Positions 1 through 64,000 of a DNA stretch of 64,000 nucleotides are shown here, one piece after another. Numbering within the stretch: position 1 is the stretch's first letter; the number at the start of each line of letters is the position of its first letter. The notes beneath the pieces were generated by a model, which saw only the letters and a list, made by a program, of their open reading frames with translations, ran no database searches and was not told the origin of the DNA. The DNA is taken from the NCBI GenBank assembly GCA_021081985.1, contig GCA_021081985.1_3639.1; one strand, written 5' to 3'. The stretch comes from a phage. A program made the position numbers and the translations under genes.

Positions 1-146
1 ATAATCTTGCGAATATTTGGTTTTACCCAATCAATAAAATCATCTAATTTATCCCGTCTGAACCTATATGCCAGATACACACATACAGAGAACAGTACAG
101 TAGTCAGTAGAACGAACACCCAATACCAAATCATAATTATTAACCT

Positions 147-1472
147 TTAATATATAGGATCCCACGTCAAAGAATCTACCTCACGAACACATTTGCCAAC
201 AGGAAATTGCGGAACACCGTCATCGGTCCTTGCTTGGTATGTAAAAGTTATATACTTGCCGATAAGTTTTTTCATATTCTCTTGTGAGCGTTCTTCGTGT
301 GTGCCTCTCATCTTACAGTTAAATTGTGTACCATCCTTCTCAGCACACAACAGGACACCTTCTCCATTCTTATCCTCAAAGGAATCAAGAACTCTGGCCT
401 CACCATCCTGAAACAATTTCCACTTTTGAAGATCAGACGATCTTTGTCCAAACTCATACTTTCCGTGAAAGTTCCTTATTACAACACCCTCATAACCTGC
501 TTCCATAAACTCCTTGATGAGCATTTTAACACGATCCTCATCAGACACTATTGCTCCGTGCACTACTTTAATCAGGTTATAAGGCCATGTATACTCAGAG
601 ACTTTCTGTAAATTATTAAACCTACACTTGTCTGTGTCAGAAGACATCCATGGTGTGTCATCTTCCGAAGGTATATCGAAAATATGATATTCTAAGTCTA
701 AACTTGAATAACCACAATACTTATTAATATTTTTCTCTGGTTTCTTTGTGATAGGATGTTCTAACCCTTCGGAGTCTTTCCAAAACTCATCACCATTGTT
801 AATTGCTTTTTCAAATCGCTTTATGTCTGATTGATAGTCTTTTTCTATCTCACATTCTATCTCTTCTGGTGTTCTCCATTTCTTAGCCAAAGAGACTATT
901 TTCTGGAGACTTAACCCATGAATATACAACTCTCCATCAAACATTTTCAATCCTGTCTTTTTGGCTAGTTTAGACATCTGATCAAGCAATTGGCCTTGTA
1001 CAGGATATGTTTTATTGCCACGACTATTAAACACAGGCACGCCATCATCACCAACCAGAACAAGTGCTCTAACACCATCAAGTTTTGGTTGAACATGCAA
1101 AGGATACACTAAAGAACTTTTCCTTTTGATGGCATCATGTGCCAGCATTGGTGAGAAATCTTGGGTTTTTGTAAGATCATCCTTAGATACGCGATACCCA
1201 AGGCGTACTTGTTTTTCCCACTTAGATTTTGCCTCCAAAACAGCTTGTTCTGTATCAGTTGTCTCATTTTTCTTACCGATGTTTTTGGCAAAGCATTTTG
1301 TGCGTTTATACTGCATTTTACCGTTTTCTTTACCAAACTCAACAACAGTTTCTGATCCATCTGCCCACACATTCCACACTTGATATGTACCATCCCTGTT
1401 TAGGGCGTATAGTGTTGGAAGGTTATTTTCAAGCATTAAATACCTCGCTTGTGACAACAGGTTTTCCTTCAA
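147..1472 (-). CDS. ATP-dependent ligase (nucleotidyltransferase superfamily)
   Basis: 441 aa; motif I KLDGVR (active-site Lys), motif IV EGVVIRN, motif V KWKLF. Confidence 0.75.
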   Translation of the reverse strand: MKENLLSQARYLMLENNLPTLYALNRDGTYQVWNVWADGSETVVEFGKENGKMQYKRTKCFAKNIGKKNETTDTEQAVLEAKSKWEKQVRLGYRVSKDDLTKTQDFSPMLAHDAIKRKSSLVYPLHVQPKLDGVRALVLVGDDGVPVFNSRGNKTYPVQGQLLDQMSKLAKKTGLKMFDGELYIHGLSLQKIVSLAKKWRTPEEIECEIEKDYQSDIKRFEKAINNGDEFWKDSEGLEHPITKKPEKNINKYCGYSSLDLEYHIFDIPSEDDTPWMSSDTDKCRFNNLQKVSEYTWPYNLIKVVHGAIVSDEDRVKMLIKEFMEAGYEGVVIRNFHGKYEFGQRSSDLQKWKLFQDGEARVLDSFEDKNGEGVLLCAEKDGTQFNCKMRGTHEERSQENMKKLIGKYITFTYQARTDDGVPQFPVGKCVREVDSLTWDPIY

Positions 1473-2214
1473 GGTGATTTTCTACCAACTCAATAAGTTT
1501 TTGGTTGCTGAATGCTTCAACTGCTCCACAGCGCATTTGGTACACACCATATTTATCATACTGCTCTTGTTCAAAGTAATTGATCGCTGGGTTTATTACA
1601 ACCAGTTTAATACCTCGTTTTGCGATTGCATGCAGCAATTCCCAGTTAAAGTCGATAACCTGATTAGAGCAGCCAACCAGAAGTACAAGATCTTGAGTAT
1701 TCAAGTCATCAAGCATGGTAAACATGTCCTGATAAAGTGGTGCATTCTCACCGAAAAATACCACATTTGGCTTGCACCACCAGTAATCATCAGGGTCAAC
1801 AACCGCATATCCGACATCAATCACACGTTTAGGAAACTCTTCACCATTCTGTACAACAAGCTCTTTGAGAAAACCATGTACATGGAGAATATCCTTCTTT
1901 TCAATGCCAGCACGTTCAAGCAGATCGTCAACGTTTGTTGTAAGATTACGTACTTGTCCAGGATAACGGTTATACCATTCTGCTACACGAAGATGTGCCA
2001 TGTTGGGGTGCACAGTCTTCAATTCTTCACGGCGTTTGTTATAAAATTCGTGTGTTTTGTGGTAAAAATTACCACGAAATGCATGAATATTACATACTTC
2101 TTCAAGATCATATTCATCCCAAAGAGCTTTACCTGACGAAGTATCTGTACGGAATGTGCGAATACCGCTTTCTGTTGACATACCTGCACCACTAATCACA
2201 AGTAATCGACGCAT
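1429..2214 (-). CDS. Sir2/sirtuin-family NAD-dependent protein
   Basis: 261 aa; N-terminal GAGMSTESGIRTFR matches the sirtuin NAD-binding signature. Confidence 0.75.
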   Translation of the reverse strand: MRRLLVISGAGMSTESGIRTFRTDTSSGKALWDEYDLEEVCNIHAFRGNFYHKTHEFYNKRREELKTVHPNMAHLRVAEWYNRYPGQVRNLTTNVDDLLERAGIEKKDILHVHGFLKELVVQNGEEFPKRVIDVGYAVVDPDDYWWCKPNVVFFGENAPLYQDMFTMLDDLNTQDLVLLVGCSNQVIDFNWELLHAIAKRGIKLVVINPAINYFEQEQYDKYGVYQMRCGAVEAFSNQKLIELVENHLEGKPVVTSEVFNA

Positions 2215-2222
2215 ATAACCAC

Positions 2223-2630
2223 CTATTGTAATTTTAAAGAGTTACGTAAACGTGCTTCTTGACGGTCACGAATAAACTGCGGGACATCATGAATGCTTTC
2301 GTTACCATGATAATTTTCCACAACTACAGATGTTACATCATAGCAGTAGTTTTCTGCTAAGTCAAGATAAGGTTTCAACTCTTTCGCAGAAGTTGTTGTG
2401 TTTGAAACAATAATCTTTTCAACTTCATTCTGCATGTGGAGTTCTACTTTGTCACGACACCATTGATGAGCTTTGTGGATATTTTCTTCTTTCCACTCAT
2501 ACACACCGTCTTCGGTGTAATGAAATTGGTCAGCTTCACACACAGGCCAACGACCATCATCAGACAACTCTTTAGCAAGAGTTGATTTTCCTGACCCAGA
2601 GACACCACGTAAAATAAATAACTTTTTCAT
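2223..2630 (-). CDS. small P-loop kinase, possibly polynucleotide 5'-kinase-like
   Basis: 135 aa; Walker A GVSGSGKST near N-terminus; sits between Sir2 and ligase-like genes. Confidence 0.55.
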   Translation of the reverse strand: MKKLFILRGVSGSGKSTLAKELSDDGRWPVCEADQFHYTEDGVYEWKEENIHKAHQWCRDKVELHMQNEVEKIIVSNTTTSAKELKPYLDLAENYCYDVTSVVVENYHGNESIHDVPQFIRDRQEARLRNSLKLQ

Positions 2631-2640
2631 TAGTTTTCCT

Positions 2641-2973
2641 TTAGTATTGGTGACGATAAAACTTTATACCTAAAGTGTTTTCGAAATATTCTCTCGCCAA
2701 CATAAACTTGTTCACGGCAGATGGGTTAGAGCTATGTACGTGAATCTCTTTAAGATTCGTAAACTTACCATCATGAAGCTCACGTTCAATATAGATGAAA
2801 GCATCGTAACCTTCCTCATCACCACCCAAATCATTATCAAAATGGATGGAATCAATGTCGCTATCACTCATAAATTTTAGTAATGAGTAGAAGCTAGAGA
2901 GATTCTTACACCATAAGGCATTAGGGTATCCATAATCTACTGGATTTCGCAGATCATCCAACCACAGTTTCAA
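2641..2973 (-). CDS. hypothetical protein in repair cluster
   Basis: 110 aa ORF tightly packed between kinase and ligase-like genes; no motif recognised. Confidence 0.45.
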   Translation of the reverse strand: MKLWLDDLRNPVDYGYPNALWCKNLSSFYSLLKFMSDSDIDSIHFDNDLGGDEEGYDAFIYIERELHDGKFTNLKEIHVHSSNPSAVNKFMLAREYFENTLGIKFYRHQY

Positions 2974-3902
2974 ATTGTACCTCCGAAAAAATCCTCAATA
3001 ATTTCACGACGGAATTGTTCATGCAAACATTCCCAATGTTCTTTAGAATAGTTATCACGCAAATAGTTTAAAAGGTTATAATACTCTTCGTCAACTTTCT
3101 TCTTAGCTTCTTCTGGGTTTCCCCAAATCATATCCCACTTGTTCTTACCGCCACGCATCAAAAATTTCTTCGCCAAATAGTGTGGTGATTTTATCTTCAA
3201 GAGAAGATCTTGCTGTCCTGTAGCAGCACGTACAACAAACCCTTCATGTTTGCATTCTTTAGACATTTTCAGGATGTCTGAAAAGTGCATATTTATGTAA
3301 GTCTCTGGTCGTTTAAAACCGAACTCTTTTGCGATAAGATCCAGAGCTTTTTCACTAAGCATAGAAGTTAATTTGTCTTTATGAAATCGAACACCAATCA
3401 AATACACACCTGCCTTTTCTGGTACAATGTGTGGGTCTGAAGGAGCGCAAATCTCAAAGATAAATGTTGTCTTTGGTTCTTCCACACATGATAACAACAT
3501 TGGCAAATTAGTACATTCTTCCATGATCATACCTTTTGCAAGTTTTGCAAAATCGGAATCTAGAGTTCCTGTTGTTGAAACAATTAGCTCACCATTGTAT
3601 GAGCTTACTGCTGCCATGAAGCCATTAACTTTACGTGCTGCATTCACAACCATATCTTTTGGAAGATCAGTACCGTTCTCTAAATGATTGAAAATCTTGG
3701 TAAAAGGCCACACAACGATGTTGTCATCACTGTCCACAACCATACCACGGCAATCAAGTAAGCGACTGTCTTGATCCCACAAGTTTTCCCAAAAAACTTT
3801 GTTACTGTATTTCAAAACAGACAAACCTTTAAACTCACCACTGGTATAAGTCTTCTTTTTGACAAGGCCTTTTGATACTAAATCTTCAACATTGAATTTC
3901 AT
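2970..3902 (-). CDS. ligase-family nucleotidyltransferase, likely RNA ligase
   Basis: 310 aa; motif I RKVNGF (KxNG), motif IV EGFVVR, motif V LLKIKSP. Confidence 0.6.
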   Translation of the reverse strand: MKFNVEDLVSKGLVKKKTYTSGEFKGLSVLKYSNKVFWENLWDQDSRLLDCRGMVVDSDDNIVVWPFTKIFNHLENGTDLPKDMVVNAARKVNGFMAAVSSYNGELIVSTTGTLDSDFAKLAKGMIMEECTNLPMLLSCVEEPKTTFIFEICAPSDPHIVPEKAGVYLIGVRFHKDKLTSMLSEKALDLIAKEFGFKRPETYINMHFSDILKMSKECKHEGFVVRAATGQQDLLLKIKSPHYLAKKFLMRGGKNKWDMIWGNPEEAKKKVDEEYYNLLNYLRDNYSKEHWECLHEQFRREIIEDFFGGTI

Positions 3903-4099
3903 TTGTCTTCACCGTCACTATTGTATGATTGTTTATTAAATGACTCAATTATACATGTTGATCGTCTTGCGTCAACAGATTGGCTTGTTAAATCTTTAGC
4001 AACAACTAGTTTTTCCACATCATCTTTTTTGATGGATCCGTAAGCACCAGAATCCATCATGAAGAATATTTTATCTTCTGTTATCTTGTGTATTTTCAT
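3899..4099 (-). CDS. hypothetical small protein
   Basis: 66 aa ORF, 4-nt overlap with upstream gene. Confidence 0.3.
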   Translation of the reverse strand: MKIHKITEDKIFFMMDSGAYGSIKKDDVEKLVVAKDLTSQSVDARRSTCIIESFNKQSYNSDGEDK

Positions 4100-4120
4100 T
4101 CATAAAATCTCAATAATTAT

Positions 4121-4699
4121 TCAATGGCCATCAGCAGTGAAAACGTCTTTTTCCATACACATTTGGTATGCTTCTGGCAGACCCAAAATTCTCCCATGTA
4201 CATCCCAACCAACATCAAGAATCCGTCCTTTCGCACTGTAAGATCCGTGACTGTGCCCATGCAAGAACACAGACCCATAGTGAGATTTATTCCACGCGGC
4301 AAACGGGTAATGACTCATACAAATTTTTTGTTCATAATCGTTAAATTCGTAATAATCGCACACATCATGACCACGTTTTTTGAATGTTTTAATCGCATCA
4401 AAATTGTCATGATTACCTTTGACAAGGACGATATGCCCAACAAGTTCATCAAGAATTTCTTCAAGTCTTTTAATAACTTGCTTGCCACGACCAAAACAAA
4501 AATCACCAAGCACAAAAGTCACAGTATCGGCATCTGCGCCGTGGTTAAATTTCACTGTGAGGTCTTGGTTCATTTGTTCAACGGTTTTGTACAAATCACC
4601 ACGAAAACGTTTTGAACTCTCAAAGTTCAGGATGTTTTTATGCCAGTAATGTAAATCAGATGTTACACGGTATTTGGTTCCCATTTCTCTCTCCCTCAC
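4121..4699 (-). CDS. calcineurin-like metallophosphoesterase
   Basis: 192 aa; GDxxxGR, GNHD and GHSH metal-binding motifs. Confidence 0.75.
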   Translation of the reverse strand: MREREMGTKYRVTSDLHYWHKNILNFESSKRFRGDLYKTVEQMNQDLTVKFNHGADADTVTFVLGDFCFGRGKQVIKRLEEILDELVGHIVLVKGNHDNFDAIKTFKKRGHDVCDYYEFNDYEQKICMSHYPFAAWNKSHYGSVFLHGHSHGSYSAKGRILDVGWDVHGRILGLPEAYQMCMEKDVFTADGH

Positions 4700-4709
4700 A
4701 CAACAAAAA

Positions 4710-5147
4710 TCACTGTCGCTCTAACAAATCTTCTGCTGGATAAGCATACAGCATGTATTCCCAACCACGATGGTAATGTCTGTGTTGCCAGTTGATTAAT
4801 TTTAGACACACAATGTTCACCACGTTCCTGTCCCCATGGATAAAAACACAAGTCTCAAGGATTGACTTTCCAAACTCAACATGACTGTCAAGATACAGTT
4901 TTGTGTTGTATCTTTTTTCAGCATCCAGCATGATCTGTTTCAAGGCCAGAAATGCCTCGCAACACACAGATTTTTCATCAGAAATCATTTTGATATTCAA
5001 GCATTCACCCCCACACAGGCAACCACGCAAATCGTGTCTGATCACCACAACACAATCGGTTTGAAACAAACCTGTTTGACACACAACAGGCATCGTCGTA
5101 GTGTCATGCCTAAACACAGACAGATATGATACGACGAAGATCCCCAC
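4710..5147 (-). CDS. hypothetical Cys-rich protein
   Basis: 145 aa ORF, several Cys pairs; first gene downstream of the AT-rich control region on the minus strand. Confidence 0.4.
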   Translation of the reverse strand: MGIFVVSYLSVFRHDTTTMPVVCQTGLFQTDCVVVIRHDLRGCLCGGECLNIKMISDEKSVCCEAFLALKQIMLDAEKRYNTKLYLDSHVEFGKSILETCVFIHGDRNVVNIVCLKLINWQHRHYHRGWEYMLYAYPAEDLLERQ

Positions 5148-5362
5148 ACAGAGTCACATAGTGACTTGTGACAACCCGAATCCATGATTGAGATAAACAC
5201 ACAGAGACAAACCTGTAGGGTTTGTTGATGTGGGTTTATCTCAGAATGGCTCATGAGGGTTAGATGATCACAAGCTATCAGCGCAGTGAGCATCTTACAC
5301 ACTCACGTATTGCCTGAAGAGTCTCATCGACTCATGCTTTCAGGCAAAACACTATGAACTCT

Positions 5363-5406
5363 ATGATTCGAAATCATCGAACCATACGATTCGACTCAAT
5401 CGAATC
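5363..5406. repeat. palindromes ATGATTcgaAATCAT and GATTCGA-n5-TCGAATC
   Basis: Perfect inverted repeats read directly in the divergent intergenic region. Confidence 0.6.
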
Positions 5407-5493
5407 ATATCAACAAAAATATTTAAAATCAAGTCTTGACATTCTTCAAGACTTAATGTATTTTAAATAAATTTTATATAATATATTATTATA

Positions 5494-5596
5494 TATAATA
5501 CGTAGTATTATATTATATTAAATTATATTATATAATTTATATTATATTAGATCATATTAAATAGATCATAGTATTATAATACGTAGTATTATATTT
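5494..5596. repeat. AT-rich direct repeats (aatacgtagtattatat x2, tagatcat x2)
   Basis: Two copies of a 17-19 nt unit about 80 bp apart in an almost pure AT stretch. Confidence 0.6.
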
Positions 5597-5644
5597 AATA
5601 GATCTTATAAGTTAGTTTAATTTGATCAGTTAGTATTGTGTCCC

Positions 5645-5689
5645 CAAAACGGGGACATACCCATGTCCCTGAAATGGGGACATATGGGA
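5645..5689. promoter_or_regulatory. paired hairpin/operator-like sites GTCCCC-n-GGGGAC
   Basis: gtccccaaaacggggaca and gtccctgaaatggggaca in tandem just upstream of a TTGACA box. Confidence 0.4.
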
Positions 5690-5693
5690 GGGG

Positions 5694-5722
5694 TTGACAT
5701 TGTGTGGGGTTATGGGTAGCAT
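5694..5722 (+). promoter_or_regulatory. sigma70-like promoter candidate
   Basis: TTGACA, 17-nt spacer, TAGCAT. Confidence 0.35.
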
Positions 5723-6129
5723 TCTCGGTGTTGGATTACACACCGGAGTTTGCCTTGAAATCTAATGTTGGGGGTTTCCATGTAAATCCGAAAGCTGGGT
5801 CATACATCGCTGTCCCGACAGAGTGGGTTTTTGATGAACGGTTATCACCAAGCGATCTGCAAAGATTGATACGCTTGTTGTGGAGATACGAGTATTTCAA
5901 GAATCTGAACCCTCTGGGTGGGGAACTGGTATTCTTTCCGTCACAACAATCCTTGTGTGGCCTGTTGGGGTGGAATGAAAACTCACGAACCAAAGTGTCT
6001 GAATTTCTGTCTCGGATGGAGAGCTTTGGTTATATCAGGCGTGTTAGATCAGGATTTCAGGATTCTGATGGTAACGTGAAACCAAGAAATTATATTATCG
6101 TCAATCGTATCAGAGGGGATAAATCATGA
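5704..6129 (+). CDS. hypothetical protein
   Basis: 141 aa ORF, 4-nt overlap with the downstream Prs-like gene; start uncertain because it overlaps the promoter-like site. Confidence 0.4.
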   Translation: MGLWVAFSVLDYTPEFALKSNVGGFHVNPKAGSYIAVPTEWVFDERLSPSDLQRLIRLLWRYEYFKNLNPLGGELVFFPSQQSLCGLLGWNENSRTKVSEFLSRMESFGYIRRVRSGFQDSDGNVKPRNYIIVNRIRGDKS

Positions 6130-6935
6130 ATATTCGTTTGAGTTTGAACAAGCTACATGTGCCAGTTGACCATTTCACATTTAGTGGTGGTGAGGAGCAG
6201 ATTAAGATCGATATGCGTCATGTTCCGCATGGTTCGATAGGTTTTGTTGATATCTTCGCTAGACTCAAGAACTCACAGGATGTGATGTGTTTGGCACTGC
6301 TTGTTGATGCAGTTAATCGTCTTGGCAATTTGGATGTTGGTGTGGAAAAGGTTTTACACCTGCCGTACATTCCGTATGCTCGACAAGACCGAGTTATGAA
6401 CCCTGGAGAATCTCTGTCGGTGAAAGTCTTTGCCACAATGATTAACTCGCTTGGTTTCCACAAAGTCATCGTCGATGATCCACACAGTGACGTATCCGCA
6501 GCACTGATTGATAACGTGAAAATTCGTTCTCAGACTGATTTGTTCTTGAACATGAATTTTGATTTTGATCTGCTTACGGACGAATCGCTTGTGTTGGTTG
6601 CTCCAGATGCAGGTGCACGCAAGAAGACCCAGAAGGTTGCTGATACCTTGGAACTATCTGTGGTTGAAGCAGGTAAAATCCGTGATGTGGGAACAGGGGC
6701 AATCACAGGCACAACAGTGTTTGGTGATGTTGGTGGGAAGACATGCCTGATTGTCGATGATATCTGCGATGGTGGGTTTACGTTTACAAACTTAGCTCAA
6801 GCCTTGAAAGCTGCTGGTGCAAAACGTGTTATTTTGTATGTTACGCATGGAATTTTCTCTCGTGGGAAAGAATTTATTCTCGACGGTGGTGTTGACGAAA
6901 TTTATGCATACTACGACTGGACAGAAAATTTTTAA
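6126..6935 (+). CDS. PRPP-synthetase-like phosphoribosyl pyrophosphokinase
   Basis: 269 aa; PRPP-binding signature LVAPDAGA and IVDDICDGG. Confidence 0.7.
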   Translation: MNIRLSLNKLHVPVDHFTFSGGEEQIKIDMRHVPHGSIGFVDIFARLKNSQDVMCLALLVDAVNRLGNLDVGVEKVLHLPYIPYARQDRVMNPGESLSVKVFATMINSLGFHKVIVDDPHSDVSAALIDNVKIRSQTDLFLNMNFDFDLLTDESLVLVAPDAGARKKTQKVADTLELSVVEAGKIRDVGTGAITGTTVFGDVGGKTCLIVDDICDGGFTFTNLAQALKAAGAKRVILYVTHGIFSRGKEFILDGGVDEIYAYYDWTENF

Positions 6936-6999
6936 GTTGGTATTGACAAAGATACGTTTTAGTGAAAAAATACGTTTTTAGGATTGGAGGGTTGAGATC

Positions 7000-8715
7000 A
7001 TGCTTCACAAAGAAAGTCCATTGCTGTTTGCAGATTTTTATAAACCAAGTCACATCTCGATGTACGACAAACGTTCACAGTTTGTTCAAGACAACATGAC
7101 ACCACGCAATGCGAAACACTTTGTACACTTTGCAGATGATGACCATCGTGTAATGTTTGCTGGTCTTCAGGGATTTATCAAGTGGTTCCTGATTGACATG
7201 TTTAATAATAATTTCTTTGCTTTACCGAAAGAAAAGGCGATTCAGGATTACAAAGAGATTTGTGATTTGAGCATTGGGAAGGATGCTGTTGAAACTTGGG
7301 GTTTTGAGAGATTGCATGATCTTGGATATCTCCCAATTGAAATTAGAGCTTTGCCTGAAGGAACTCTTGTTCCTGTTCAGGTTCCTATGTTCACGATTCA
7401 GAACACGCACCCTGATTTTTACTGGCTGCCAAACTTCCTTGAGAGCGTGATCTCCTCGGAGACTTGGAAGACAATTACCACGGCAACGACTTTCTGGCAA
7501 TATCGTAAACTATCAGAACTGTGGGCAAAGAAAACATGTGATAACAACGATCACGTTCCTTTCCAGAACCATTGTTTTGCATACCGTGGTGAAGCTGGAA
7601 CACATGACGCAGCACAGAGCGAATTTGGGCAACTGATTAGCTCAATGGGCACAGATACAATTCCAGCGATTGTTTACGCAAATCGCTATTACAACATGAA
7701 AGGTCGCTTTGTTGCTGGGTCTATTCCCGCATCTGAGCATAGCGTAGCGACAACGAACATTGGTTTTATTGTTGAGCGTATCCAGCAGGAAAATCCTGAC
7801 ATGTCGCTTGCTGAAGCACGTTTTCGTGCTGAAGTTGAGTTCTTAAAGCGTTATGCAACAGAGATTTTTCCGTCAGGCTATGCTTCATACGTCGCAGACA
7901 GCTATGATTTTTGGGCAATCATTACACAAGCAGCCAAAATCCTGAAAGATGAGATTATGTCTCGTGATGGCAAGCTGGTCTTCCGACCGGACAGTGGGAT
8001 CCCAGAGCACATCATTGCTGGCTATCGTGTGTGCTCTCAGGAAGAATGGGCAACGGGACAGTGCTGTGATATGGATGCTGTGCTGTTTAAAAATGGCAAA
8101 TATGTCACTCTGTACGAGATGTCCAGAGACACTTCTTGGATGCGAGATTCGGAAGGCAACCTCGTAGATTGGAAATCTTTGACAGGTGATGAATTTACAA
8201 ATTATCTTACCAAAGAGGAGGTTAAGGGTGCTGTACAATGCTTGTGGGAAATCTTTGGTGGTAGTGTAAACTCTTTGGGTTACAAAGTTCTTGATAGCCA
8301 TGTTGGTTTAATCTACGGAGACTCTATCACAATCTCTCGTGCTAAAGAGATCTTTGAGCGCCTTGAAGAACGAGGCTTTGCTTCCAGCAACATTGTGTTT
8401 GGTGTAGGATCTTATACAACGCAATATACAACCCGTGATTCTCTTGGGATGGCTGTAAAAGCTACTGGTGCTGTGATTGATGGCAGACAAGTAATGGTTG
8501 TAAAAGAGCCTAAGACTGATCTTGGGAAGAAATCTGCGAAAGGTTTTGTTAAAGTTATTCGTGGTGATGATGGTGAGTTGAAGCTGGTAGATAATCTTGG
8601 TATTAATCAGGTATCTGACCCTGACAACGAGCTTAGAACAGTTTTTGTTAATGGTAAGCTGCTTGTGGATGAGGATCTTGAAGAAATTCGTCAAAGAGCT
8701 TTGTCACAGCTTTAG
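7000..8715 (+). CDS. nicotinamide phosphoribosyltransferase family protein
   Basis: 571 aa; N-terminus LFADFYKPSH and overall length typical of NAMPT/NadV. Confidence 0.75.
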   Translation: MLHKESPLLFADFYKPSHISMYDKRSQFVQDNMTPRNAKHFVHFADDDHRVMFAGLQGFIKWFLIDMFNNNFFALPKEKAIQDYKEICDLSIGKDAVETWGFERLHDLGYLPIEIRALPEGTLVPVQVPMFTIQNTHPDFYWLPNFLESVISSETWKTITTATTFWQYRKLSELWAKKTCDNNDHVPFQNHCFAYRGEAGTHDAAQSEFGQLISSMGTDTIPAIVYANRYYNMKGRFVAGSIPASEHSVATTNIGFIVERIQQENPDMSLAEARFRAEVEFLKRYATEIFPSGYASYVADSYDFWAIITQAAKILKDEIMSRDGKLVFRPDSGIPEHIIAGYRVCSQEEWATGQCCDMDAVLFKNGKYVTLYEMSRDTSWMRDSEGNLVDWKSLTGDEFTNYLTKEEVKGAVQCLWEIFGGSVNSLGYKVLDSHVGLIYGDSITISRAKEIFERLEERGFASSNIVFGVGSYTTQYTTRDSLGMAVKATGAVIDGRQVMVVKEPKTDLGKKSAKGFVKVIRGDDGELKLVDNLGINQVSDPDNELRTVFVNGKLLVDEDLEEIRQRALSQL

Positions 8716-8728
8716 CAGCATAATCATT

Positions 8729-8751
8729 CCCCTCCGCACGGAGGGGTTTTT
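8729..8751 (+). terminator. rho-independent terminator
   Basis: CCCCTCCG-cac-GGAGGGG followed by TTTTT. Confidence 0.7.
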
Positions 8752-8769
8752 CATTCCTAGGAGAGCGTT

Positions 8770-8976
8770 TTGAGAAATTTCGTAGTCAAGCACGACAGAA
8801 ACCGTGCATCAGTCCACACAGACATGAAAAAAGCGTGGGAGCCAGATATCCTTGACGGACTAGAAGAACATTACATCGAAGTCGGTCTTTGCAAGGATGC
8901 CTCATGTGACCTTTCCCCTCATGAGATTGCAGTAGCAGAATACGAACGTGGTGTCAAGGCTTCTGGAATAGTTTAA
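8770..8976 (+). CDS. hypothetical small protein
   Basis: 68 aa ORF. Confidence 0.3.
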   Translation: MRNFVVKHDRNRASVHTDMKKAWEPDILDGLEEHYIEVGLCKDASCDLSPHEIAVAEYERGVKASGIV

Positions 8977-9044
8977 TTGACAAAAATAAACACCACTGAT
9001 AAGATCTAATAACAAGATAAAAATAAAGTTAGTGGTGATTTGTT

Positions 9045-9293
9045 ATGTTTAAATTAAAAATGGTTCTTAAGTCTGATAACGGGGAGTACGTAGAACATGA
9101 GTCTTTTCATAAAACACATGATGATGCGCTTGAAGAAGCGGATGATGTCGCTTTTTCTACAACTGGTTTTGGAATTGAATCCTGGAAATATATTGCATCG
9201 TTCGGTGAAGAAGGCGGGTTATATTATTTCTACCCCATCGAAGGGATTAGTACAACAAAGTACGTTATCAGGATCCTTAGAACAACCGTATAA
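9045..9293 (+). CDS. hypothetical small acidic protein
   Basis: 82 aa ORF. Confidence 0.3.
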   Translation: MFKLKMVLKSDNGEYVEHESFHKTHDDALEEADDVAFSTTGFGIESWKYIASFGEEGGLYYFYPIEGISTTKYVIRILRTTV

Positions 9294-9575
9294 AAATCGT
9301 AAACAAAGACGTGCAGAAGCTGCAATGAAAAGATCACGGAGAAAAGTAAGATGACCAAAACGTATACTGAAGAGACGCATAAACAAGTTGAGTTGTTGCT
9401 TTGTAGGTTACAACAGTGTATTGACAGAGTTCGTATTTTACGTTTTGAGTTTGAAAATAATATCTCTTAATGTGAGGAATGTATGAGAAAAGGTATTGAT
9501 TTTGAAAAAGAAGTTGGTTTCGGGGAAGGGTGTCATCAAGAAGAAAATTGGGATGTTTAAAATTTTAAAATATCT

Positions 9576-9604
9576 CTTGACAATGTAGATCATACAGGAT
9601 AACA
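9576..9604 (+). promoter_or_regulatory. sigma70-like promoter upstream of tRNA-Met
   Basis: TTGACA, 17 nt, TAACAT, about 22 nt before the tRNA 5' end. Confidence 0.5.
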
Positions 9605-9626
9605 TCATCTCATACCAAAGAGATAC

Positions 9627-9702
9627 GGCCCCTTAGCTCAGTGGTTAGAGCAGGTGACTCATAATCGCTTGGTCGCTGGTTAAAGTCCAGCAGGGGCCAC
9701 CA
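9627..9702 (+). tRNA. tRNA-Met (CAU)
   Basis: Acceptor GGCCCCT/AGGGGCC, anticodon loop CTCATAA, T-arm GGTTAAAGTCC, encoded CCA. Confidence 0.8.
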
Positions 9703-9754
9703 AATGTGGCACACGAAATAAACTAGGTTTATTGTTTTCGGAGGAGAAAACTTA

Positions 9755-10078
9755 ATGGCTAAGAAACAGTCTGCTAAAAAGGTATCAGCTATCGAGGCGA
9801 TCAAGCAACCTTTTCAGTTTGAATCAAAATCCACGCAGACACATTCTGCACCGCACGATGTGCGTCTTGGTGGCAAAACGCAAACTGTAGCAGTTCTGAA
9901 AAAACGCAAAGATGAAGACGGTAATACTGAAATGTATTATGAATCTGTGTCTCGTGTCATTGGTGGTGAAGTGATTTCTGCTTCCTATCGTATCCGTACT
10001 GGGAAAACAAAGCGTGAACGAGAAGTGAAACAGAAAACAAGCACTCCTGTAGGAAACGTTAAGAAAACTAAAAAATAA
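9755..10078 (+). CDS. hypothetical Lys-rich basic protein
   Basis: 107 aa ORF directly after tRNA-Met. Confidence 0.4.
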   Translation: MAKKQSAKKVSAIEAIKQPFQFESKSTQTHSAPHDVRLGGKTQTVAVLKKRKDEDGNTEMYYESVSRVIGGEVISASYRIRTGKTKREREVKQKTSTPVGNVKKTKK

Positions 10079-10154
10079 TTTACTGACGAGAGTGCCACCG
10101 TGAGCCAGCGTCATTAAACAAAGGGAATCACGGACATTCAGGAGGGTTGAGATT

Positions 10155-10346
10155 ATGATAGGATCTTTGCTTAAGATTGCAAGCGATGTAACAACAACGG
10201 CTGTTGAAGTGACTGCTGCGGTAACAACTCCGTTTGTTGATTTAGCATCAGATGCTATAGCAGCAGCAGACGAGATGATTTTGTCACCGACATCTGATCT
10301 TGTCCAAGATCTTTGTGATTCTATAAAAGATGCTGTAAAAGATTAA
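10155..10346 (+). CDS. hypothetical small acidic protein
   Basis: 63 aa, rich in Asp/Glu/Ala/Thr. Confidence 0.35.
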   Translation: MIGSLLKIASDVTTTAVEVTAAVTTPFVDLASDAIAAADEMILSPTSDLVQDLCDSIKDAVKD

Positions 10347-10354
10347 AATTTTTC

Positions 10355-10383
10355 TTGACATAGTTTTTGTTTTTCTGTATAGT
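10355..10383 (+). promoter_or_regulatory. sigma70-like promoter
   Basis: TTGACA, 17 nt, TATAGT. Confidence 0.55.
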
Positions 10384-10419
10384 TACTTTATCAAAGCTAA
10401 TTTACATAGGAGAGATTGA

Positions 10420-11067
10420 ATGTCTACTAAGATTTCCGTAACTCGTGCACTTGCTTCTATCTCTAAGATTGAAGATAAGATCAATAAGCGCATTTATAAC
10501 CTTGAATGTATTAAGATTGCAAAAGGAACTGAGAATAATTGTAAGATTCCTGGTTATATCGGCTCTGTTGATGATTTTAAGAAATCTGCGATCAACGACT
10601 ATCAAAGTCTGCAAGACCTCTTGGCAGTTCGCGATGAACTGAAGGCAAAAATTGTCAAGTCTAATGCTGAGACAATTGTCAAAATTGGTAAGGTGTCTAT
10701 GACAGTTGCTGAGGCAATCGAACGCAAACGGACGATTTGCTTTAAACAAGAGTTGTTAAACAAACTTTGTGCACAGCGTGCTTCTGCACAGCTTCTTCTG
10801 GCAAAAGAAGAAAAATCTCTGGAAGATAAACTTGAAAATGCCAGAGCGCCATATATCCAACGTGATAAAGCGCCAGATGCAGAGCAGATTAAGACTGTGG
10901 AAGCTCCCATTCGAATGATGAACACACCATCGGTTGTGGATCCTCTTGAACTGGCTTCTAAGATTCGTTCTCTTGAAGAAGAGATTGAAGATTTCTTGTC
11001 TAACGTTGATTTTGCGTTGTCTGAGTCAAACGCTAAGACAGAAATTGAGATTGAGCACTCTCTCTAA
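10420..11067 (+). CDS. hypothetical coiled-coil protein
   Basis: 215 aa, charged and helix-rich. Confidence 0.5.
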   Translation: MSTKISVTRALASISKIEDKINKRIYNLECIKIAKGTENNCKIPGYIGSVDDFKKSAINDYQSLQDLLAVRDELKAKIVKSNAETIVKIGKVSMTVAEAIERKRTICFKQELLNKLCAQRASAQLLLAKEEKSLEDKLENARAPYIQRDKAPDAEQIKTVEAPIRMMNTPSVVDPLELASKIRSLEEEIEDFLSNVDFALSESNAKTEIEIEHSL

Positions 11068-11432
11068 AAGGCTCTGATAATATCATTATCGTTCCTTTGT
11101 TTTGAAATTTAAAACATTGCTTTTGATTAACGAAGTTTACATCATCTTGCCTCCTGGGGATTGGAGGTTAAATATTCCCCACCATGTATCGTATATGTAT
11201 GAGGATAATACAGAACATAGATGCAGCGAGGCACACGAAGATGCTTTGTTGTTTCCACTAAGTAAAAGTTCATACAATAAAGGTCAATGGTTAAATGTGA
11301 AAGATGAAACTTGAAAGTTGACTCTTGAAAGATAAAATTTCGTTTATCATCTGAAATCCTTGACACAGGTTATGGCTCACAAGATATGGTCTGTAAAGCC
11401 TCAAGGCTGTTAATCGGAAGCAATGTCTTATT

Positions 11433-11507
11433 GCTCGTATAGCTCAACGGTAGAGCACCTGCCTTGTAAGCAGGGGGTTGCAGGTTCGAAACCTGCTGCG
11501 AGCACCA
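11433..11507 (+). tRNA. tRNA-Thr (UGU)
   Basis: Acceptor GCTCGTA/TGCGAGC, D-arm GCTC..GAGC, anticodon loop CTTGTAA, T-arm GCAGGTTCGAAACCTGC, CCA. Confidence 0.8.
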
Positions 11508-11509
11508 AT

Positions 11510-11606
11510 GCTGGGTAAGCCCTTTGGCAAGGGCGAGGATTTATAATCCTGAAAATAGACGGGCTAGCCGTTGAATACATAGGTGGTTCGATTCCATCAC
11601 CCAGCC
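11510..11606 (+). ncRNA. non-canonical tRNA-like RNA
   Basis: tRNA-type acceptor (GCTGGGT/ACCCAGC), D-arm and T-arm (GGTGGTTCGATTCCATC), but the anticodon position is a closed hairpin AGGATT-tat-AATCCT followed by a second tight hairpin; about 97 nt, no CCA. Confidence 0.4.
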
Positions 11607-11807
11607 ACAAGTTTGTTTTATAGTGTATTAGCTTATATTATTCGATATAAATGCCTGATCAGCATTTGTTGTGAATGAGGCATACAATGCGTGAGAAAGC
11701 TATCGGTGCGCAACGTTGATTTCAAACGTAGTCATGCTCGTAGAGCACCAACTGTGGAAGTTGGAGGGTGGTTGAGTAACCATACACTATAAAGCATTCT
11801 TTAAAAT

Positions 11808-11892
11808 GGGCGGTGTCCCCACACAAGTCTTCTAAACTTGTACTTAAAAAGTGGGAAGGAAGTGAGAGGTTCGATTCCTCCACCGTCTACCA
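11808..11892 (+). ncRNA. non-canonical tRNA-like RNA
   Basis: 3' end TTCGATTCC...ACCGTCTACCA with a pairing 5' segment GGGCGGT, no D-arm, internal hairpin ACAAGT-cttctaa-ACTTGT. Confidence 0.3.
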
Positions 11893-11968
11893 GATTAACC
11901 CCAACTTGAGAATCGTCAGCGCGGCTCGTAAGACCCACTCTATAGGTTCTCTACCTGGGGTGCTTATT

Positions 11969-12045
11969 GCACGGTTGCCGGAATTTGGTTACGGGTCTGT
12001 CTGCAAAACGGATATATGTCGGTTCAAGTCCGACACCGTGCTCCA
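11969..12045 (+). tRNA. tRNA-Cys (GCA)
   Basis: Acceptor GCACGGT/ACCGTGC, anticodon arm TCTGT-CTGCAAA-ACGGA, T-arm GTCGGTTCAAGTCCGAC, CCA; D-stem imperfect. Confidence 0.65.
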
Positions 12046-12082
12046 AACTTTCAATTTCTTGGCAAATATGTTAAAATACCAC

Positions 12083-12111
12083 TTGACAGATATGTTTTTA
12101 TTTGATAATAT
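12083..12111 (+). promoter_or_regulatory. sigma70-like promoter
   Basis: TTGACA, 17 nt, TAATAT, followed by RBS and ATG at 12132. Confidence 0.6.
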
Positions 12112-12131
12112 CATTAAGTGGGGTTTTTAAA

Positions 12132-12479
12132 ATGGCTACTAAGCAGCTTACAAAACGTAGAAGAGGAAAAGGTCGTCCTCTGAAAGAGGAATCTAATGCA
12201 ATTCAGTTAGAGAAAAATATCCTAGATTTGAAAACGAATCTGATTGCAATGATTCCTGAAGCTCATCAGGTTCTTAGGGATTTGATGAAGAATGTGAATA
12301 CAAAAGACAATATCAGAGAAAATATCGCTCGTTATGTTATTGAGAAAGGTGAGCAGATGCTTTCTGATTACTTTGATGAGGAAAACGAAGAGTTACTCGA
12401 AAAAGATAACTCAGAAAAAGCGCCTATTAAGGCAGCCAAACCATTCTCGACGGATATTGTTCAATTCAAACAAGGTTAA
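12132..12479 (+). CDS. hypothetical protein with basic N-terminus
   Basis: ORF track 12102..12479; start moved to the ATG after the promoter and RBS (MATKQLTKRRRGKGRP...). Confidence 0.45.
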   Translation: MATKQLTKRRRGKGRPLKEESNAIQLEKNILDLKTNLIAMIPEAHQVLRDLMKNVNTKDNIRENIARYVIEKGEQMLSDYFDEENEELLEKDNSEKAPIKAAKPFSTDIVQFKQG

Positions 12480-12480
12480 T

Positions 12481-12570
12481 GTGTCGTTAGACCGTAGGGG
12501 TAGCGGGGGAGACTGTAAATCTCCTGTCTCGAAAGGGACTCGGGTAGTTCGACTCTATCACGGCACACCA
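12481..12570 (+). tRNA. tRNA-Tyr (GUA), type II
   Basis: Acceptor GTGTCGT/ACGGCAC, anticodon arm GGAGA-CTGTAAA-TCTCC, long variable arm, T-arm GGTAGTTCGACTCTATC, CCA. Confidence 0.75.
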
Positions 12571-12638
12571 ACTAAATCTGTACTGGCTTTGATGTGTGAC
12601 GATACCCTCCAATCGTGGTTGTTGGGTCAGTACAGTTT

Positions 12639-12714
12639 GGGAGTGTAGATCAGTTAGTAGATCGCTCGACCGATAATCGAGAGGACGTAGGGGCAGAGCC
12701 TACCACTCCCACCA
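12639..12714 (+). tRNA. tRNA-Ile (GAU)
   Basis: Acceptor GGGAGTG/CACTCCC, D-arm GATC..GATC, anticodon arm CTCGA-CCGATAA-TCGAG, CCA; position 33 is C and the T-loop is atypical. Confidence 0.6.
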
Positions 12715-12719
12715 AATAT

Positions 12720-12794
12720 GCATCCATAGTTTAATTGGGAAAACTACAGCCTTCCAAGCTGAAGTCGAGGGTTCGATGCCCTCTGGATGCTCCA
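12720..12794 (+). tRNA. tRNA-Gly (UCC)
   Basis: Acceptor GCATCCA/TGGATGC, anticodon loop CTTCCAA, T-arm GAGGGTTCGATGCCCTC, CCA. Confidence 0.75.
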
Positions 12795-12919
12795 GTTAAA
12801 AGATGTCAATGAAATCCGCTTGGGTCAACTGAAGACCGTAACAAATTCCATGGGGTTGTGTTTGCGGTCCAACCCTAGACATCTTCTATCTTTAGTAGAA
12901 GGCTTTAATACGGACGAGT

Positions 12920-13150
12920 ATGATGGTTTCTAAATTAATCATAACAAGGCATCATAATGCTAAAGAAATAGAGATTGTGAATGCTGCTGGCACTCTTGTG
13001 CTAAAAGTTGGTAAAGACTGTCCTTTTGAATTGTGCCAGAAGGAACTTTTAAGTTTGTGCGGTTTCAGGTTTAAACAGATTATCTTTGAAAATGCTTTTC
13101 AATATTCAGACTTAAACCAGTACATTATATCTAGGCTTGATCCTGCATGA
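12920..13150 (+). CDS. hypothetical small protein
   Basis: 76 aa ORF, 4-nt overlap with the next gene. Confidence 0.35.
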   Translation: MMVSKLIITRHHNAKEIEIVNAAGTLVLKVGKDCPFELCQKELLSLCGFRFKQIIFENAFQYSDLNQYIISRLDPA

Positions 13151-13704
13151 GATACTTGAAATATTTATCTTGGATCCTGTTAGCACCTCTTGATCCAATT
13201 ATGTCGGCTCTCTGTGTTATTCTGGCTCCTTTTGTTGTTCCGTTCTATAATGAGAAGACAGGGCATCTACCCTATATTTTCAGGTGGATGGAAACATATG
13301 ATAATCCTATAGACGGTGACAGAGGACACATAGAGAGATGGGAAGAAGTCCGTAAAATAGGAAGTTTTGGTGTTTACCTACAACGAGTTGCTTGGTTGTG
13401 GAGAAATAAAGCCTACAATTTTTCCTATCACGTACTTGGACGTGAAATCGCATCTGTGACAAAGTGGAAAGGAAACATCCATGTAAGCTCTGATGTGGAG
13501 GATAATCAACAAGGCTATTTGTTGATGTGGAATGACAATGCGTGGGGTGTATTCGCGTTTGTCCCGTCTTTTAGATTGTTTGGAAAACAATTTTACTGGC
13601 GAATTTATGTCGGTTGGAAACTGAAGAGTGTGGTTCCTGAAGACAGAGCTTTTTCAAGAGAGAGGGTGATGTTGGCATTTTTCATAAGTCCTTTCCGAAA
13701 ATAG
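13147..13704 (+). CDS. hypothetical membrane protein
   Basis: 185 aa, hydrophobic N-terminal segment LSWILLAPLDPIMSALCVILAPFVVPF. Confidence 0.45.
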   Translation: MRYLKYLSWILLAPLDPIMSALCVILAPFVVPFYNEKTGHLPYIFRWMETYDNPIDGDRGHIERWEEVRKIGSFGVYLQRVAWLWRNKAYNFSYHVLGREIASVTKWKGNIHVSSDVEDNQQGYLLMWNDNAWGVFAFVPSFRLFGKQFYWRIYVGWKLKSVVPEDRAFSRERVMLAFFISPFRK

Positions 13705-13710
13705 TTTTTA

Positions 13711-13792
13711 ATGAGAGTAGCGTAACTTCACTGGGTGAAGGCTGGCCTCCAAAACCAGTGACTAAGAGGTTCGATTCCTCACTCTCGTGCCA
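13711..13792 (+). tRNA. tRNA-like, possibly tRNA-Trp (CCA)
   Basis: Acceptor ATGAGAG/CTCTCGT, loop CTCCAAA, T-arm GAGGTTCGATTCCTC, CCA; D-region is over-long and non-canonical. Confidence 0.4.
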
Positions 13793-13793
13793 A

Positions 13794-13869
13794 AGGGGAT
13801 TAGCATAGTGGCCTAATGCAACGGGCTTTGACCCCGTGATCGGTTGTTCGAATCAACCATCCCCTGCCA
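13794..13869 (+). tRNA. tRNA-Gln (UUG)
   Basis: Acceptor AGGGGAT/ATCCCCT, D-arm GCAT..ATGC, anticodon arm ACGGG-CTTTGAC-CCCGT, T-arm GGTTGTTCGAATCAACC, CCA. Confidence 0.8.
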
Positions 13870-13878
13870 AGTTAAAAC

Positions 13879-13968
13879 GGAGAAGCAAATCGATTGGCGA
13901 CGAAACCACATTGGAAATGTGCTGACTGGTAAAACGGCTTGAGAGTTCGATTCTCTCCTTCTCCACCA
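13879..13968 (+). tRNA. tRNA-Ser (GGA), type II
   Basis: Acceptor GGAGAAG/CTTCTCC, anticodon loop TTGGAAA, long variable arm, T-arm GAGAGTTCGATTCTCTC, CCA. Confidence 0.7.
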
Positions 13969-13982
13969 GTTTTTAAGGATTT

Positions 13983-14726
13983 ATGTATGCACTCTCCCCA
14001 AGAAAAAAAAATGGAAAACAGATATTTAATTTGTTGAAAAGCGGAAAAGGCTTCTCAAACCCGCTTCAATCAGGTCTTTCTCTGGTTGGTGGTAAAGTAA
14101 GTAGTCTATCTTCTTTATCTTCCTCTATTTCTTCGGTAACTAACCCAGCTATAAAGGCTCAATTAGCTGCCGCAGGTTTGACAACTGGCGTTTTATCAAA
14201 TTTTACTTCGTCTCTTGGTTCTGTTACAAGCACGACAAAAACGCTTGTTGATTATGGTCAGAAATCTGTTGAAGAGTTCTCCCAAAGAATGCACGCAGCG
14301 AGTAATTATATGAGTACTCTGAGCAGAATGGGAGAAAAGACAAGTTGTTCAATATTTAGTGACGTTATGTCTGTAGCCACTGATTTAGGTAAGAAAGCTA
14401 TGGATGCCGTTAATTCCGCGATGGATGCGGTGAACGATGTTATGTCTCAATTGCAAGATGCAATAAATAAGGGTTTGAATACAATATCTAGTTTGGCGAG
14501 TAAAGCTGTCTCAGCGATAAACAAAGGGATCCAGAAAATGTCTGAGTATGCTAGCCAAGTGACAAAGATGATTGAAGATGAAGCAAAGAAGTTGGCAGAC
14601 TACTTAAAGACAAGTGCTGAAGGATTTCTCGCAGATATCCTACCTGATTGGTTTAACGATTCTTGTAAATCTGGTATAGTTGACCAGATTGCTACACCAG
14701 AGATGAAAGAAGTTCTTAAAAAGTAA
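13983..14726 (+). CDS. hypothetical protein with Ser/Thr-rich N-terminus and amphipathic helical repeats
   Basis: 247 aa; repeated AMDAVN/SAINKG-type helices. Confidence 0.5.
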   Translation: MYALSPRKKNGKQIFNLLKSGKGFSNPLQSGLSLVGGKVSSLSSLSSSISSVTNPAIKAQLAAAGLTTGVLSNFTSSLGSVTSTTKTLVDYGQKSVEEFSQRMHAASNYMSTLSRMGEKTSCSIFSDVMSVATDLGKKAMDAVNSAMDAVNDVMSQLQDAINKGLNTISSLASKAVSAINKGIQKMSEYASQVTKMIEDEAKKLADYLKTSAEGFLADILPDWFNDSCKSGIVDQIATPEMKEVLKK

Positions 14727-14728
14727 TT

Positions 14729-14822
14729 GGAAGATTAACCCTAATTTGGTAAGGGGTCTCCCTGCTAAGGAGATAGTAACCCAGAAATGGGTGTGCCAGT
14801 TCAAGTCTGGCATCTTCCTCCA
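14729..14822 (+). tRNA. tRNA-Ser (GCU), type II
   Basis: Acceptor GGAAGAT/ATCTTCC, anticodon arm TCTCC-CTGCTAA-GGAGA, long variable arm, T-arm GCCAGTTCAAGTCTGGC, CCA. Confidence 0.75.
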
Positions 14823-14901
14823 CTGTATGTCAAGGCTCAGATTTCTTCGGACCTGGGCGTTCGCCTTTGTTGGGTGTATATTCTCGGCAGAGGCTATCTT
14901 T

Positions 14902-14990
14902 GGAGGCTGGGGTGCATGGTGCACAAGCTGGTTTGAACCCAGTCCCGCTGTAGAGATATGGTGACAGTTCGATTCTGTCAGCCTCCTCCA
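14902..14990 (+). tRNA. tRNA-Ser (UGA), type II
   Basis: Acceptor GGAGGCT/AGCCTCC, anticodon arm GCTGG-TTTGAAC-CCAGT, long variable arm, T-arm GACAGTTCGATTCTGTC, CCA. Confidence 0.7.
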
Positions 14991-15213
14991 AGTTATCTTT
15001 AATGTAGCTTGTTTAGTTGCTTGGTGTGATTTTTCGGTGGATGGCTGCAACCATCTTATCGATACCCCAGAGCAGTCCGCTCTTTACTGGCGTAAGCCAA
15101 ACACTTATGATGGTCATGTAATCGTAATCTATCATTAGTGTGCTCTCCCTGGAGAGCTGTTGCGTATAGCTAATTATTGTGTGAGTAATTAGCTATTTTA
15201 AAGATAATTTGAC

Positions 15214-15290
15214 GGATCTGTAGCCAAATGGTTTAAGGCACTCGACTTTTAATCGAGAGATTGTTGGTTCGAATCCAACCAGATCCACCA
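15214..15290 (+). tRNA. tRNA-Lys (UUU)
   Basis: Acceptor GGATCTG/CAGATCC, anticodon arm CTCGA-CTTTTAA-TCGAG, T-arm GTTGGTTCGAATCCAAC, CCA. Confidence 0.85.
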
Positions 15291-15299
15291 AAATATTCA

Positions 15300-15390
15300 G
15301 GTTCTTTGACCGAGTGGTCGATGGTGACGGCCTGTTAAGCCGTTGGGAGGAATCTCCCCACCGAAGGTTCGAATCCTTCAGGAACCGCCA
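15300..15390 (+). tRNA. type II tRNA with GUU anticodon (nominally Asn)
   Basis: Acceptor GGTTCTT/AGGAACC, anticodon arm ACGGC-CTGTTAA-GCCGT, 19-nt variable arm with hairpin GGGAG/CTCCC, T-arm GAAGGTTCGAATCCTTC, CCA. Confidence 0.55.
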
Positions 15391-15474
15391 ATTCTTGACT
15401 TAATCAAGTCACAGATATCACCTAGCCAGCGATACCAGTTAGTAGATTCTGGGACAATTAAAATCTACATTTCT

Positions 15475-15552
15475 CTGTCCGTAGCGCAGCTTGGGTAGCG
15501 CGGGTCACTTGGGATGATCAGGTCGTTGGTTCAAATCCAACCGGACAGACCA
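15475..15552 (+). tRNA. tRNA-Pro (UGG)
   Basis: Acceptor CTGTCCG/CGGACAG, D-arm GCGC..GCGC, anticodon arm GGTCA-CTTGGGA-TGATC, T-arm GTTGGTTCAAATCCAAC, CCA. Confidence 0.8.
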
Positions 15553-15594
15553 ATAAACATATACATATCAAAGCAGAAATGTACAGAGGATACC

Positions 15595-15786
15595 ATGTTA
15601 ACAGTTAAAGTCGTATCTCCAAATGATGAACAAATTTTTTGTGGGAAAATTGTTGGGTATTGTGCTCATCAAAAGTCTATAGCTATTTCAGGTATTGACC
15701 AAAAAGTGTTTTTGTCTGAGGATCAGACCGCTTATGTGATCAATGCCAATGGAAAAACTATTTCTGTGTATCGTGGAAAACCGTAA
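15595..15786 (+). CDS. hypothetical small protein
   Basis: ORF track 15514..15786 begins inside tRNA-Pro; internal Met (MLTVKVV...) taken as start. Confidence 0.3.
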   Translation: MLTVKVVSPNDEQIFCGKIVGYCAHQKSIAISGIDQKVFLSEDQTAYVINANGKTISVYRGKP

Positions 15787-15800
15787 CTCTTAATATAAAT

Positions 15801-15877
15801 GGGCGATTGATGGAATTGGTATACATGTCAGGCTTAGAACCTGAATTTTGGGGGTTCGAGTCCCTCATCGCCTACCA
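15801..15877 (+). tRNA. type I tRNA with UAG anticodon (nominally Leu)
   Basis: Acceptor GGGCGAT/ATCGCCT, anticodon arm TCAGG-CTTAGAA-CCTGA, 5-nt variable loop, T-arm GGGGGTTCGAGTCCCTC, CCA. Confidence 0.55.
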
Positions 15878-15882
15878 ATTAT

Positions 15883-15958
15883 GTGACGGTAACTCAGTTG
15901 GTAGAGTGCCTTGCTGAAGACTAGGTGGTCACAGGTTCGAATCCTGTCCGTCACACCA
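15883..15958 (+). tRNA. tRNA-Phe (GAA)
   Basis: Acceptor GTGACGG/CCGTCAC, D-arm ACTC..GAGT, anticodon loop CTGAAGA, T-arm ACAGGTTCGAATCCTGT, CCA. Confidence 0.75.
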
Positions 15959-15973
15959 AACAGGAAATAGATT

Positions 15974-16204
15974 ATGCGAAGAAAATTGAAGAGTGCATAT
16001 ATCCAAAAAATAGAGACAGTTAGAAAATTTTGTGCTGGGTGGCCTCTTATTCTACTTATTGCCGATTCTAGGTATACTACTCAAGATGTGAAGAACTACA
16101 AGAAAGTAGATAAGTATTGTCGGACAAAGAAAGGAAGACTTGATGGTACTTATGAGATCCATTTTGGTCATCCACCTAGAAGGATTTCTCTTGGTAATAA
16201 ATGA
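15974..16204 (+). CDS. hypothetical small protein
   Basis: 76 aa ORF between tRNAs. Confidence 0.3.
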   Translation: MRRKLKSAYIQKIETVRKFCAGWPLILLIADSRYTTQDVKNYKKVDKYCRTKKGRLDGTYEIHFGHPPRRISLGNK

Positions 16205-16208
16205 ACAT

Positions 16209-16284
16209 TGCGAGTTTGAAGTCTGGTGACTTCGCTGGTCTCATAAGCCAGTCCAGATTGGTTCGATCCCAATACTCGCAACCA
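16209..16284 (+). tRNA. tRNA-Met (CAU), second copy
   Basis: Acceptor TGCGAGT/ACTCGCA, D-arm GAAG..CTTC, anticodon arm CTGGT-CTCATAA-GCCAG, T-arm ATTGGTTCGATCCCAAT, CCA. Confidence 0.75.
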
Positions 16285-16416
16285 GAATTAAAGTGGACAC
16301 TAAGGAAGGTCGTGGCTGAGTAAACGGTAAGACACTCTCGACATGTAAAGGTTCCTTCGCCACTTTTCTCAAATAACTATAATAATAATCCAATCAATCT
16401 CCTCTCCTATGCCTAA

Positions 16417-16440
16417 CCCCGCCTCTTGCGGGGTTTTTCT
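16417..16440 (+). terminator. rho-independent terminator at end of tRNA island
   Basis: CCCCGC-ctctt-GCGGGG followed by TTTTTCTTT. Confidence 0.7.
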
Positions 16441-16486
16441 TTATGTGCTAGTCTTTACGCATCTTGTTTTGTACTTAAGGATAGCT

Positions 16487-17848
16487 AAGATGTTGCATGT
16501 TTTCAAAAAAGAAGATTTTCAAAGAGAGTATGACATTTTGTGCTCTTTTATACCAAAAGGTGTTTATGATTTATTGTCAAAGCTGGATGTTAAGATAGCT
16601 GGCGGTGCAATAACCTCTTTGTTCTCTAATAGTAAAGTCAACGATCTTGATTTGTATTTCCCATCTTGGGAAAGCCTTGAGATATTCATTGCGTACATGA
16701 TGGATAAAAGACTCTTGTCAGGGAAATATGATTTGTCTAAGAAAACAAATGGCTGGGCGTCAGATCAAAAAATAGCATTTAGGCATTTCTATAAACTTGA
16801 TCACGGTGATCCAGCATTTTCAAATTTTACAGATCCTCTTTCTATAGGTAGAGAATATGACAATGAATACGATTATTTATGTGATGAAGATGATAATTTG
16901 CCAACCATGAAAAAGGTTGGTGTGACAGATAAGAGTGTGATGTTTTACTTTGGACAAGAGCCTGTCTTTCAATGTGTGGCTGTGGATGTGTTCAAAACAA
17001 CAGAAGACATCTTTAGCAAATTTGATTTTACAATAAATATGGGTGCTTTTAACTTCAAAGATGGTGTGTGGGAATTTAATAGCAATTTCTTAAAACATAT
17101 TGCTCAAAGAGTTTTGGTTGTAAATCATAAAACTGAATACCCGATTATGTCACTTTTGAGATCTGAAAAATACAAATCTCGTGGCTATACAATTTCGAAA
17201 AAAGAGACAATGAAACTGGCTATGACCATTGCTAACCTTCAGATAGAAGGTTGGGAATCGGCAAAGTCACATCTTAGCGGGATGTACGGAATGAAACTGT
17301 CAGATATTTTTGATGAGACAAAACAGTTTTCACTTGATTCTTTGGTTGAGTGCCTAGACAGATTAGAATCTTGTTGCCAGCAGGTAGACAAAAATGTTAC
17401 CCCTGTGCAACCGTTGCCGTTTAATGATGTATCTAAAGTTAATATGTTTAATATTTTTCAAAGATTAAGAAAAGCAACAGGCAGGAAATACTTTACAAAA
17501 CTATATGGGGTTTGTCCTGCTGAAGTTTTCTATCTTATGATGCCAACAAAAGATACACATTATGTTGGGCTTTACAAAGAAGATATAGCAAATAATTTTC
17601 CCACTCTCAGACTTTATGTTGATGAGAAGAAGGCAAGAGAATATTACGAATACCTGTGTGAGTGTGGTAAGACAGATGGTTATGGATGCCTAATGTATAA
17701 ACCTGGGGCAGTTCTCTTAGATGTCTCAATAAGTGATCCATCTAAGATGCAATACGATATCATAACTGATGAGATTAATATTTATGAAAACAGAAAAACA
17801 ACATTGAAAATTGAAAACATTATTGTGTGTGATGGGGATATATCATGA
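16487..17848 (+). CDS. hypothetical protein, possible Pol-beta-type nucleotidyltransferase fold
   Basis: ORF track 16409..17848 starts inside the terminator; likely start is ATG at 16487 with RBS AAGGAT. N-terminal GGAITSLFSNSKVNDLDLYF fits the G[GS]-x9-13-DxD signature. Confidence 0.45.
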   Translation, partial: KMLHVFKKEDFQREYDILCSFIPKGVYDLLSKLDVKIAGGAITSLFSNSKVNDLDLYFPSWESLEIFIAYMMDKRLLSGKYDLSKKTNGWASDQKIAFRHFYKLDHGDPAFSNFTDPLSIGREYDNEYDYLCDEDDNLPTMKKVGVTDKSVMFYFGQEPVFQCVAVDVFKTTEDIFSKFDFTINMGAFNFKDGVWEFNSNFLKHIAQRVLVVNHKTEYPIMSLLRSEKYKSRGYTISKKETMKLAMTIANLQIEGWESAKSHLSGMYGMKLSDIFDETKQFSLDSLVECLDRLESCCQQVDKNVTPVQPLPFNDVSKVNMFNIFQRLRKATGRKYFTKLYGVCPAEVFYLMMPTKDTHYVGLYKEDIANNFPTLRLYVDEKKAREYYEYLCECGKTDGYGCLMYKPGAVLLDVSISDPSKMQYDIITDEINIYENRKTTLKIENIIVCDGDIS

Positions 17849-18246
17849 TATGGTTTAAAACGCTGTTAACTTTCTTTTCTAGGAACATAAAACAGATAGG
17901 TGTTGTTTTGTGTTGTGTGGTTCTCGTCTGTGGTATCTTGGGGATAAAACATTGGTATAATGACCAGTTAACATCGTCCTACAACGCAGGTGTCAGCGAC
18001 ACGGATCTTAAATGGGAGAGGATTAACCAGCAAGTTAGAGATCACAACAACGCTTTTAAAAAACAACAGCAGGATAAGATCGATGAGTTGTCAACCATGT
18101 TGGTGAAAGAGAGAGAAATTAATAACCAACTGAAAGAAGACCTTGATAAAAAGGTTAAAAGTTATAGCAAAACACAAGCAGGAAAACAGGTTTGCCTCGA
18201 TAACCAGTTTGTTGATATCTATAACGACAGTTTGGGGTCTAAATGA
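17845..18246 (+). CDS. i-spanin-like protein
   Basis: 133 aa; N-terminal transmembrane helix then charged coiled-coil; 4-nt overlap with a lipoprotein gene. Confidence 0.5.
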   Translation: MIWFKTLLTFFSRNIKQIGVVLCCVVLVCGILGIKHWYNDQLTSSYNAGVSDTDLKWERINQQVRDHNNAFKKQQQDKIDELSTMLVKEREINNQLKEDLDKKVKSYSKTQAGKQVCLDNQFVDIYNDSLGSK

Positions 18247-18536
18247 AAAAGTATGTTATCATGGTTCCTTTTCTATTGTTTATGTTAACAGGGTGCACTT
18301 CACCACCTGAGAGAGTTGTTCCTGTTGCAAAAGAGATCATAATAAGCGATATCCTAGCAAGACCACCCGCTGAAGCTATGATACCACCGAAAGAACCTGA
18401 AAAATTGCCAGGTGGTCTTAGTAATGCAGATGCTATCGAGGTGATTAAGAAAAACAACATTAAGGCTGCTGAAGATCGTATGAAATTAAGAACGTTACAG
18501 CAGTATGTAAAGACAATATTTTCTTCAGACAAATAG
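18243..18536 (+). CDS. o-spanin-like outer-membrane lipoprotein
   Basis: 97 aa; signal peptide with lipobox LTGC, Pro-rich mature region. Confidence 0.55.
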   Translation: MKKYVIMVPFLLFMLTGCTSPPERVVPVAKEIIISDILARPPAEAMIPPKEPEKLPGGLSNADAIEVIKKNNIKAAEDRMKLRTLQQYVKTIFSSDK

Positions 18537-18544
18537 TTGACAAT

Positions 18545-18577
18545 GCCCTTATTTAATGATAAGGGCTTTATTTTTAT
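18545..18577 (+). terminator. rho-independent terminator
   Basis: GCCCTTAT-ttaatg-ATAAGGGC followed by TTTATTTTTAT. Confidence 0.6.
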
Positions 18578-18631
18578 CGTGATTCGTGGTAAACTACCTC
18601 CTATGGTAGGAATAGAAAATATGGAGGTCTT

Positions 18632-19978
18632 TTGAGTAAAGTATTTGGACCTGCCAGTCCTAAACAAAAAATGATTTTGGAGAGTAAAGCCCAAATTCTA
18701 ATAATTGGCGGGGCCGCCGGGTGTTTGTCTAAAGACCACGAGGTGTTGACACCATCTGGCTGGATTAAGATATCAGAATGGTCAGGACAGGACATTCTGC
18801 AATATGATAAAGCCACTGGGGAGGCTAAATTTATCCCTCCTTTAGAGTTTGTTAAACTCCCTTGTGAAAAACTTACAAGAATAGAAGGTAATGGTATTTG
18901 TCAAGAGCTATCTGACGAACATACTGTGATTTATAAACCAGACTATAAATCACAGCCAAGAACACTTTCTTTTTCTGAAGTGGCAGAAAGACATAACAAC
19001 TCTGTTAAAAAAGGTTGGACAGGTAAGTTCATAACTACATTTAACTATGATGGGCCTGGGATAGACATGACAGAAGGGGAATTAAGGCTTCAGGTTGCTG
19101 TCATGGCTGATGGGAGAGTTGTTAAAGAAGGGAAAGATAATTATACACAGATGCGCTTTGCTAAAAAGCGTAAATATGACCGCTTAATCGAACTTTGTAA
19201 AAAGTTTGGATTAAGATATGAAGATAGAGGATCAAAACCCAGTGAAAGATATACCACTGGGGAACAGTACGAGGTCATTGTATGGCCTAAATATCCTGAT
19301 AAAAAATTTACAGAGAAATACTATCAGTGTTCAAATGAACAACTGGAGATAATACTTGATGAGATTTTTCATTGGGATGGTTCTTTTTGTAAGCCATATG
19401 GCGGTAAAACACATAATAGCTTTACAGGTAGATATTTTACTGCTCATAAGACGAACGCTGATTTTGTTCAGTTTATAGGATCTTCTCTTGGTTATAATAC
19501 CACCATAAGCCATGATACAAGAAGTGGAAAGGACAGTTATACTGTTAATATTATGGCTAGAGGAAAAGGATTAAGGTCACTGGCTAATAAAGACAGAAAA
19601 GCTGAGTTTAAAGAGTTTATACCTACGGATGGGTTTAAATACTGCTTTGTAACACAAACAGGTTTCTTTGTTACCAGACTAGAAGATTGTGTGGTTGTCA
19701 CTGGGAATAGTGGAAAATCATATCTCCTACAATTGATGCCGCTTGCTTATGTCGATGACCCGCAGACAGCATGTATAATGTTTCGTAGGACAACACCTCA
19801 ATTGACAGGTGCAGGTGGACTTTTTGATACAGCGAAAAGTATTTATTTGCAACTCGATAAGGAATGGAAGCCGAAGTTCAGGGAGAAAGCTCTGGAAGCA
19901 ATTTTCCCATCTGGGGCAAAGGTGTTGTGGAGACACATGGAGTATGAGAATAACAAATTAGATCATCAGGGTGAATAG
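18632..19978 (+). CDS. terL: terminase large subunit, 5' part (N-extein, intein, C-extein segment)
   Basis: TTG start with RBS GGAGG; Walker A split as IIGGAAG | intein | SGKSYLL; translation stops at 19978 where the putative intron begins. Confidence 0.75.
   Translation: MSKVFGPASPKQKMILESKAQILIIGGAAGCLSKDHEVLTPSGWIKISEWSGQDILQYDKATGEAKFIPPLEFVKLPCEKLTRIEGNGICQELSDEHTVIYKPDYKSQPRTLSFSEVAERHNNSVKKGWTGKFITTFNYDGPGIDMTEGELRLQVAVMADGRVVKEGKDNYTQMRFAKKRKYDRLIELCKKFGLRYEDRGSKPSERYTTGEQYEVIVWPKYPDKKFTEKYYQCSNEQLEIILDEIFHWDGSFCKPYGGKTHNSFTGRYFTAHKTNADFVQFIGSSLGYNTTISHDTRSGKDSYTVNIMARGKGLRSLANKDRKAEFKEFIPTDGFKYCFVTQTGFFVTRLEDCVVVTGNSGKSYLLQLMPLAYVDDPQTACIMFRRTTPQLTGAGGLFDTAKSIYLQLDKEWKPKFREKALEAIFPSGAKVLWRHMEYENNKLDHQGE
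18722..19708 (+). mobile_element. intein in terminase P-loop (329 aa), with LAGLIDADG-like endonuclease motifs
   Basis: Begins CLSKDHEVLT (block A-like Cys1), ends VVVTGN followed by Ser+1; internal LQVAVMADGRV and LDEIFHWDGS; flanking residues reconstitute GGAAGSGKS. Confidence 0.7.
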
Positions 19979-21162
19979 CTTGCCCTTCGTGCCTATAACG
20001 GTGGAACTCCCTATGGGAAAATACCGTGCCACAGAATATGGAAATATAAAATCTGGGTGTAACGACTATCTCCGATGAGTGTAGGAGAGTAGAATCACAA
20101 GCGATTGGTGATCCAAACGGCACGCCAAGGATGGAAGATATAGTCTGTTCCACATGGAAACATGTGGCGGGTGTTTTAGCACACCGCCTCAGTGTAGCGA
20201 ACTGAGGGGACAATAAGTTGCAGTATACCTTTATAGGTTTTGATGAGGGTTGGTATTAGCTCTCTTTAAACCTCCCTAATTGTCGGGGAAACCTTTATTG
20301 TTTACATAACCAAGCAAATGTGGTAACATGTTTGTGGCCTACACTAACTATGTAGGGTATGGTAATATCATGTAAAATTAGGTAATCCGCAGCGAAGCAT
20401 CCCTATGGGATGAACGTTCAACGACTATCGCTTACGGGCGTTAGGGCCAAGCGGTGAGGGAAACCTCCAGTCTTTCAGACTGCCGAAATGGGAGGATATT
20501 TGCGTAATAATATTAAAAAATGTGTTGACTGCCATAGAGAACTTCCTCTTGATAAATTTTTTCTTTCATCAAAAAGTAGTGATGGATATTCTGGAGCTTG
20601 TAAAGAATGCTACATGTATTATAGACTTAACAACTCCAGAAAGAATAAGGATATGATTAAGAAAGAGGATGCTGCCATGTTTATACAAGATTTGGTATCA
20701 TCTGGTGAACTTTTCGAATGCAAAACTTGCCGTAAGAAGTTTTTAGCTGATAATTTTTATACTAAGAGAGATTATGGTAAAGTGTATCTTGCAACAAATA
20801 GATGTAAAAGATGTGAAAAGTTTTACCAAATAGAGAGAAAGTTTGGCATCTCTGAGGAATATTACTTTTCAATGTTGGAAAGGCAGGGGTTTAAGTGCGA
20901 GATATGTAAAATACCTTTGGAAGATTATAAAAATCAAGGGTATAGAGATTTTTTCTCCGTAGATCATGACCATAAGACAGGGAAGATTAGAGGTTTGTTA
21001 TGCGATAAGTGTAACAGGGCTTTGGGATTTTTCGGAGAAAATGAGGAAACACTTTTAAATGCCGCAGAATATATACGCAAATATAAGATATAGTCTGGTC
21101 TGCATGGTGACATGCAGCAGCACGTAGTGGTGCGGGATAAGAGTAGCGATCTTATCTGAACA
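19979..21162 (+). mobile_element. putative group I intron carrying an HNH homing endonuclease ORF
   Basis: Non-coding structured flanks around the HNH ORF; 38-nt core (20383-20420) and 3' segment (21114-21162) nearly identical to sequences in the DNA polymerase interruption; terminase frame reopens right after an in-frame TGA at about 21160. Boundaries approximate. Confidence 0.5.
20488..21093 (+). CDS. HNH homing endonuclease
   Basis: 201 aa; Cys-rich N-terminus and HNH motif SVDHDHKTGKIRGLLCDKCN. Confidence 0.8.
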   Translation: MGGYLRNNIKKCVDCHRELPLDKFFLSSKSSDGYSGACKECYMYYRLNNSRKNKDMIKKEDAAMFIQDLVSSGELFECKTCRKKFLADNFYTKRDYGKVYLATNRCKRCEKFYQIERKFGISEEYYFSMLERQGFKCEICKIPLEDYKNQGYRDFFSVDHDHKTGKIRGLLCDKCNRALGFFGENEETLLNAAEYIRKYKI

Positions 21163-21240
21163 AAAACGACACAATTCACATGGTCACAGATAGATTATCT
21201 GATATCTCGTCTACGTTCAAACTCTAAATATCCGAGCAGG

Positions 21241-22281
21241 ATGGTTATCTCTTGTAACCCTGATCCAGATCATAAGATTAAAGAGTTGATTTCTTGGTAT
21301 TTAGACGATGAGGGGTATCCTATACCTGAACGTGACGGGGTGATTAGATGGTTTATAAGACGTGACGGGGAGTTTATCTGGGGTGAATCAGAGCAAGAAT
21401 TAATTGAAAAGTATTGGGATGGCAAGGATGAGAAAAGAAAGCCTAAACCACTTTCATTTTCCTTCATTTCCGCAACAATATTCGATAATCCTCCCATGCT
21501 GGAGAATAACCCAGATTATCTAGCATTCCTTGAAGGTCTTCCAGAGGTAGAAAAAGCCCAGTTATTGCATGGAAACTGGAACGCAAGACCTGAAGGGGCA
21601 AACTATTTCCAGAGATCTTATTTAAAAGAGGTTCCCTGCTTACCTCTCGGTGTTGTATCTGTTCGTCCGTATGATAAAGCAGGTACAGAAAGAACATCTG
21701 GAAACAGATATCCTGACTTTACAGCATCTGTTAAGGTAAGTAAAGACAATGATGGTTTTTACTACTTGTCTGGTGATTATTGTCCTGAATTTTTTGATGA
21801 TGGTAGATATTCGACTCAAACGCAGGGAAGATTCTGTAAAAAAGCTGGGGAACGTGATGTTATCATTAAGAAACAGGCTTATTTTGATGGTGATGATGTC
21901 ACCATAATTTTCAGTGTTGACCCAGGACAAGCAGGAATAAGTGAATTTTTAACAAGCTCCCGTGAACTAATAGCGGAAGGGTTTACAGTAGAAAAAGATC
22001 CTACACCAAGCAATAAATCAAAATTAACACGATTCACACCGTTTGCAAAACTTGCTCAAGCAGGTATGGTGAGAATAGTTCGTGATAGTTTTGATCCTAA
22101 AACTTATGAAGCCCTTATGACAGAGCTTGAAAAGTTCAATGGGGAAAGGAGTACTACGACAAGAAAAGACGATTGGGTCGACGCCATTTCTTCTGGGATA
22201 AATTATCTTGAAAAAGAAGAAATAGTCAAACCTGTTGTTATTCCAAAAATTGTAGCTCCTACCTTGTATAAAAGAATATAA
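21241..22281 (+). CDS. terL: terminase large subunit, 3' part
   Basis: 346 aa from first ATG; reading frame is open upstream to about 21163, so the true exon probably starts there without its own start codon. Confidence 0.7.
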   Translation: MVISCNPDPDHKIKELISWYLDDEGYPIPERDGVIRWFIRRDGEFIWGESEQELIEKYWDGKDEKRKPKPLSFSFISATIFDNPPMLENNPDYLAFLEGLPEVEKAQLLHGNWNARPEGANYFQRSYLKEVPCLPLGVVSVRPYDKAGTERTSGNRYPDFTASVKVSKDNDGFYYLSGDYCPEFFDDGRYSTQTQGRFCKKAGERDVIIKKQAYFDGDDVTIIFSVDPGQAGISEFLTSSRELIAEGFTVEKDPTPSNKSKLTRFTPFAKLAQAGMVRIVRDSFDPKTYEALMTELEKFNGERSTTTRKDDWVDAISSGINYLEKEEIVKPVVIPKIVAPTLYKRI

Positions 22282-22296
22282 CAGAGGGGATAATTC

Positions 22297-23838
22297 GTGT
22301 CAACAAGATTTGCACAACAAGAAGAGATTTCTAAAGCAGGTAATGAGAGACTTGCTGTTAGTCGTCTTCGCACCGGAGAGTTAGGCTCTGGTGCTCTTTC
22401 TCAACTTAGGGCTGAATCAGAAATTATGAAAGTTAAGGAGTTGAGATGGCCTAATTTCATCGCCACTGTTGAAGCCATGAAGCAAGACCATACAGTTTCC
22501 ACAGCCCTTGATACAAAGTATGTCTTTGTAACCAAAGCATTCAATGACTTTAAAATCTTGTACAACAGAGATAGCAGAAAATCTAAGAAAGCTGCTGAGT
22601 TTGTGGAGTATGCACTGAAGAATCTTGCTAATCAACAAACTCTGCGTGATATAGCCCGAAGCGCAGCAACGTTCAATGAGTATGGGTTTTCGATATTTGA
22701 AAAAGTTTATCGTACTGAGCCAGAGACTTCAAGGTATGCTGGGTATATTACGATTGATAAAATTGCATTCAGGCCACAGTGCAGTCTTTCTAGATCAAAG
22801 CCTTGGGTATTTGATGCCGATGGCAAGACGCTGAAGGGCATTAACCAAAGCAGTTTGGCTTTCTCTAATTTACAAAACGGAATGCTAGGTGACACTTTAA
22901 GCATTATACGTAAATTAACTAATGGTGATGATGTTTTTATTCCAGTTAATAAGTTGATGATAATGAGTTTGGGAGGTACAGAATCAAACCCGGCTGGGGT
23001 ATCACCATTAGTGGGTTGTTATAGGGCATTCCGAGAGAAGATCCTTATAGAAAATTTGGAGACTATTGGGGCATCTAAAGACCTTGGTGGTATCATAGAA
23101 CTTAAAATACCTTCCCAGATCCTTAATAAAGCAGCAATAGACCCAACATCACCAGAAGCTGCTATGGTGCAAGGATTAATGGCAGATGCTGCTAACGCAC
23201 ATGCTGGAGAACAAGCCTACTTTATTTTACCATCTGATCTCAATAACCAAGGTGGTAAACAATATGAAATGTCTCTCAAAGGGATAGATGGGGCAGGTAA
23301 ACAATACAGCACTCAAGAGCTTGTTAATTCTCGCAAGAAGGCCATTCTTGATCGCTTTGGTGCTGGGTTTATTAACTTAGGTAACGACGGGCAGGGATCT
23401 TATAATCTTTCAGAATCAAAACAGACTATTCATGGTCATTTTGTCCAGAGAGATATTGATATTATTACCGAGGCGTTCAATAAGAACTTAATACCCCAAC
23501 TTCTTGCTTTGAATGATATAAGATTATCTGACGAAGATATGCCTAGATTAAAACCTGGACTTATTCAAGAAGTTGATATGGAAGGGTTCTCTAAATTTGT
23601 TCAGCGTATTGGTGCTGTTGGGTACTTGCCTAAGACACCTACAGTTATTAATAAAATTCTTGAGGTTGGTGGTTTTGACGAAGAAATCCCAGAAGATATG
23701 GACCTTGAAGAGTTGTTGCAAATTCTTGGTCAGGATGTAAGTCGTTCTGGTGATGGGATGACTCCAGGGTCAACAGGTAACGGAACATCAAAAATATCAA
23801 CAGTGAGGGATAATTCTGTTTCTAATTTAGAGAATTAA
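22297..23838 (+). CDS. portal protein
   Basis: 513 aa, immediately downstream of terminase. Confidence 0.65.
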   Translation: MSTRFAQQEEISKAGNERLAVSRLRTGELGSGALSQLRAESEIMKVKELRWPNFIATVEAMKQDHTVSTALDTKYVFVTKAFNDFKILYNRDSRKSKKAAEFVEYALKNLANQQTLRDIARSAATFNEYGFSIFEKVYRTEPETSRYAGYITIDKIAFRPQCSLSRSKPWVFDADGKTLKGINQSSLAFSNLQNGMLGDTLSIIRKLTNGDDVFIPVNKLMIMSLGGTESNPAGVSPLVGCYRAFREKILIENLETIGASKDLGGIIELKIPSQILNKAAIDPTSPEAAMVQGLMADAANAHAGEQAYFILPSDLNNQGGKQYEMSLKGIDGAGKQYSTQELVNSRKKAILDRFGAGFINLGNDGQGSYNLSESKQTIHGHFVQRDIDIITEAFNKNLIPQLLALNDIRLSDEDMPRLKPGLIQEVDMEGFSKFVQRIGAVGYLPKTPTVINKILEVGGFDEEIPEDMDLEELLQILGQDVSRSGDGMTPGSTGNGTSKISTVRDNSVSNLEN

Positions 23839-23859
23839 CACCCAACCTTCTGAAATAAC

Positions 23860-24549
23860 TTGCAAAAGAAAAAGAACGATGTTAAAATAACTGTTAATGG
23901 GGAAATAATGAAATTTAAAAGCATTAAAGACCTTCCTTCATCAGTATCTGATCTGTCTCTTGTTCAAAAGAGCAAGATACTGAATATCGCTAATGGCCTG
24001 ATTGCTTCAGGCCATTCTCCAGAAATTTCTGTAGAAAAGGCTTCCGAGAGAGTTTTATCTCTAAATCTTAAAAAGAGTCTTAATAAAGAAACATCTGTAG
24101 TTAATATTCAAAAAGATGCGGAACAAATGATCTCTTATGAGGTTATTTATGAGCCAAACACTAAGGATGCCCATGGAGAGTGGATGTCTCCTGAAACGAT
24201 AGTAAAGGCAAAAGAATCCTACGATAAGGCACTCGCTGCTGGTTTGGTGAAAGAAAATTTATTCCATCTTAGTGAGACTGATGCATTCACTATTGAAAAA
24301 ACTTGGATTCAAGAAGAACTGGATGTTGTGGTCATTGGGACGGAACAGATAATTAAAGCAGGAACATGGGTAGCCAAGGTTAAGTATAATGATCCTGATT
24401 TGTGGAATTTGAAAAAAGCAAATGTTGTTGGTGGTTTAAGCATCCAGTGCTCTGGGCGTGTGGACACAGCAACAGGAGAAATAACAGATGTTGATTTCGG
24501 TATCGAATGTCTGGGTTATCTAGATGAAACAGAGGAAGAGGACGAATGA
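23860..24549 (+). CDS. head morphogenesis protein, possible prohead protease
   Basis: 229 aa between portal and scaffold; acidic C-terminus; assigned by position only. Confidence 0.3.
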   Translation: MQKKKNDVKITVNGEIMKFKSIKDLPSSVSDLSLVQKSKILNIANGLIASGHSPEISVEKASERVLSLNLKKSLNKETSVVNIQKDAEQMISYEVIYEPNTKDAHGEWMSPETIVKAKESYDKALAAGLVKENLFHLSETDAFTIEKTWIQEELDVVVIGTEQIIKAGTWVAKVKYNDPDLWNLKKANVVGGLSIQCSGRVDTATGEITDVDFGIECLGYLDETEEEDE

Positions 24550-25547
24550 CAATTGTAAAGGCCAAAGCCATTAAGGAGAAGGGTATTGCACTGTGTCATG
24601 AGCTTCAAGGGTATTCTGCTAATTTAAGACCAGTATCACTTCTTATGAAGTCTGATCTTAAACCCGAGCAGCTTACTAAAGACGTTATCAAAGCCCTCCA
24701 GCAAGTAACTGTTACAATGAGCTTTGAAGAATTTCTGCGTAGATTCTTCTACATGTGGCATGATGATGCAGAACTGCTGGCAAAACTTCTTGGTTTTGAA
24801 ACTGAACTTGAATACGATGCGGCGCAAAACCCTGATGATGAATTTATTGTGGCGTGGAATGCACAACATCAAGAATTTCTTGAAGAACGCGTGCAAGCAA
24901 TAACAATTGCTAAAGCTGCTCACGAAGGTAAAGAATTAGATCTCACTAAACAATATGAGTTGTTAAAATTACAACAATTGTTTGAAAAAGGTGTTGCAGA
25001 ATTAGGAGTCACTTTCGTAGAGGGTGATGATAAAGATCTCCAGGTGACTGGGGTCGTCAAAGAAGCAGGTTCAAATCCTGTAGTTGATAAATCCAAGAAA
25101 AAAGAGGAGACCTCAGTGTCTAATAATGTTGATGTTACCAAATCTCAGGAATATCTGGATCTGGTTAAAAAATTAGAAGAAGCTGAAGCCAAAGCTGCTA
25201 AAGCTGATGAAATTATCAAAGCTGCTGTTGAAGTGGAAAAGAAAGAAGCTCTGAATAAAGCAAAAACTTTCACTTTCGCTGCTGACTCTGATCATGAAGC
25301 ACTGGCTAACTTTATTATCGAGAAAGCTAATGCTCCTGTGGTGGCTATTCTGGAAAAAGCACAGGCTCGTATTCAGGAGCTTGAAGAAGAAGTTAAGACT
25401 GTGAAAAAAGAATTTGCTACCGCTGAACATGGCTCCGGTGCTGAAGCTACTACAGACGACATTAATAAGTCTGCTGAAGATATTCTGAAAGCCAACGTAG
25501 AAAAAGCTCGCGCCCGTGCACGCGAAGCGGCTGCAATGAACGCGTAA
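24546..25547 (+). CDS. scaffolding protein
   Basis: 333 aa, Ala/Glu/Lys-rich coiled-coil (EEAEAKAAKADEIIKAAVEVEKK), directly upstream of capsid genes. Confidence 0.55.
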   Translation: MTIVKAKAIKEKGIALCHELQGYSANLRPVSLLMKSDLKPEQLTKDVIKALQQVTVTMSFEEFLRRFFYMWHDDAELLAKLLGFETELEYDAAQNPDDEFIVAWNAQHQEFLEERVQAITIAKAAHEGKELDLTKQYELLKLQQLFEKGVAELGVTFVEGDDKDLQVTGVVKEAGSNPVVDKSKKKEETSVSNNVDVTKSQEYLDLVKKLEEAEAKAAKADEIIKAAVEVEKKEALNKAKTFTFAADSDHEALANFIIEKANAPVVAILEKAQARIQELEEEVKTVKKEFATAEHGSGAEATTDDINKSAEDILKANVEKARARAREAAAMNA

Positions 25548-25565
25548 TTCGAGGAGATTAAATAA

Positions 25566-25988
25566 ATGGCTAATCCAATTCAAGGTTTCTACTCTGACAT
25601 TGTACTGGGTAAAGTTGATTCTTCTGACCAAGGCTATAGCTTCAAGGAAATGGAGATTCAGTACGCAGCAGGTATGAAAGCAGGTATGATCGTTAAAGAA
25701 GACGGTACTCTGGTCGCTTCTGGAAGTGGTACAGATGCTTATGGTGTTCTTGTTGACCATGATCTTGTGCCTGCTTACGAGCCAGTTACCCCGTACAAAG
25801 TAGGAACCAAATATAATTTTGTTGTTGCTGTTCGTGGCGTTACTCTGAATAAGTCCAAGATTGTGTTCTCCGACGGTTCCACTGGAATTGACGAGACTGC
25901 TATTAAAGCTCTTGAGGCAAGAGGTCTGAAAATCACCGATAAATATTACGATGGTTCTGAAGATATTAAAGTAACGGCTATCAGCTAA
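25566..25988 (+). CDS. head decoration-like protein
   Basis: 140 aa between scaffold and major capsid gene, lambda D-like position. Confidence 0.4.
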   Translation: MANPIQGFYSDIVLGKVDSSDQGYSFKEMEIQYAAGMKAGMIVKEDGTLVASGSGTDAYGVLVDHDLVPAYEPVTPYKVGTKYNFVVAVRGVTLNKSKIVFSDGSTGIDETAIKALEARGLKITDKYYDGSEDIKVTAIS

Positions 25989-26011
25989 TTTGCATCAAGG
26001 AGAATTTATAA

Positions 26012-27025
26012 ATGGCAGCAGTACAGACTAACGACTTTCAAATCGTAAACCTTGGCGCAGCACTGGAACTTGTTCCACGTCAGTATCGCCTGATTACCAA
26101 CATGGATCTGTTCACCGCTTACCATGGTGAAACCACAATTGCTCGTGTTGAGCGTGTTGACGAAATTGTTGCGGATATTCCTGCACGTCGTCGTGGTGGA
26201 GAACGTAACTATGTGGGTAGTGAAAAAGCTCAAATCAAGAACTTCAACATTCCGTTCTTCCCTCTGGATCGTCAGATCACTGCGGCAGATGTTCAGAACT
26301 TCCGTAAATATTTCACTACGGACGCTCCGAGAACTGTTGAAGACGTAGTTGCTCGCGTAGTTAAGCGTATTCGCGTTTCTCATGAACAACTGAAAGAAAA
26401 AGCAATGGTTCAGGCAATCATGGGTAAATCATGGTCTCCACAAGATCCGACCGCACAGTACAACTACTTTACCGAGTGGGGAGTTACCCAGCATACTGCC
26501 AATATCGACTTCACAGATGTCGCTGTTGACCCGTCTGATCTGATTGAAAAAGACGCTCGTGCATACATCATCGACAATGCAGGTGATAACGGCAATAACT
26601 ACAATATCATTGTTCTGGCTTCTCGTAAATGGTTCTCTGCTCTGATCGCCCATCCGCTGATCATGAATGCATACCAGTATTATTCTTCTACCCAAGAGCC
26701 GCTGCGTCGTCGTCTGGGTATGGGTTCTGAGAATGCCAACAACCGTATGTTTGTTCATAAGAACGTAACCTACATTGAAGACATCTCTGGATATATCCCA
26801 GATGGTGAAGCATACATCCTGCCGCAAGGTATTGATGATATGTTCCAGATCCACTATGCTCCGGCAGATGATGTTCGTGAAGCAAACACTGTAGCTGAAG
26901 AACTGTATCTGTGGTACAAATCTTCTGCATATCTGCGTGAAGAGAAAGTTGAATCTGAAACTTCCTTCTTGACGGTTAACACCCGTCCTGAACTGGTTGT
27001 GCGTTCTACTGGTACTTTCGCATAA
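26012..27025 (+). CDS. major capsid protein (lambda E-like)
   Basis: 337 aa, high codon-bias, strong RBS AAGGAGAA, followed by a strong terminator. Confidence 0.7.
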   Translation: MAAVQTNDFQIVNLGAALELVPRQYRLITNMDLFTAYHGETTIARVERVDEIVADIPARRRGGERNYVGSEKAQIKNFNIPFFPLDRQITAADVQNFRKYFTTDAPRTVEDVVARVVKRIRVSHEQLKEKAMVQAIMGKSWSPQDPTAQYNYFTEWGVTQHTANIDFTDVAVDPSDLIEKDARAYIIDNAGDNGNNYNIIVLASRKWFSALIAHPLIMNAYQYYSSTQEPLRRRLGMGSENANNRMFVHKNVTYIEDISGYIPDGEAYILPQGIDDMFQIHYAPADDVREANTVAEELYLWYKSSAYLREEKVESETSFLTVNTRPELVVRSTGTFA

Positions 27026-27051
27026 GATAGCTTAAATGCTACCTCTAATGA

Positions 27052-27082
27052 GGGGAGGTGAATTATCACCTCCCCTTTTTTC
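27052..27082 (+). terminator. rho-independent terminator after capsid gene
   Basis: GGGGAGGTG-aattat-CACCTCCCC followed by TTTTTTC. Confidence 0.8.
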
Positions 27083-27156
27083 ACATTCTGACCTTAATAA
27101 TAGCCACTTATCCTGTGTTGTCAAGTGGTTTTTACTAAGGAATAAAAGGAGATTTT

Positions 27157-27666
27157 ATGGCAAATCAAAATTATCGTATTTTCCCTAATAAAGTGGAACT
27201 GTTTAAGTTTTTCGGAGCATATGCACCACAATTGAATGCAGCGGTATCTGCAAGACTGCCTTTGAATGGTTTATGTGTGGGAACACAACACAAAGCATTC
27301 AGAAACACTGTTGAGTTTTTCACTGCTCTTGCTGAGATGTCTGGTCTTGATGTTGATGCACAGCACTCTACTATTCGTATGGGATCTTATATCGTGTTCT
27401 TCAACAAAGATATCCCTAGCCCAAATAGTATGGGTAAGGTAGTTGATGCCAAGATTGTAGAAGTGCAAGATAAAAAGGATGATAAAGAAAATCTATCTAT
27501 TGACCTGATTTTAGAGGAAGCAATGTCTCTGAATGATGAAGCTGATAAAAAAGGTAGTAAAGATAGATTAGTTGAGTTTGCACTTTCTAAAGGTGTTACA
27601 CTGACTAAGAACAAATCCTTTGAAAAGATGATTGCTGATCTTAAATCTGAATTAGAAGCATTTTAA
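27157..27666 (+). CDS. hypothetical structural protein
   Basis: 169 aa ORF with RBS AAAGGAG. Confidence 0.4.
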   Translation: MANQNYRIFPNKVELFKFFGAYAPQLNAAVSARLPLNGLCVGTQHKAFRNTVEFFTALAEMSGLDVDAQHSTIRMGSYIVFFNKDIPSPNSMGKVVDAKIVEVQDKKDDKENLSIDLILEEAMSLNDEADKKGSKDRLVEFALSKGVTLTKNKSFEKMIADLKSELEAF

Positions 27667-27693
27667 AATGTTTTTTTTTCAAGGAGTTAAGCA

Positions 27694-28947
27694 ATGACAG
27701 CAACAACAGGTGTTGGTGGTTTAATTTATGGTCGTGCATTGGTTGACCAGAAGACAGGAAAGAAAATAAATTTTGATGAACTGGGTGGCGGGAATATTCC
27801 AGAAGATATAACAGATCTTATTGCATCTAAAGCCCCAATAGAAAGCCCTTCATTTACAGGGAACCCTCAAGCACCAACACCGTTGGATGATGCTATTGGA
27901 AAGGAAATAGCTAATGTAGAATATGTGAGGGGTTTAATTGCAAAATTGGCTGACTCAGCGCCTGAAACATTGGATACTCTCAATGAATTAGCGAAGGCAT
28001 TAGGTGATGACCCTAACTTTGCGACAACCATAACTAACGCTCTTGCTGGTAAACAACCATTGAGTGAAATACTGACATCTTTGTCAGGATTGATTACTGC
28101 TGGAAATAAACTAGCTTATTTCAGTGATAAAAACGTAATGGCTTTGGCAAATCTCTCCGCTGTTGGTCGAGTTATCATAGGGCAAGACTCAAAAACTGGT
28201 GTTCTCGATTATCTGGGGATAAAAACCGCTGCCGCAAAAGATGTACAAAGGGATATCTACGATACCACAGAAGGGGTGGTATCTTTACCAGGGGCATTTG
28301 GTTTTGGTGCGTTTTTTCCTACGGAGAAAGAAGTTGTTTTTCAAGAGAAGAATGGGCCAGAGGAATGGGTTTCTTGGTTGAGAAGTGCACAACCTGGTCG
28401 CTACCTTGTTCGCCAAGATTTACCTTCAGGTGGCACACCTATTATTAAAGGGATTACTGCTTTCAAAGGTATGGTTGAGGTATTGTCACCATATCCAGCA
28501 GAGAATGCAGAGCAGGCAGCAAAAAATAGTAAACATGCCTATTTTTATGGCATAAATGGGGAGTTGTACCATTATCGCTTACTGACTATTTTTGCCAATG
28601 GTGACTGGGTGAATATAAAAGGGCAATTCTCTTCTTTGCAGTCTACGGTAGGCAATTCTTGGGGGAGTCCTGATGTTGGAGGAATAATGTTAGGAGTGTA
28701 TCTTGGCGCTTCAGACACTGATTCAAACAGAAAACTTGTTCGTGGTCAGACTATCCCAGGATCCCGCATAGGGTGTATAACTCTTTACAGCAAAGTTTCC
28801 GCAACAGGTGCATATCAAAGTACACCAGTTTCTGTTACACACAGTACTGAAACACAGAGAGGTACGTTTATAGCCTTATCCGGTTCACCAAGCAATAGTA
28901 ATGGTACTGATACAGGTTATATTGGCCTTTTTATGAGGATTGCATGA
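27694..28947 (+). CDS. tail fiber protein
   Basis: 417 aa; conserved fiber motif SPSFTGNPQAPTP...IANVEYV; N-terminus MTATTGVGGLIYGRALVD. Confidence 0.6.
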   Translation: MTATTGVGGLIYGRALVDQKTGKKINFDELGGGNIPEDITDLIASKAPIESPSFTGNPQAPTPLDDAIGKEIANVEYVRGLIAKLADSAPETLDTLNELAKALGDDPNFATTITNALAGKQPLSEILTSLSGLITAGNKLAYFSDKNVMALANLSAVGRVIIGQDSKTGVLDYLGIKTAAAKDVQRDIYDTTEGVVSLPGAFGFGAFFPTEKEVVFQEKNGPEEWVSWLRSAQPGRYLVRQDLPSGGTPIIKGITAFKGMVEVLSPYPAENAEQAAKNSKHAYFYGINGELYHYRLLTIFANGDWVNIKGQFSSLQSTVGNSWGSPDVGGIMLGVYLGASDTDSNRKLVRGQTIPGSRIGCITLYSKVSATGAYQSTPVSVTHSTETQRGTFIALSGSPSNSNGTDTGYIGLFMRIA

Positions 28948-29516
28948 TGCTAGATATTAAAGATATCAAGTCTCCACAGTATCTTCTTAATGGCGACGTT
29001 GATTGTCTGGTACTTTTTGATGGTTTTTCTGATTATCTTCCATACACCGCTTCCAGCAACGACTATAGTGAAACTGGGAAAGCAGTTTGGGATTCCTTAC
29101 AGTCTGGTAATTTTGGGGAGATTGCCCCGTATGTAGTAAACCCTCAATTTATCGAGGCATTAAAGCAACAGATGTTATCAGAAATAAAAGAGTGGAGAAA
29201 ACTGGAAGAAAGCTCTACAGCTATTGTTTCTTATAATGGTGCAAGGTATGATGTCAATAATGCAACCCTTGGTCGTATTTATCCAGTATTATTAGCACAA
29301 AAAGCATCCTCGGCTAGACAAGCTGTGGTTTGGAGAGATGTTGATAACAAACCTGTAGAGATGAGTAGCTCTGAATTTGAAAATCTTGTTGTAGCTATGT
29401 CTTCCGAGTTGGCAACTAAGAATGATTCAATATACATCAAGCAACGAGAAATGAAAGATCAAGTGCTTTCAGCCTCTACGGTTGAGGAATTACAAAGGAT
29501 AAAAATTGGGTGGTAG
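28944..29516 (+). CDS. hypothetical protein, fiber-associated
   Basis: 190 aa, overlapping start/stop with both neighbours. Confidence 0.4.
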   Translation: MMLDIKDIKSPQYLLNGDVDCLVLFDGFSDYLPYTASSNDYSETGKAVWDSLQSGNFGEIAPYVVNPQFIEALKQQMLSEIKEWRKLEESSTAIVSYNGARYDVNNATLGRIYPVLLAQKASSARQAVVWRDVDNKPVEMSSSEFENLVVAMSSELATKNDSIYIKQREMKDQVLSASTVEELQRIKIGW

Positions 29517-31297
29517 CTATGGATTATAAGGATAAAGTTGTCAATGCTGAAGTCATACTTCCAGATGGGCATAGTATTGGAGGATCAGGACTCCCAAGCC
29601 AATCTTTTAAATTATACACAGAAGACACCGCGACCATAAAACTTTCAGGTAATGGTGAAAAAGCAACACCACTTAAAGGTGTTGTTGTGGTGGCAGAAGA
29701 TGAAAATAATGCTCTCCAAGCTGGAGATAATGGGTTAGCTGTTAAGGTTAGCCCTGCTGCAAATAACCTGTTGGAGTTGAAACAAGGGGCATTATATGTA
29801 ACAGCGCCCGAAATAAATATCCCTATATCTCCTAAAGAAGGAAATGCTTTAACAAATCTGACTTCTGAAGGTGAAGAGGGGTTGTATGTTGCACCTACCA
29901 AAGTACAAGGATGGCTTTATGATCCTGCGCCTGGTGTTGCAGCTTTGCCTGGAGCTTTCGGCTACGGAATGACAAATCCTGGAGCAATTTCACTTATTGC
30001 TTACAGTCTTGGCGATGTTGCACGTTCTGCCCATAACCTACACCCAGGTAGGTATTATACTTTCACCACACGATCTGAGGAAATGACCGGAATAACAGAA
30101 ATTATCTGGCTGGATAATGGCTGGGGCGACAAAACCAGCCAGACAGCAACAAAGCTGGTTCTGTTTTTTGGAAAAGACGGTCGTATGAAGTATACAATCC
30201 GTGGCGACAATCCAAGGGAGCCAGCAGTGTGGTATGATTTGTTAACTGCCAAACAAGCGAATATTCATGATCGCACGGCTGGTGTTGCAGCCATACCGGG
30301 AAGTTTTGGGTACGGTATGGCAGCGAGCGATGGTGTCACCTTATCGTTGCTAAACATTGATGAGATCGCTTCTCTTGCTAATCAGACCATGCCGGGGAGG
30401 TATTATGCCCATATACAATTCCCAGCAAACTCTGGCGTATTTGAAATAATATGGCTAGATAATTGGCAAAATGATAAAACTTCAGCAACGGCAAGTAAAT
30501 TGATCTTGTTTTATGGCGCGGATGGTAGTGTTAAGTATACAATTAGAGGCTCAGACCCTAGTACCCCTGTTTCCTGGGTAGACCTTGGAGGAAGTTCTGC
30601 CACCTATTCACTATCTATCGGCACAGTTTCCTCTTTGGAAAGTGGGCAACAGGCAACCGCATCAATAACTGGTGATTCTCCTTCACAAGTTCTTAACTTA
30701 GGTATCCCTAAGGGTGCTGATGGACAAACAATAAAATCTGTTAATGCTGTTGTTAAAGAAATAGACAGTGCACAACAGGTAACACTGACTTTTACAATGA
30801 CAGATGATTTAAGTCAACAGGCGAGCTTTAATATCCCATTTTCTCCTCAGCCGACTATGAAGTTGTCAGCAACATCTGGGAATTTCTCTTTCAATTATAG
30901 CGATACACCTTCAGCGAAAAAAGCAGCGGGGAGATCTGGGTCTTCTATATATTTGAAAACAACAGTTGATCTGAACAGATCAACTGCTGGCAGTACAGAT
31001 GTTATGGTGGATGTTCGTTTGACAGAGATACCTTGTACGGAAGACGGTACGTATCTTGATTATGATATCTATGCAGAATACCCAAGTGTTGTCGGGTCAG
31101 GGCAACCCACAGTGGCTGTATGGCTTATTCTACCAACAGTTCCCACGCATACCATTGATCCCAAGACGAAGACAATAACTAAACTTCTTCGTGGTGATGG
31201 TTTATCAGGACTTAATGGAATCATTCCTATTGCAGGTGCAGACGAACAAGTCCACGAATTTAAATATTTCTTGCAATATTCTTATCTGAACAACTAA
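29510..31297 (+). CDS. tail fiber or structural protein with internal tandem domain duplication
   Basis: 595 aa; two ~100-aa repeats (ALPGAFGYGM...IIWLDNGWGDKTSQTATKL and AIPGSFGYGM...IIWLDNWQNDKTSATASKL). Confidence 0.5.
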   Translation: MVAMDYKDKVVNAEVILPDGHSIGGSGLPSQSFKLYTEDTATIKLSGNGEKATPLKGVVVVAEDENNALQAGDNGLAVKVSPAANNLLELKQGALYVTAPEINIPISPKEGNALTNLTSEGEEGLYVAPTKVQGWLYDPAPGVAALPGAFGYGMTNPGAISLIAYSLGDVARSAHNLHPGRYYTFTTRSEEMTGITEIIWLDNGWGDKTSQTATKLVLFFGKDGRMKYTIRGDNPREPAVWYDLLTAKQANIHDRTAGVAAIPGSFGYGMAASDGVTLSLLNIDEIASLANQTMPGRYYAHIQFPANSGVFEIIWLDNWQNDKTSATASKLILFYGADGSVKYTIRGSDPSTPVSWVDLGGSSATYSLSIGTVSSLESGQQATASITGDSPSQVLNLGIPKGADGQTIKSVNAVVKEIDSAQQVTLTFTMTDDLSQQASFNIPFSPQPTMKLSATSGNFSFNYSDTPSAKKAAGRSGSSIYLKTTVDLNRSTAGSTDVMVDVRLTEIPCTEDGTYLDYDIYAEYPSVVGSGQPTVAVWLILPTVPTHTIDPKTKTITKLLRGDGLSGLNGIIPIAGADEQVHEFKYFLQYSYLNN

Positions 31298-31307
31298 GGG
31301 GATAATT

Positions 31308-31565
31308 ATGGCAACAACAGGTGTGGCTGGTAAAGTATATGCATCAAGCCTTGTTGATATAAAAACTGGAAAATCTGTGAAAATCGAAGATATTATTGCT
31401 GGAGGCTCAGATAGCTATGTTCTTCCAGCGGCTACGGAATCAGTATTAGGAGGTGTTAAGAAAGCACAAACACAAGCAGATTCTGTGGCTTCAGATGTCT
31501 CTACGTTGGTCAACGATTTTAATGCTTTGCTTGCCAAGTTGAAAGCCGCTGGTATTATGTCGTGA
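31308..31565 (+). CDS. short fiber-like protein
   Basis: 85 aa; N-terminus MATTGVAGKVYASSLVDIKTGK parallels the N-terminus of the 27694 fiber. Confidence 0.4.
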   Translation: MATTGVAGKVYASSLVDIKTGKSVKIEDIIAGGSDSYVLPAATESVLGGVKKAQTQADSVASDVSTLVNDFNALLAKLKAAGIMS

Positions 31566-31570
31566 TAAAA

Positions 31571-31596
31571 AAGACCCTTCGGGGTCTTTTTATTTT
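31571..31596. terminator. bidirectional rho-independent terminator
   Basis: AAGACCC-ttcg-GGGTCTT with T-runs on both sides, between convergent genes. Confidence 0.75.
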
Positions 31597-31994
31597 AGGA
31601 GTTCCTGTACTCCTTTATTCAAATTTGCATTAATATACGGTTCACGCCCATTCTTATAGAAAGTACAGATGTATTTCCCAGTGTAAGATTTTTTTCCTGA
31701 GATAATTGCGACATCATCAAAATATTGATATGCTTCTGCTTGCTCTGCAATTCTGCCTTCAAAGCCTGATGACACAACAATCACGTCTGGTTTAAATGCT
31801 TCTCTGAATCTCTTATCGCAAGATAATTGTACAATACGGCTAATTGCCTCATCTTTTTCTTCTGGTGACAACCAACTTGCCTCGACAGATTTATAATCAT
31901 TAATGTCTGGGTTATTTTTCACATATTGGAGAGTCCCCGCTGCAATAACAGCACAGACGCACAGACCAATTGTAATTTTTAAAATATTTTTCAT
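31590..31994 (-). CDS. lipoprotein on opposite strand, candidate superinfection-exclusion protein
   Basis: 134 aa; signal peptide with Cys-containing lipobox region ITIGLCVCAVIAAG; only minus-strand gene inside the plus-strand tail module. Confidence 0.55.
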   Translation of the reverse strand: MKNILKITIGLCVCAVIAAGTLQYVKNNPDINDYKSVEASWLSPEEKDEAISRIVQLSCDKRFREAFKPDVIVVSSGFEGRIAEQAEAYQYFDDVAIISGKKSYTGKYICTFYKNGREPYINANLNKGVQELLK

Positions 31995-32121
31995 AAATCC
32001 TCCATAGCAGTTGTTGTGTTTATCTTACCTACGGAATTTTTCGTGTCAAGCGTTTTTAATGACAAAAATTGTATTTTGTGATAATATAGTTACTAACAAG
32101 TAACATAAAATGGAGAGTTAG

Positions 32122-32640
32122 ATGACAGACCAAGAAATTGTTGATTACATCAGGCTCCTGCTTGGGTCAATATCCCCAGAGGCACTACCTGATGAAGTTA
32201 TCATGGCATTCCTTGAGATGGAGAAAAAAAGAGCAAACTGGCCTAACCCATCATCCACGCCTTGCGACATGTGGAGAGTGGTCTATAACACAATGGTGGC
32301 TGTATTAAGATGGTTAATTCTTCAAGAGATAAATTCTGGCGAGGCATCCATCACAGAAAGATTGGAAAAGATAGGTGATGAGACAATACAGGTGAAAGGC
32401 GGATCGTCATACCAGAACTGGAAAGATTTTCTGGACTGGCTACTGCAAAACCCTGATTACGTCAATAGCTGCCTGAATGGTGTCTCTGGTTTGGTTATTG
32501 TGGGCGGTGTGCGACAGGATGAGTTTTGGCGTGTTAAGAGTAATCCTAACTCAAGAAGCCCGTTTGATGTTTCCGGTATAGTTCCTCAAACAGGAGTTCC
32601 CGGTATTCCTCGGAGATACCCAAAACACAGGTATTATTGA
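32122..32640 (+). CDS. hypothetical head-tail joining protein
   Basis: 172 aa, position between fiber genes and tail genes. Confidence 0.4.
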   Translation: MTDQEIVDYIRLLLGSISPEALPDEVIMAFLEMEKKRANWPNPSSTPCDMWRVVYNTMVAVLRWLILQEINSGEASITERLEKIGDETIQVKGGSSYQNWKDFLDWLLQNPDYVNSCLNGVSGLVIVGGVRQDEFWRVKSNPNSRSPFDVSGIVPQTGVPGIPRRYPKHRYY

Positions 32641-32705
32641 CAATCGTATTCCTAATTATTGATTTTGCTTGGATAATGTGGTAAAATACCTTAACGGGAG
32701 TTCTT

Positions 32706-33182
32706 ATGAGAACAAAATTTAAATCTCATCAAGATTTAAGTGCTTTGGAGAATTTTTATAACTCTGTACAGCAACTTGATAAAAAACAAGTCTCCTATGG
32801 TTATTATGATGACCCACACTATTCAGGACTAAATACTGCAACTCTGGCAGCTATCCATGAACAAGGCTGGAATAATCTTCCAGCCCGTACATTCATAACT
32901 AGCGCGGCTGTGTCCTTTCAAAAGGATTTGGAGAAATTACAGAAGGAGTTATTCGGCACGTTAGCATCTGGAAGTAATAATCCAACCCCAATGCTGAAAA
33001 AAATTGGTAAAGCAGGTGCTGAAAAAATTAAGTTTGTAATAGACTCTGGGCTTTTCCCTCATAATACTGTATCAGATGCATGGGCAGATGTCAAAGGTTT
33101 TAGTGCAGCTATGTATCATTATGGGGATTTAAGAGATTCCACAACTTATAAGATTTCGAACAGAAGAGGTTCAGGGGCGTAA
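32706..33182 (+). CDS. hypothetical head-tail joining protein
   Basis: 158 aa. Confidence 0.4.
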   Translation: MRTKFKSHQDLSALENFYNSVQQLDKKQVSYGYYDDPHYSGLNTATLAAIHEQGWNNLPARTFITSAAVSFQKDLEKLQKELFGTLASGSNNPTPMLKKIGKAGAEKIKFVIDSGLFPHNTVSDAWADVKGFSAAMYHYGDLRDSTTYKISNRRGSGA

Positions 33183-33185
33183 ATT

Positions 33186-33620
33186 ATGGCGGGATACAAA
33201 CTTATAGGCAAGAACAAATTGATACCCAGAGTTACCATGAAAGGTAGACACAGGCAGTTCAAAAAGACAGACTTAGATAATCCATTTGAAAATGGTGGGT
33301 TGGATATTGAGTATGTTGAATTTGATGTACCTGAATGTGTCGTTCAACCTATTAGTGGTAAAGCAGCTAGGGATTACACGTCCCAATTAGTTCCTGAAGG
33401 TGGTAGGCAGTATGATTCCTTTACTGTGTATTCATCTGTGATGTTAAAAGGCCCAGTTGAAGGATCTGATAACATGGCTGATCAGATTCTATTAATGAAC
33501 TCTCGTGGTGAGATGGAGTGGTTCACAGTTATTAAATCTGATTTGTATCAGACCACAGGTGTCTCTAGGTTCAGAGCTTATGTGGTGGCAATACCAGAAG
33601 GGACAAACGGAGGTATTTAA
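33186..33620 (+). CDS. hypothetical tail completion protein
   Basis: 144 aa. Confidence 0.4.
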   Translation: MAGYKLIGKNKLIPRVTMKGRHRQFKKTDLDNPFENGGLDIEYVEFDVPECVVQPISGKAARDYTSQLVPEGGRQYDSFTVYSSVMLKGPVEGSDNMADQILLMNSRGEMEWFTVIKSDLYQTTGVSRFRAYVVAIPEGTNGGI

Positions 33621-34150
33621 TGACTGATTTTATCAGTGCAGATGAAATCTTCGATGCTTTGACGAAAACAATAGGTTCTTTTTGTAAAGAAGTTACTGGT
33701 AGGAAAGTCGTGCTGGCAGGGGAAGATGAAATACCTAAAGTTGATGGTGAGTTTATTCTAGTGGATCTTACTGCTGTAGATCAGCTTGACTGGCAATCAG
33801 ACGATGGATTTACTGATGATGGTCGAGCGATGACAGTCCATAACTATGAAATTGTATATACATTGACTGCTTATCGTGGTAAAGCACCAAATGCCCTAAG
33901 TCGTATTTTACAAGCTATGAACTTACCTTTTATATACGATAAGTATTTCCCAACTAATTCACCTTTTGCATATTCCTCCTCTTCAACAATATCTCGGTTG
34001 AGAGTTCCTTTGAATGTCCAAAAATATGAAACTCGGGCTGTAGTGCTGATAACTTTTAATGTTTGCTTTGCAGAAACAGACACTGGAGTTTTCGAAGATT
34101 TGGAAACCCTCAATGCGCAACTTTCATATCATTTTCCGAAAGAGGATTAA
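33620..34150 (+). CDS. hypothetical tail completion protein
   Basis: 176 aa, start overlaps previous stop. Confidence 0.4.
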   Translation: MTDFISADEIFDALTKTIGSFCKEVTGRKVVLAGEDEIPKVDGEFILVDLTAVDQLDWQSDDGFTDDGRAMTVHNYEIVYTLTAYRGKAPNALSRILQAMNLPFIYDKYFPTNSPFAYSSSSTISRLRVPLNVQKYETRAVVLITFNVCFAETDTGVFEDLETLNAQLSYHFPKED

Positions 34151-34276
34151 AAGAAATATTTTGGTTATTGATAAGCACTGGCTTATTGGTGATCACGATG
34201 TGGAGAAATAACCCACAACACAGCACAAATAAGTGCTGGTCAATAACTGTACGTACAGAAATAAAAGAGGAAATCG

Positions 34277-35689
34277 ATGGCTTATAATGACAAGGTGGTT
34301 GATGTAACAGTCACACTTGGTACTCAACCAATCGACACAAAAGGGTTTGAAACCCCACTGTTCCTTGCGATCCATAATGTCTTCCCAGAAAGAGTTCGTG
34401 CTTATACCGAACTTAGTCAATTAGTTGATGATGGATTTGCTGTTGGAACACCTGCATATAATTATGCATCTAAGGCATTTTCTGGAACATTCCGTCCACA
34501 ATATCTGATGATTGGTCGCCAAGGCTTCACCAATACGGTTGTGGATTTTACAGACCAGACAAACACAGACCCAGAAACACCTGTAGCTCTAAACTTTGTG
34601 ACAGGGGCTTATCAAAAGAGCATACTTGTCAATGTAAATGCATCTTCAGAGCCTTCTACAATTGCTACATCTCTGGCTGACGCTATTAATGCGGATACAA
34701 CGCTGAAGACTGTACTTACGGCAACAGCAAGCGAGGCTAAAGTAACAATTGCCCCAAAAGATAGTGGCAAGTTTAGTGTTGGTAAAGACAGCGGAAATAT
34801 GGTCATCACCAATACCTCCGATGAGACAGTTTCTTCTGTTCTTCCGCAGGTTATGACCGCAAATGAGAACTGGTATTTTGTCAGCACTGAGTCACACACA
34901 AAAACATCTATCTTAAGTGCCGCCGCATTCGCCGCTGCAAATTACAAGATGCATGTCTACTCAACTGCGGATGAAAAATCTAAAACTGCTGATAGTGATT
35001 CCATCGCAGATGAACTGAAAGCTCTGCAATACGACACCTCTATTGGTATGTACGATCCGCTGGCAGACAGTGCCTATCCAGAAGGAGGAATTATCGGGGC
35101 GATGGCCTCAAATGATCCTTCCTATGGGGATTCTATCCACCTGAAGACTATGGACGGGGTTGTTGCTCCAACCTTGAGTGCAACGGAACGTATGACTATC
35201 TGGGGTAAGAATCTGAACTTCTACCGCATGATTAATGGTGTAGGATCCTTCTATGAAGGCAAATGCGCTTCCGGCAATTATGTAGATGTTGTGAGATTTG
35301 GTCACTGGCTTAAGTTCCGCACCGAAGAAAGTGTTTTCGGATATATGTCCCGCAGATCCAACATGGGCCTGTCTGTTAAAATGAGTGATGATGACCTCCC
35401 TAACCTGAAGTCTGTCATCATGAATAACCCTATCAACGTAGGTATTTCTAACGGAGCTATTTTAACAGGTTATGATGAGGTTAACAAGGTCTTCTTCGAC
35501 CCTGTAATCACAATCCCTCTGCGTGGAAGCATACCTACTAACGATCTGGCAGCACGTACACTTAACAACGTGAAAGTGGAACTGGTATACAACACACCAC
35601 TACATTTTGTCAAGATCCGTATGACTGTCATGCTGGACAAAACAGGTTCAAATTCTGGTAACGCACAGACAGTAACAGCAGGAGTGTAA
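34277..35689 (+). CDS. tail sheath protein
   Basis: 470 aa, followed by a ~150-aa tube-sized gene, chaperones and tape measure (PBSX/Mu-like order); by position and size. Confidence 0.5.
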   Translation: MAYNDKVVDVTVTLGTQPIDTKGFETPLFLAIHNVFPERVRAYTELSQLVDDGFAVGTPAYNYASKAFSGTFRPQYLMIGRQGFTNTVVDFTDQTNTDPETPVALNFVTGAYQKSILVNVNASSEPSTIATSLADAINADTTLKTVLTATASEAKVTIAPKDSGKFSVGKDSGNMVITNTSDETVSSVLPQVMTANENWYFVSTESHTKTSILSAAAFAAANYKMHVYSTADEKSKTADSDSIADELKALQYDTSIGMYDPLADSAYPEGGIIGAMASNDPSYGDSIHLKTMDGVVAPTLSATERMTIWGKNLNFYRMINGVGSFYEGKCASGNYVDVVRFGHWLKFRTEESVFGYMSRRSNMGLSVKMSDDDLPNLKSVIMNNPINVGISNGAILTGYDEVNKVFFDPVITIPLRGSIPTNDLAARTLNNVKVELVYNTPLHFVKIRMTVMLDKTGSNSGNAQTVTAGV

Positions 35690-35692
35690 TAA

Positions 35693-36166
35693 ATGAATAC
35701 AGCTATTCTAACGCCGTATGCATATGACCCTAAAAAAGTAAAACTGTATCTGATGACTCAAAGAGTAACAGGATTCGCAGCGGACACGAAAATTGTTGTG
35801 TCCCGTAATGAAGACAATATCATCCCCCACATGGGGGTTGATGGTGAGCTATCTGCTGCACTGTCCCGTAACCAATCTGGTGTTATGACGGTTTCTCTTC
35901 AGAATACAGCATCATGGAATGGTAATTTAGCAAACTGGCAAAAACAAGCATCCGTAACTGGCCTTATTTTCTTCCCTGTTCTTCTGGAAGGTTCTCAAGG
36001 TATGGGCTTGAGTACAATTGGATGGATTCAGAAACAGCCTGACCTTACTTACGGAACGGAAGTTGGTCAGATGGACTGGGAAATTGGTATTCTGGATGCT
36101 TGGTTGAGTCCTGATACTCTGTCCTCTGTTGGCTTCGGCCTCGCTGGACTTTCCGGTATTATTTAA
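35693..36166 (+). CDS. tail tube protein
   Basis: 157 aa immediately after the sheath candidate. Confidence 0.5.
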   Translation: MNTAILTPYAYDPKKVKLYLMTQRVTGFAADTKIVVSRNEDNIIPHMGVDGELSAALSRNQSGVMTVSLQNTASWNGNLANWQKQASVTGLIFFPVLLEGSQGMGLSTIGWIQKQPDLTYGTEVGQMDWEIGILDAWLSPDTLSSVGFGLAGLSGII

Positions 36167-36241
36167 TAATTTCGTGTGCCACATGGATGTGGCCTTTATA
36201 CACGTAAGGATAGTTCAACTTCTAAAGACGCAGGAGCGTGC

Positions 36242-36709
36242 ATGAAAATCAGACAAACAACTGAAATTGACCTAGCGGGTCACAACTTTGTTATTACACA
36301 TTGGTCCCCAACAAAAGCATTTAAAAATATTCCTAAGATAGGACGTTATATTGCTGTTCCAATGGCATCCATTTCTGGAGCACTTATGTCTGGTGGGCAG
36401 AATCTTTCTGATGCTATTCCAACAGCAGTATTATACCTATTTGACCAGATGGAGCAAGATAATATTGAAGAACTTTTTGCCTTAATTCTGGACGATGTAT
36501 CTGTTGATGGTATGGCAGGTAAGGTAGACATTGATGATATTTTCCAAGGGAAGATGATGGACCTTATCAAACTCGTGGCGAAAGTGCTGGAGGTTAACTA
36601 CGGCTGTTTTTTCACGAAAGACGGTTTCGCAAGCCTTCAGGATCTTCTGGGACGCCTGGGTCAGACCCATCAACTGAACACGATGGATCAGGCAGAGGAA
36701 GCGGAGTAA
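36242..36709 (+). CDS. tail assembly chaperone
   Basis: ORF track 36176..36709; start moved to ATG after RBS AGGAGC because the 5' end overlaps a hairpin. Confidence 0.4.
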   Translation: MKIRQTTEIDLAGHNFVITHWSPTKAFKNIPKIGRYIAVPMASISGALMSGGQNLSDAIPTAVLYLFDQMEQDNIEELFALILDDVSVDGMAGKVDIDDIFQGKMMDLIKLVAKVLEVNYGCFFTKDGFASLQDLLGRLGQTHQLNTMDQAEEAE

Positions 36710-36744
36710 CACCGTCTAATATTTCGAAAGTTGTCCTGAGAGCT

Positions 36745-36987
36745 ATGAACTATGCAAGAAAAAATAGCTCATTGACTTGGTTCGATTATTTGTGGTGTCG
36801 TGCTCTGAAGAGTTTTAAAGGTGAGTCTTATTCCTCACTTGAGTCTGCTGACATGGCCTACCTGCTTAAACTGAACGAATATCTTGATATCGAAGAGTTT
36901 ATCCAAGACGTACAGGAGAGAGAGGAACAAAGTGCAGCCAATGCTGCCGCCGCTGCAAATAGGTCGCGCCGAGGTAGAAGAGGTTAA
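36745..36987 (+). CDS. hypothetical protein, possible second tail chaperone
   Basis: 80 aa, Ala-rich basic C-terminus, just upstream of tape measure. Confidence 0.35.
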   Translation: MNYARKNSSLTWFDYLWCRALKSFKGESYSSLESADMAYLLKLNEYLDIEEFIQDVQEREEQSAANAAAAANRSRRGRRG

Positions 36988-37038
36988 TCTCAAGCCAGGT
37001 TCCTTCTCGGAACCTGGCTTTTTTATTGAGGAAAATCT

Positions 37039-39411
37039 ATGGCGAATATCATAGTAACTAAAACCGTAAATGCTGTCGAGTGGTCTGTAGATCGCACCAG
37101 TTACGGTCGTGCAATGAAAGCTATAAAATCCCTGAAGAAGGAATGGGAAAAGACTAACAGAGCTTTCACTTCTAATAAAAGTAATCCGGCAGCAATTTAT
37201 AAACGTTCTGCGCAAGAGGCTCGTCTTGTAGCTAAAAGATTACACCAAACTGAACGTGCAGAGCAAGCAAAATCTACGGCACATGCTATTGCAATGGCAA
37301 AAAAGGAAGCTCGTGCTCGTGAACAAATAGCCAAAGTTGAGAGCGCGAGAAGAAAGCAAGCAGTAGCCAGACTAACAAACAGAAGAACACCTGAAGAACA
37401 AAAAGAATATAATGCATTAAAATCAAAGTTGAAGCAGATGGAAAAAACAGGTTCTGGATATGTAACAAATCCAGAAATATCTGCTGCCCGTCAAGCAAGA
37501 TTGCAGCAAGAACTTGCAGCAAGAAAGTCTTCAGGGTCTGCCTCTGGTATTGTTGGGGATCCTAATAGTCGTCACGATCCAAGTCTTGTGGCTGCCCAGA
37601 ACTCTGCTATGGAACGCTATCATAAATCTATTCCGAAAGAAAAAACAGCGGATGAGATTAAGGCAGAAAAAGATGCTAATAAGAAGAAAGAAAGAGAAGC
37701 GTTAAGAGCAGAAAGGATAAAGGCTGCAAAACAATCAACAATTGCTAATGCTGCTGTAAGACTTCGTGCTAAGTATGGTGATGATTTCAGGTCTAAAATT
37801 AAAGGTTATGATGATCTGGAAAAGAGATTTATGCAAAGCCAGACTATGAGAGCTTCTAATTTCCGTGCTGAATTGGCAGCAATGGAAACAGGACTCCGCA
37901 AAGCTAAGGCAAATACACTATCTCTTGATCAAGGATTGAAAAACCTTCGTAGCACATTAATTAGTGTTTCTGCTGCATACGGAGCTTTTAATGCTGCCGC
38001 AAGTGTTGTGAAAACAGGACAATTCTTTCAAGGCATGGAAGCTACCATGTTAATGGTTTCTGATGACTCAGAAGAAGCAGCGAAAAGAATACAGTTTGTT
38101 CGGGAGCAATCTTACAGATTGGGTTTGAATTTAAAAACCGCCGCCCAAGGTTATACCCAAATGTCCATATCTGCCAAAGGTGTTTTGAGCAAGGCGCAAA
38201 ATGACGAACTGTTCAAAGGTTTCTCAGAATATGCTACTGCACTTCAGGTTGATCCTGTAAAATACCAGCGTGGTATTACCGCTATCCAACAAATGATGGG
38301 TAAAGGTCAGATCATGGCTGAAGAATTAAAACAGCAGTTAGCCGAGGGTATTCCTGGTTCTCTTGATGTATTCCTTAAAGCCACACAAGAAGCATTCAAT
38401 GATTCATCTATAGACATTGCAAAATTAATGGATATGATGAAGAATGGAGAGCTAAAGGCTTCAAAAATTCTTCCTTTGGTCGCTAAGTATTATGCCGAGG
38501 CTGCAAGAAAAGGTGGTGCACTTACCAAGGCACAACAAAGCAACCGTGTTGCTATGCAGCGTTTACAACAAACATGGATGAACTTTCAAAATAAGATATT
38601 TGAAAGTGGATTTGGGGATGAATTAACTAAAACGTTTAATGATTTGTCTCACATGTTGGATGCTAAAGGACCGTTAGCTGAGAAAGTTGGACAATTTACT
38701 TCTGGATTCATAAAGGGCTTTATGGATATCGCACATACGATATCTAATGTCTGCATTTTTATAAATGCAGAATTAAACATGTATATCCCACAATGGATAA
38801 AGAAAAGTGAGACATTCCAAAAAGCGACTAACTGGGTAGGTTGGGGTCTCGGTGCTCTATTCTTCGCGACTTCCTTGGTTAGAGTATTCAGAATCTTGGC
38901 TAAAATTGCTGGAATAACGGGAACATTGAAAGTATTGAAGGATATCTTTGGTGATGGTGACGATAAACCTAAAAATCCAAGAAAACCAAGAATACCAAAA
39001 TTCCTGAGACGCGGTAAAGGTTGGCTCGGTTTAATAGCAACAGCCGCTATAGCAGCAACAGGTTTGGATGTTGATGACTCCGAAGAACCAAGTTCTGACC
39101 AAATACCTACAAAATCAATGCAGGAAGATTTTGTTAAGAACAGGAGTATTTCAGGCGGCCTTTCTCAATGGTGGGATAGTTTATGGGCTGGGCATATGCA
39201 GGATAAAGCCAACTATCTTCAATCCCATAATCTAATGCCTGGCGGATCTGCTACAGGTCAAACTGTAGCTCCTATGGTTATTCCTACCGAGCCTGTCAGT
39301 GGTGAAATAACAATTAAAATAGATGCTGGAGAATTACGGAATATGATTGACCAGCAAATAGAGACAGCTAATATGGATAACATTAATCTTATTCTTGCTG
39401 TCCCTCAATAA
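37039..39411 (+). CDS. tail tape measure protein
   Basis: 790 aa; long Ala/Lys/Glu-rich helical N-terminus, internal hydrophobic segment, located between chaperones and baseplate genes. Confidence 0.8.
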   Translation: MANIIVTKTVNAVEWSVDRTSYGRAMKAIKSLKKEWEKTNRAFTSNKSNPAAIYKRSAQEARLVAKRLHQTERAEQAKSTAHAIAMAKKEARAREQIAKVESARRKQAVARLTNRRTPEEQKEYNALKSKLKQMEKTGSGYVTNPEISAARQARLQQELAARKSSGSASGIVGDPNSRHDPSLVAAQNSAMERYHKSIPKEKTADEIKAEKDANKKKEREALRAERIKAAKQSTIANAAVRLRAKYGDDFRSKIKGYDDLEKRFMQSQTMRASNFRAELAAMETGLRKAKANTLSLDQGLKNLRSTLISVSAAYGAFNAAASVVKTGQFFQGMEATMLMVSDDSEEAAKRIQFVREQSYRLGLNLKTAAQGYTQMSISAKGVLSKAQNDELFKGFSEYATALQVDPVKYQRGITAIQQMMGKGQIMAEELKQQLAEGIPGSLDVFLKATQEAFNDSSIDIAKLMDMMKNGELKASKILPLVAKYYAEAARKGGALTKAQQSNRVAMQRLQQTWMNFQNKIFESGFGDELTKTFNDLSHMLDAKGPLAEKVGQFTSGFIKGFMDIAHTISNVCIFINAELNMYIPQWIKKSETFQKATNWVGWGLGALFFATSLVRVFRILAKIAGITGTLKVLKDIFGDGDDKPKNPRKPRIPKFLRRGKGWLGLIATAAIAATGLDVDDSEEPSSDQIPTKSMQEDFVKNRSISGGLSQWWDSLWAGHMQDKANYLQSHNLMPGGSATGQTVAPMVIPTEPVSGEITIKIDAGELRNMIDQQIETANMDNINLILAVPQ

Positions 39412-39413
39412 TT

Positions 39414-39444
39414 TGAAGGGGCTTTTGCCCCTTTTTGTTGTTTT
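39414..39444 (+). terminator. rho-independent terminator
   Basis: GAAGGGGC-tttt-GCCCCTT followed by TTTGTTGTTTT. Confidence 0.7.
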
Positions 39445-39490
39445 AATAAAAGATTTATGATAAAATCATACAATAACAAGTGAGGTTCTT

Positions 39491-40357
39491 ATGGCTTCAG
39501 TTTCCAATAACCAGTCAAAACCGCAGCAAGGTAAAGCTACAGCAAATGTCGAAAGAAAGGTAAGTAATGCACAAGAAACAAGCTCTGGTGTTAAGTATAC
39601 ACTTTTTGCCAGCGGTTTGAATTATGGTGGTCGTAATATTGAACTGAAAGATAAAAATTATACAGACGATTTAGCTATAATTTTTGATGTTGTTGAAGAA
39701 CACTCCTATACGAGAACTGTGGATAAGACTTCTTATGCAGTTGAAGATAGGGTTAAGTTTAGTGATCACGGTGTAATAGAAGATGGGAAATTCTCTTTTA
39801 GTGCAAGGGTTAGCTCATCACCACTTTCAATTATTCAGTTTAATTACATAGATAAAGATACCGATAATCAGAACCCCGCTGCTTCAAAAAGACCAGAAAA
39901 AGCTCTGGAAGTGCTTGAGCGCCTCATAGACCAAAGACAAATTGTAACTCTTGTGACAGAGGATAGAATCTTAGATAATTATATCCTTACTTCAATGGAG
40001 GCATCTCGTAGCAATTCAGATGGTGCGGCATTAGTTTTTCAATTAGAGTTTACAGAGTTCCGTACATTCACATTAGGAAAGACTGTTTTAGCCACCATCT
40101 ACACAGATCCTAAGAAGTCAGGGAAAACAAAACAGAAAGGTTCTGTTCAATCATCCGCTACCCAACAAGAAGTTGATATTATGGCTAGAAAAACATTATA
40201 CTCTGGAGACCAAGCTGATTTCTGGAAAAACTGGTCAGAGAGCAGACACCATAATTTAGATGATGTTACTTCTCTACAGAAAGTTGGGTCATATACACTT
40301 ACTCCGTCTGGGGAATTTAAAGATCTGGATGGGAACCCTATGAAGTTTGGTAAGTAA
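39491..40357 (+). CDS. baseplate/tail protein
   Basis: 288 aa, first gene after tape measure. Confidence 0.45.
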   Translation: MASVSNNQSKPQQGKATANVERKVSNAQETSSGVKYTLFASGLNYGGRNIELKDKNYTDDLAIIFDVVEEHSYTRTVDKTSYAVEDRVKFSDHGVIEDGKFSFSARVSSSPLSIIQFNYIDKDTDNQNPAASKRPEKALEVLERLIDQRQIVTLVTEDRILDNYILTSMEASRSNSDGAALVFQLEFTEFRTFTLGKTVLATIYTDPKKSGKTKQKGSVQSSATQQEVDIMARKTLYSGDQADFWKNWSESRHHNLDDVTSLQKVGSYTLTPSGEFKDLDGNPMKFGK

Positions 40358-40367
40358 GGAACTATAG

Positions 40368-40718
40368 ATGTCTAAAATAACTTTTGTCTGGGATATAGAT
40401 GGGTTTGCTGATCAAACAATGAGAGTTGTCTTGGACAGTAAAACATACGAGATGAGATTTCAATGGAATGAAAGGGATGAATCTTGGCTTGTGTATTTTG
40501 GGGATGTTGGCTCCACACCCACGATATCTTTTAAATTAACAACAATATTTGATATCTTTGAGCCGTTCAAATACCTTGAGAATATACCATCTGGTCAATT
40601 GTCTGTTTTTTCTTTTAAACAGTCTACAAAACGTGTCGGAAGATACAATATCGGATTTCTTGCAGATCTCCAACTTCTTTATTCATCTCCTGACGAGGAG
40701 TTAACAGGTGAGGAGTAA
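40368..40718 (+). CDS. hypothetical baseplate protein
   Basis: 116 aa. Confidence 0.4.
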   Translation: MSKITFVWDIDGFADQTMRVVLDSKTYEMRFQWNERDESWLVYFGDVGSTPTISFKLTTIFDIFEPFKYLENIPSGQLSVFSFKQSTKRVGRYNIGFLADLQLLYSSPDEELTGEE

Positions 40719-40723
40719 TAATT

Positions 40724-41722
40724 ATGCCATCTTACAGAACAAGAACATATAAACTAACAATAGGTAAACCAGTATACATTGGAGAGAAGCCAACGAATAT
40801 TTCAGATTATACAAATCAGAATAATAAGGATGCTTATGTTGTAAGTAACGAGTACGGTTCTGCAAATATAGAATTTGAAGTTAAAAAAGACAACTCAAAA
40901 GACCCTAACAAAGGTTACGTAACAATTTACAATTTAAGTGATGAGACCGTTAGCTATCTAGATGCTAATCAGAGAGAATCTCTAGCCATAGTGTTGGAGG
41001 CTGGGTTTGATGGTGAAAACCAAATGTTATTCTCTGGGACAGTAGAGTTTGTTCAGGATAAATGGGATGGAAATACTCGCCAAACAAAAATGATCCTTGG
41101 TGATGCAACCACAAATATTATGACTGCTAAAACAGCAAGATCATATAAAAAAGGAACACCTTTAGATACTGTTCTTAATGATTTAATTTCTGATTTAAAA
41201 TTACCTATCGGAAAAGTTGTTAAATTCGGGAATAAGACTCTTCAACAATCAATGGCATTCACAGGGAATGCTGCTAATAATCTTGAGAGGTTAGCTAGAA
41301 ATACAGGTTCCACATTTAGTGTCCAAGACGGTGCTGTGTACTGGACAACCCAAGGTAAAAGATTTAAGAACGCTGTTTTTGAAATAAGCGCAGAATCTGG
41401 GATGCATGATTCTCCAACCCCACAGAATCCAGAACCTGCTAAAAGAAGACTTGAGAAAGAAAGCAAAAAGAAAAAAAGGAAACCTAAACCCGGTACGGAT
41501 ACAAGACCAAGTAGAGCAAGAATAAAAGAAGACGCTGGGTTGGTTGTAACCACAGAGCTTAATGGGGCAATTATTCCTGAGAGCACAATTTATTTGAAGA
41601 GTCATAAATATACAGGTTTTTATAAAGTAGTATATTTGACACACAAAGGGCAACTTGAAGGTGGAGATTGGATTTCCGAAATTGGCCTTGCTGAAGCCCG
41701 TGGTGGTGTTGTGGAGGAATAA
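40724..41722 (+). CDS. baseplate hub-like protein
   Basis: 332 aa with Lys-rich internal linker; upstream of V-like spike. Confidence 0.45.
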   Translation: MPSYRTRTYKLTIGKPVYIGEKPTNISDYTNQNNKDAYVVSNEYGSANIEFEVKKDNSKDPNKGYVTIYNLSDETVSYLDANQRESLAIVLEAGFDGENQMLFSGTVEFVQDKWDGNTRQTKMILGDATTNIMTAKTARSYKKGTPLDTVLNDLISDLKLPIGKVVKFGNKTLQQSMAFTGNAANNLERLARNTGSTFSVQDGAVYWTTQGKRFKNAVFEISAESGMHDSPTPQNPEPAKRRLEKESKKKKRKPKPGTDTRPSRARIKEDAGLVVTTELNGAIIPESTIYLKSHKYTGFYKVVYLTHKGQLEGGDWISEIGLAEARGGVVEE

Positions 41723-42423
41723 TGGCAGCAATTCAAAGAATGGACGCAGCATTGAATCAGTGGTTTGCGAGACAAGCCAGAGACATCCATACAGGATTAA
41801 GGGCGAAGGTTGTTGAGGTTGATTATAGCATACCCTCAGCAACTGTACAACCTTTGGCATCCACCAATTTCGACGACGGAACAGTAGATGCATATCCTGC
41901 TGTTTTCGACGTGCCACTTTCGATGCCAAGCGCAAACGGCGGTAAGGCAAGACTTACATTGCCTGTTAAACCAGGTGATATTGTCGGGTTATCTTTTTCA
42001 GAGAGAAATGAGTCAGATGCTAATGACTTAACGACACACGGTTTATTTCCTGGGTGGTCAATCATTGGTGTTCACAGTGATGGGAATGCAATGGTTATCG
42101 ACCCAAACAATGTGGAATTATGGAACGACCAAGTTCATTTCTCTCTTGCCCCTGAAGGAGATTTTGTATTAAAAGGCCCAGTGGGAACATTTACTGTTGA
42201 TAAAGATGGCAAAATGTCTTTTACCAACGGGTCTGCGACATTGACAGCGAAGCCTGATGGGAATATAGAGATGAATGGGGCGAAGGTGACACCAGATGGG
42301 AATATTGTGACAGCTAGAGGTGTAAGTCTAAATGATTTCTACGACTGGTTTACAAGACACACACATCACTATATTTGGACAGACCCATCTGGTGAAAGTG
42401 ACACAAATGTCCCTAACAAATAA
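41722..42423 (+). CDS. baseplate spike (gpV-like)
   Basis: 233 aa; C-terminal His cluster TRHTHHYIW resembling spike-apex metal-binding motifs. Confidence 0.5.
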   Translation: MAAIQRMDAALNQWFARQARDIHTGLRAKVVEVDYSIPSATVQPLASTNFDDGTVDAYPAVFDVPLSMPSANGGKARLTLPVKPGDIVGLSFSERNESDANDLTTHGLFPGWSIIGVHSDGNAMVIDPNNVELWNDQVHFSLAPEGDFVLKGPVGTFTVDKDGKMSFTNGSATLTAKPDGNIEMNGAKVTPDGNIVTARGVSLNDFYDWFTRHTHHYIWTDPSGESDTNVPNK

Positions 42424-42432
42424 GGAGTGTAA

Positions 42433-42960
42433 ATGGCAACTCTCTATTCTGATTTATTAATGGATCCTGTTACTGGGGATCTCGATGTCTCAGAAGGTCT
42501 TAAACTGATAGAATCAAACCAAGTTAGTCTTCGTCAACGTTTGTGGCTAAGGTTTAATGTCTGGCAAGGAGACTGGTATTTCGATGAGACATTCGGATTT
42601 CCATATCGAACATATATTAGCAAGAAGGTTATGAAGACTGTACTTGATAATAAGATAAAAGAGGTAACAAGGCAGGAACCGGACGTTTTGGAAATAACTT
42701 ATTTTCATTCCACAATGGATTCAGGGACAAGAAGCTATCAAGCATATTTTGAAGTGACAACCAAAGAACAAGAGGTTGTTAGGATTGCCTTTATAGGGCA
42801 GGATGAGTATTATTATCCAGAAGCTGATGCAGGGACAACAATCCTTTGCGATGATGATGGCTGGATACTTTGGGCTAACAAACTCTATTACCTCATCAAT
42901 TTCCGTTTACCTCGTACAGGTGACGCAACTTGGTGGAATAAGTGGGCAACTAATGAATAA
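42433..42960 (+). CDS. baseplate wedge protein
   Basis: 175 aa, position between spike and J-like gene. Confidence 0.45.
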   Translation: MATLYSDLLMDPVTGDLDVSEGLKLIESNQVSLRQRLWLRFNVWQGDWYFDETFGFPYRTYISKKVMKTVLDNKIKEVTRQEPDVLEITYFHSTMDSGTRSYQAYFEVTTKEQEVVRIAFIGQDEYYYPEADAGTTILCDDDGWILWANKLYYLINFRLPRTGDATWWNKWATNE

Positions 42961-42964
42961 TGGA

Positions 42965-42995
42965 AAGGGGCTTATGCCCCTTTATTTGTGTTTAC
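42965..42995 (+). terminator. rho-independent terminator
   Basis: AAAGGGGC-ttat-GCCCCTTT followed by a T-rich run. Confidence 0.65.
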
Positions 42996-43065
42996 TATTT
43001 ATAATTAAGACATATTGTGGTAAAATAACCACATCTTATAATAATTTACAAGAGGAGGCATAATC

Positions 43066-44559
43066 GTGGCTGCTCAATTTGGATTAAATGACTACGGTTT
43101 TTCAATTCCGTCCCTTGATGACTTGATAACAGACACTAAGCAATCCCTTATTAGAGCTTTTGGTGAAAACTTTAACACCCAAACTAACTCTGTTGTTGAT
43201 AAGATCACTACTATTTTCAACGAAAGGGAATATCAATTAATTCTTTTGGCTGCATCTATTTATGCAGCACAAACGCTAGCAGGGGCAGAAGGTATATATC
43301 TTGACGAGATTCTTGGTCGTCGTGGCATATTCCGTAGAGGAAAAACCAAAGGGTCCGGTACTGTTCAAATGGTAATTAATAACACAGTGCCGTATAACAT
43401 GATTTATGATGCCGCAACATACAGTATTGACGGTGGAAATTTTGTGTTAACAGAAGATACCGCCGTTGCTGGCAATATCATAGCGCAGCAAATAACCAAT
43501 CAAGATTGGGTTCTTGGTAACTACACCATCCAGATAGTTAACCAGAATGATGGGACAACAAAGACACTGAACCTATCTCTGAAAAACAAAACTCCAAACA
43601 GTACCGAATTAAACTCTTTTATGATGGCTATGAAAGAGTTTATAGTCGATAATACAACTTATCTGAATGAAGATAAGATCTTTATCGAATCTTCTTCAGG
43701 AAGTATGTTTATAGGTTATGATCAAAATAAGAAAATGATTGGTCTGAATGCCCCTGTGGACTTTAGAACATCACCCCTACTTGGTCAAAGAACAATAACC
43801 ATGGATGTTATTGCTGTTGAAGCAGGAGAAATATCTAGAGAAGCAGAGACAGTTACTAACATAAGCCCAACACCAAGTGGTTTTGTTAGCTTGACGAACA
43901 GGGAAGCATTCAGTGATGGTACAGATGTCGAGACAGATACAGAATATAAGCTGAGAGCCTCAAATACAACATCCGCAGGTGCAGCCGCAACACGACCTGC
44001 TATTGTTTCTGCTGTTTTAAATGTGCCTGGTGTAAGTAAGGTTAAAATTTTCTCCAACAATACTGGTGTGACAAACGAGTACGGTGTTCCAGCGTATAAG
44101 TTTGAGACAGTAGTCTATGGTGGGGCCACAGAAGATATCAGTAAGGCACTTTATAATACTATAGCACTCTCTAATGCTACTTATGGTGATGTATTCTATG
44201 ATGTGACTACAGAAGATGACCAAGTAGAAAGAATTTATCATAGCAAGGCAAAAGTAAGGCAACTTGAAATTCGTGTCAGATATAAAGGTAAATTACTATC
44301 CCTTACAGAACAGAACACGATCAGGGATTCCCTTAAAGCTGTTGTTGATCCTCTTAACATTGCAGATACGTTGTACAATATTCAACTTGTTTCTGCTGTG
44401 GGGTCATCCATCTCATCAGGCAGATTTACTCAACTTTTAGTAGATGTCAAAAACAAAGGTGAGCCAGACAGTACGTACACTAATGATGATATTGTTGCTA
44501 CTATGACAGAAGTTTTCGCTGTAGAGTTAAATGACATAACTTTCCAGCAAGTTCTTTAA
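43066..44559 (+). CDS. baseplate J-like protein
   Basis: 497 aa, size and order match J-like baseplate subunits. Confidence 0.5.
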   Translation: MAAQFGLNDYGFSIPSLDDLITDTKQSLIRAFGENFNTQTNSVVDKITTIFNEREYQLILLAASIYAAQTLAGAEGIYLDEILGRRGIFRRGKTKGSGTVQMVINNTVPYNMIYDAATYSIDGGNFVLTEDTAVAGNIIAQQITNQDWVLGNYTIQIVNQNDGTTKTLNLSLKNKTPNSTELNSFMMAMKEFIVDNTTYLNEDKIFIESSSGSMFIGYDQNKKMIGLNAPVDFRTSPLLGQRTITMDVIAVEAGEISREAETVTNISPTPSGFVSLTNREAFSDGTDVETDTEYKLRASNTTSAGAAATRPAIVSAVLNVPGVSKVKIFSNNTGVTNEYGVPAYKFETVVYGGATEDISKALYNTIALSNATYGDVFYDVTTEDDQVERIYHSKAKVRQLEIRVRYKGKLLSLTEQNTIRDSLKAVVDPLNIADTLYNIQLVSAVGSSISSGRFTQLLVDVKNKGEPDSTYTNDDIVATMTEVFAVELNDITFQQVL

Positions 44560-44569
44560 GGATGTTATT

Positions 44570-45247
44570 ATGGCAGACTATTTAAAAGATGTAAATCATA
44601 TACACACACTGCCAGATTTCGTTGAGGGAGGTATTGATTATCTCCCTGGTGATTTTCTGAAAGAGAAAAAGAATCTTGTAAAATTTCTGACAATATACCT
44701 TGAAAGATTGAAAGCTATTGATGAGATGCTTGTAAAGCTATCAGAAGGTAGATTATTAAGGAATGCCGCAGGGCTGAATCTTGATGAGATAGGTAATCAG
44801 GTTGGTATTGAGAGGAACGGGCTTGATGATGCCACCTATAGGGCAATAATAATGATCTTGGCTGCTGGATCTGCAAGACACGGTACAAGACCAGAGTTTA
44901 TTGAAACATTAGATCAACTGTTTGGTGTTGGAAATTTTACAACTTACAAAGGGGATAATTACCGTTTTGACGTAAACGTATCGAAAAGCTGTTTCGACTT
45001 AGCAGCAGCGATAGATGAGATACTTGACCTATTACCGTTACCAACTCACCTTAGACTAACAGAGTCTGTGGGTTTGGCGTTTGGCTTTAAGAATGACAAA
45101 CATGCACTTGGATTCGGATCTGTGGCAGAGAAATCAAGAACTGGGGATGGCGGTTTAGCCCATCTAGTTTACGTACCGGATCCACCAAGAACATCGGATG
45201 ACATCCTTATTTATGTTGACAATATCTCTGTAGATGCAACAGAGTAG
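44570..45247 (+). CDS. baseplate/tail protein (I-like)
   Basis: 225 aa following the J-like gene. Confidence 0.4.
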   Translation: MADYLKDVNHIHTLPDFVEGGIDYLPGDFLKEKKNLVKFLTIYLERLKAIDEMLVKLSEGRLLRNAAGLNLDEIGNQVGIERNGLDDATYRAIIMILAAGSARHGTRPEFIETLDQLFGVGNFTTYKGDNYRFDVNVSKSCFDLAAAIDEILDLLPLPTHLRLTESVGLAFGFKNDKHALGFGSVAEKSRTGDGGLAHLVYVPDPPRTSDDILIYVDNISVDATE

Positions 45248-45259
45248 AGGAGACCACAT

Positions 45260-47323
45260 ATGGCAGAGGCTATTTTCACAGCCAGAAGAGAAGATGACTC
45301 TGTAGCTGTCAGCTTTGACTATGAAACAATACCAAACACAGCTATTGCTGGAAGAGATTATACACCCAAGGTAGGTACGGCAACAATTCCTAAAGGGGAA
45401 AAGTCTGTACAGATACCTGTGGAGATAAAACAACATCCTAAAAACTCATTACCAAGAGAATTTACCTTAAAAATGAGTAATCCGTCTTTTGGTGCAAGGC
45501 TAGACAGGCTGGCTTCCAGATGTGTTATTAGCACCAAGGAGGATATGTCTGAGTTGGGGTGGGGAACAAAAGAAGAGAAAATGTTTCTACCTAAATATTG
45601 GACAATTGATTCTCAACCCACAGAAAGTTGCTCTATAATATCTAATGGTAATATACTTACAGCTTATATGACTAATAGAACTGTAAGCGGTTTAGCAGGG
45701 GTTATTTGGAGCACAAAAGATAAGTATGATCATAAAGGGATCTCTTTTCAAGATCACACAGATCTTCGAAACGCTAAGCTGTGGTTCGATATAGAGTTGG
45801 GCGACGGAATGCCTGATTTCAATAATGAGAAATTGACCCCGACATTAACCCTTAAACTTTTAGATGGGGCGACCCATTATATCCCTCTGTACGCTTATGC
45901 TGAAAATATCAGCGAGGATTATAAAAGAGCCACAATCAAACTTGATTTTTCAAATTTAAAATCTGGCCCTGATGTGAACGTGCCAGTGGATACCTCTCAA
46001 GTGGATCAGTTTTTCTTTTCTATGATATCTGAGAAGTATGCAGAAGGAGAAGATGTTGTCCCTAAAGAAAATCAGAACCTTATGTTGAAAATAACTCTTA
46101 AAGAGCCTGATACAGGCTATACAATGATGAGAGTTAATAATTTGACAATTCCTGCACATGATGTGCGTATGTGTACATCCTATGATGACATGTATAACCT
46201 GACACCTGAACGAGTGGTGGACAACTGCTTGAAACTTGGGTACAGGGATATGATAAACCACTATAATGGTATGTCGCATTATTACGAGTTCTCTTGGGAA
46301 AGCTCCGCATGGAAACTGAACAAAGATGTCCCTGTCAATAATGCAACCCTACAATGGATGAATAACTATTTCGCACTGACACGAGCAAATGGTTATAAGG
46401 TTATCAATTCTATTAGTTTTGAGTTGATGAGCACTGTATGTCCGGCAGAATGGGTGCAGCATGATTGGAATGATGCATTGGCTGAAACAGGCTATACACC
46501 TCCTAGTTGGGTATTATCACCTAATATTAATGAGGGTATGCAATATATCCAAAGTGTGATAAATAAAATAGCAGCTACGTGCGAACAAGTTAACCAAGTT
46601 GTTATCATTCAGATAGGAGAACCTTGGTGGTGGTATAATACAGCTACTAACTTACCTTGTGTCTATGATTATACTACAAAAGTTCGTTTTAATGAAGAGA
46701 CTGGATTGTATGCTCAAGACATGGGAACAATTTATGACTTTAAGACCGGAACACCCTATGATGAGTATGTAGATTTTCTAAGACAGTGCTTAGGGGAGCG
46801 AGTGGTAAAATTCGGTGCTGATCTTAAAAAATCTTATCCTAATGCAAAAATAACACTTTTACCGTTTTTACCATCCATTATTGGTAATGGTATTATGGAA
46901 AAGATAAATTTCCCTAGTGGTAGTTATACACCTGAGAATTTTGATTTCTATTGCTCCGAGTGCTATGACTGGTTACTTCAAGGAAAAATGGAAAAATCAT
47001 TTCAGGCTATCACCATTCCGCGAGATGTCTTAAAATTTGAAGAAGATAAGATACATTATCTGGCAGGATTTGTTCCAGATGAAGGGCTAGCACCATTATA
47101 CGGATTTGACCCTAATTCTAATTATAGAGAATATCTTTGGAAAATGATTATAGGGAACATCGTTCTTAATGAGTTTAAGTTTCCAGGTATTTATCAATAC
47201 ATATGGGCGTATCCACAAGTAATGCATGATTCTATAACAGTGCACAACTCTCAATCCGCAGTCTTTCATATGGGGCATACAGCATTGAAAGGGTATTTAA
47301 AAGATACCCCACCAGAAGTTTAA
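45260..47323 (+). CDS. large tail/receptor-binding protein, possibly with an enzymatic domain
   Basis: 687 aa, Trp/Tyr-rich central region (IGEPWWWYNT); function not recognised. Confidence 0.45.
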   Translation: MAEAIFTARREDDSVAVSFDYETIPNTAIAGRDYTPKVGTATIPKGEKSVQIPVEIKQHPKNSLPREFTLKMSNPSFGARLDRLASRCVISTKEDMSELGWGTKEEKMFLPKYWTIDSQPTESCSIISNGNILTAYMTNRTVSGLAGVIWSTKDKYDHKGISFQDHTDLRNAKLWFDIELGDGMPDFNNEKLTPTLTLKLLDGATHYIPLYAYAENISEDYKRATIKLDFSNLKSGPDVNVPVDTSQVDQFFFSMISEKYAEGEDVVPKENQNLMLKITLKEPDTGYTMMRVNNLTIPAHDVRMCTSYDDMYNLTPERVVDNCLKLGYRDMINHYNGMSHYYEFSWESSAWKLNKDVPVNNATLQWMNNYFALTRANGYKVINSISFELMSTVCPAEWVQHDWNDALAETGYTPPSWVLSPNINEGMQYIQSVINKIAATCEQVNQVVIIQIGEPWWWYNTATNLPCVYDYTTKVRFNEETGLYAQDMGTIYDFKTGTPYDEYVDFLRQCLGERVVKFGADLKKSYPNAKITLLPFLPSIIGNGIMEKINFPSGSYTPENFDFYCSECYDWLLQGKMEKSFQAITIPRDVLKFEEDKIHYLAGFVPDEGLAPLYGFDPNSNYREYLWKMIIGNIVLNEFKFPGIYQYIWAYPQVMHDSITVHNSQSAVFHMGHTALKGYLKDTPPEV

Positions 47324-47338
47324 GAAGGAGATACTTTT

Positions 47339-48409
47339 ATGGCTACACCAAGTATACCAATCGAGATTTGGGCAGCGGGGGATGTAATTCTCCCTAATAC
47401 TCACGGGGAGAATAAAATAAGACCTATTGACGACCTTTGGTTAAAAGGTTGGGATATGGGAGAAAAACCAGCTTGTGAAGAATTTAACTATGTTCTTCAT
47501 ATGATGACAAGTTGGATAAAATATGTTACAGGGGATCAAATTCCTGAATTAGATACAAGATTTTTAAGAAGAAGTGAAAATCTGTCTGATTTAGCTGACA
47601 AGGAAACATCCAGAGTCAACCTTGATGTGTGGAGCAGATCAGAGGCCGATAACCGTTACGTGAATGTAACGGGAGATACAATGACAGGAGCTTTGTCATT
47701 GCCGAGGTTGAATTTTCAACCTTCTGAAACAGATACTGCGTATATCACAACTACAAATCCGGCTTCTGACTGGACGTACTGGGATTTTGTTCTTGGAGAT
47801 AATCCAGGAACAGCAGGGACAAACGGTGTAGATTCTATACGTTTCCGATTCTCTCCTTCAGGTAACTCTGGGATGTTCACTATGATGGAGCTTAATGCTA
47901 TTAGCTCCTCAGCGGCTTTGTGTAAAGTAACAGGAAATGTTGTTGCCACAGGCACTGTACAAGGAACTAATGTTAATGGCACAAATGCAACATTCACCAC
48001 AACAAGAACATCCTCTTTGACGGCTACAGGACAAATTCAAGGCCAAACTATTGTAGCAACAAGCTCATTAACAACACCATCTGCAAGAGTTAATGGAACA
48101 GCAAACGTAAATGCACTAATTGTAAATAATAACTCTGCTACGGTTGCCGGGAGAAATATCGTAAGATCTGTTAATGGTGTAGGTGCGGATGGTAACGGAA
48201 ATGTTAACTTACCAACAGGAAGTGTTCAGCAAATAAGACTTGGTAATCGTTTCTCTGCTGGGGTTGTTGAGTCTACGTTTTATCCTGGACATGTAATGAC
48301 TGGCTGGGCATTTGGTAATAAAAAGGAATTGAGAGGTGGTTCGTATTACACTGCTCCTTTGCAATATCTTGTGAATGGTCAATGGGTAACAGTGACAAAT
48401 TTAAACTAA
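47339..48409 (+). CDS. tail fiber protein
   Basis: 356 aa, Thr/Asn/Gly-rich repetitive C-terminal half. Confidence 0.5.
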   Translation: MATPSIPIEIWAAGDVILPNTHGENKIRPIDDLWLKGWDMGEKPACEEFNYVLHMMTSWIKYVTGDQIPELDTRFLRRSENLSDLADKETSRVNLDVWSRSEADNRYVNVTGDTMTGALSLPRLNFQPSETDTAYITTTNPASDWTYWDFVLGDNPGTAGTNGVDSIRFRFSPSGNSGMFTMMELNAISSSAALCKVTGNVVATGTVQGTNVNGTNATFTTTRTSSLTATGQIQGQTIVATSSLTTPSARVNGTANVNALIVNNNSATVAGRNIVRSVNGVGADGNGNVNLPTGSVQQIRLGNRFSAGVVESTFYPGHVMTGWAFGNKKELRGGSYYTAPLQYLVNGQWVTVTNLN

Positions 48410-48412
48410 GGG

Positions 48413-48964
48413 GTGCATATGTACAAGATCTATGGTAATTTTCAGCCTTACACACCTGAAAGAACAGAGTATAATTCGGCCTTCATAGATACAGGGGCAG
48501 GTTTCCTTAAAGATAGTGATGGCAGAGATTGGTATGAATTATCAAAAGAACTAGCTGATAACAAAGCGGAAAATCAAAAATTTTTGCTTCTGACTTCGGA
48601 TGATATAGTCCTCTGTGTCTCACAAGACCCGACCGCTTATTTTCCTTATGGAATGAAAATAGTAGTTATTGAGAATCTTACTGTAAACTTAGACCCTAAA
48701 CTCGGGCATATAAAATTTACAGATGGAGAATTTGTTGATTATAACAAAGAAGCGGTAGAACAAGCTCAATCAATTATAGAAACAGAAATGATGTGGGCTT
48801 CTAATCAAATCTCTACCTTGGAGGATATGATCTCTATGGGATTGGGAACAGAGAGTAGAAAAAAATATCTGGAAAAATTAAAAGAGTATCGCATAAAACT
48901 GTTTTCGTTAGACCCTGAAGAAGATATGGATATTTCTTTACCAGACAGACCTTCTAAAAAATAA
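48413..48964 (+). CDS. tail fiber assembly-like protein
   Basis: 183 aa directly after a fiber gene. Confidence 0.4.
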   Translation: MHMYKIYGNFQPYTPERTEYNSAFIDTGAGFLKDSDGRDWYELSKELADNKAENQKFLLLTSDDIVLCVSQDPTAYFPYGMKIVVIENLTVNLDPKLGHIKFTDGEFVDYNKEAVEQAQSIIETEMMWASNQISTLEDMISMGLGTESRKKYLEKLKEYRIKLFSLDPEEDMDISLPDRPSKK

Positions 48965-48975
48965 GGAGACAAGGA

Positions 48976-49290
48976 ATGTCTATTGACCTATTTGCTATCT
49001 TAAAAGCCGTATGGGGCGTTTTGACGTTTTTCTTAGTTGGTGTTCTGAAGTTAACATACTCAGACTATAAAAAGACACAGCAACGTCTTGATGAACTTGA
49101 TAGGGACATCATAAGAATTAAGGCAGAGATGGTCACTAAAGAGAAACTTGATGAGATTCTTGATAAAAAACTGAAAGCTGTCCGCGATGATGTTTCAGAT
49201 TTTAGAAAAGACTTAAAAGAGGATGTGAGCAGTTTGAGAGTTGATCTTATAGACCAGCTTAAAATTCTTATAGAGAGTCAAATGAAATGA
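48976..49290 (+). CDS. small membrane protein with coiled-coil
   Basis: 104 aa; N-terminal TM helix LFAILKAVWGVLTFFLVGVL then charged helix. Confidence 0.4.
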   Translation: MSIDLFAILKAVWGVLTFFLVGVLKLTYSDYKKTQQRLDELDRDIIRIKAEMVTKEKLDEILDKKLKAVRDDVSDFRKDLKEDVSSLRVDLIDQLKILIESQMK

Positions 49291-49760
49291 TAAGTTCTGC
49301 ACTGTACTTTATATGCTTTGCAGTGCTACTTCTCGATAATGATAAAGGGATCCGAGCCATGTCAGTATTTGGCATGGTTCATATCGTGGCAGAGAATATA
49401 TTATACTGGTGGTTCTGTTCCCATATCTACGCATTTGACTTGTCACTCTACCTAACCTTTTGTTGGTTCTTGGATATATCTCTGATTTTCTTTACTGCAT
49501 GTGCTTTGACAGGATGGAGAAAAAAGCTAATGCTTGCATTATCTCTTCCTGTTCTGTTTTGCCAAATTTTAGTTATGCAGTTCCCATTTATTTTACCAAG
49601 CGCATTAGGCTTCACGATAAATTCATCATATCCGACATTTATGGAAGCTCTTTTATTATGCGCCGCATACAAAAGCGGTACAATAAAAGAATTGCTTGAG
49701 ACTTCTGTTGTTGTTGGTTTCATAATTATAGCCAGAATTGTTCCTGGAGTAAATTATTGA
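49287..49760 (+). CDS. polytopic membrane protein
   Basis: 157 aa with about four hydrophobic segments. Confidence 0.45.
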   Translation: MISSALYFICFAVLLLDNDKGIRAMSVFGMVHIVAENILYWWFCSHIYAFDLSLYLTFCWFLDISLIFFTACALTGWRKKLMLALSLPVLFCQILVMQFPFILPSALGFTINSSYPTFMEALLLCAAYKSGTIKELLETSVVVGFIIIARIVPGVNY

Positions 49761-49775
49761 GGATTCTAATGTATT

Positions 49776-50039
49776 ATGCTAAAATCAATATTGAAATTTT
49801 TAAAAGATCTTGTCAGATCCCCAGTAAATCCAGAGAAGGCATCTCACACAAAATTTTGGAGTAATATCGGATTAGCTGCAATGACAGCAGTTTTTTTAGA
49901 TTGGGGTTTCAAAGGCACATTAACGGAGTGGTATATGTGGGTGTATGCCCCCACAGTAGCTGCCCCGCAGTTAATAAGTAAGTTAATATCTCTACGTTGG
50001 GGTGTAGAAGCACAACGTAGGGAAGAGTCAGACCAATAA
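49776..50039 (+). CDS. small membrane protein
   Basis: 87 aa with one hydrophobic segment. Confidence 0.35.
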   Translation: MLKSILKFLKDLVRSPVNPEKASHTKFWSNIGLAAMTAVFLDWGFKGTLTEWYMWVYAPTVAAPQLISKLISLRWGVEAQRREESDQ

Positions 50040-50049
50040 GGAGATTCTT

Positions 50050-51804
50050 GTGGCAGACATGACTAAATTTGAACAGGCGGTCGATCAGGTTGTAGAAGAT
50101 TCTGAACGCCTTCATAAAGTTGTCAATGGAGCAGCTACTGAAACTGTAGTTACAGAGGATGGCAGTCTGATACCTACAGTCAGAAAAGCATTTCTTGACA
50201 ATTTATTCTTTAAAACACCTCCACTGCCGTGGGTTGCTGGACAACAGACGACGGTATTTAATCAGTTGTATGCCTATACAGGGGAAAGAGGTGTCCAATG
50301 GTGGTATGCACCCGGTGCGACAGAGAGTTCGCCTGTAACACTACCTCCTAATCCAGTCAATAATGTTAACTGGAGATTATACAACGATTTAGAATCTATG
50401 TCTCAGCTATTTGCGCCTATTGACAGCCCTATTTTTACAGGGAACCCTCAAGCACCAACACCATCAGCGGATAGTAACAGTACAACTCTGGCAACAACAC
50501 AATTCGTTACTAGAGCTATTGCTACTGCTTTGGCTGGAATTGCGGGTGGCAACGGTACATTCGCGGATCTTACTGTAACAGGTTTAGCGAGTCTTAATAC
50601 GCTTTCTGTTGGCGGTGTGTCAACATTTAATGGGCCTGTTAATGCTGAAAATCAAACAGGAAAATTCCAGAATCTTATCTTAACAAAAGATAATTCAAGT
50701 CTATCTTTTGCCTACAGTGATGATTCTAACCCGACGTTTATAAAAACAAGGCTTGAAGCATACTCAGCGCAGACACATCAGTTACATACAGACATCATCA
50801 TAAACGGTGTGCCAGTAGCAGACAATACAACAATGTCTTTCACAGGTCTTGGTAATAATACCTTCGACTATGTTTACATTACAGGTAACTCTAAAAAAGA
50901 CCCTTCTGAAGCTCGTCTTAAAGTCTTTGGGATGACAGAACTTGAAAACTTAAAGATCACAGGTACTGTAACAGGACTTTCTTTTTCTGTCAATGGGGAA
51001 GATATCTCGCCTAATTCTGTAACAACGGCACAAGGGGTTACTGTAGGTGGTGATTTACAAGTCAATGGTAACACCAATCTCAACAGTACAACATGTGAGA
51101 GCTTAGAAGTTACTAACAACCTTGTTGTTAATGGACAAGCCAGCCTCAAAGATTTCTCCTCTACAACTGGTAATGTCACAGGGCTATTAACTTTGGGGGA
51201 GGGATTTACTGCTACTGGCGACGGGTCTGTAGGCGGTGATCTAACTGTCAACGGAACTTCAACCCTTGGTAAGATAATATCTGATGGCGATGTGACTTTA
51301 AATAGATCTTCTGGCACAACAACAGTAAACAATTTGGTTGTTAAGGGGACTGTATCTGGTATTACGTTTGATTTGACAGGACAAAACGTAAACGTAGCAT
51401 CTCTTTCTGCTCAAAGCAGTGTAACAACAAATCAGTTATTTGTTAACGGCCAGGCACAACTTTCTTCCACCAATGTAAGTTTTCTAACTTTACAATCGGA
51501 AGAGGTTGACGATCCAACAGCAACATGGACACCAAGCGGCACATCCAACATTTATAATATCACAGTGAATAAAAATCTGACAATCGGAGCATGGCCTGAT
51601 CCACAGCAACCTTTCTCCGCTATGATTTATCTGACGCAGGATGCCACAGGTGGACACAGTGTGATTCTGGATCCTAATTATGTTGTCCTTAACAGCGAAA
51701 CTGTTAATACAGCAGCAAATTCAGTTACCATCCTTCAATTAACCTTTAACGGTGTTGAAGATGGGGTTGTTGACACCATTATTGTCCGTAGACCACAACC
51801 ATAA
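50050..51804 (+). CDS. tail fiber protein
   Basis: 584 aa; fiber motif SPIFTGNPQAPTP...LATTQFV; Thr/Gly/Asn-rich beta-repeat C-terminal half. Confidence 0.6.
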   Translation: MADMTKFEQAVDQVVEDSERLHKVVNGAATETVVTEDGSLIPTVRKAFLDNLFFKTPPLPWVAGQQTTVFNQLYAYTGERGVQWWYAPGATESSPVTLPPNPVNNVNWRLYNDLESMSQLFAPIDSPIFTGNPQAPTPSADSNSTTLATTQFVTRAIATALAGIAGGNGTFADLTVTGLASLNTLSVGGVSTFNGPVNAENQTGKFQNLILTKDNSSLSFAYSDDSNPTFIKTRLEAYSAQTHQLHTDIIINGVPVADNTTMSFTGLGNNTFDYVYITGNSKKDPSEARLKVFGMTELENLKITGTVTGLSFSVNGEDISPNSVTTAQGVTVGGDLQVNGNTNLNSTTCESLEVTNNLVVNGQASLKDFSSTTGNVTGLLTLGEGFTATGDGSVGGDLTVNGTSTLGKIISDGDVTLNRSSGTTTVNNLVVKGTVSGITFDLTGQNVNVASLSAQSSVTTNQLFVNGQAQLSSTNVSFLTLQSEEVDDPTATWTPSGTSNIYNITVNKNLTIGAWPDPQQPFSAMIYLTQDATGGHSVILDPNYVVLNSETVNTAANSVTILQLTFNGVEDGVVDTIIVRRPQP

Positions 51805-51808
51805 TATA

Positions 51809-51835
51809 AAAGGCCACAGCAGTGGCCTTTGTTTT
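51809..51835 (+). terminator. rho-independent terminator
   Basis: AGGCCAC-agca-GTGGCCT followed by TTGTTTT. Confidence 0.65.
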
Positions 51836-51845
51836 AGGAGGATTA

Positions 51846-53789
51846 ATGTATCCAATTCCTTGTTTTTATATCATAATTTCCAATAACCCTCTAGCCAACT
51901 CCATTTCCTTAACCTCCCTCGGTACGTGTCTTAAAGGAGGCAAAGCACAATTAATATGGTCTGTTGTGCCGGAAGGTGCAGACTTGCATGATATAACATT
52001 TACACCAGACAAACCGACGATTGTATCTGTTGATCCTACGGGGCTAGTATCTTTTCTTGAAGATGGTGATTTTATCATTACAATGTCTGCAAAGACTGGC
52101 AAAGGAGACGAAGAAAAGACCTTAACAGCGCAAATCAATGGTCATATCGATACACTACGCATTGATGTTGATCCTATAGGCAGCAGAAGCATTAATGATA
52201 GATTCTGGTTTGTCTACAAAGGCGACCCGTCTTTTGACCCAAGCAATCCGAATCCGAATATGATTGGCTTTAACATCTCTCCAGCAGAAGTTATGGAGGA
52301 GGATGACTTTTATGTCACCGCAGTTTCTGAAACACCTGATATATTAAGTCTGGCTCCTAGTGGTATCATCACATGTGTTAGTAAAGGTGTTGGGCATTGT
52401 GGTATGAAAGGAACCTATAAGGATGTGACAGTAACGACACTTACCGATGTATATGTAGATATAGCACCACAACTTATAAATCCGACTGCTGTAGCCAACA
52501 GTTATGGTGACGTTAAGATAGCGTGGGATGTTCAATTTCCCTCCTTGGATGATATTTATACCGTAGAGGTTTATGATTCTGAAGGGATGGAGGTTGTGTG
52601 GAGTAAGAAAACCAAAGACACATTCGTATTCTTTGATGTTACAGAATCAGTGCCTATCTTTGGATTTGCCCCTACATATCTTAAAGTGGTCATCAAAGGA
52701 TCAGATCCAGAAACACAACCTATATCTTTTAATAATAATGTAACTGTTGACGACTCTTTTGTTAAAGAGGTGCTTGTTTTTGCTGGCGGTGATAACGCAG
52801 CAGCACATTTTAACTCTTTTTCTGGTAGGGATAAAACAAGCCAAAGTGCAACCGTAGCACGTAATGAGTATGCTCTTAGCAAAGGGTTTTACCCAGCAGA
52901 AGTATTACCAATCAATGCCGCATTCATTACATCTTGTGCAGAAGCACAGGCAAACTCCTCTACAGGGTTAGCCACAAATTACTGGTATGACGTTAGTTCC
53001 TCCACAGCAGGTCCGTGTCTAACACAATTCCTTGCGAAGGTTAAACCTTATAAGGATAAAATTAAGGCTGTTTTCTGGTCGTTAGGGGAACAAGATGCCA
53101 TGGTAGCAGCAGCAAAACAGGAGGGGAAACATAGCGATGATGCTCGTTTTCAGACTGCTATGACCGCCATCTTTGAAAATATCCGATCTGTTATCACAAA
53201 TCCTGAAGCTAAGATTGTATTGCAGACACTTGGTAGATGCTTTGATGATAGTGTGGAAGTAGGTGGTGTTGAGTGGTATCGTTATAGAAGTATTCAACAA
53301 CAGTTAGTGGTAGATTCCGGGGGTGAGGTTATAATTGGCTCTTGGGTTGATGGTGCTGAACACTATGGCAATTATGTTGTTTCAGGGGCAGGTGATGGTT
53401 TAAGAATACAGTACCGACCAACAATTTATAAGAATGCCGCAGTATCCTTGGCTAACATGGAGGACTTGTCGAACACACCTCCTGTTTGGGTGGATATGAA
53501 AGTTCCCATGGGAGGAAAGGCAGTAAGGCAAGCAAACCAGGATATTCTTTTATCATGGGATACCAGAGGCTACAACAAGTTCTTTCTTGTTAACTTTGAT
53601 GTCCTGACAGGGGCTGTTATATCCCAACAAACATTGACCACCAATAGTTACACATTTACCTACGCAGATCAAGTAAAACAATACGGGTATGCTGCGGGTA
53701 CAGTTTTGTTTGGTGTTGCATATGTTCAAACAACCAGTAAAGGTGATATTACATCTCCGTTGGCGAAATTCAGTATCAATGTAGCGTGA
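51846..53789 (+). CDS. tail-associated protein, possible C-terminal esterase-like domain
   Basis: ORF track 51822..53789; start moved to ATG after RBS AGGAGG. C-terminal half has VFAGGDN...DGAEHY, loosely SGNH-esterase-like. Confidence 0.45.
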   Translation: MYPIPCFYIIISNNPLANSISLTSLGTCLKGGKAQLIWSVVPEGADLHDITFTPDKPTIVSVDPTGLVSFLEDGDFIITMSAKTGKGDEEKTLTAQINGHIDTLRIDVDPIGSRSINDRFWFVYKGDPSFDPSNPNPNMIGFNISPAEVMEEDDFYVTAVSETPDILSLAPSGIITCVSKGVGHCGMKGTYKDVTVTTLTDVYVDIAPQLINPTAVANSYGDVKIAWDVQFPSLDDIYTVEVYDSEGMEVVWSKKTKDTFVFFDVTESVPIFGFAPTYLKVVIKGSDPETQPISFNNNVTVDDSFVKEVLVFAGGDNAAAHFNSFSGRDKTSQSATVARNEYALSKGFYPAEVLPINAAFITSCAEAQANSSTGLATNYWYDVSSSTAGPCLTQFLAKVKPYKDKIKAVFWSLGEQDAMVAAAKQEGKHSDDARFQTAMTAIFENIRSVITNPEAKIVLQTLGRCFDDSVEVGGVEWYRYRSIQQQLVVDSGGEVIIGSWVDGAEHYGNYVVSGAGDGLRIQYRPTIYKNAAVSLANMEDLSNTPPVWVDMKVPMGGKAVRQANQDILLSWDTRGYNKFFLVNFDVLTGAVISQQTLTTNSYTFTYADQVKQYGYAAGTVLFGVAYVQTTSKGDITSPLAKFSINVA

Positions 53790-53796
53790 TAGCAAA

Positions 53797-53828
53797 ATAA
53801 AAGGGAGCTAAAAGCTCCCTTTTATTCT
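53797..53828. terminator. bidirectional terminator between convergent genes
   Basis: AAGGGAGC-taaa-GCTCCCTT with T/A runs on both sides. Confidence 0.7.
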
Positions 53829-54214
53829 AACTCACCTTTATAGGTGTATGGAATGTTATAATGGCTACATATTTGGTCAAGGATTTTTATAAGCAAATAC
53901 CTGTGGCAAAAGCCTCCTCCTTTACAATAACATGCAATTGCAAGAGGATCTTTAGTATTACAGAAATCAACAAACCACTGCTTATCTCTAATATATCTTT
54001 CCCTCATAATAGAGAGATACTCTTTTTCATATTGTTCTTTACCGATTGTCCCCTCTTTGTATGCCCACAAAAGATTTTTTGTTGGTGCTAACCATCTTTC
54101 ACCACAATGGTGTACTCCACTTTTTAATGTACAGTCAATAATCTGAATGTCTTGTTTCTTTGCAAGCCTCCATTTAGAGAGTTGCATTGTGTATATTTCC
54201 ATTAGAATACTCAC
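53822..54214 (-). CDS. DUF488 (YeaO)-like protein
   Basis: 130 aa; recalled resemblance to YeaO-family small proteins. Confidence 0.4.
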   Translation of the reverse strand: MSILMEIYTMQLSKWRLAKKQDIQIIDCTLKSGVHHCGERWLAPTKNLLWAYKEGTIGKEQYEKEYLSIMRERYIRDKQWFVDFCNTKDPLAIACYCKGGGFCHRYLLIKILDQICSHYNIPYTYKGELE

Positions 54215-54221
54215 TTTAACA

Positions 54222-54255
54222 GCAAATAAAAATGGAGGGTTCCACCCTCCATTTT
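54222..54255 (-). terminator. rho-independent terminator (minus strand)
   Basis: AATGGAGGGT-gga-ACCCTCCATT followed by TTTTATTT on the minus strand. Confidence 0.65.
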
Positions 54256-54264
54256 GTGTATTAA

Positions 54265-55482
54265 TTAAAGAATGTATACCCGATGTTTACCGTACTGTAG
54301 ACCTACAGGACTGAAAGGGATATCTTCATCATAGTCAAATTCAGGTGCTGGCGATTCCATATTCGGAATATCGCTATTGGAACTGTTCAAAGGTTCCTTA
54401 GCATGCTGTTTGTTCTTTTGTTGTGTCTTCCCATCACCTTTAGATAAGAACTCGTAAAACGGCTCTGATAGTGTTAGGTAAACATCTTTGGCGGCATTCA
54501 GAATACTATCTTCTGTTAGTTTATCGGTTTGATGATACAAAGCACAAGCCACTAAGATAGCATTACCCGCACTAGCGCCCACCGCATTAGATTCCACATC
54601 TTTTCCTGTTTTCTCTGCCACAAAAGCCTTCATAGCTACTGTAGCGTTGTGAACCATTTTCGCAGCAGAGAGACGATCCTCAATCTTAAAACCAGCTTTA
54701 ATGAGTTCCTTCACACCGTTGATGCCGTGCCCACAAGCAACACCTAAAGCATCATAACCACCAGATGACTTCTTAGTCTGCCCAGCAGGACCGTAGGCTT
54801 TAAACCCACCTAAGACCGTACCATCACTTAGGTTAACAATCGCAGTGACACGACCACCTACTACAACTTGCGACAATTGCTCATCTGTGAGGACAAGGTT
54901 TCCTTGACCATTCTTCTCATCATTAACTGTCACCACATTGCCAACGATTGCAGCAATCTCACCATAAATTTTAGTGCCTTTAACTTGGGCATTTGCAGGT
55001 GATTGGGTCGAAGATTGCTGGCGAGGAGCACTTTGACCAACTTTACTTTCATCGAGAATGCTGAAGGTCTTTCCGTTTAAAGTGCCGTTTGTATACGTTT
55101 TATCCCCACTCTTAGTAATTTTGAGAGGGAAAGAAACAACCATCCCCGCCACAATATCTTTGTATCCAGAATCAAATTTCACCTGAATTTTGTCTGCATG
55201 GCTTGGGTGAAGTTTTTTCTCACCCATAGAAATCCACTCACCTTGGCTCTGTGGGTCAATAACGTTGTTATTATCGTCAACCTCTTGCATCAGGAAACTG
55301 ATTGAGTGCGTAGCCTCAATAACTTTAGCTGGTTGCCCTTTGCGAGCAGGGATATGGGTACGCCGGATACCATCTGCGTCAGCGTTTTTCACTGGACGAA
55401 TATTAACATACTTGATAAAACCTTTCGCAAAATAATCAACTTTTCCGTTGATTGGATTCTTAAATTCATTGATTACGCTCAT
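54265..55482 (-). CDS. hypothetical protein
   Basis: 405 aa; Gly/Val-rich core; acidic EFDYDEDIPF motif close to, but not at, the C-terminus. Confidence 0.5.
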   Translation of the reverse strand: MSVINEFKNPINGKVDYFAKGFIKYVNIRPVKNADADGIRRTHIPARKGQPAKVIEATHSISFLMQEVDDNNNVIDPQSQGEWISMGEKKLHPSHADKIQVKFDSGYKDIVAGMVVSFPLKITKSGDKTYTNGTLNGKTFSILDESKVGQSAPRQQSSTQSPANAQVKGTKIYGEIAAIVGNVVTVNDEKNGQGNLVLTDEQLSQVVVGGRVTAIVNLSDGTVLGGFKAYGPAGQTKKSSGGYDALGVACGHGINGVKELIKAGFKIEDRLSAAKMVHNATVAMKAFVAEKTGKDVESNAVGASAGNAILVACALYHQTDKLTEDSILNAAKDVYLTLSEPFYEFLSKGDGKTQQKNKQHAKEPLNSSNSDIPNMESPAPEFDYDEDIPFSPVGLQYGKHRVYIL

Positions 55483-55496
55483 TCTCTCTCCTTTTA

Positions 55497-55838
55497 TTAC
55501 TTAACGCCTTCAGCAGTTTCGTTTCCAACGCTCAACATTTTATCTACCACTAAATCTTCAACTTGATTTAGCAGGTTCAATGCAAAAGTGGAAGCAGTAT
55601 TTAATTTCAACAAATTGTTGCGGTGTCCTCGGATCCATGAAATTGCATCCTCTACCGTTTTATAGTTACCACTTTGGATGAGCTTCAGCATCTCTTCTCG
55701 AATTTCTTTCGACCCGATTACTGTTCCCATCTGGTGACTGGCGCTGGACAAGTATACGATTGTTCCAAACTGCCCTTCATCAAGATCAAGAAAACGGATA
55801 TCCTCTTTATTTTCAGGTGTTTGTTTTTCTTTAGGCAT
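55497..55838 (-). CDS. hypothetical protein
   Basis: 113 aa. Confidence 0.4.
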   Translation of the reverse strand: MPKEKQTPENKEDIRFLDLDEGQFGTIVYLSSASHQMGTVIGSKEIREEMLKLIQSGNYKTVEDAISWIRGHRNNLLKLNTASTFALNLLNQVEDLVVDKMLSVGNETAEGVK

Positions 55839-55894
55839 GTCTATTCCTTACAAGGTTGTTGAGTATCACATCTTACACTATGCATGCATGTATG

Positions 55895-56086
55895 TCAAGA
55901 TGATTTTTTGTCTTTTTCTTGGAGAAAAGACAGGACAAATGCTGTAACCGCTATAATCAAAGGGGGCATGACAACAATTGCCCATGGTAGGTATAGAGGG
56001 GCAAGAACTAACCACCAAGACCAGTCTATAATCTCACACAACTTCAACGCTATGAAGAGAATGCTTAACGCAGATAAAAATCTCAT
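55895..56086 (-). CDS. hypothetical small membrane protein
   Basis: 63 aa with two hydrophobic segments. Confidence 0.3.
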   Translation of the reverse strand: MRFLSALSILFIALKLCEIIDWSWWLVLAPLYLPWAIVVMPPLIIAVTAFVLSFLQEKDKKSS

Positions 56087-56093
56087 AAAAACC

Positions 56094-56375
56094 TCAAGAG
56101 AAAAACTCTTCTATAACTTCCCAAATCCTTTCCGAATCCCCTCCTGAAAGGATACTCCAAATAACCATATCTTGATAGCCTTTCTTACACACATCCACTT
56201 GTCGAAATGCTTTGTGGAAACCCTCTGGACAACCATATTCCACAGGGAGCATATCCACATTATCTTCGAAATATTTAAGTAGCAATTCCTCTTCCAAAGA
56301 GGGATTGTTGCGAAGTTTCTCTTTGAGATTCTCAACAAGTTGTGCACCTGTTAACTTTTTGTTTGTCATGTCCAA
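56094..56375 (-). CDS. hypothetical protein
   Basis: 93 aa. Confidence 0.4.
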   Translation of the reverse strand: MDMTNKKLTGAQLVENLKEKLRNNPSLEEELLLKYFEDNVDMLPVEYGCPEGFHKAFRQVDVCKKGYQDMVIWSILSGGDSERIWEVIEEFFS

Positions 56376-56722
56376 TCTCCATTTTTAATTTCCAGTATAT
56401 CTACGCTCTCTGTTGGTACAAAACCAACAACAGGCTTCATACATTTCTCTTTTACATTGTCGAAAACATACATTTCATCCAATGCTTTTTGTGTTGTGCA
56501 CGATTCCCAGTTTTTTGTGTACTCTTTGTAACCATCCTCGTAAAGGAGAAAGTAGTTAATAGTTGTTGCCCCAAGAATAACGAATATAACAAAAGAGACA
56601 ACAACGTGTTTCCATGTTCCTTTATACGATAAAATGAAAGCCCAAATAGAACACAACACATAAAACGATAAAGCAGGGAACCAGTTATTATGCACTTGGA
56701 CCCACTCTAAAAAAGACATCAT
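56366..56722 (-). CDS. hypothetical membrane protein
   Basis: 118 aa with hydrophobic N-terminal half. Confidence 0.4.
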   Translation of the reverse strand: MMSFLEWVQVHNNWFPALSFYVLCSIWAFILSYKGTWKHVVVSFVIFVILGATTINYFLLYEDGYKEYTKNWESCTTQKALDEMYVFDNVKEKCMKPVVGFVPTESVDILEIKNGDWT

Positions 56723-56726
56723 GTCT

Positions 56727-57020
56727 CTATCCTTTATTCATATATCTCTTCCAGTCAGAAACAATGTTAGATGCAAGCTGATAAATTCCGTTGGCATGTC
56801 CATCAGTTTTTGCTGCCGCTTTTACATACGGTAGGGATTGTTCGAGAGCATCCACAATCAAGGGACACATTGCAATAGCCAAAGCTAGATTCCCGTTTTC
56901 AGCGGTACAGATTGGGGAGTAGCTCTCCATTCCGTTTCCGTATTTCTCAAGACTACCTTTAACAATAACTTGGTTTTCACCAAACAAATCCTCGTGATGT
57001 TCCCACATTTCTTTGGTCAT
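56727..57020 (-). CDS. hypothetical protein
   Basis: 97 aa. Confidence 0.4.
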   Translation of the reverse strand: MTKEMWEHHEDLFGENQVIVKGSLEKYGNGMESYSPICTAENGNLALAIAMCPLIVDALEQSLPYVKAAAKTDGHANGIYQLASNIVSDWKRYMNKG

Positions 57021-57242
57021 CTAGTTATTCCTCAATTTTGCCATTGCATTATTAAATATTTTTTCGAGTTTCCTGTATTTAATCTTTTGTTTTATGCTTA
57101 ACTTTTGTCGGACTCCACCAACCATTGCGCCATAATACTTAAATAAAACAACACGTCTATTGCTTACTTTTAATACTTGGGATTCCCTTTTCCTTGGCAG
57201 GAGAAGGATTTTAGCTTTGCGATTTTTCATCTTTATCTCCAA
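57021..57242 (-). CDS. hypothetical small basic protein
   Basis: 73 aa. Confidence 0.35.
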   Translation of the reverse strand: MEIKMKNRKAKILLLPRKRESQVLKVSNRRVVLFKYYGAMVGGVRQKLSIKQKIKYRKLEKIFNNAMAKLRNN

Positions 57243-57741
57243 TCATCTTATCCAGTTTTCGCCACATATCCCACACACCACCATTACCTATTGTGTTTTT
57301 CGATGGAGTCACACAGGCGATAAATTCCAGATCAGTACCTTTATTCATGAGATATTCAGAGAGCAGACCAGAAGCAACAAGTTTTATATTTCCAAGATCT
57401 TCTTCAAGCTCTTTAATACGAGCCTGTGCTTTTTCAATTTCTTCCTTATGTCTTTTGTATTCTTGAAAAGCGTGCCAAGATTGTCCTTTATGAACACTTT
57501 CACAAATGGCCTCTACTTGCTCTTTTGAGAGCACAGTGAGTGGTTGAGATGGGAAAATCATTATTTGTCCACTATCCCAATCGAATCCTGCATGTATAGA
57601 TTGAACATCAACCGAAGGTGTTGCTCCAACAGTACCTGGGGAATGAATAACAATTGTTACTTTAGTGTCTGGATCCTGATATTGTTTCCCACGTAAAGAG
57701 GCTATATGGTTAACCAAGTCTGCGAATTTAGAAAGTTCCAT
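57211..57741 (-). CDS. hypothetical protein
   Basis: 176 aa. Confidence 0.45.
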   Translation of the reverse strand: MELSKFADLVNHIASLRGKQYQDPDTKVTIVIHSPGTVGATPSVDVQSIHAGFDWDSGQIMIFPSQPLTVLSKEQVEAICESVHKGQSWHAFQEYKRHKEEIEKAQARIKELEEDLGNIKLVASGLLSEYLMNKGTDLEFIACVTPSKNTIGNGGVWDMWRKLDKMIGDKDEKSQS

Positions 57742-57995
57742 TATTCTACCTCCCCAACATAGATAAAGTCTTCTTTGAACTGTTTGTATGTTAAACAGTG
57801 CTCTAAATAACCCTCGTTAATTTTAATCAAAGGGTAGTCAGTAATCAAGACATGATTTAAACCAACGGCAGTAACAAGGTATTTCTGCTCTGGATCCCAA
57901 GACAATTTAGACTTGTACAAACAACCTTGTCTAATTTTAAAATCTTCCACACACCCACCCTTCACAGTTGTGATCACGACATCCTTCAAAATCAT
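57741..57995 (-). CDS. hypothetical protein
   Basis: 84 aa. Confidence 0.35.
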   Translation of the reverse strand: MILKDVVITTVKGGCVEDFKIRQGCLYKSKLSWDPEQKYLVTAVGLNHVLITDYPLIKINEGYLEHCLTYKQFKEDFIYVGEVE

Positions 57996-58623
57996 ATGGG
58001 CTGTACTGCCAGGTTATTTTTCCGCAGTGCGGACAATTCCAGCGCACCTTCCCGCTTCGTGACTTCTTCCTTCTGTTTTGCTTTTTCAACCAGTCTGGCA
58101 TGATCAAACCTGCGCCCTGAACCATTGTTCTGCGGTTAAAGTTATTGATATTGAACGTCCGGCGCTTTGCTGCATCAGCAATGGAAAATGGCAACCAAAC
58201 TATTCCTGGTTCGTTTTTGTTGGCGACGCTAAAGATGGTTGCTTTACTGAAGTCATCGGTTGGCAATCCACCGTGTTGAAGCCAGTAAACATCGTTGCCG
58301 TTCCAGCTACCTTTTTTGTAGGCCACATACGCAGTGCAATCTGGCTCAATCAGGCTTTCTGTAGGGATGTACTGGCAATCAACGTGCCACACAGCCATTG
58401 CATCCACGCTATCGGCGCAAACAGGCTGATCGATATCTCGACCACAATTCCAGGCTTTTTGGGCTTCTTCCAGCGTGTAAACATGAGCGCGATCGATATC
58501 AGAACTGTAACCATTGCCGTTATGGCAATGTAATGAGGCGTTATTACCCACAGTTTCACGCAAGCACATCATGTAAAAACGGTTGCTCACTGGTTGCCTC
58601 CGTTGCGAAGCTGTTCCGCACAA
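57937..58623 (-). CDS. hypothetical protein with C-terminal zinc ribbon
   Basis: 228 aa; CPHCG...CRDHNCEGWVC; noticeably higher GC than surrounding genes. Confidence 0.45.
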   Translation of the reverse strand: MCGTASQRRQPVSNRFYMMCLRETVGNNASLHCHNGNGYSSDIDRAHVYTLEEAQKAWNCGRDIDQPVCADSVDAMAVWHVDCQYIPTESLIEPDCTAYVAYKKGSWNGNDVYWLQHGGLPTDDFSKATIFSVANKNEPGIVWLPFSIADAAKRRTFNINNFNRRTMVQGAGLIMPDWLKKQNRRKKSRSGKVRWNCPHCGKITWQYSPYDFEGCRDHNCEGWVCGRF

Positions 58624-59036
58624 TGCCGCAGGGCATCCGTAGCATCTTTAAGCGTAACCATCTCGTCATCATCCAGTCCTGCTCCCCTCGCATTCATGAC
58701 AAACGCTGCGCAAAGGTCGTTAAACACTTCAGCCCGTATTTCAGCCAGAAAAGCATCGGTGGCTGGGGTTTTGATATCATAAATTTCAGGAAGAATCTCT
58801 TCCCATGCAGAGATATCGCCATTCAAATGCCAATCGGCAACCCCACTGGAGTTATCAGCAACATTGTGGACAGCTTTAATTGCCCTGTGCAGCACTATAT
58901 TTTCAGCGACTAGCTCTGCACAACGAGTCGCAAGTTCGGAGATTTTCTTTTTATCATGGTATTTCTCTTCTAAAAGAGTTGCACATTTAGCACCAAGACG
59001 TTTGATTTCATCAATGTGCACCGATTTCTTAGTCAT
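58587..59036 (-). CDS. hypothetical protein
   Basis: 149 aa, higher-GC segment. Confidence 0.45.
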   Translation of the reverse strand: MTKKSVHIDEIKRLGAKCATLLEEKYHDKKKISELATRCAELVAENIVLHRAIKAVHNVADNSSGVADWHLNGDISAWEEILPEIYDIKTPATDAFLAEIRAEVFNDLCAAFVMNARGAGLDDDEMVTLKDATDALRHCAEQLRNGGNQ

Positions 59037-59256
59037 GGCTAATTACCCCTTCCTTCAATAACTCGACATTAGTTTTGAGTTCTGCAATTTGACACATGGC
59101 GTCAATATTTGTGTCTTCTAACTTCTTAATTTCATCAAGAAGTGCCAGCACAAGCTGAGGCGTGACCATAGCACGGTAGTCAGTTATTTCTTGATGAGTA
59201 CCACCATCTCTTGCTATCTCTGCTAACTTACGTAATTCTTGGTAGTCAATTTTCAT
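59029..59256 (-). CDS. hypothetical small protein
   Basis: ORF track 59029..59376 overlaps the upstream gene; internal Met (MKIDYQEL...) taken as start. Confidence 0.3.
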   Translation of the reverse strand: MKIDYQELRKLAEIARDGGTHQEITDYRAMVTPQLVLALLDEIKKLEDTNIDAMCQIAELKTNVELLKEGVISHD

Positions 59257-59632
59257 AACTTGATAAGTCCTGTGTTGTTTTATTGACTGCATTATATGCC
59301 TCTTTGAGCACCCAGTCAACAGCATCTTTCCATGCTCCGGTTTCGACTGGTGGATTCTCACGCTTAACCTGTTCATAGAAGCGCACTGCTTTAATCAATC
59401 CTTCTAAGGTTACAGGTGTGGTGTATAACGCCTGAATTTCGTAGTTTGGTCTGTCGTTACAATCTTCTTTTGTTGGGACATATTTCCAGTCACCAGTCCA
59501 CAGATTTCCCTGTTTTACATAACGATAGCGCCAAGCAACTGGTTGTTGGGTTGCTGCTTTAAGGCTTGGTGACGAAGGTGGAAGCGCAACATTAGTCATT
59601 ACCGAGATGACAGGTTGATAACCATTGCTCAT
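59246..59632 (-). CDS. hypothetical protein
   Basis: 128 aa. Confidence 0.4.
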   Translation of the reverse strand: MSNGYQPVISVMTNVALPPSSPSLKAATQQPVAWRYRYVKQGNLWTGDWKYVPTKEDCNDRPNYEIQALYTTPVTLEGLIKAVRFYEQVKRENPPVETGAWKDAVDWVLKEAYNAVNKTTQDLSSYEN

Positions 59633-59807
59633 TTAAATCTCCTCCTGCCTCATATGCCACTTGTAACCAATACATAAATGTTTCAATAGAAACACAACCA
59701 CAATCCACATCAATCTGGTCATGTTGTTGTTCCAACCACTGCTGAAAACGTGATTTTTGAGTATCAGTCTCTGGTTGTTCTTTTATCATTATCACCCCCA
59801 TCGGCAA
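59592..59807 (-). CDS. hypothetical small protein
   Basis: 71 aa. Confidence 0.3.
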   Translation of the reverse strand: MPMGVIMIKEQPETDTQKSRFQQWLEQQHDQIDVDCGCVSIETFMYWLQVAYEAGGDLNEQWLSTCHLGND

Positions 59808-59871
59808 ACTGAGTACACTGCAAAGGCTACAGCCATTACAACCCCTACCGTTGTGAATGCTTCAGGCCAAG

Positions 59872-60534
59872 TCATTGATTCATCCCCTTCTTTTTGAGCA
59901 TAGCGGCACGACAGGCATTCCAGCCATCAACATAATCAAACGTATTGCTATCGTCTGGCTCGATTTCATCCGGTACTGCCAATGTCGCCTGGGCGGCAAC
60001 ATTGGCAAAGGCTGCACGCAACCCTGTCTTAATCTCCTCTACCTCATCAGCGCCTAGCGATGAATCTGATAGTGCATGATGGAATGCGTATGCCATGTCG
60101 TCGTTTACTGTTATCGGTTCCACTTTCTTTACTGTAAGTGTTGGCGGTACATGATACAACGGGATTACACGACGCGGGTCTGTACCTTTACTTGGTGGGT
60201 ACGGCATTATCCAGCCTAAACCAATCTGATCAACATCCCGCAACTCCTCTTCGTCCGTCCATCCCACCGGTTCTGCTCTCAACTCCACCTGCGCATTAGG
60301 GGAGGTGTAGAGTGGGATTCCTTTCCTCCCACCAGAAAATTCATTGCGAGCGTTATACTCACGACCATCTGCGTCCTCACACATCCATGCTACAGGCTCT
60401 GTTTCCAGCACTGCCAGAGCAATTCGAGCCAGTTCTTGCGCTTCTTCTGCTGGCAGTACAACGTTGCCACCAAGTCCGTATGTTTCACGCCACTGCTTGA
60501 TTGTCAGCAGACGTTCTTTGGTAATAGTGATCAT
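59872..60534 (-). CDS. hypothetical protein
   Basis: 220 aa, higher-GC segment. Confidence 0.45.
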   Translation of the reverse strand: MITITKERLLTIKQWRETYGLGGNVVLPAEEAQELARIALAVLETEPVAWMCEDADGREYNARNEFSGGRKGIPLYTSPNAQVELRAEPVGWTDEEELRDVDQIGLGWIMPYPPSKGTDPRRVIPLYHVPPTLTVKKVEPITVNDDMAYAFHHALSDSSLGADEVEEIKTGLRAAFANVAAQATLAVPDEIEPDDSNTFDYVDGWNACRAAMLKKKGMNQ

Positions 60535-60536
60535 AC

Positions 60537-60797
60537 CTATTTCACCTTAATCTCAACATTTCTCATATCTAGCTCTACGGGGAGTTCTGACTTTCCGGTC
60601 AGTGCTAATGCAAGATTTTCTGGGGTAACAAGGACAGTTATTGTTTTTCCTCTCTCCAGACGAATAGCCATTCTTATCTTGTCATCATCACCTGTGTTAG
60701 GTCGAGTAATTGATATTTGTCCGTTCATATATTTATCCTCTGTTATTAACATGCCAATCCTTAATAAATAGTTATGTGAATGAAAGAAAGCAACCAA
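60537..60797 (-). CDS. hypothetical protein
   Basis: 86 aa. Confidence 0.35.
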   Translation of the reverse strand: MVAFFHSHNYLLRIGMLITEDKYMNGQISITRPNTGDDDKIRMAIRLERGKTITVLVTPENLALALTGKSELPVELDMRNVEIKVK

Positions 60798-60904
60798 AGA
60801 ATTGACTCAATAGCTGCCCAACCAATAACTGCACAAACAACACCAAGAAACAAGAAAAAACCAGTACCGGGCAAATTATTGAACATCCTCACTCCCCCTT
60901 GTTA

Positions 60905-61210
60905 TTAACACACTGTAAAAGCAAGTGGTGAAGTGTACACTTCAATTTTTCCGTTATCAATAGGCCATTCTCCATCTTTGATATAGTCGCTTGTACCATC
61001 GACTCGCTGCTCTGCGATATGGAAAGCACCAATCGGTTTTGCTTCTAATGCATTTAATGCGATCTTGGCAATCTCCAAATCAAGAGATACCGTATCAAAA
61101 ATCTTCTTATACTCATCTCCAGCCTCACCAACACGCTGTTGGAGGTCTTTCAGATGGTCGACATTAGAACGAACATGCTTAAGTAGCTGCTCTTTTGTAA
61201 ATTTTTTCAT
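60905..61210 (-). CDS. hypothetical protein
   Basis: 101 aa. Confidence 0.4.
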   Translation of the reverse strand: MKKFTKEQLLKHVRSNVDHLKDLQQRVGEAGDEYKKIFDTVSLDLEIAKIALNALEAKPIGAFHIAEQRVDGTSDYIKDGEWPIDNGKIEVYTSPLAFTVC

Positions 61211-61218
61211 AAGTCACC

Positions 61219-61482
61219 TTATCCTGCTGTACTTGCCACTACCGAGGGAAATGTAATACTCTCTTCAAACAAAGCGTCAAGGTTTTCAACAGCCATGCAA
61301 AAATCAAATGCCGTCCCAGAGTCAAGCGCCTTAAAAATTTTATCTTCACGGCGTAAATCGTACAGATAAATATGCCTATCCCCTATGGTATAAAAACCTA
61401 TCTTTTTTGGGGATGGGCAACGATCAATGATGCTTTGAAGGTCTTTTAACCACTTCTTTTCTTCTTTTGTCAGTTTTGGCAT
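61219..61482 (-). CDS. hypothetical protein
   Basis: 87 aa. Confidence 0.35.
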   Translation of the reverse strand: MPKLTKEEKKWLKDLQSIIDRCPSPKKIGFYTIGDRHIYLYDLRREDKIFKALDSGTAFDFCMAVENLDALFEESITFPSVVASTAG

Positions 61483-61484
61483 AA

Positions 61485-61976
61485 TTACTCTTCCCTTTTG
61501 AATAATACATCCCGTAATACAGGAACGCTTTTATCCATACTTGCTTTAAATTGTCCACTGTCCGCACTTGCCCATGTATACACAACCATTTTAGCAGCGT
61601 CGCTCAAAGTTTCATACTTATTTCTTAAAGCTCCTTGCTCCTTCTTGAACAAATCTATATTGTCTTGTACCCATTGCAAGCGTTCTTTGTTCTCATGGCA
61701 AGTATTTTTAAACATTTCTCTACTATAAGGACTTGTCTGGTTGAAAGGCAATCTTTTATCTAGCCCCGCCTTTTCGAAATCATCATGCAGCATGTCTAGT
61801 AGGTCATCCATGTAGCCGGACAAATGATTCACATTACACCAATCATATAAATTAGCACACAAACCGCAGTTACGAGAGAAAATATCAGAGTCTGGTGCTC
61901 CTCTTTTTACCCAAGCATCGTAAGAAAGGTAAAAACTTTGTAGTAAGACATGTAGCTTTGTAATATCAAAATTCAT
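61485..61976 (-). CDS. hypothetical protein
   Basis: 163 aa. Confidence 0.45.
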   Translation of the reverse strand: MNFDITKLHVLLQSFYLSYDAWVKRGAPDSDIFSRNCGLCANLYDWCNVNHLSGYMDDLLDMLHDDFEKAGLDKRLPFNQTSPYSREMFKNTCHENKERLQWVQDNIDLFKKEQGALRNKYETLSDAAKMVVYTWASADSGQFKASMDKSVPVLRDVLFKREE

Positions 61977-62434
61977 CGTTCGAAATCTCCATTACGAAGT
62001 TGTTCTGCATAAAGAAGGGCTTGCTTTCCCGCATAGATGATGCTTTCTTCTTGCTCCTGCTCTCCGATACTGATTGTGAGCATACCGTACATATGAACAC
62101 CTTGAGCCATCATCTCTGTGGAGAACTTCTTTGTGGCTTCCAAACCAGGCATCAAAGGTGATTGATCTGCTGGGGTATATGCATCAGAGATATCAGATTG
62201 TTCCCCATCAAAAACATAACAACTCTCACGAATGAACTTCTTTAGGAGTGCATTTTCTGATGCTACGTCAATGAACATACCCTCCAGTTTCTTGTAGTCA
62301 TCGTAAGAAACCATGTCTGTACAGAAGGAACTCCCTTGTACAGGGGGTGATAAATAGTCACTTGGTATTGCATGTATCTTTACATTTCTCATAGAAATTC
62401 TCCACAAAGTGTCAGGTAGTGAAATGATACACAA
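61973..62434 (-). CDS. hypothetical protein
   Basis: 153 aa. Confidence 0.45.
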   Translation of the reverse strand: MCIISLPDTLWRISMRNVKIHAIPSDYLSPPVQGSSFCTDMVSYDDYKKLEGMFIDVASENALLKKFIRESCYVFDGEQSDISDAYTPADQSPLMPGLEATKKFSTEMMAQGVHMYGMLTISIGEQEQEESIIYAGKQALLYAEQLRNGDFER

Positions 62435-62458
62435 ACAGATTGCCTATAGCATGTGTTC

Positions 62459-62830
62459 TTAATTAGCCAATTCAGCATCCAACGACATTATATACTCAGG
62501 TAGCTTTCGGATGTTCTCATACAGCACAATCTCTCCGTGTGTCAATGGCCTGATTTCTTTATCCACACCAACATTATTATGGTAATCCCAATCTGCATCA
62601 ACATGGACGAAGACCTGTGTTCCTCTATTGCCAGCCTTAGCGTCCTTTCTTACGATAATCTCTCCGTCTATTGAAGGTAGGCATCTTTTAAAGAATTTGT
62701 TTAAAAGTTCTTGTTGAATTGCTTCTGCCAAGATCATTTTGTCTTGGCTATCTACGATTCTTTTGATTTCAGAGTCGTTTACTTCAACATCAATAAGTTG
62801 TGTTGTTGTCTGTGTTCCTTTTACTTTCAT
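62459..62830 (-). CDS. hypothetical protein
   Basis: 123 aa. Confidence 0.4.
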   Translation of the reverse strand: MKVKGTQTTTQLIDVEVNDSEIKRIVDSQDKMILAEAIQQELLNKFFKRCLPSIDGEIIVRKDAKAGNRGTQVFVHVDADWDYHNNVGVDKEIRPLTHGEIVLYENIRKLPEYIMSLDAELAN

Positions 62831-62875
62831 GCCACCTCTTCTTTTAAAAAGGTGCTTTTCAGCACCTTACCATTT

Positions 62876-63178
62876 TTAGTGGGAATCTGCCCATGTGTAT
62901 CCACAAAGATATTCTCCTGTAATTAAAACGGGAAGCCCCATTATCTTAGATGCTTTTTCTACACATTTTGTTGCAAGCTCTCCTACTGGGCAATGCAGTA
63001 TCCTGTATTTCCCATACACATCAGGTTCAACAATAACTTTACCTGCTTTCACATAATGCCCGTCGAAACGATGACCTTTTTCAAGCATCATGTCTACATA
63101 GCTTTGTGCAGCCTCTAAGTTAGAATGCTCCGTTATTGATTTAAATCTTTCCGGTACTTGTACCTGTATCTCATCCAT
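62876..63178 (-). CDS. family A DNA polymerase, C-terminal part (motif C to C-terminus)
   Basis: Begins MDEIQV (HDE-like motif C region) and ends GYTWADSH, matching the Pol I C-terminal WxxAH pattern; frame is open upstream of the first ATG. Confidence 0.7.
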   Translation of the reverse strand: MDEIQVQVPERFKSITEHSNLEAAQSYVDMMLEKGHRFDGHYVKAGKVIVEPDVYGKYRILHCPVGELATKCVEKASKIMGLPVLITGEYLCGYTWADSH

Positions 63179-63184
63179 CAGTTC

Positions 63185-63444
63185 AGAGAGTTCGTTACGC
63201 TCTCCCGCACCATTACGTGCATAGCCACAAGATTTCTCCTGTGGGTCGGACTATTTCATCCTCCTAATGTTAAGGAGGCCTCCCGTTTCGACCGCACTTG
63301 CTGGCCTACTCTACTCGCTTTCACATTACTAGTGTGCTTTCGATAGTCTCTGAACGTTCATCCCGTAGGGATGCTTCGCTGCGGATTAGCATATTGAACT
63401 TTTACCACTTTTACGTATAAAAGTCAACTTAGCCTTCCCGTCAA
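63185..63444 (-). mobile_element. putative ORF-less group I intron in DNA polymerase gene
   Basis: About 260 nt non-coding insert between the motif B and motif C exons; contains a 38-nt core (63351-63388) nearly identical to the terminase intron. Boundaries approximate. Confidence 0.5.
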
Positions 63445-63978
63445 TTAAAGAGGTTTTCGACATGCATTACTGCATGAAGCCACAATTTGTTTATGGTAGT
63501 AGATAACCCTCCTGACACCTTGGTCGTACCATCCCCGTTTTACCAATTCCCAATGGAACAGGACTCCCATGAGGTCAAACAATGAAGCACCACCGTTTTG
63601 TTGGTAAGCATTCAGCAGAGAATGTTTAGAACGAGTCCAAATTTTACGCCCGTCCATGCCTGGAATATAGCGTCTGCCATTTGCCTCCCAGAATTTTTCC
63701 AACCACTCTCTACGCATTTTCAACCCGAAGTTACTATCCCAGAATGCGTCTATTACAGCCTGTGCTCTATTAAGGGGGATACCCAGCATTGCGGCTATCT
63801 TAGGAGCTTGTGCTCCATACATAATTCCATACGTAACCCCCTTTCCTCCAGAGCGTGTTACCTCCTTTCCTGCTGCTATTGTGTATGCTCTTGCGTTTCG
63901 TTCATGGGCATCCTCTTCCATCATGATACGTAAATACTCACCACCGTCAAACTCAAAAGCCCCTGCCGCTGCAATCAT
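63445..63978 (-). CDS. family A DNA polymerase, upstream part containing motif B (ORF-track fragment; N-terminal region beyond first ATG and window edge not assessed)
   Basis: TRSGGKGVTYGIMYGAQAPK matches Pol A motif B (R..K..YG..YG). Confidence 0.7.
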   Translation of the reverse strand: MIAAAGAFEFDGGEYLRIMMEEDAHERNARAYTIAAGKEVTRSGGKGVTYGIMYGAQAPKIAAMLGIPLNRAQAVIDAFWDSNFGLKMRREWLEKFWEANGRRYIPGMDGRKIWTRSKHSLLNAYQQNGGASLFDLMGVLFHWELVKRGWYDQGVRRVIYYHKQIVASCSNACRKPL

Positions 63979-64000
63979 ACCTTCTAAGTTAGATCCATCA

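Follow-up and report, generated by a model that had tools for sequence, protein, structure and literature searches.

An intact phage sirtuin encoded in an RNA-repair operon and its possible role in tRNA repair

The phage DNA analyzed here (the window, a stretch of 64,000 nt) encodes a protein that, judging from its profile matches and alignments, is a genuine sirtuin with intact catalytic residues, referred to below as Sir2. The gene is part of a compact operon that is an RNA end-healing and sealing cassette. The role we consider most likely, with a probability of roughly 45%, is in phage RNA (tRNA) repair, where Sir2 would remove 2′-phosphates as KptA does, rather than act as a defence-type NADase. 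Sir2 is already known as a member of a common, annotated phage family (PHROG 2162, the family of T5 gene T5.102). Its context is already described in print, and as a gene of this window it is ordinary. Iyer et al. 2022 (Viruses 14:1977; PMC9503650, section 3.7.3) described the rV5/Mydo-type neighborhood of this sirtuin clade and predicted that the clade removes RNA 2′-phosphates like KptA/Tpt1. An earlier note on this DNA held that neither substrate nor role was predictable from sequence. A role had been predicted in that paper (PMC9503650). A search of the literature for experimental work on any member of the phage sirtuin clade found none.

The sirtuin ORF spans exactly the interval given in Table 1, from an ATG start to a TGA stop. 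The protein has a single domain, and SIR2 is its only Pfam match. Pfam SIR2 (PF02146) covers profile positions 1–178 of 180 with E = 6.4e-26 and 91.8 bits (cut-off 24), and PHROG 2162, ‘Sir2 (NAD-dependent deacetylase)’, matches with E = 6.2e-101. Both scores are far above chance. The claim of an intact sirtuin in a phage is borne out. The sirtuin motif GAGMSTESGIRTFR forms residues 9–22. The catalytic histidine is H113, within LHVHG, and H113-G114 aligns with E. coli CobB. The NAD-pocket motifs G9-A10-G11-x-S13, S16-G17, F21-R22, T93-N94-V95-D96, G181-x-S183 and N208 all align with CobB as well. The earlier note had proposed checking the catalytic His and the NAD pocket by alignment; both are present, and all of these residues are invariant across 59 homologues apart from S13, with at least 90% conservation. 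The Y58-x-x-R61 pair, equally invariant across the 59 homologues, aligns with Y92 and R95 of CobB (the mutant names in 6rxm and 6rxs confirm the numbering). Three pocket positions engineered in CobB variants, A76, Y92 and I131, correspond to C41, Y58 and V95, which are invariant in the clade, and the VxFFGE loop is invariant in the clade alignments. The same alignments show no conserved Cys/His pairs of a Cys4 zinc module between H113 and K148. The sole cysteine in this segment, C147, varies between C, V and A across the clade.

The best PDB sequence match of Sir2 is CobB (1s5p, 3.4e-19). An AF2 model (pLDDT 90.5) keeps a three-stranded sheet where the zinc module would sit, and its top Foldseek matches are CobB, Sir2-Af1 and SIRT5, with TM values against CobB of 0.82–0.85 when normalized to target length. 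Sir2 has the same fold as CobB and SIRT5, with structural-alignment identities of 27–28% and 22–23%, respectively, and shares with them the NAD-pocket motifs, the catalytic His and the Y-x-x-R anion-recognition pair. CobB and SIRT5 have zinc cysteines, whereas the phage clade is without them. The clade is derived from class III (CobB/SIRT5-type) sirtuins and has lost the zinc site. The best-scoring NCBIfam models are protein deacylase models, and all seven matching models score under their own cut-offs, including the subfamily model NF001753 (115.1 bits, cut-off 243) and the CobB equivalog NF040867 (96.8 bits, cut-off 320). Recent acquisition of a host CobB orthologue was rejected on the basis of the ~27–28% identity, the scores below all equivalog cut-offs and the clade-wide loss of the zinc site.

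Homologues are found in 1006 of 50,697 phage records, including T5 and all close relatives of the phage studied here, so a phage-borne copy is not unexpected, contrary to the earlier note. Positions 1–9000 of the window are 94–96% identical to Escherichia phages vB_EcoM_TH18, 18-1-2, 24-2-1, 19-1-2 and Av-05, and the source phage overall is ~94–98% identical to vB_EcoM_TH18, 18-1-2 and Av-05. The homologue in the nearest relatives is already annotated as SIR2 deacetylase, the default database label. In tblastn, Sir2 shares 95.8% identity with the SIR2 gene annotated in Escherichia phage 19-1-2; its identity to database cluster P0001 is 97%. This annotated gene is also present in TH18 and 18-1-2, where the DNA is 94% identical. 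Identity is 48–70% for the homologues of Mydo-, T5-, rV5- and Erwinia-type phages. Outside phages, 185,579 species genomes gave only two pattern matches to the clade, one of them on a contig with T4-type phage genes. The clade appears to be essentially phage-restricted and its context is RNA repair and NAD+ reconstitution, whereas CobB and SIRT5 serve cellular metabolism.

Table 1. Features in and around the Sir2 operon (positions in the window)
Feature	Position	Strand	Evidence or description
ATP-dependent DNA ligase	147–1472	−	Pfam DNA_ligase_A_M 9.3e-15, DNA_ligase_OB_2 1.6e-10; PHROG 114
Sir2/sirtuin gene	1429–2214	−	261 aa; Pfam SIR2, PHROG 2162, CobB alignment, AF2 model
P-loop kinase, polynucleotide-kinase-like	2223–2630	−	135 aa; Pfam AAA_33 9.4e-10; PHROG 2071 1.5e-52
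cREC (cyclic-phosphate-processing receiver domain) protein	2641–2973	−	110 aa; Pfam cREC_REC PF20274 7.6e-16
T4 Rnl1-type RNA ligase	2970–3902	−	310 aa; Pfam RNA_lig_T4_1 4e-18; PHROG 562 3.6e-66
Small ORF	3899–4099	−	66 aa; PHROG 20147 1.1e-17
Calcineurin-like metallophosphoesterase	4121–4699	−	192 aa; Pfam Metallophos 6.4e-08; PHROG 547 9.2e-45
Divergent control region	5440–5690		~170–200 bp almost pure A/T, degenerate repeats, then two palindrome copies
Adps-like protein (Prs-fold ADP-ribose pyrophosphokinase)	6126–6935	+	Pfam Pribosyltran, Pribosyl_synth, Pribosyltran_N; PHROG 619 2.4e-92
Namat-like protein (nicotinamide ADP-ribose transferase)	7000–8715	+	571 aa; PDB 9W5X, 9W5W
Array of 14 tRNA genes	9627–15958	+	ARAGORN; directly downstream of NARP1

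The operon runs leftward in the order metallophosphoesterase, 66-aa ORF, Rnl1, cREC, kinase, Sir2 and DNA ligase, with gaps of at most 21 nt or overlaps of 4–8 nt. Sir2 thus lies beside ligase and repair genes, as the earlier note had it, and the DNA ligase, kinase, cREC, RNA ligase and phosphoesterase are all on its strand. The DNA ligase overlaps the 3′ end of Sir2, and an in-frame ATG at 1436–1434 covers the last Sir2 codons and the stop; a DNA ligase is also directly downstream of Sir2 in loci L001–L006 and L055. The kinase, 8 nt upstream of Sir2, has the Walker A motif GSGKST and also matches PHROG 505 ‘polynucleotide kinase’ (4.4e-11). The cREC translation shows receiver-type acidic residues (LDDLR, FDNDLG); cREC is predicted to process cyclic ADP-ribose or RNA cyclic phosphates (PMC7824862). 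The Rnl1-type ligase contains the nucleotidyl-transferase motif KVNG. The metallophosphoesterase shows DxH, GD, GNHD and GHxH motifs and is a candidate remover of 2′/3′-phosphates or cyclic phosphates. The 66-aa ORF is kept in some related cassettes, and its homologues hold the same position in L005 and L055. Among solved structures, the kinase, Rnl1 and the phosphoesterase gave weak matches or none. In a promoter and terminator scan of positions 1–9700, promoter-like sites were no commoner than in shuffled sequence; gene spacing is thus the only basis on which the operon boundaries are drawn.

The four partners of the published type 2 neighborhood (T4-like RNA ligase, cREC, nucleotide kinase and calcineurin-like phosphoesterase) are all present in the operon (2223–4699). 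Compared with the rV5/Mydo-type ‘RNA-repair sirtuin’ of Iyer et al. 2022, PHROG family and neighborhood are the same and nothing substantive differs. The published type lists MazG, while none is seen in the part of the operon within the window, and the cassette of the window is placed back-to-back with NARP1 and the 14-tRNA array.

The divergent region, which carries repeat families D1 and D2/I8, separates this leftward operon from the rightward NARP1 and tRNA block. The earlier note saw NAD+ salvage-like genes across it. NAD+-related genes are indeed near, but they are NARP1 rather than generic salvage. The Namat-like protein matches 9W5X and 9W5W, both SpbetaL1 Namat (PMC12774641), at 2e-124 and true NAMPTs only at ~2e-48. 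The Adps-like and Namat-like genes are adjacent, with 64 nt between them, and this pairing is the NARP1 arrangement (preprint 10.1101/2024.02.11.579819). By these matches the Prs-like and NAMPT-like neighbors are Adps and Namat of NARP1, a known counter-defence pathway. The adjacent pair is the same as in known NARP1 (Osterman et al. 2024), although the Namat-like protein is ~80 aa longer than the solved Namat, a 141-aa ORF stands in front of the pair and the back-to-back layout with an RNA-repair operon is absent from the NARP1 papers examined. The NARP1 genes (6126–8715) are ~3.9 kb from Sir2, on the opposite strand, past five further genes and the ~1 kb divergent region; the operon that holds Sir2 is a more telling context than these divergent genes. 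The tRNA array includes Lys-UUU, Tyr-GUA, Asn-GUU, Gln-UUG and Thr-UGU.

Sir2 has similar neighbors in other phages. We surveyed 68 Sir2-anchored IMG/VR loci for marker genes within 10 kb, and Rnl1, cREC, HAD_SAK_2 or CCA-HD is present in 42 of them. Rnl1 was found by tblastn in 11 rV5-, Mydo- and Erwinia-type loci; a profile search adds L060, a 607-kb contig with Rnl1 two genes upstream of Sir2, giving 12 of 68. Gene order of the Sir2/Rnl1 cassette differs in L008 and L054, and the cassette survives rearrangement. HAD_SAK_2 is a ‘Swiss Army Knife RNA repair’ HAD domain. In T5, T5.105 matches HAD_SAK_2 (4e-20) and T5.102 sits three genes upstream of it; this type of pairing is present in 28 T5-like loci. 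In jumbo phage BF17 the order is Sir2, Nudix, cREC, and in L067 (284-kb contig) a CCA-adding-enzyme/HD protein is immediately downstream of Sir2. This confirms that RNA-end-repair genes are linked independently to the sirtuin clade in T5, in jumbo phages and in the window.

The fold, the active site, membership of the clade, the operon layout and the recurring RNA-repair neighbors are observations; what Sir2 acts on, by what chemistry, and how it is tied to NARP1 we infer in the following scheme, whose repair steps follow Iyer et al. 2022. RNA cut by a metal-independent RNase, such as a host anticodon nuclease, would have 2′,3′-cyclic-phosphate and 5′-OH ends. The cyclic phosphate would be opened or trimmed by cREC and/or the metallophosphoesterase, the 5′-OH phosphorylated by the P-loop kinase and the break sealed by the Rnl1-type ligase. 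The sirtuin would then remove the remaining 2′-phosphate with NAD+, like Tpt1/KptA. A phosphate oxygen would attack C1″ of NAD+ and expel nicotinamide, and the ribose 2″-OH, activated by H113, would attack phosphorus, yielding RNA with a 2′-OH and ADP-ribose 1″,2″-cyclic phosphate. Both steps would parallel the normal two-step sirtuin deacylation. Y58-x-x-R61 could hold the phosphate; in SIRT5 and CobB this anion-binding pair anchors the succinyl carboxylate. The adjacent NARP1 could rebuild NAD+ from nicotinamide and ADP-ribose after dephosphorylation of the by-product, and the repair would therefore cost no net NAD+. The proposed likeness to Tpt1/KptA (see also PMC9503650) includes the two-step NAD+ reaction with release of nicotinamide and a 1″,2″-cyclic ADP-ribose species, and the tie to RNA ligase, kinase and cyclic-phosphodiesterase pathways. 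The fold of Tpt1/KptA is unrelated to Sir2 and there is no sequence homology, so any similarity would be functional.

Several observations weigh against this KptA-like role. All residues for CobB-type deacylation are kept, and the sequence does not distinguish an RNA-phosphate pocket from an acyl-lysine pocket. A Tpt1-like step is not logically required, because the metallophosphoesterase of the cassette could clear 2′/3′-phosphates. Most Sir2 carriers are T5-likes, which have no homologue of this Rnl1, and Salmonella phages account for 14 of 766 Rnl1 records versus 289 of 1006 Sir2 records. Because phage genes group by expression time and by counter-defence role, adjacency carries less weight in phages than it does in bacteria. 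Sir2 is present in two of 35 Rnl1 lineages, in locus sets seeded with sequences from such cassettes (the Rnl1 set being the best 80 of 360 matches), and many Rnl1/kinase/cREC cassettes have no sirtuin. An E. coli KptA query, validated only by the RNA 2′-phosphotransferase annotation of its hits, found KptA homologues in another 98 phage records, most of them from jumbo phages. Displacement of Sir2 by KptA could not be shown, because the three sampled phage KptA loci had no equivalent cassettes, with one Macro as the only cassette gene.

A serious rival, possible but less probable, is that Sir2 is a CobB-like NAD+-dependent protein lysine deacylase (deacetylase or desuccinylase). Expressed early, it would deacylate proteins of the host or of the phage, such as metabolic enzymes, the transcription machinery or the adjacent lysine-dependent ligases, and NARP1 would simply keep the cosubstrate supplied. 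This matches the default annotation and the best NCBIfam models. The nearest sequences and structures are all deacylases, and the catalytic His, the VxFFGE loop, the Y-x-x-R pair that recognizes succinyl-lysine and the CobB-variant pocket positions are all filled by invariant residues. In addition, 24 of the 68 loci have none of the sought RNA-repair or NAD+-related markers near Sir2. These include a lineage of 12 loci on ~140–153 kb contigs, L039 being one member; in phage vB_vPM_PD06, the presumed counterpart of L039, an RNA ligase is ~31 kb from the Sir2 position. The neighbors of Sir2 in the L048 group (12 loci) and in the KVP40-like Vibrio phage K566, a DNA methyltransferase, topoisomerase II or uncharacterized proteins, are uninformative. 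However, Sir2 scores far under the CobB cut-offs, the Cys4 zinc module, which builds part of the peptide cleft, is gone clade-wide, and the host already has CobB. A general deacylase activity also leaves the repeated, independent occurrence of Rnl1, cREC, HAD_SAK_2, Nudix-cREC and CCA-adding neighbors unexplained. Housekeeping deacetylation, which the earlier note had set aside, probably does not explain everything.

Cassettes with an RNA ligase are frequently found next to NARP1. Of 35 Rnl1 lineages, 13 have Namat no more than 10 kb from Rnl1, in a sample biased by its seeding from such cassettes, and the published genome frequency of NARP1 is 4.3%; the excess in this cassette-seeded sample is suggestive rather than a clean statistic. 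Among Rnl1-NARP1 modules, two lineages have Sir2, eight have Macro and none has both, but we do not rely on this exclusivity because the probability of the pattern by chance is ~0.13 (hand calculation). A more ambitious form of the repair proposal, which we regard as doubtful, makes Sir2 the first sirtuin acting on nucleic acid, a Tpt1/KptA analogue in a closed NAD+ loop with its neighbors. The sirtuin would spend one NAD+ per repaired tRNA, giving nicotinamide and ADP-ribose 1″,2″-cyclic phosphate. The by-product would be converted to ADP-ribose by cREC and/or the metallophosphoesterase and then to NAD+ by NARP1; in sirtuin-less phages (JG004, Gary) the Macro phosphatase Adpp would convert it. 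Rnl1/kinase/phosphoesterase cassettes beside NARP1 would then form a single ‘tRNA repair plus NAD+ recycling’ module rather than just an island of counter-defence genes.

It is improbable that Sir2 is an NAD+-dependent ADP-ribosyltransferase on another target (RNA or DNA 5′-phosphate ends, as in capping, a host protein or host immune nucleotides) or a processor of NAD+-derived small molecules. It would then belong with the surrounding NAD+/ADP-ribose conflict genes and not with RNA sealing. Some lineages that pair Sir2 with such genes and have no RNA ligase cassette within 10 kb are consistent with this. In L061 Sir2 is directly beside NARP1, a DNA ligase and MazG; in L202 the order is NADAR, a 240-aa ORF, a NAMPT-like gene and Sir2; in L059 a nucleoside 2-deoxyribosyltransferase-like gene adjoins Sir2; in BF17 Nudix follows Sir2. 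Moreover, cREC itself has been proposed to act on cyclic ADP-ribose as well as on RNA cyclic phosphates (PMC7824862), and some sirtuins do ADP-ribosylate (cited in PMC9503650). However, the deacylase-type active-site architecture is kept and the sequence reveals no candidate target. There is also no coupled Macro or ‘eraser’ gene, unlike in SirTM-Macro pairs; Macro is present in one of the 68 Sir2 loci, and a scan of nine proteins at 147–8715 detected no Macro domain.

The earlier note had likened Sir2 to the defence SIR2 effectors, which are of the same superfamily and likewise use NAD+, and although ThsA, DSR1/DSR2, SIR2-HerA/Nezha and short pAgo systems (SPARSA) contain SIR2 NADases (literature summarized in PMC9503650) and the NAD pocket of Sir2 is intact, an NAD+-depleting NADase for host shutdown or superinfection exclusion is very unlikely: at E ≤ 1 the 5027 PADLOC defence models give no match to Sir2, and each of the 50 best structural matches listed is a canonical sirtuin. 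The single-domain protein is neither fused nor adjacent to a sensor, SLOG, HerA, Argonaute or DSR C-terminal domain partner, and an unregulated NADase would be unlikely in lytic phages that carry NARP1 beside it to restore NAD+.

If the KptA-like prediction is right, sirtuin chemistry extends from acyl-lysine to RNA phosphate, and phages run a yeast- or plant-style tRNA repair, with a 2′-phosphate junction and its NAD+-dependent removal, against host RNA-cleaving defences. About 2% of sequenced phages encode a member of the clade, among them the model phage T5 and several phages of the BASEL collection, which makes genetic and biochemical tests straightforward. The adjacency of the cassettes to NARP1 hints that rebuilding NAD+ may support phage RNA repair besides countering NAD+-depleting defences.

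The Sir2 gene encodes a protein of 261 residues with the N-terminus MRRLLVISGAGMSTESGIRTFR. The protein covers the whole Pfam SIR2 domain (E = 6.4e-26), scoring 91.8 bits where the cut-off is 24, and matches PHROG 2162, 'Sir2 (NAD-dependent deacetylase)', with an E-value of 6.2e-101, which confirms the sirtuin identified in the earlier note. The closest solved structures by sequence are E. coli CobB (3.4e-19), Sir2-Af1/Af2, SIRT5 and Sir2Tm. An AlphaFold2 model built with 59 homologues as input has a mean pLDDT of 90.5, and a Foldseek search of the PDB matches the model best with CobB (TM 0.82–0.85, normalized by target length), Sir2-Af1 and SIRT5, all class III deacylases. The 59 homologues share, with little or no variation, the NAD-pocket motifs, the catalytic H113-G114, the K-P-x-V-x-F-F-G-E loop and Y58-x-x-R61; neither the catalytic His nor the NAD pocket, whose possible loss had been raised, is missing. 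The Y-x-x-R pair in SIRT5 and CobB binds the carboxylate of succinyl- or malonyl-lysine, and such an invariant pair is suited to anion binding. Y92 and R95 of CobB are the counterparts of Y58 and R61 in the alignment, a numbering that agrees with the mutants named in PDB entries 6rxm and 6rxs. No conserved zinc-binding cysteines occur anywhere in the clade in the 59-homologue alignments, the protein falls far under the cut-off of every NCBIfam CobB/deacylase model, and at E ≤ 1 it has no hit among the 5027 PADLOC defence models. Together with the class III structural neighbors, these features place the protein in a divergent, CobB-derived phage clade without a zinc site, and not among defence-type SIR2 proteins.

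The window is phage DNA. Positions 1–9000 are 94–96% identical to Escherichia phages vB_EcoM_TH18, 18-1-2, 24-2-1, 19-1-2 and Av-05, and the gene is annotated 'NAD-dependent protein deacetylase of SIR2 family' in the first four, the tally being restricted to these as Av-05 does not match the Sir2 stretch. Of 50,697 phage records, tblastn finds homologues in 1006, and 873 of these are near full length. The carriers are T5-like (T5.102 in T5 itself), rV5-like, Mydo-like, Justusliebigvirus and related ~150-kb Escherichia phages, KVP40-like Vibrio phages and jumbo phages. Clade-specific peptide patterns are found at only two loci in cellular genomes (185,579 bacterial and archaeal species, one genome each), one of them on a MAG-binned contig with T4-type phage genes. 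Contig JBOFGC010000083.1 (L202), labelled as a Bacilli MAG, carries NADAR, NAMPT-like, sirtuin, T4 endonuclease VII and NrdD/NrdG genes at 4664–11669, a gene set that identifies it as a misbinned phage contig. The clade is widespread among phages and essentially confined to them, so a phage-borne sirtuin is unsurprising. The previous interpretation was partly right, but its 'unexpected, defence-like' framing was wrong. Since databases and the literature already contain the gene, the family and the context, all three are known and not new.

The genes from the metallophosphoesterase to the DNA ligase form a tightly packed leftward run, and the DNA ligase has an in-frame ATG overlapping the end of the Sir2 gene. 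This neighbourhood is the type 2 arrangement of Iyer et al. 2022 (PMC9503650), whose prototypes are phages V5 and Mydo and whose sirtuin was proposed to be KptA-like and to remove 2'-phosphates that stem from 2',3'-cyclic phosphates. The cREC domain, defined by the same authors in 2021 in a jumbo-phage paper (PMC7824862), is a predicted processor of cyclic ADP-ribose or 2',3'-cyclic phosphates. We found no experimental study of the PHROG 2162 clade in the literature.

Positions and strands of the features in the window
Feature	Position	Strand
ATP-dependent DNA ligase	147–1472	-
Sir2	1429–2214	-
P-loop kinase (AAA_33, polynucleotide-kinase-like)	2223–2630	-
cREC domain protein	2641–2973	-
T4 Rnl1-type RNA ligase	2970–3902	-
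66-aa ORF	3899–4099	-
Calcineurin-like metallophosphoesterase	4121–4699	-
A/T stretch with repeats, then palindromes	5440–5690	
Palindrome, two copies	5639–5684	
141-aa ORF	5704–6129	+
Namat-like protein gene	7000–8715	+
14 tRNA genes	9627–15958	

Across the divergent region, three genes run rightward: the 141-aa ORF, one Prs-like and one NAMPT-like. The NAMPT-like protein matches the SpbetaL1 Namat crystal structures 9W5X and 9W5W (PMC12774641) at 2e-124, against ~2e-48 for true NAMPTs. By sequence comparison the pair labelled 'NAD+ salvage-like' is therefore NARP1, which reconstitutes NAD+ from ADP-ribose and counters NAD+-depleting defences (preprint 10.1101/2024.02.11.579819). The Namat-like protein has 571 residues, compared with 491–496 in solved Namat. 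Its phmmer match to solved Namat falls into two stretches, indicating an insertion of ~80 residues past about residue 342, common to relatives in locus L061 and phage JG004. Within the divergent region, ~170–200 bp consist almost wholly of A/T and contain degenerate repeats, both direct and inverted, followed by two copies of the palindrome TGTCCCCAAAACGGGGACATA, the second with three differences. The ORF just past the palindromes matches PHROG 8453, with weaker hits to a replication-initiator PHROG and an HTH domain. From its sequence, the whole region looks like an origin or iteron-type control region. In related phages the GenBank record is cut close to it (~5137–5258). The tRNA genes, directly past NARP1, include Lys-UUU, Tyr-GUA, Asn-GUU, Gln-UUG and Thr-UGU. 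With genes for RNA repair and NAD+ reconstitution next to spare tRNAs, the whole looks like a counter-defence island.

Neighbors within 10 kb were counted in 68 sirtuin-anchored IMG/VR loci. Rnl1 lies near Sir2 in 11 loci by tblastn (rV5-, Mydo- and Erwinia-type), with the gene order changed in L008 and L054, and a profile search adds the 607-kb jumbo contig L060, where Rnl1 is two genes upstream, giving 12/68. T5-like loci have neither Rnl1 nor NARP1 genes within 10 kb; three genes downstream of Sir2 they encode a phosphatase of the HAD_SAK_2 ('Swiss Army Knife RNA repair') type (T5.105, 4e-20), followed by two DUF7415 proteins. RefSeq labels T5.105 (8589–9095 in the T5 locus L069) as a second 'Sir2 (NAD-dependent deacetylase)', which, given its Pfam match, is an annotation error. 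Jumbo phage BF17 has the order Sir2, Nudix, cREC. In the 284-kb jumbo contig L067 (9977–11944), the gene directly downstream of a sirtuin homologue (34% identity) encodes a CCA-adding-enzyme-like protein that combines PolyA_pol head, RNA-binding and HD domains; here too the sirtuin is independently paired with tRNA-end repair. Overall, 42 loci have Rnl1, cREC, HAD_SAK_2 or CCA-HD within 10 kb; Adps, Namat or Macro occurs in 10 and NARP1 in nine. The 24 loci with none of these seven within 10 kb include a 12-locus group of ~140–153-kb contigs. In phage vB_vPM_PD06 an RNA ligase lies ~31 kb from the Sir2 position.

RNA ligase cassettes also occur beside NARP1. In the sirtuin-less phages JG004 (Pakpunavirus; L070, 1–10000) and Vibrio phage Gary (L071, 5000–10900), Rnl1 and the AAA_33 kinase directly adjoin NARP1, and a metallophosphoesterase lies within a few kb of the pair, beside the kinase in Gary and upstream of Rnl1 in JG004. 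Both NARP1 regions include a Macro gene; in Gary it sits between Adps and Namat, the position of Adpp, the Macro-domain ADP-ribose-1''-phosphate phosphatase of this phage (preprint 10.64898/2026.01.28.702374). Among 35 IMG/VR Rnl1 lineages (best 80 of 360 matches, a sample biased by its seed sequences), Namat is within 10 kb in 13, Macro in eight and the sirtuin in two; Macro and sirtuin never occur together, an exclusivity that is not significant (~0.13, hand calculation). The terms 'RNA ligase' and 'RNA repair' are absent from the two NARP1 preprints searched, which leave the Rnl1–NARP1 adjacency unmentioned, and the passages of Iyer et al. (PMC9503650) on NAD+ salvage draw no tie to RNA repair. 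The adjacency is only a lead: it fits NAD+ spent in RNA repair being recycled by NARP1, and fits simple counter-defence gene clustering as well.

The best explanation of the sirtuin, to which we give a probability of about 0.45, is a KptA-like RNA-repair enzyme, because unrelated RNA-end-processing partners recur beside it in at least four to five lineages, which is hard to explain otherwise. In sirtuins and Tpt1 alike, an oxygen nucleophile first attacks C1'' of NAD+, and the ribose 2''-OH then attacks the electrophilic centre to give a 1'',2''-cyclic species; KptA-like chemistry is plausible by this analogy. Several points weigh against such a role. The cassette phosphoesterase could render 2'-phosphate removal needless, the T5-likes, which are most of the carriers, are without this Rnl1, the sirtuin is rare among the Rnl1 lineages sampled, and adjacency in phages is confounded by early-gene and counter-defence clustering. 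The active site also fits acyl-lysine equally well. A CobB-like protein deacylase is the nearest competitor, though an unlikelier one. ADP-ribosylation of another target, or the processing of small molecules derived from NAD+, is rather improbable; it draws on lineages with the sirtuin near NAD+/ADP-ribose genes and the RNA ligase absent nearby. In L061, where no RNA ligase cassette lies within 10 kb, the sirtuin is directly beside NARP1, DNA ligase, MazG and an SPFH/Band 7 protein, and in L202 the order is NADAR, a 240-aa ORF, NAMPT-like, Sir2. An HNH endonuclease gene sits between Adps and Namat in L061 (6515–7168). A NADase is very improbable in view of the silent PADLOC defence models. What remains of interest is the prediction that this sirtuin acts on RNA.

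Follow-up and report, generated by a model that had tools for sequence, protein, structure and literature searches.

Does the dense grouping of RNA-repair enzymes, a NAD+-rebuilding pair, 19 tRNA-type genes and a homologue of an anti-Gabija protein within 18 kb of the genome of an E. coli phage represent a counter-defence locus? These genes lie at positions 147–18536 of the window, the 64-kb stretch of DNA analysed here, whose source is an Avunavirus-like phage of the subfamily Vequintavirinae. The initial annotation proposed a composite counter-defence island comprising a sirtuin, a heal-and-seal set, a NAD+ reconstitution-like pair, tRNAs and a nucleotidyltransferase-fold protein, and all of these elements were found where it had placed them. 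Our results identify the locus as a true anti-defence island, of a type already recognised and composed of known modules; the cluster itself is real and kept in related phages, and its parts have been described before. The stretch is probably the junction of a leftward early operon and a rightward tRNA-late block, a conserved position that would hold four parallel accessory modules against RNA-, NAD+- or DNA-damaging host defences. The parts resemble separate modules more than a single programme, and any coordination among them is hypothetical.

The leftward operon and its predicted RNA-repair enzymes

The gene identities established for the leftward operon are as follows.

147–1436 (−), ATP-dependent DNA ligase (PF01068 E 9e-15, PF14743 E 2e-10; KLDG motif)
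1429–2214 (−), Sir2-family protein (sirtuin), predicted to use NAD+ (PF02146 E 6e-26)
2223–2630 (−), P-loop nucleotide/polynucleotide kinase, predicted to act on 5'-OH ends within the repair set (AAA_33 E 9e-10; P-loop GVSGSGKST)
2641–2973 (−), cREC (cyclic-phosphate-processing receiver-like) domain protein (PF20274 E 7.6e-16; acidic residues LDD...DND)
2970–3902 (−), T4 Rnl1-type RNA ligase (PF09511 E 4e-18; motifs KVNG, EGFVV, KIK)
3899–4099 (−), 66-aa protein of unassigned function, conserved within the repair operon (phrog_20147 E 1e-17)
4121–4684 (−), calcineurin-like metallophosphoesterase, predicted to heal 2',3'-cyclic/3'-phosphate ends (PF00149 E 6e-8; DxH/GD/GNHD/GH motifs; PDB 1xm7 E 8e-7)
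4710–5093 (−; start codon uncertain), phrog_7684 protein, which opens the operon (E 2e-34, residues 51–142)

The position of the phrog_7684 protein is conserved among relatives. At the other end, the DNA ligase, whose start was assigned to Met13 after the annotation of TH18, is the final operon gene visible ahead of the window edge. Coordinate 147 is merely this edge, and in TH18 the operon runs on into a MazG-like gene. The sirtuin, as claimed, carries a clear Sir2 domain; among solved structures its closest relative is E. coli CobB (1s5p, E 3e-19), and it retains GAGxSxxSGIxxFR and the catalytic HG but is devoid of CobB's zinc-ribbon cysteines. Domains and motifs across 2223–4684 likewise bear out the heal-and-seal set of kinase, cREC protein, Rnl1-type ligase and metallophosphoesterase. 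Homologues of the ligase occur in 737 phage records, and the 66-aa protein is also present in two related contigs (L008 and L010).

A neighbourhood of Sir2, T4-like ligase, cREC, kinase, MazG and calcineurin-like genes has been described for phages V5 and Mydo and predicted to perform NAD+-using RNA repair; Iyer et al. proposed a KptA-like action for Sir2 and processing of ADPr>P by cREC, phosphoesterase or Nudix enzymes (PMC9503650). Once an anticodon nuclease has cut a tRNA, opening of the 2',3'-cyclic phosphate would fall to the metallophosphoesterase, the cREC protein or both; the P-loop kinase would phosphorylate the 5'-OH, Sir2 may use NAD+ to strip the residual 2'-phosphate, as in the Iyer et al. 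proposal, and Rnl1 would seal the break.

Alternatively, the island may consist of ordinary auxiliary genes without a defence role, located together as large lytic phages put non-structural genes at the early/late boundary. Rnl1 would then serve tail-fibre attachment (a role that T4 gp63 has as well), Sir2 protein deacylation, the DNA ligase replication, Prs/NamPT enzymes nucleotide and NAD+ supply, and the tRNAs adaptation of translation to an AT-rich genome. This explanation accords with the public annotation of Rnl1 as 'RNA ligase and tail fiber attachment catalyst', with the deacylase activity of CobB, and with the exonuclease, thymidylate synthase and ribonucleotide reductase genes into which the TH18 leftward operon continues. 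However, the combination of kinase, phosphoesterase, cREC and ligase has no obvious role besides repair of broken RNA ends (PMC9503650), and in view of this and of the deletion phenotypes described below we regard a purely housekeeping role as unlikely.

NARP1, the tRNA array and a Gad2 homologue

To the right of the operon, the following features were identified.

5094–5703, divergent intergenic region (sigma-70-like promoters at 5436 and 5694 on the + strand and 5432 on the − strand)
5704–6129 (+), 141-aa protein with a weak winged-helix signal, possible regulator (phrog_8453 E 6e-53; HTH_Crp_2 E 2e-3, below cut-off)
6126–6935 (+), Adps (ADP-ribose pyrophosphate synthetase, Prs family; Prs domains), NARP1 enzyme 1
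7000–8715 (+), Namat (nicotinamide ADP-ribose transferase, NamPT family; PF04095 E 2e-28), NARP1 enzyme 2
8729–8746 (+), intrinsic-terminator-like hairpin closing the NARP1 transcription unit
8770–16284 (+), tRNA array with interspersed small ORFs (ARAGORN, Rfam)
11510–11606 (+), non-canonical tRNA-like RNA of 97 nt (RF00005, 33 bits; cloverleaf fold)
16415–16435 (+), strong intrinsic-terminator-like hairpin ending the tRNA unit
16490–17848 (+), Gad2-family protein (hhalign E 2e-61 to the annotated SPbetaL6 Gad2)
17845–18246 (+), i-spanin (phrog_4297 E 4e-48; N-terminal transmembrane segment)
18243–18536 (+), o-spanin (phrog_1267 E 7e-22; lipobox LTGC)

Sequence homology identifies the "Prs/NamPT" pair, previously read as NAD+ reconstitution-like, as NARP1 of Osterman et al. 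Adps shares 39% identity with Bas63 Adps (E 3e-50, versus E 1e-21 to E. coli Prs), and Namat shares 42% with Bas63 Namat (E 1e-143). Furthermore, the Av-05 and TH18 orthologues of Adps are flagged 'Yes' in the Prs/Adps supplementary table of that study, and those of Namat are labelled 'Adps-associated' (10.1101/2024.02.11.579819). Assignment to NARP2 (NamPT/Nmnat salvage) was rejected because no Nmnat partner lies beside the pair. The 141-aa protein is conserved upstream of Adps in three related contigs (L003, L005 and L013) and present in a fourth (L010), which stops before Adps. The substrates of NARP1 are ADPR and nicotinamide (10.1101/2024.02.11.579819): in other phages Adps puts pyrophosphate on ADP-ribose and Namat joins nicotinamide, and in the window phage the pair would rebuild NAD+ once host NADase effectors fire. 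The observations that Adps-clade enzymes made no PRPP in vitro and that deletion of NARP1 sensitised phages to NADase defences (10.1101/2024.02.11.579819) argue against a role in ordinary nucleotide supply.

The nucleotidyltransferase-fold protein proved to be a homologue of the anti-Gabija protein Gad2. Its N-terminal part is a Pol-beta/CCA-adding-enzyme-like nucleotidyltransferase. The C-terminal part is predicted to be an ADP-ribosyltransferase (ART)-like domain; it resembles ART folds, RNA 2'-phosphotransferase among them, and no catalytic ART residues could be assigned in it. The protein would counter Gabija through a nucleotidyltransferase-dependent activity and is a candidate inhibitor of E. 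coli Gabija. Deletion of gad2 renders SPbetaL7 sensitive to Gabija (10.1101/2023.05.01.538930), which again speaks against housekeeping. The gene adjoins spanin and terminase genes (lysis, packaging), and a post-terminator site beside such genes is an odd spot for an early inhibitor. A counter-defence assignment for the right end of the island (17845–18536) was rejected, as the spanin pair are lysis genes.

The earlier count of about 19 tRNA or tRNA-like genes was reproduced with ARAGORN and Rfam as 16 confident tRNAs (Met, Thr, UAU-type, Cys, Tyr, Ile-GAU, Gly, Gln, three Ser, Lys, Asn, Pro, Leu and Phe) and three tRNA-like genes with UCU, CCA and CAU anticodons. ARAGORN found 14 tRNAs, Rfam added 12639–12711 and 11510–11606 above the gathering score, and three tRNA-like matches (about 16209, 13711 and 11806) scored below it. 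Among the ORFs of the array are DUF7338 and DUF7217. In the 97-nt RNA the variable arm is long, the D stem spans 6 bp and the CCA end is not encoded; the sequence is 95% identical to its rV5 counterpart, with two compensatory pair changes and anticodon TAT versus TTT. When phage codon usage was compared with that of E. coli, the five most over-used codons (AGA, ACA, AUA, AGG and UCU) were all read by phage tRNAs, as the housekeeping account would have it. Phage tRNAs can bypass tRNA-cleaving defences, as does T5 tRNA-Lys versus PARIS (PMC11464382), and those of the window would replace depleted host tRNAs and serve A-ending phage codons. Nevertheless, codon usage explains the tRNA set equally well, and a defence reading is therefore unnecessary for the tRNAs. 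Two of the modules, NARP1 and Gad2, belong to families experimentally defined as anti-defence.

Transcription signals and conservation of the layout

The proposal of one regulatory region did not hold: about eight separate + strand promoters were found, with terminators at 8729, 16415 and 18545. The divergent region contains an AT-rich palindromic tract (5456–5607) and two 21-nt hairpin repeats (5639–5684), and further promoters lie inside the tRNA array (8977, 9577, 10355 and 12083). Across the 64-kb window, the + strand contains nine exact matches to TTGACA-N16-18-TAnnnT, of which eight fall within 5076–12083; with both strands of the entire window counted, shuffled sequences yield 3.2 ± 1.8. 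This density of consensus sigma-70 promoters at 5–12 kb fits early expression by host RNA polymerase. No consensus early promoter was seen for Gad2, which lies downstream of the 16415 terminator.

The layout is kept across Vequintavirinae at 40–75% protein identity, being seen in K54_rec3, rV5, 4MG, Ro1 and further IMG/VR contigs (L005, L009–L011), and in the relatives, too, tRNA arrays adjoin the modules. Since it recurs at such low identity, the clustering is not a one-genome accident. However, NARP1, Gad2 and the location of Sir2 vary between lineages, and in ukendt 31 kb separate Sir2 from the RNA ligase. Both rV5 and ukendt are without NARP1 and Gad2, indicating that the set is not obligatorily linked. 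As to whether the genes co-vary or are scattered, relatives do hold them together, but each module can be present or absent independently of the others.

In TH18 and Av-05, the two closest records, NARP1 has no repair module adjoining it. The adjacency in the window might thus reflect how the assembly was resolved, or one of two isomers related by inversion, making the 18-kb island partly an artefact. Left of about 5135 these two records carry different small genes, and the TH18 ligase/Sir2 module is at the record's far end. Two contigs of 79447 and 54435 add up to the length of TH18, bases 5135–5690 are found inverted at both ends of the 54-kb contig (twice in TH18-type assemblies), and three sister assemblies break there. 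In contrast, the same join is present in K54_rec3, a circular complete record, and in the other phages and contigs listed above. The Av-05 record, which is 13 kb shorter and wholly lacks the ligase module, is suggested by these features to be defective. We therefore hold an artefact to be very improbable.

In a single NAD+-coupled programme, switched on jointly from the divergent promoter region, NAD+ would be spent by Sir2, and possibly by the ART-like domain in Gad2, to repair or modify nucleic acids; cREC and phosphoesterase would turn the by-product ADP-ribose cyclic phosphate into ADP-ribose, which the adjacent NARP1 would convert with nicotinamide to NAD+. This scheme is consistent with the repair operon abutting NARP1 across the same range of protein identity, the KptA-like Sir2 and ADPr>P processing proposed by Iyer et al. 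(PMC9503650), the substrates of NARP1, the ART-fold likeness of Gad2, including to RNA 2'-phosphotransferase, and the promoters on both strands of the divergent region. These points are purely contextual, however, and against them stand the multiple promoters and terminators, the unassignable ART residues, the Sir2 and repair genes of rV5 without NARP1, and the distant Sir2 of ukendt. Moreover, Bas63 NARP1 lies among nucleotide-metabolism genes, with a polynucleotide kinase 5 kb away and no tRNA within 25 kb. We consider such integration quite unlikely and favour parallel accessory modules. Three new leads emerge: the domain of Gad2 predicted to be ART-like, a possible connection of the modules through NAD+, and the 97-nt tRNA-like RNA conserved in rV5.

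Comparison with known systems

T4 Pnkp and Rnl1 repair PrrC-cut tRNA-Lys. The window operon shares this heal-and-seal logic in that it pairs a ligase of the Rnl1 family with a P-loop 5' kinase, but its kinase stands alone, a metallophosphoesterase and cREC protein replace the HAD-type 3' phosphatase of Pnkp, and a sirtuin is added. No essential difference separates it from the type 2 sirtuin-centred neighbourhood of V5/Mydo (Iyer et al. 2022, PMC9503650), with which it shares sirtuin, T4-like RNA ligase, cREC, nucleotide kinase and calcineurin-like phosphoesterase, the MazG counterpart being located, in TH18, a close relative, just outside the stretch that the window covers; the operon is a further member, of predicted function.

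As in the NARP1 of Osterman et al. (10.1101/2024.02.11.579819), a Prs-family gene is directly followed by a NamPT-family gene. Whereas the Bas63 pair lies among ribonucleotide reductase and rII genes, that of the window lies between the RNA-repair operon and the tRNA array and is preceded by the conserved winged-helix-like ORF. The Gad2 homologue matches Gad2 of SPbetaL6/L7 (Yirmiya et al., 10.1101/2023.05.01.538930) in both domains and in the GG...DxD nucleotidyltransferase motif, but identity is ~36% in the conserved core, and its head domain carries an insertion of roughly 60 residues. SPbeta Gad2 occupies the gad1 locus beside a DNA ligase, whereas the window gene lies between the tRNA array and the spanins. 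The large tRNA set, including Lys(UUU), Asn(GUU), Thr(UGU) and Tyr(GUA), recalls T5 tRNA-Lys versus PARIS (PMC11464382), but it tracks phage codon bias, and nuclease resistance is not a known property of its members.

Anti-defence islands are a recognised pattern, for which known systems within 10 kb serve as a working criterion (PMC11724313); because NARP1 and Gad2 are only 7.8 kb apart, the locus belongs among them. Like the islands of T4 and lambda (AntiDefenseFinder, PMC11724313), it combines two known systems with adjacent candidates. Unlike them, it is interleaved with tRNA genes, ends in lysis genes and occupies a conserved genomic position rather than forming a mobile cassette.

NARP1 and a Gad2 homologue

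The first 20 kb of the window are ~95% identical by megablast to Escherichia phages vB_EcoM_TH18 and Av-05 (genus Avunavirus, Vequintavirinae). All of the elements on which the initial annotation had built a coordinated counter-defence island at 147-18536 are present, and Pfam, ARAGORN, Rfam and motif checks showed that its identifications are accurate. The limits of that interval are another matter. Its left end is the edge of the window rather than a biological boundary, since TH18 carries a MazG-like gene (PRA-PH match, E 5e-6) just left of the edge, and its last two ORFs are spanins, that is, lysis genes that fall outside a counter-defence set.

Protein-coding features of the region (coordinates, strand, identification)
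147-1436, minus: ATP-dependent DNA ligase (Pfam; KLDG motif)
1429-2214, minus: Sir2 (Pfam E 6e-26)
2223-2630, minus: AAA_33 kinase (Pfam; P-loop GVSGSGKST)
2641-2973, minus: cREC (cyclic-phosphate-processing receiver-like) domain protein (Pfam E 8e-16)
2970-3902, minus: Rnl1-type RNA ligase (Pfam E 4e-18; motifs KVNG, EGFVV, KIK)
4121-4684, minus: metallophosphoesterase (Pfam; motifs DxH, GD, GNHD, GH)
6126-6935, plus: Prs-like gene, Adps (Prs domains)
7000-8715, plus: NamPT-like gene, Namat (starts 65 nt past Adps)
16409-17848, plus: 479-aa ORF, Gad2 homologue (start probably Met28, nt 16490)
Last two ORFs of the claimed island: i-spanin (N-terminal membrane helix) and o-spanin (lipobox LTGC)

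Osterman et al. reported that a phage operon annotated as Prs and Nampt encodes ADP-ribose pyrophosphate synthetase (Adps) and nicotinamide ADPR-transferase (Namat), which regenerate NAD+ from the compounds that defensive NADase effectors produce. The Prs-like protein of the window is closer to Bas63 Adps (39% identity, E 3e-50) than to E. coli Prs (E 1e-21), and its neighbor is 42% identical to Bas63 Namat (E 1e-143); the Bas63 pair is the one that was deleted experimentally. The lysine of a GK(I/V)R motif, K184, aligns with Bas63 Adps and is a candidate for the catalytic lysine, for which the reference is K162 in SPbetaL1 Adps (K197 in B. subtilis Prs); in the HMMER alignment to E. coli Prs it is offset by two residues from DKRR. 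Orthologues in Av-05 and TH18 are 92–98% identical to the window pair (92–94% for Adps). The Prs/Adps supplementary table of Osterman et al. includes the Av-05 and TH18 proteins with the flag 'Yes', and the corresponding Namat proteins are labelled 'Adps-associated'. By sequence, the window pair is NARP1, with its Prs-like member in the phage Adps clade and not among the cellular Prs enzymes, and ADPR-PP synthesis, NAD+ rebuilding and rescue from NADase defences are its predicted activities.

NARP2, in which a KVP40-clade NamPT is paired with a phage Nmnat, was considered and rejected: the partner here is Prs/Adps-like, the orthologues belong to the Adps-associated clade, and a scan of ORFs in 1-20 kb turned up no Nmnat-like domain. 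In the literature it is the Prs-like partner that defines NARP1, and the expectation of a NamPT/Nmnat pair was dropped for this reason. Two further assignments proved wrong. Bas63 is a Felixounavirus and not a Vequintavirinae phage, and the two right-sized genes beside Gad2 in SPbetaL6 encode a poly-gamma-glutamate hydrolase and a beta-helix protein rather than NARP1.

The identity of the nucleotidyltransferase-fold protein was drawn from precomputed Pfam labels on its homologues, tblastn and hhalign. The PF26128 (Gad2) label is found on all 42 of 42 database homologues; tblastn matched an SPbetaL6 CDS annotated as Gad2 (BLASTP E 1e-30); and hhalign against SPbeta Gad2 gave a probability of 100% and E 2e-61 over 327 columns covering both domains. 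A PDB sequence search returned nothing meaningful, and a local Pfam copy gave no match even at E 10. The GG...DxD...D motif is invariant, and the catalytic carboxylates of the predicted nucleotidyltransferase domain are present. Translation probably starts at Met28, because a strong terminator hairpin occupies 16415-16435 and the homologues begin at that residue. On this evidence the protein is a Gad2 homologue, for which Gabija inhibition is predicted. Among Escherichia records, tblastn matches were confined to the Av-05/TH18 group, 4MG, LNA4 and AV124. Gad2 was defined by an SPbetaL7 knockout and by a homologue abolishing Gabija defence, with only a nucleotidyltransferase domain noted (10.1101/2023.05.01.538930), and a 2026 review still gives its mechanism as unknown (PMC12904381).

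We also considered a class II CCA-adding enzyme, a type of protein built of head, neck, body and tail domains. Only ~200 residues, the head and neck, superpose on the Gad2 homologue, and Pfam gave no match to PolyA_pol (PF01743) even at E 10. The C-terminus differs in fold from the CCA-adding enzyme and is predicted to be ADP-ribosyltransferase (ART)-like; membership of the ART superfamily would call for an ART fold plus one of the catalytic sets R-S-E, H-Y-E and R-H-R-R. Given the partial superposition and the presence of an encoded CCA in 18 of the 19 tRNA-type genes, we did not class the protein as a CCA-adding enzyme that repairs tRNA 3' ends.

Elsewhere, Gad2-family genes lie 0.3–2 kb from an ATP-dependent DNA ligase gene, in SPbetaL6 (L023, 13220-16320) and in two unrelated metagenomic phage contigs (L015/L016, 2572-9107; L017, 4462-9392), and these loci have nearby either an Rnl2-type RNA ligase or a metallophosphoesterase with a UvrD helicase. 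The recurring pairing may be relevant to the way in which Gad2 counteracts a system that senses DNA ends.

About one third of known phage anti-defence systems occur within 10 kb of another, and the AntiDefenseFinder working criterion for an anti-defence island is at least two known systems within 10 kb (PMC11724313). The end of NARP1 (8715) and the start of the Gad2 homologue (16490) are 7.8 kb apart, so the region is an island by this published definition.

The tRNA array

ARAGORN called 14 tRNAs, and Rfam added two above its gathering score and three tRNA-like loci below it (11806, 13711 and 16209); all five of the additional sequences fold as cloverleaves. Sixteen loci qualify as canonical tRNAs, being either called by ARAGORN or cloverleaves that exceed the gathering score of Rfam RF00005; with the three below-threshold loci they reproduce the ~19 tRNA or tRNA-like genes counted initially.

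Codon supply accounts for this array equally well, without recourse to defence. We compared 57 long ORFs of the window with an E. coli codon table and found that the most over-used codons are AGA (7x), ACA (4.7x), AUA (3.9x), AGG (3.9x) and UCU (3x), all five of which are read by phage-encoded tRNAs. The two roles are compatible, and a defence role has precedent in phage T5, whose tRNA-Lys rescues infection from PARIS (PMC11464382).

Several members of the array are unusual. The 97-nt tRNA-like RNA at 11510-11606 has a long variable arm and a D stem of 6 bp, and its gene does not encode the CCA. The rV5 counterpart (L004, 16933-17020) is 95% identical to it, even though the proteins of rV5 are only ~50% identical to those of the window. 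Two base pairs carry compensatory changes, and the anticodon is TAT in the window versus TTT in rV5; since the middle anticodon base differs, the body is conserved while the apparent decoding identity is not. The tRNA-Asn(GUU) at 15300-15390 has a long stem-forming variable arm (85–91 nt for the whole tRNA), which is unusual for tRNA-Asn and also occurs in Klebsiella phage K54_rec3 (L003, 4378-4462) and in an IMG/VR contig (L006, 1827-1911). An Ile(GAU) at 12639-12714 has the T-loop GGCAGAG rather than TTCGAAT; the RNAs at 13711-13790 and 16209-16284, one Trp(CCA)-like and one Met/Ile(CAU)-like, have 6-bp D stems and 3–4-nt D loops; and an Arg(UCU)-like RNA (11806-11892) has a long arm. Some of these last four are absent from TH18, which indicates that the array changes quickly among close relatives.

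Pfam and PHROG scans of the small ORFs at 8.7-16.3 kb returned only families of unknown function. On guilt-by-association grounds, those unannotated small ORFs that are interspersed with the tRNAs make reasonable candidate inhibitors of a new kind.

Layout, conservation and transcription

Genes run leftward from ~5.1 kb and rightward from ~5.7 kb, and the GC skew changes sign near 6 kb. On the rightward side the order is o141 (a 141-aa ORF at 5704-6129), Adps, Namat, tRNAs, the Gad2 homologue, spanins and terminase. On the other side o145 (4710-5093) is followed by phosphoesterase, Rnl1, cREC, kinase, Sir2 and DNA ligase. We found the same two-sided order, at 40–75% protein identity, in K54_rec3 (a circular record), 4MG, Ro1 and further IMG/VR contigs, and because these more distant genomes share it we regard the window layout as the typical one.

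The closest records depart from this layout. In TH18 and Av-05, unrelated small genes lie left of ~5135, and the ligase/Sir2 module is at the far end of TH18. The length of TH18 equals the sum of two sister-assembly contigs (79447 + 54435), three sister assemblies break exactly at the join near 5135, and each end of the 54-kb contig has a copy of bases 5135-5690, a ~550-bp promoter region, the two being inverted relative to each other. In TH18-type genomes the inverted copies flank a 54-kb early-gene segment; TH18 resembles two concatenated contigs, and Av-05 is without the whole ligase/Sir2/repair module. The inverted copies in the TH18 group constitute a repeat that would either permit both orientations or confuse assemblers. 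The arrangement reflects either assembly errors in public records or a real invertible segment.

The genes are clustered in relatives rather than scattered, as a common island would have it, and tRNA arrays of up to 22 genes occupy the same position. Module content is another matter. rV5 has neither NARP1 nor Gad2 but retains Sir2, the tRNAs and the repair genes; in ukendt, a phAPEC8-like phage, repair genes, a DNA ligase and tRNAs are present, NARP1 and Gad2 are absent, and Sir2 is 31 kb away; and in two 149-kb-class IMG/VR contigs (L006 and L007) NARP1 adjoins the repair genes with no Sir2 within 10 kb. This variation shows that the modules are individually dispensable. What is conserved is the genomic position, into which modules plug, a pattern typical of accessory hot spots.

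Beyond the spanins, the large terminase of TH18 is annotated in three pieces with an HNH homing endonuclease between them (matching window 18632-24000), and in rV5 the terminase annotation is a joined one, into which an endonuclease VII gene is inserted. One arm of a 55-nt inverted repeat lies in the terminase region (20376-20430) and the other 43 kb from it (63341-63395). Intron or homing-endonuclease traffic is the probable explanation.

Exact plus-strand matches to TTGACA-N16-18-TAnnnT number nine in the whole 64-kb window, of which eight fall at 5076-12083, most of them directly upstream of a gene or tRNA. Shuffled sequence gave 3.2 ± 1.8 matches for both strands of the whole window. This excess is good evidence that host RNA polymerase transcribes the region, and NARP1 and the first tRNAs are thus probably expressed early. 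The plus strand is divided into units by terminator-like hairpins at 8729, 16415 and 18545; the Gad2 homologue lies downstream of the second and is without a consensus promoter. For the leftward operon, sigma-70-like sites at 5432, 3975 and 2365 were found, all of them weaker. Within the divergent intergenic region, a 150-bp tract of near-pure A+T palindromes and repeats (5456-5607) is followed by two copies of the 21-nt hairpin motif TGTCCCCAAAACGGGGACATA at 5639-5684. The whole tract (5456-5684), lying between divergent operons at the change in GC-skew sign, could be a replication origin or a DNA-unwinding element in addition to a promoter region.

The genes had initially been placed around one regulatory region; we observed many promoters and three terminator-like hairpins instead. 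Together with the independent gain and loss of modules, this pattern leaves the claim of a single coordinated programme unsupported. A literature search found no transcript data for the rV5-like phage group.

The leftward operon and comparison with known systems

Sir2 aligns with E. coli CobB (E 3e-19) and retains the NAD+-binding GAGxSxxSGIxxFR motif and the catalytic HG, and the four zinc-ribbon cysteines of CobB-type sirtuins are absent. Its homologues are found in ~1,000 phage records, T5-like phages included. For Rnl1, no solved-structure relative is detectable by sequence. In TH18 (L021, 9935-12381) the operon continues with a MazG/PRA-PH-like pyrophosphatase and a Band-7/SPFH protein, beyond which lie exonuclease, thymidylate synthase and ribonucleotide reductase genes. 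A distant 125.8-kb IMG/VR phage contig (L014, 2965-18732) has kinase, Rnl1 and phosphoesterase genes with a weak Namat-like gene, and within 10 kb it also encodes a tmRNA and a tRNA of the amber-suppressor type (anticodon CTA).

We consider it unlikely that Sir2, cREC/phosphoesterase, NARP1 and perhaps the Gad2 ART-like domain form a closed NAD+ loop rather than a set of independent tools, an idea drawn from genomic context. In such a loop, broken nucleic-acid ends would be repaired or modified at the expense of NAD+ by Sir2 and possibly by the ART-like C-terminal domain of Gad2. The by-product, ADP-ribose cyclic phosphate, would be processed to ADP-ribose by cREC and the phosphoesterase, and the adjacent NARP1 would combine this with nicotinamide to give NAD+ again. 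NARP1 would then chiefly supply the phage's own NAD+-consuming repair enzymes, and Gad2, as a CCA-adding-like nucleotidyltransferase with an ART-like domain, would work on RNA or DNA ends. 

The likelier reading is that the modules act in parallel. If so, a single conserved 18-kb position would counter three widespread defence strategies, tRNA cleavage, NAD+ depletion and Gabija, which would explain part of the host range of this phage group and offer a compact target for therapeutic-phage engineering. The predicted CCA-adding-like and ART-like architecture of Gad2, together with its DNA-ligase neighborhood, suggests concrete substrates.

Iyer et al. (PMC9503650) described a neighborhood in which a distinct sirtuin is linked with MazG, cREC, a nucleotide kinase and a tRNA ligase of the T4 type, a calcineurin-like phosphoesterase being present only sometimes, and predicted in 2022 that this sirtuin is KptA/Tpt1-like and takes 2'-phosphates off RNA using NAD+. 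The region provides an E. coli model for that proposed role and for the mechanism of Gad2. Compared with their type 2 neighborhood, the window has the sirtuin, T4-like RNA ligase, cREC and kinase as four consecutive genes (1429-3902) and the phosphoesterase at 4121-4684, whereas a MazG-like gene was seen in TH18 only and is annotated in K54_rec3. T4 Pnkp is bifunctional, with a HAD-type 3' phosphatase fused to its kinase; in contrast, the window kinase is a stand-alone protein of 135 aa, and the predicted end healing is assigned to the separate metallophosphoesterase and cREC genes. The best description of the region is a combination of an established NAD+ reconstitution pathway, a sirtuin RNA-repair neighborhood of a type predicted earlier, a tRNA array and a Gad2 homologue.

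What the first reader, a model, noticed from the sequence alone, without database searches (positions are those of the whole stretch)
2223..4699. Split Pnkp-like RNA repair module: kinase, phosphoesterase and ligase as separate genes
A small P-loop kinase (GVSGSGKST), a calcineurin-like metallophosphoesterase (GDxxxGR, GNHD, GHSH) and a ligase-family nucleotidyltransferase (KxNG, EGFVVR, KIKSP) are co-oriented and tightly packed. Together these are the three activities of bacterial Pnkp and of T4 Pnk plus Rnl1 for healing and sealing broken tRNAs. In a phage that also carries its own tRNA island, this points to countermeasures against anticodon nucleases. The 110-aa and 66-aa proteins embedded in the module are uncharacterised and could be specificity or regulatory subunits.
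Basis: partly seen in the sequence, partly recalled or inferred. Interest (0 to 1): 0.7.

Follow-up and report, generated by a model that had tools for sequence, protein, structure and literature searches.

The report
Phage RNA break-repair gene cassette
This E. coli phage carries a tight cassette of separate genes for an RNA-end kinase, a metal phosphoesterase and a T4-type RNA ligase (plus a cREC protein and a sirtuin) that most likely mends cut tRNAs; the cassette is real and widespread, but its type was already described by comparative genomics and has never been tested in the laboratory.

Summary
Window 2223-4699 (minus strand) holds five overlapping or nearly abutting genes under purifying selection:
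- a Pnk-clade P-loop kinase;
- a 110-aa cREC protein (Pfam PF20274);
- an Rnl1-type RNA ligase;
- a 66-aa protein;
- a binuclear metallophosphoesterase with all metal-binding motifs intact.

The run continues into a sirtuin and an ATP-dependent DNA ligase.

By profile and predicted fold, the ligase is an RNA (tRNA-type) ligase and the kinase is a polynucleotide kinase. In 89 phage loci with a ligase homologue, the kinase occurs in 83 and the phosphoesterase in 72. The kinase is fused to the ligase in 11.

It is not a split Pnkp. The ligase is T4 Rnl1/Trl1-like, and the phosphoesterase is aq_1665-like rather than lambda-phosphatase-like. The 110-aa protein is a known predicted enzyme family, not an unknown subunit. 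The 66-aa protein tracks the sirtuin.

This neighbourhood type (prototype phage rV5) was described in silico by Iyer et al. 2022. I found no experimental test of it.

The kinase lacks the acceptor-binding Arg that is essential in T4 and Clostridium Pnk. The ligase lacks the motif Ia lysine.

Verdict: a new member of a known kind, of moderate interest.

The parts
4121..4684 (-). Stand-alone binuclear metallophosphoesterase (187 aa from the ATG at 4684; the longest ORF starts at GTG 4699). Predicted 3'-end healing enzyme: a 2',3'-cyclic phosphodiesterase and/or 3'-phosphatase.
   Evidence: Pfam Metallophos 6.4e-8 and phrog_547 9e-45. These residues are invariant in 26 homologues, numbered on the 192-aa ORF: D15, H17, G65, D66, G95, N96, H97, H130, G148, H149, H151. 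The closest solved structure is aq_1665 (1xm7), 1.6e-22. Start codon and ribosome-binding site. pN/pS 0.07.
3899..4099 (-). 66-aa protein of unknown function (phrog_20147). It accompanies this sirtuin clade rather than the ligase trio.
   Evidence: phrog_20147 1e-17 and no Pfam match. pN/pS 0.22. Homologues occur in 131 phage records. In T5-like phages it lies 0-400 bp upstream of a sirtuin that is 58% identical to the window's. It is present in only 2 of 89 other ligase loci.
2970..3902 (-). Rnl1-superfamily ATP-dependent RNA ligase (310 aa): a nucleotidyltransferase domain plus a short helical C-terminal module of about 70 aa.
2641..2973 (-). cREC protein (110 aa): a receiver-like domain predicted in the literature to process cyclic phosphates (RNA 2',3'>p or ADP-ribose 1'',2''>p).
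   Evidence: Pfam cREC_REC PF20274 7.6e-16, score 59 against a cut-off of 27. Invariant residues D6, D7, R9, D46, D48, S82, N83, P84. No relative among solved structures. Homologues in 377 phage records. Present in 13 of 89 ligase loci. Prediction: PMC7824862 and PMC9503650.
2223..2630 (-). Minimal P-loop kinase of the polynucleotide 5'-kinase clade (135 aa). Predicted 5'-OH end-healing enzyme.
   Evidence: AAA_33 9.4e-10 and phrog_505 'polynucleotide kinase' 4e-11. Profile against the PDB: CthPnk 8e-12, Pnkp1 6e-10, T4 Pnk 3e-9. AF2 pLDDT 92.4; the top Foldseek matches are CthPnk and T4 Pnk, TM 0.72-0.76. K15, D34 and T78 are invariant. It is fused to the ligase in 11 loci.
1429..2214 (-). 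Sirtuin (261 aa) of a phage-specific clade that lacks the zinc-binding cysteines.
   Evidence: Pfam SIR2 6.4e-26 and phrog_2162 6e-101. The nearest solved structure is E. coli CobB, 3.4e-19; GAGxS, NVDD and HVHG are retained, and only one Cys remains where CobB has its zinc-site cysteines. It is 58% identical to the sirtuin of T5-like phage EC104. It is assigned to RNA repair neighbourhoods in PMC9503650.
147..1472 (-). ATP-dependent DNA ligase, last gene of the run (context; it overlaps the sirtuin gene).
   Evidence: Pfam DNA_ligase_A_M 9e-15 plus OB_2 1.6e-10. It lies within 10 kb of the RNA ligase in 36 of 89 loci and is never adjacent to it.
6126..8715 (+). Divergently transcribed NAD+ salvage pair (context): ribose-phosphate pyrophosphokinase at 6126-6935 and nicotinamide phosphoribosyltransferase at 7000-8715.
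   Evidence: Pfam. NAMPT lies within 10 kb of the ligase in 47 of 89 loci and PRPP synthetase in 37 of 89.

Best explanation
The cassette encodes a multi-protein pathway that heals and seals broken RNA.

**Proposed steps**
1. A host or competitor endoribonuclease cuts an RNA, most plausibly a tRNA anticodon loop. [quoted passage not shown]
2. The metallophosphoesterase (4121-4684) opens and removes the cyclic or 3' phosphate to give a 3'-OH.
3. The Pnk-clade kinase (2223-2630) phosphorylates the 5'-OH.
4. The Rnl1-type ligase (2970-3902) adenylylates itself on K91, transfers AMP to the 5'-phosphate and joins the ends.

This is the logic of T4 Pnkp plus Rnl1. Here the two healing activities sit on separate proteins, and a binuclear metallophosphoesterase replaces T4's HAD phosphatase.

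The cREC protein, the sirtuin and the 66-aa protein form a lineage-specific add-on. They probably process cyclic-phosphate or 2'-phosphate ends or NAD-derived by-products.

The likely benefit to the phage is keeping translation running when host tRNA-cleaving defences fire. This would complement its own tRNA island.

**Shown here:** gene reality, family assignments, intact catalytic motifs, predicted folds, and conserved linkage and fusion.

**Inferred:** every enzymatic activity, the substrate, the order of steps and the anti-defence purpose.
For: **Family and fold**
- The residues corresponding to T4 R54, K75, K99, G102, E159, E227, G228, K240 and K242 are 100% conserved in 80 homologues. 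Their roles are described in PMC6379707.
- Kinase: the best profile and fold matches are the CthPnk, Pnkp1 and T4 Pnk kinase domains. The P-loop Lys, the general-base Asp (D34, equivalent to Cth D38) and the acceptor-contact Thr (T78, equivalent to T80) are invariant.
- Phosphoesterase: all metal-binding motifs are invariant. A binuclear metallophosphoesterase is the proven 2',3'-cyclic phosphodiesterase/phosphatase of the bacterial RNA repair enzyme CthPnkp (PMC2190708).

**Genomic linkage (89 loci from GenBank phages and IMG/VR)**
- The kinase is present in 83 loci and is adjacent to the ligase in 55.
- The phosphoesterase is present in 72 loci and is adjacent in 37.
- All three genes lie within 3 kb in 64 loci.
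- All 15 ligase clusters at 50% identity have the kinase, and 13 have the phosphoesterase.
- Gene order varies between lineages.
- Eleven loci encode a kinase-ligase fusion protein.
- The DNA ligase is never adjacent to the RNA ligase.
- tRNA genes lie within 7-10 kb in 29 of 45 loci scanned.

**Other support**
- All genes are under purifying selection.
- The same reading was reached independently for the rV5-type neighbourhood in PMC9503650.
Against: - I found no biochemical or genetic data for any member of these families.
- The kinase family lacks the Arg that is essential in CthPnk (R41) and T4 Pnk (R38) for holding the acceptor strand. The window protein has H37, and the family consensus is aromatic.
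- The window kinase also has Y107, E111 and H114 where CthPnk has lid residues R116, R120 and R123.
- The ligase lacks the motif Ia lysine (T4 K119, Cth K169), which is thought to bind the RNA 5'-phosphate. It has an invariant S-T-T-G instead.
- Its score against the NCBIfam T4 RnlA equivalog model is far below the cut-off: 25 against 242.
- The phosphoesterase's nearest solved relative is an uncharacterised protein. It shows no detectable sequence affinity to the RNA repair phosphoesterases.
- A close relative, phage Av-05, lacks the entire block. The block is therefore dispensable in at least some hosts.
- Nothing in the sequence identifies the RNA target.
Confidence: 0.7

Rival explanations
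1. NAD-dependent 'fungal-style' route, as proposed by Iyer et al. 2022 for rV5-type phages:
1. cREC (or the phosphoesterase) opens the cyclic phosphate to a 2'-phosphate/3'-OH end.
2. The kinase and ligase seal it.
3. The sirtuin removes the 2'-phosphate by transfer to NAD+, acting as a Tpt1/KptA analogue.
4. NAMPT and PRPP synthetase recycle the released nicotinamide.
For: - cREC and the sirtuin sit in the same overlapping gene run.
- The prediction is published.
- The sirtuin keeps its NAD-binding and catalytic motifs.
- NAD salvage genes are adjacent here and in 47 of 89 loci.
- The ligase's H158 aligns with Trl1 H227, a 2'-phosphate ligand.
- K246 and R250 lie at +8 and +12 from motif V, against +9 and +12 for Trl1 R334 and R337. 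All three residues are 100% conserved.
Against: - cREC and the sirtuin occur in only 2 of 15 ligase clusters, whereas H158, K246 and R250 are universal.
- cREC occurs without the sirtuin (Phapecoctavirus loci), and the sirtuin occurs without detectable cREC (L019-L021).
- The C-terminal module shows no sequence similarity to the Trl1 C-domain and only weak similarity to T4's.
- By sequence the ligase is closer to T4 Rnl1, which needs no 2'-phosphate (E 8e-14 against 3e-7).
- No sirtuin is known to act as a 2'-phosphotransferase.
Confidence: 0.15
2. The enzymes are as described, but the purpose is housekeeping rather than counter-defence. They would mature or maintain the phage's own tRNAs. Alternatively, they would repair collateral RNA damage caused by phage-induced RNA turnover.
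For: - The cassette lies near tRNA islands here and in 29 of 45 loci.
- Odd long tRNA-like genes sit in the island.
- The cassette is very widespread among large virulent phages that encode many tRNAs.
Against: - No tRNA with a protein-spliced intron or a split tRNA was found.
- The close relative Av-05 lacks the cassette altogether. A core processing function would not be dispensable in this way.
- The only experimentally understood phage heal-and-seal system (T4) is a counter-defence; this rests on established knowledge and on text quoted in PMC12445682.
Confidence: 0.2
3. The kinase and phosphoesterase heal DNA ends (3'-phosphate/5'-OH nicks) for the ATP-dependent DNA ligase in the same run. 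The RNA ligase would be a separate function.
For: - A DNA ligase ends the same gene run and lies within 10 kb in 36 of 89 loci.
- The phosphoesterase weakly matches the ligase-associated DNA-damage phosphoesterase PdeM (1.3e-3).
- T4 and Clostridium Pnk also act on DNA (PMC3902929).
Against: - The DNA ligase is never adjacent to the RNA ligase, kinase and phosphoesterase group (0 of 36). The kinase is adjacent to the RNA ligase in 55 loci and fused to it in 11.
- More than half of the loci have no DNA ligase nearby.
Confidence: 0.07
4. The small enzymes belong to nucleotide, NAD or immune-signal metabolism rather than RNA repair. The kinase would be a nucleoside or nicotinamide-riboside kinase. 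The phosphoesterase and cREC would destroy cyclic-nucleotide or cyclic-ADPR defence signals.
For: - The kinase's D-x-aromatic-aromatic/His motif, which lacks the Pnk Arg, resembles the motif I recall in uridine and NR kinases (own knowledge, not tested).
- There are partial P-loop-region hits to NRK1 and uridine kinase.
- The cassette is constantly linked to NAMPT and PRPP synthetase.
- The literature suggests signal-degrading roles for some phage calcineurin-like enzymes.
Against: - Full-length profile and fold matches go to polynucleotide kinases. The nucleoside kinases match only residues 3-49, at an E-value about 1e6-fold weaker.
- Fusion of the kinase to an RNA ligase makes no sense for a nucleoside kinase.
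- No PADLOC or anti-defence family hits were found.
Confidence: 0.07

Closest known systems
Phage T4 Pnkp (PseT) plus RNA ligase 1 (RnlA): tRNA repair that defeats the PrrC anticodon nuclease
   Same: - It uses the same three chemical steps.
- The kinase belongs to the same clade.
- Both are phage-encoded accessory functions.
   Different: - T4 fuses the kinase to a HAD (DxDxT) phosphatase. Here the kinase stands alone and the 3' healing enzyme is a binuclear metallophosphoesterase.
- The ligase has a C-terminal module of about 70 aa instead of T4's 120-aa tRNA-specificity domain. It lacks the motif Ia Lys and has His where T4 has R166.
- The kinase lacks the R38 equivalent.
- The NCBIfam RnlA equivalog cut-off is not met.
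rV5-type sirtuin-centred RNA repair neighbourhood (type 2 of Iyer, Burroughs, Anand, de Souza & Aravind, Viruses 2022, PMC9503650)
   Same: - The gene set matches: sirtuin, T4-like tRNA ligase, cREC, nucleotide kinase and calcineurin-like phosphoesterase.
- It is in the same phage subfamily (Vequintavirinae).
- rV5 itself carries homologues of all five genes.
   Different: - No MazG gene is present in this run.
- The gene order differs. All genes are co-oriented here, whereas in rV5 the kinase and phosphoesterase are divergent from the ligase.
- The paper calls the phosphoesterase 'occasional'. In my sample it accompanies the ligase in 13 of 15 clusters, while the sirtuin and cREC are the rare parts.
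Bacterial Pnkp-Hen1 (Clostridium thermocellum) and Pnkp1-Rnl-Hen1 RNA repair systems
   Same: - They combine kinase, binuclear metallophosphoesterase and ligase activities.
- The kinase domain is the best sequence and fold match.
   Different: - Pnkp is one polypeptide and works with the Hen1 methyltransferase. No Hen1 is present here.
- Its phosphoesterase is lambda-phosphatase-like and is not detected by the family profile.
Fungal/plant tRNA ligase Trl1 (LIG-KIN-CPD) with Tpt1
   Same: - H158 aligns with the 2'-phosphate ligand H227.
- A Pnk-clade kinase is associated, and in some phages fused, with the ligase.
- A candidate cyclic phosphodiesterase (cREC) and an NAD-using enzyme (the sirtuin) stand where CPD and Tpt1 would.
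   Different: - The C-domains show no sequence similarity.
- The domain order of the phage fusions is kinase-ligase, not ligase-kinase.
- cREC is unrelated to the 2H CPD domain, and sirtuins are unrelated to Tpt1.
- Dependence on a 2'-phosphate is untested.
T5-like/SP15-type sirtuin plus 'Swiss-army-knife' HAD neighbourhood (type 3 of PMC9503650)
   Same: - It has the same sirtuin clade (58% identity).
- The same 66-aa protein family lies immediately upstream.
   Different: - It has no RNA ligase, kinase or metallophosphoesterase.
- It carries HAD_SAK_2 and two DUF7415 proteins instead.

Membership tests
Rnl1-type RNA ligase (T4 RnlA; Pfam PF09511) | Motif I KxxG with the adenylylated lysine | tested here: met
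   K91-V-N-G94 aligns with T4 K99-E-D-G102. K91, N93 and G94 are 100% conserved in 80 homologues.
Rnl1-type RNA ligase (T4 RnlA; Pfam PF09511) | Motifs III, IV and V, plus the Rnl1-specific N-terminal sub-domain residues (T4 R54, K75, F76/77) | tested here: met
   E150, E220-G221, K236/K238, R52 and K69 are 100% conserved, and F71 is invariant among the 38 closer homologues. Their roles are described in PMC6379707.
Rnl1-type RNA ligase (T4 RnlA; Pfam PF09511) | Motif Ia basic residue (T4 S118-K119; Trl1 SKHS) | tested here: not met
   The aligned segment is an invariant S109-T110-T111-G112 with no Lys or Arg.
Rnl1-type RNA ligase (T4 RnlA; Pfam PF09511) | Family-defining C-terminal domain (T4: about 120 aa, all-helical, confers tRNA specificity) | tested here: inconclusive
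   [not shown]
Rnl1-type RNA ligase (T4 RnlA; Pfam PF09511) | Curated score thresholds | tested here: inconclusive
   The Pfam gathering score is met (66.5 against 28.3). The NCBIfam TIGR02308 equivalog cut-off is not met (25.2 against 242.25). The protein is a member of the superfamily, not an equivalog of T4 RnlA.
Rnl1-type RNA ligase (T4 RnlA; Pfam PF09511) | ATP-dependent sealing of 3'-OH/5'-phosphate RNA ends | not testable with these tools
   This needs purified protein.
Polynucleotide 5'-kinase (T4 Pnk N-domain / CthPnk clade) | P-loop GxxxxGK[ST] and the general-base Asp (T4 D35, Cth D38) | tested here: met
   G9-V-S-G-S-G-K15-S-T, and D34 aligned to Cth D38. G9, G12, G14, K15 and D34 are invariant in 41 homologues.
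Polynucleotide 5'-kinase (T4 Pnk N-domain / CthPnk clade) | Essential Arg that anchors the first phosphodiester of the acceptor strand (T4 R38, Cth R41), with the partner Thr (T86/T80) | tested here: not met
   The Thr is present (T78, invariant). The Arg position is H37 in the window and aromatic in the family consensus. The requirement is stated in PMC3902929.
Polynucleotide 5'-kinase (T4 Pnk N-domain / CthPnk clade) | Lid arginines contacting the NTP gamma-phosphate (Cth R120/R123; T4 R126) | tested here: inconclusive
   The aligned positions are E111 and H114 (H114 is nearly invariant). The position aligned to Cth R116 is R in the family consensus but Y107 in the window protein. Other conserved basic residues (R8 and the C-terminal helix arginines) could substitute. 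No model coordinates were available to check this.
Polynucleotide 5'-kinase (T4 Pnk N-domain / CthPnk clade) | Fold and closest relatives | tested here: met
   The top 15 Foldseek matches are all CthPnk or T4 Pnk (TM 0.72-0.76). The profile E-values are 8e-12 and 3e-9 over the full length.
Bacterial Pnkp (kinase-phosphoesterase-ligase fusion acting with Hen1) | Single polypeptide with the three domains | tested here: not met
   There are three separate genes with two other genes interleaved. The phosphoesterase homologues found are all stand-alone proteins of 148-227 aa.
Bacterial Pnkp (kinase-phosphoesterase-ligase fusion acting with Hen1) | Lambda-phosphatase-type phosphoesterase domain | tested here: not met
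   The family profile hits aq_1665 (1.6e-22) and then GpdQ-like enzymes (1.7e-3). No CthPnkp or lambda phosphatase chain appears at E up to 0.1.
Bacterial Pnkp (kinase-phosphoesterase-ligase fusion acting with Hen1) | Rnl4-type ligase domain and a Hen1 partner | tested here: not met
   [not shown]
rV5-type sirtuin RNA repair neighbourhood (PMC9503650, type 2) | Sirtuin, T4-like tRNA ligase, cREC and a nucleotide kinase in one neighbourhood | tested here: met
   All four lie in one overlapping minus-strand run, 1429-3902. Homologues of each are present in rV5.
rV5-type sirtuin RNA repair neighbourhood (PMC9503650, type 2) | MazG-superfamily pyrophosphatase | tested here: not met
   No MazG match was found among the ORFs of 147-5147, or in the rV5 and Phapecoctavirus neighbours scanned. 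The rest of the window was not scanned.
rV5-type sirtuin RNA repair neighbourhood (PMC9503650, type 2) | Calcineurin-like phosphoesterase (described as occasional) | tested here: met
   4121-4684.
cREC (Pfam PF20274) | Receiver-like domain with conserved acidic residues, found only in RNA repair or NAD contexts | tested here: met
   The score is 59 against a cut-off of 27. D6, D7, D46 and D48 are invariant, as is the S82-N83-P84 motif. It is flanked by the ligase and the kinase. The predicted enzymatic activity itself is untested anywhere (PMC9503650).

The most novel reading that the evidence does not exclude
This widespread phage ligase family may be a distinct RNA ligase clade rather than a plain T4 Rnl1 copy. 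Its 3'-end recognition site (H158, K246, R250, all 100% conserved) would correspond to the His-Arg-Arg triad that makes fungal tRNA ligase require a 2'-phosphate.

In that case the phage would run a eukaryote-like tRNA ligation pathway:
- The cyclic phosphate is opened to a 2'-phosphate by cREC or the phosphoesterase.
- The ends are sealed, leaving a 2'-phosphate at the junction.
- The 2'-phosphate is removed using NAD+ by the phage sirtuin, helped or regulated by the 66-aa protein, or by host KptA.
- The adjacent NAMPT and PRPP synthetase genes replenish NAD+.

This would give sirtuins a new reaction. It would also point to a viral source, or a viral parallel, for the fungal and plant tRNA ligase system.
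Probability: 0.12. Interest if true: 0.8.

Novelty: new member of a known kind. Interest (0 to 1): 0.35.

Why it matters
tRNA-cleaving defences such as PrrC, RloC, PARIS, retron Eco7 and OLD are an active topic. The only experimentally understood phage repair answer to them is still T4 Pnkp plus Rnl1.

This cassette represents a much more widespread version that nobody has tested. The ligase alone occurs in 737 GenBank phage records, spanning Vequintavirinae, Phapecoctavirus, Pakpunavirus, Otagovirus and T5-relatives of Vibrio and Aeromonas, among others. Several of these groups are used in phage therapy.

If it works as inferred, it would help explain host-range differences on strains that carry tRNA nucleases. 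It would also supply a new set of small RNA end-modifying enzymes.

The departures from the T4 and Clostridium paradigms could reveal different substrate recognition:
- no acceptor Arg in the kinase;
- no motif Ia Lys in the ligase;
- an uncharacterised phosphoesterase subfamily.

As a discovery, however, it is incremental. The neighbourhood is already in the literature as a prediction, and near-identical copies are in GenBank.

Tried and rejected
- **Single-sequence PDB search with the ligase.** It gave only noise; a family profile was needed.
- **Promoter and terminator scan of 1-6200.** It found 21 promoter-like sites against 19.8 expected. That is not informative, so co-transcription rests on gene packing only.
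- **cREC profile against the PDB.** No relatives were found.
- **MazG search.** I looked in the run and in rV5, Phapecoctavirus and Otagovirus neighbours and found none.
- **PADLOC scan.** It gave only weak generic P-loop matches for the kinase.
- **Phosphoesterase fusions to a kinase or ligase.** None were found among 40 homologues.
- **IMG/VR scan with the 66-aa protein.** It returned only 2 loci, so its association with the sirtuin rests on GenBank phages from essentially two lineages.
- **Test of a Trl1-like C-domain by hhalign on the C-terminal module alone.** There was no signal to Trl1 and only a weak one to T4. The Trl1-like reading is therefore kept only as a low-probability lead.
- **'Split Pnkp'.** Rejected on ligase and phosphoesterase ancestry.
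- **dNMP or nucleoside kinase.** Considered and ranked low.
- **Literature searches for experimental work on these families.** Nothing was found. Absence from the searchable library does not prove that no such work exists.
- **Base composition.** It is unremarkable: 37-40% GC in the block against 42-43% next door.

Full report
**1. What is there**

The window comes from a Vequintavirinae-like E. coli phage. Positions 1-5258 are 94% identical to vB_EcoM_TH18 and its sister isolates. Positions 5137-9000 are 95% identical to phage Av-05.

On the minus strand a gene run reads, in transcription order:
- a conserved unknown ORF (about 4707-5147, phrog_7684);
- the metallophosphoesterase (4121-4684);
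- a 66-aa ORF (3899-4099);
- the RNA ligase (2970-3902);
- a 110-aa ORF (2641-2973);
- the kinase (2223-2630);
- a sirtuin (1429-2214);
- an ATP-dependent DNA ligase (147-1472).

Genes overlap by 4 nt or are separated by 8-21 nt. TH18 annotates the same ORFs, five of them as 'hypothetical protein'.

The phosphoesterase most likely starts at the ATG at 4684, behind GAGGGAGAG, rather than at GTG 4699.

Against TH18, every gene has pN/pS of 0.06-0.22. All of them, including the two small ones, are therefore real.

**2. The ligase**

Sequence evidence:
- Pfam RNA_lig_T4_1 (4e-18) and phrog_562 (4e-66).
- A single-sequence PDB search found nothing.
- A 38-member profile hits only T4 Rnl1 (1.4e-10).
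- An 80-member profile aligns to T4 Rnl1 with 98% probability (E 8e-14) and to fungal Trl1-LIG with 93% (E 3e-7).

Conserved residues:
- The residues aligned with T4 R54, K75, K99, G102, E159, E227, G228, K240 and K242 are conserved in all 80 non-identical homologues.
- Their roles are ATP gamma-phosphate contact, the AMP-lysine, and metal and alpha-phosphate contacts (PMC6379707).

Structure:
- The AF2 model has pLDDT 91.9.
- DNA ligases score 11 or less, and the Pnkp and Pnkp1-associated ligases score 7.9 and 7.0.

It is therefore an RNA ligase of the Rnl1/Trl1 lineage, not a DNA ligase and not a Pnkp-type ligase.

Departures from T4 Rnl1:
- The motif Ia lysine is replaced by an invariant S-T-T-G.
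- The C-terminal helical module is only about 70 aa and is not demonstrably homologous to T4's or Trl1's.
- The NCBIfam equivalog threshold for T4 RnlA is missed by a wide margin.

**3. The kinase**

Evidence for the Pnk clade:
- AAA_33 (9.4e-10). The best PHROG is an 'ATPase' family, with 'polynucleotide kinase' second.
- The 41-member profile matches the Clostridium thermocellum Pnk domain (8e-12), Pnkp1 (6e-10), T4 Pnk (3e-9) and phosphoseryl-tRNA kinase over the full length.
- Nicotinamide-riboside, uridine and gluconate kinases match only the P-loop region, at 1e-5 to 1e-3.
- The AF2 model (pLDDT 92.4) has CthPnk and T4 Pnk as its top 15 Foldseek matches.
- K15, D34 (equivalent to Cth D38, the general base) and T78 (equivalent to T80) are invariant.

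A defining feature fails, however:
- The Arg that anchors the acceptor strand is essential in both model enzymes. Here it is H37, and the family consensus is aromatic.
- The window protein also lacks arginines at the three lid positions.

The family may hold RNA differently, or its acceptor may differ. This is the weakest link in the chain.

**4. The phosphoesterase**

- All binuclear-centre motifs are invariant in 26 diverse homologues.
- The family profile matches the uncharacterised Aquifex protein aq_1665 (1.6e-22) and only marginally GpdQ-type diesterases. It matches neither lambda phosphatase nor the CthPnkp phosphatase.
- All relatives are stand-alone proteins of about 150-230 aa.
- CthPnkp and lambda phosphatase show that such an enzyme can heal RNA 3' ends (PMC2190708).
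- The Aravind laboratory has already suggested calcineurin-like enzymes for this step in phages.

**5. Is the trio a unit?**

I collected 9 diverse GenBank loci and 80 IMG/VR loci that encode a ligase homologue. I then searched their six-frame ORFs with the window proteins. Of the 89 loci:
- 83 have the kinase; it is adjacent to the ligase in 55.
- 72 have the phosphoesterase; it is adjacent in 37.
- 64 have all three within 3 kb.
- 36 have the DNA ligase, which is never adjacent to the RNA ligase.

After collapsing to 15 ligase clusters at 50% identity:
- all 15 have the kinase;
- 13 have the phosphoesterase;
- only 2 have cREC, and only 2 have the sirtuin.

Further points:
- Gene order differs between lineages, which argues for selection on linkage rather than inherited synteny.
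- Eleven loci encode a fused kinase-ligase protein of about 431 aa, confirmed by Pfam on one of them.
- tRNA genes lie within 7-10 kb in 29 of 45 loci scanned. That is more than a random placement would give, although the loci are not independent.
- NAMPT is nearby in 47 loci and PRPP synthetase in 37.

**6. The embedded small proteins and the sirtuin**

*The 110-aa protein.* It is a cREC domain (PF20274, 7.6e-16). Its conserved residues are D6, D7, D46, D48 and S-N-P. The family was named and predicted to process cyclic phosphates by Iyer et al. (PMC7824862, PMC9503650). It has no solved relative.

*The 66-aa protein (phrog_20147).* It is not a general partner of the trio, being present in only 2 of 89 loci. 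It does have 131 phage homologues.
- In T5-like phages it lies 0-400 bp upstream of a sirtuin 58% identical to the window's. That sirtuin is followed by a 'Swiss-army-knife' RNA repair HAD phosphatase and two DUF7415 proteins.
- A sirtuin lies within 1.2 kb in 9 of 10 further loci.
- These loci amount to roughly two independent lineages, so the association is suggestive only.

*The sirtuin.* It keeps its NAD-binding and catalytic motifs but lacks the zinc-ribbon cysteines. It matches no defence-system model.

**7. What is already known**

Section 3.7.3 of PMC9503650 describes this very neighbourhood. [quoted passage not shown] Its prototypes are phage V5 and Proteus phage Mydo. It proposes that the sirtuin acts like KptA/Tpt1 on 2'-phosphates.

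My survey refines that picture. The phosphoesterase is a core part, the sirtuin and cREC are the optional parts, and no MazG is present here.

I found no experimental study of any of these proteins.

**8. Accessory nature**

Phage Av-05 is 98% identical from window position 5137 rightwards. Yet it has no homologue of any gene of the block anywhere in its 120.9-kb record. The block is therefore exchangeable and dispensable in some settings. This fits a host-specific counter-defence function better than a core one.

**9. Mechanism and rivals**

The best-supported reading (confidence 0.7) is a multi-protein heal-and-seal RNA repair pathway. It works like T4 Pnkp plus Rnl1 but uses a metallophosphoesterase for the 3' end. 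Its anti-nuclease purpose is plausible but unproven.

The main alternative for the chemistry is the NAD-dependent 2'-phosphate route (0.15).

An intriguing lead supports that route:
- H158 aligns with Trl1 H227.
- K246 and R250 sit at nearly the same spacing from motif V as Trl1 R334 and R337, the triad that enforces the 2'-phosphate requirement (PMC11404444).

Against it:
- The triad is conserved in clades that lack cREC and the sirtuin.
- The C-module shows no sequence similarity to Trl1.

The other rivals rank lower, for the reasons given in their entries: housekeeping tRNA processing, DNA-end healing for the neighbouring DNA ligase, and nucleoside, NAD or signal metabolism.

**10. Verdict**

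- The feature is real and correctly read at the level of activities.
- The label 'split Pnkp' is wrong as ancestry.
- The coordinates miss the sirtuin.
- The two 'uncharacterised' proteins are now placed.

It is a new member of a kind already described in silico, with near-identical copies in GenBank. Interest is moderate (0.35). It lies mainly in the fact that a very common phage RNA repair system with non-canonical active-site features has never been tested.

Noticed in passing
window 3899-4099; L091, L092, L096-L100 around 5001-6400: The 66-aa protein family (phrog_20147) lies directly upstream of the same sirtuin clade (58% identity) in T5-like phages (Tequintavirus, Sugarlandvirus). There the sirtuin is followed by HAD_SAK_2 and two DUF7415 proteins. 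A small-protein/sirtuin pairing shared by two unrelated phage groups may mark a regulator or partner of the sirtuin.
   Followed up: partly
L052, L059, L061-L064, L067, L069, L071-L073 (e.g. L062 9536-10834): IMG/VR phage contigs encode a single protein of about 431 aa with the kinase at the N-terminus and the Rnl1-type ligase at the C-terminus. These loci have no detectable phosphoesterase homologue nearby.
   Followed up: partly
window 1-5137 versus NC_025830 (L102-L105): Phage Av-05 is 98% identical to the right of position 5137. It lacks the whole block (DNA ligase, sirtuin, kinase, cREC, RNA ligase, 66-aa protein, phosphoesterase) and has unrelated small ORFs in its place. Elsewhere Av-05 carries a different 'RNA ligase family protein' next to a methyltransferase and a macro-domain protein, plus a tRNA nucleotidyltransferase. 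None of these is in this window.
   Followed up: partly
window 6126-8715: An NAD+ salvage pair (PRPP synthetase and nicotinamide phosphoribosyltransferase) is transcribed divergently from the cassette. The same pair lies within 10 kb of the ligase in about half of all loci, including lineages without a sirtuin. No NMN adenylyltransferase was seen between or beside them.
   Followed up: partly
window 11510-11606 and 12639-12711: Rfam finds two tRNA-like genes that ARAGORN missed. The first is 97 nt, has a UAU anticodon-like loop and carries a 26-nt insertion in the variable region. rV5 has a similar 99-nt odd tRNA next to its tRNA-Thr (L002 2396-2494).
   Followed up: no
window 1429-2214: The sirtuin retains the GAGxS, NVDD and HVHG motifs but has lost the cysteines of the zinc-binding module seen in CobB. 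It matches no PADLOC defence Sir2 model.
   Followed up: partly
L095 5178-6068 (Escherichia phage vB_EcoM_LNA4, record marked UNVERIFIED): One ORF matches both the ligase and the kinase, with no cREC between them. This may be a deletion that fuses a truncated ligase to the kinase, or an assembly artefact.
   Followed up: no
window 4707-5147 and 5704-6129: Two conserved unknown ORFs flank the divergent intergenic region. The first (phrog_7684) co-occurs with the sirtuin in 11 of 12 sirtuin-bearing loci. The second (phrog_8453) has a weak Crp-type helix-turn-helix match and may be a regulator. rV5 has a 'putative transcriptional regulator' beside its phosphoesterase.
   Followed up: no
L062 16177-16579, L072 15208-15610, L083 18410-18732: ARAGORN calls tmRNA-like genes (permuted type, with tag peptides) on phage contigs, a few kb from the RNA ligase.
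   Followed up: no
L004 6196-6765 (Pseudomonas phage phiPsa381): The gene annotated 'phosphohydrolase (MutT/nudix family)' is a homologue of the window's metallophosphoesterase (5e-29). The GenBank product name appears to be wrong.
   Followed up: no
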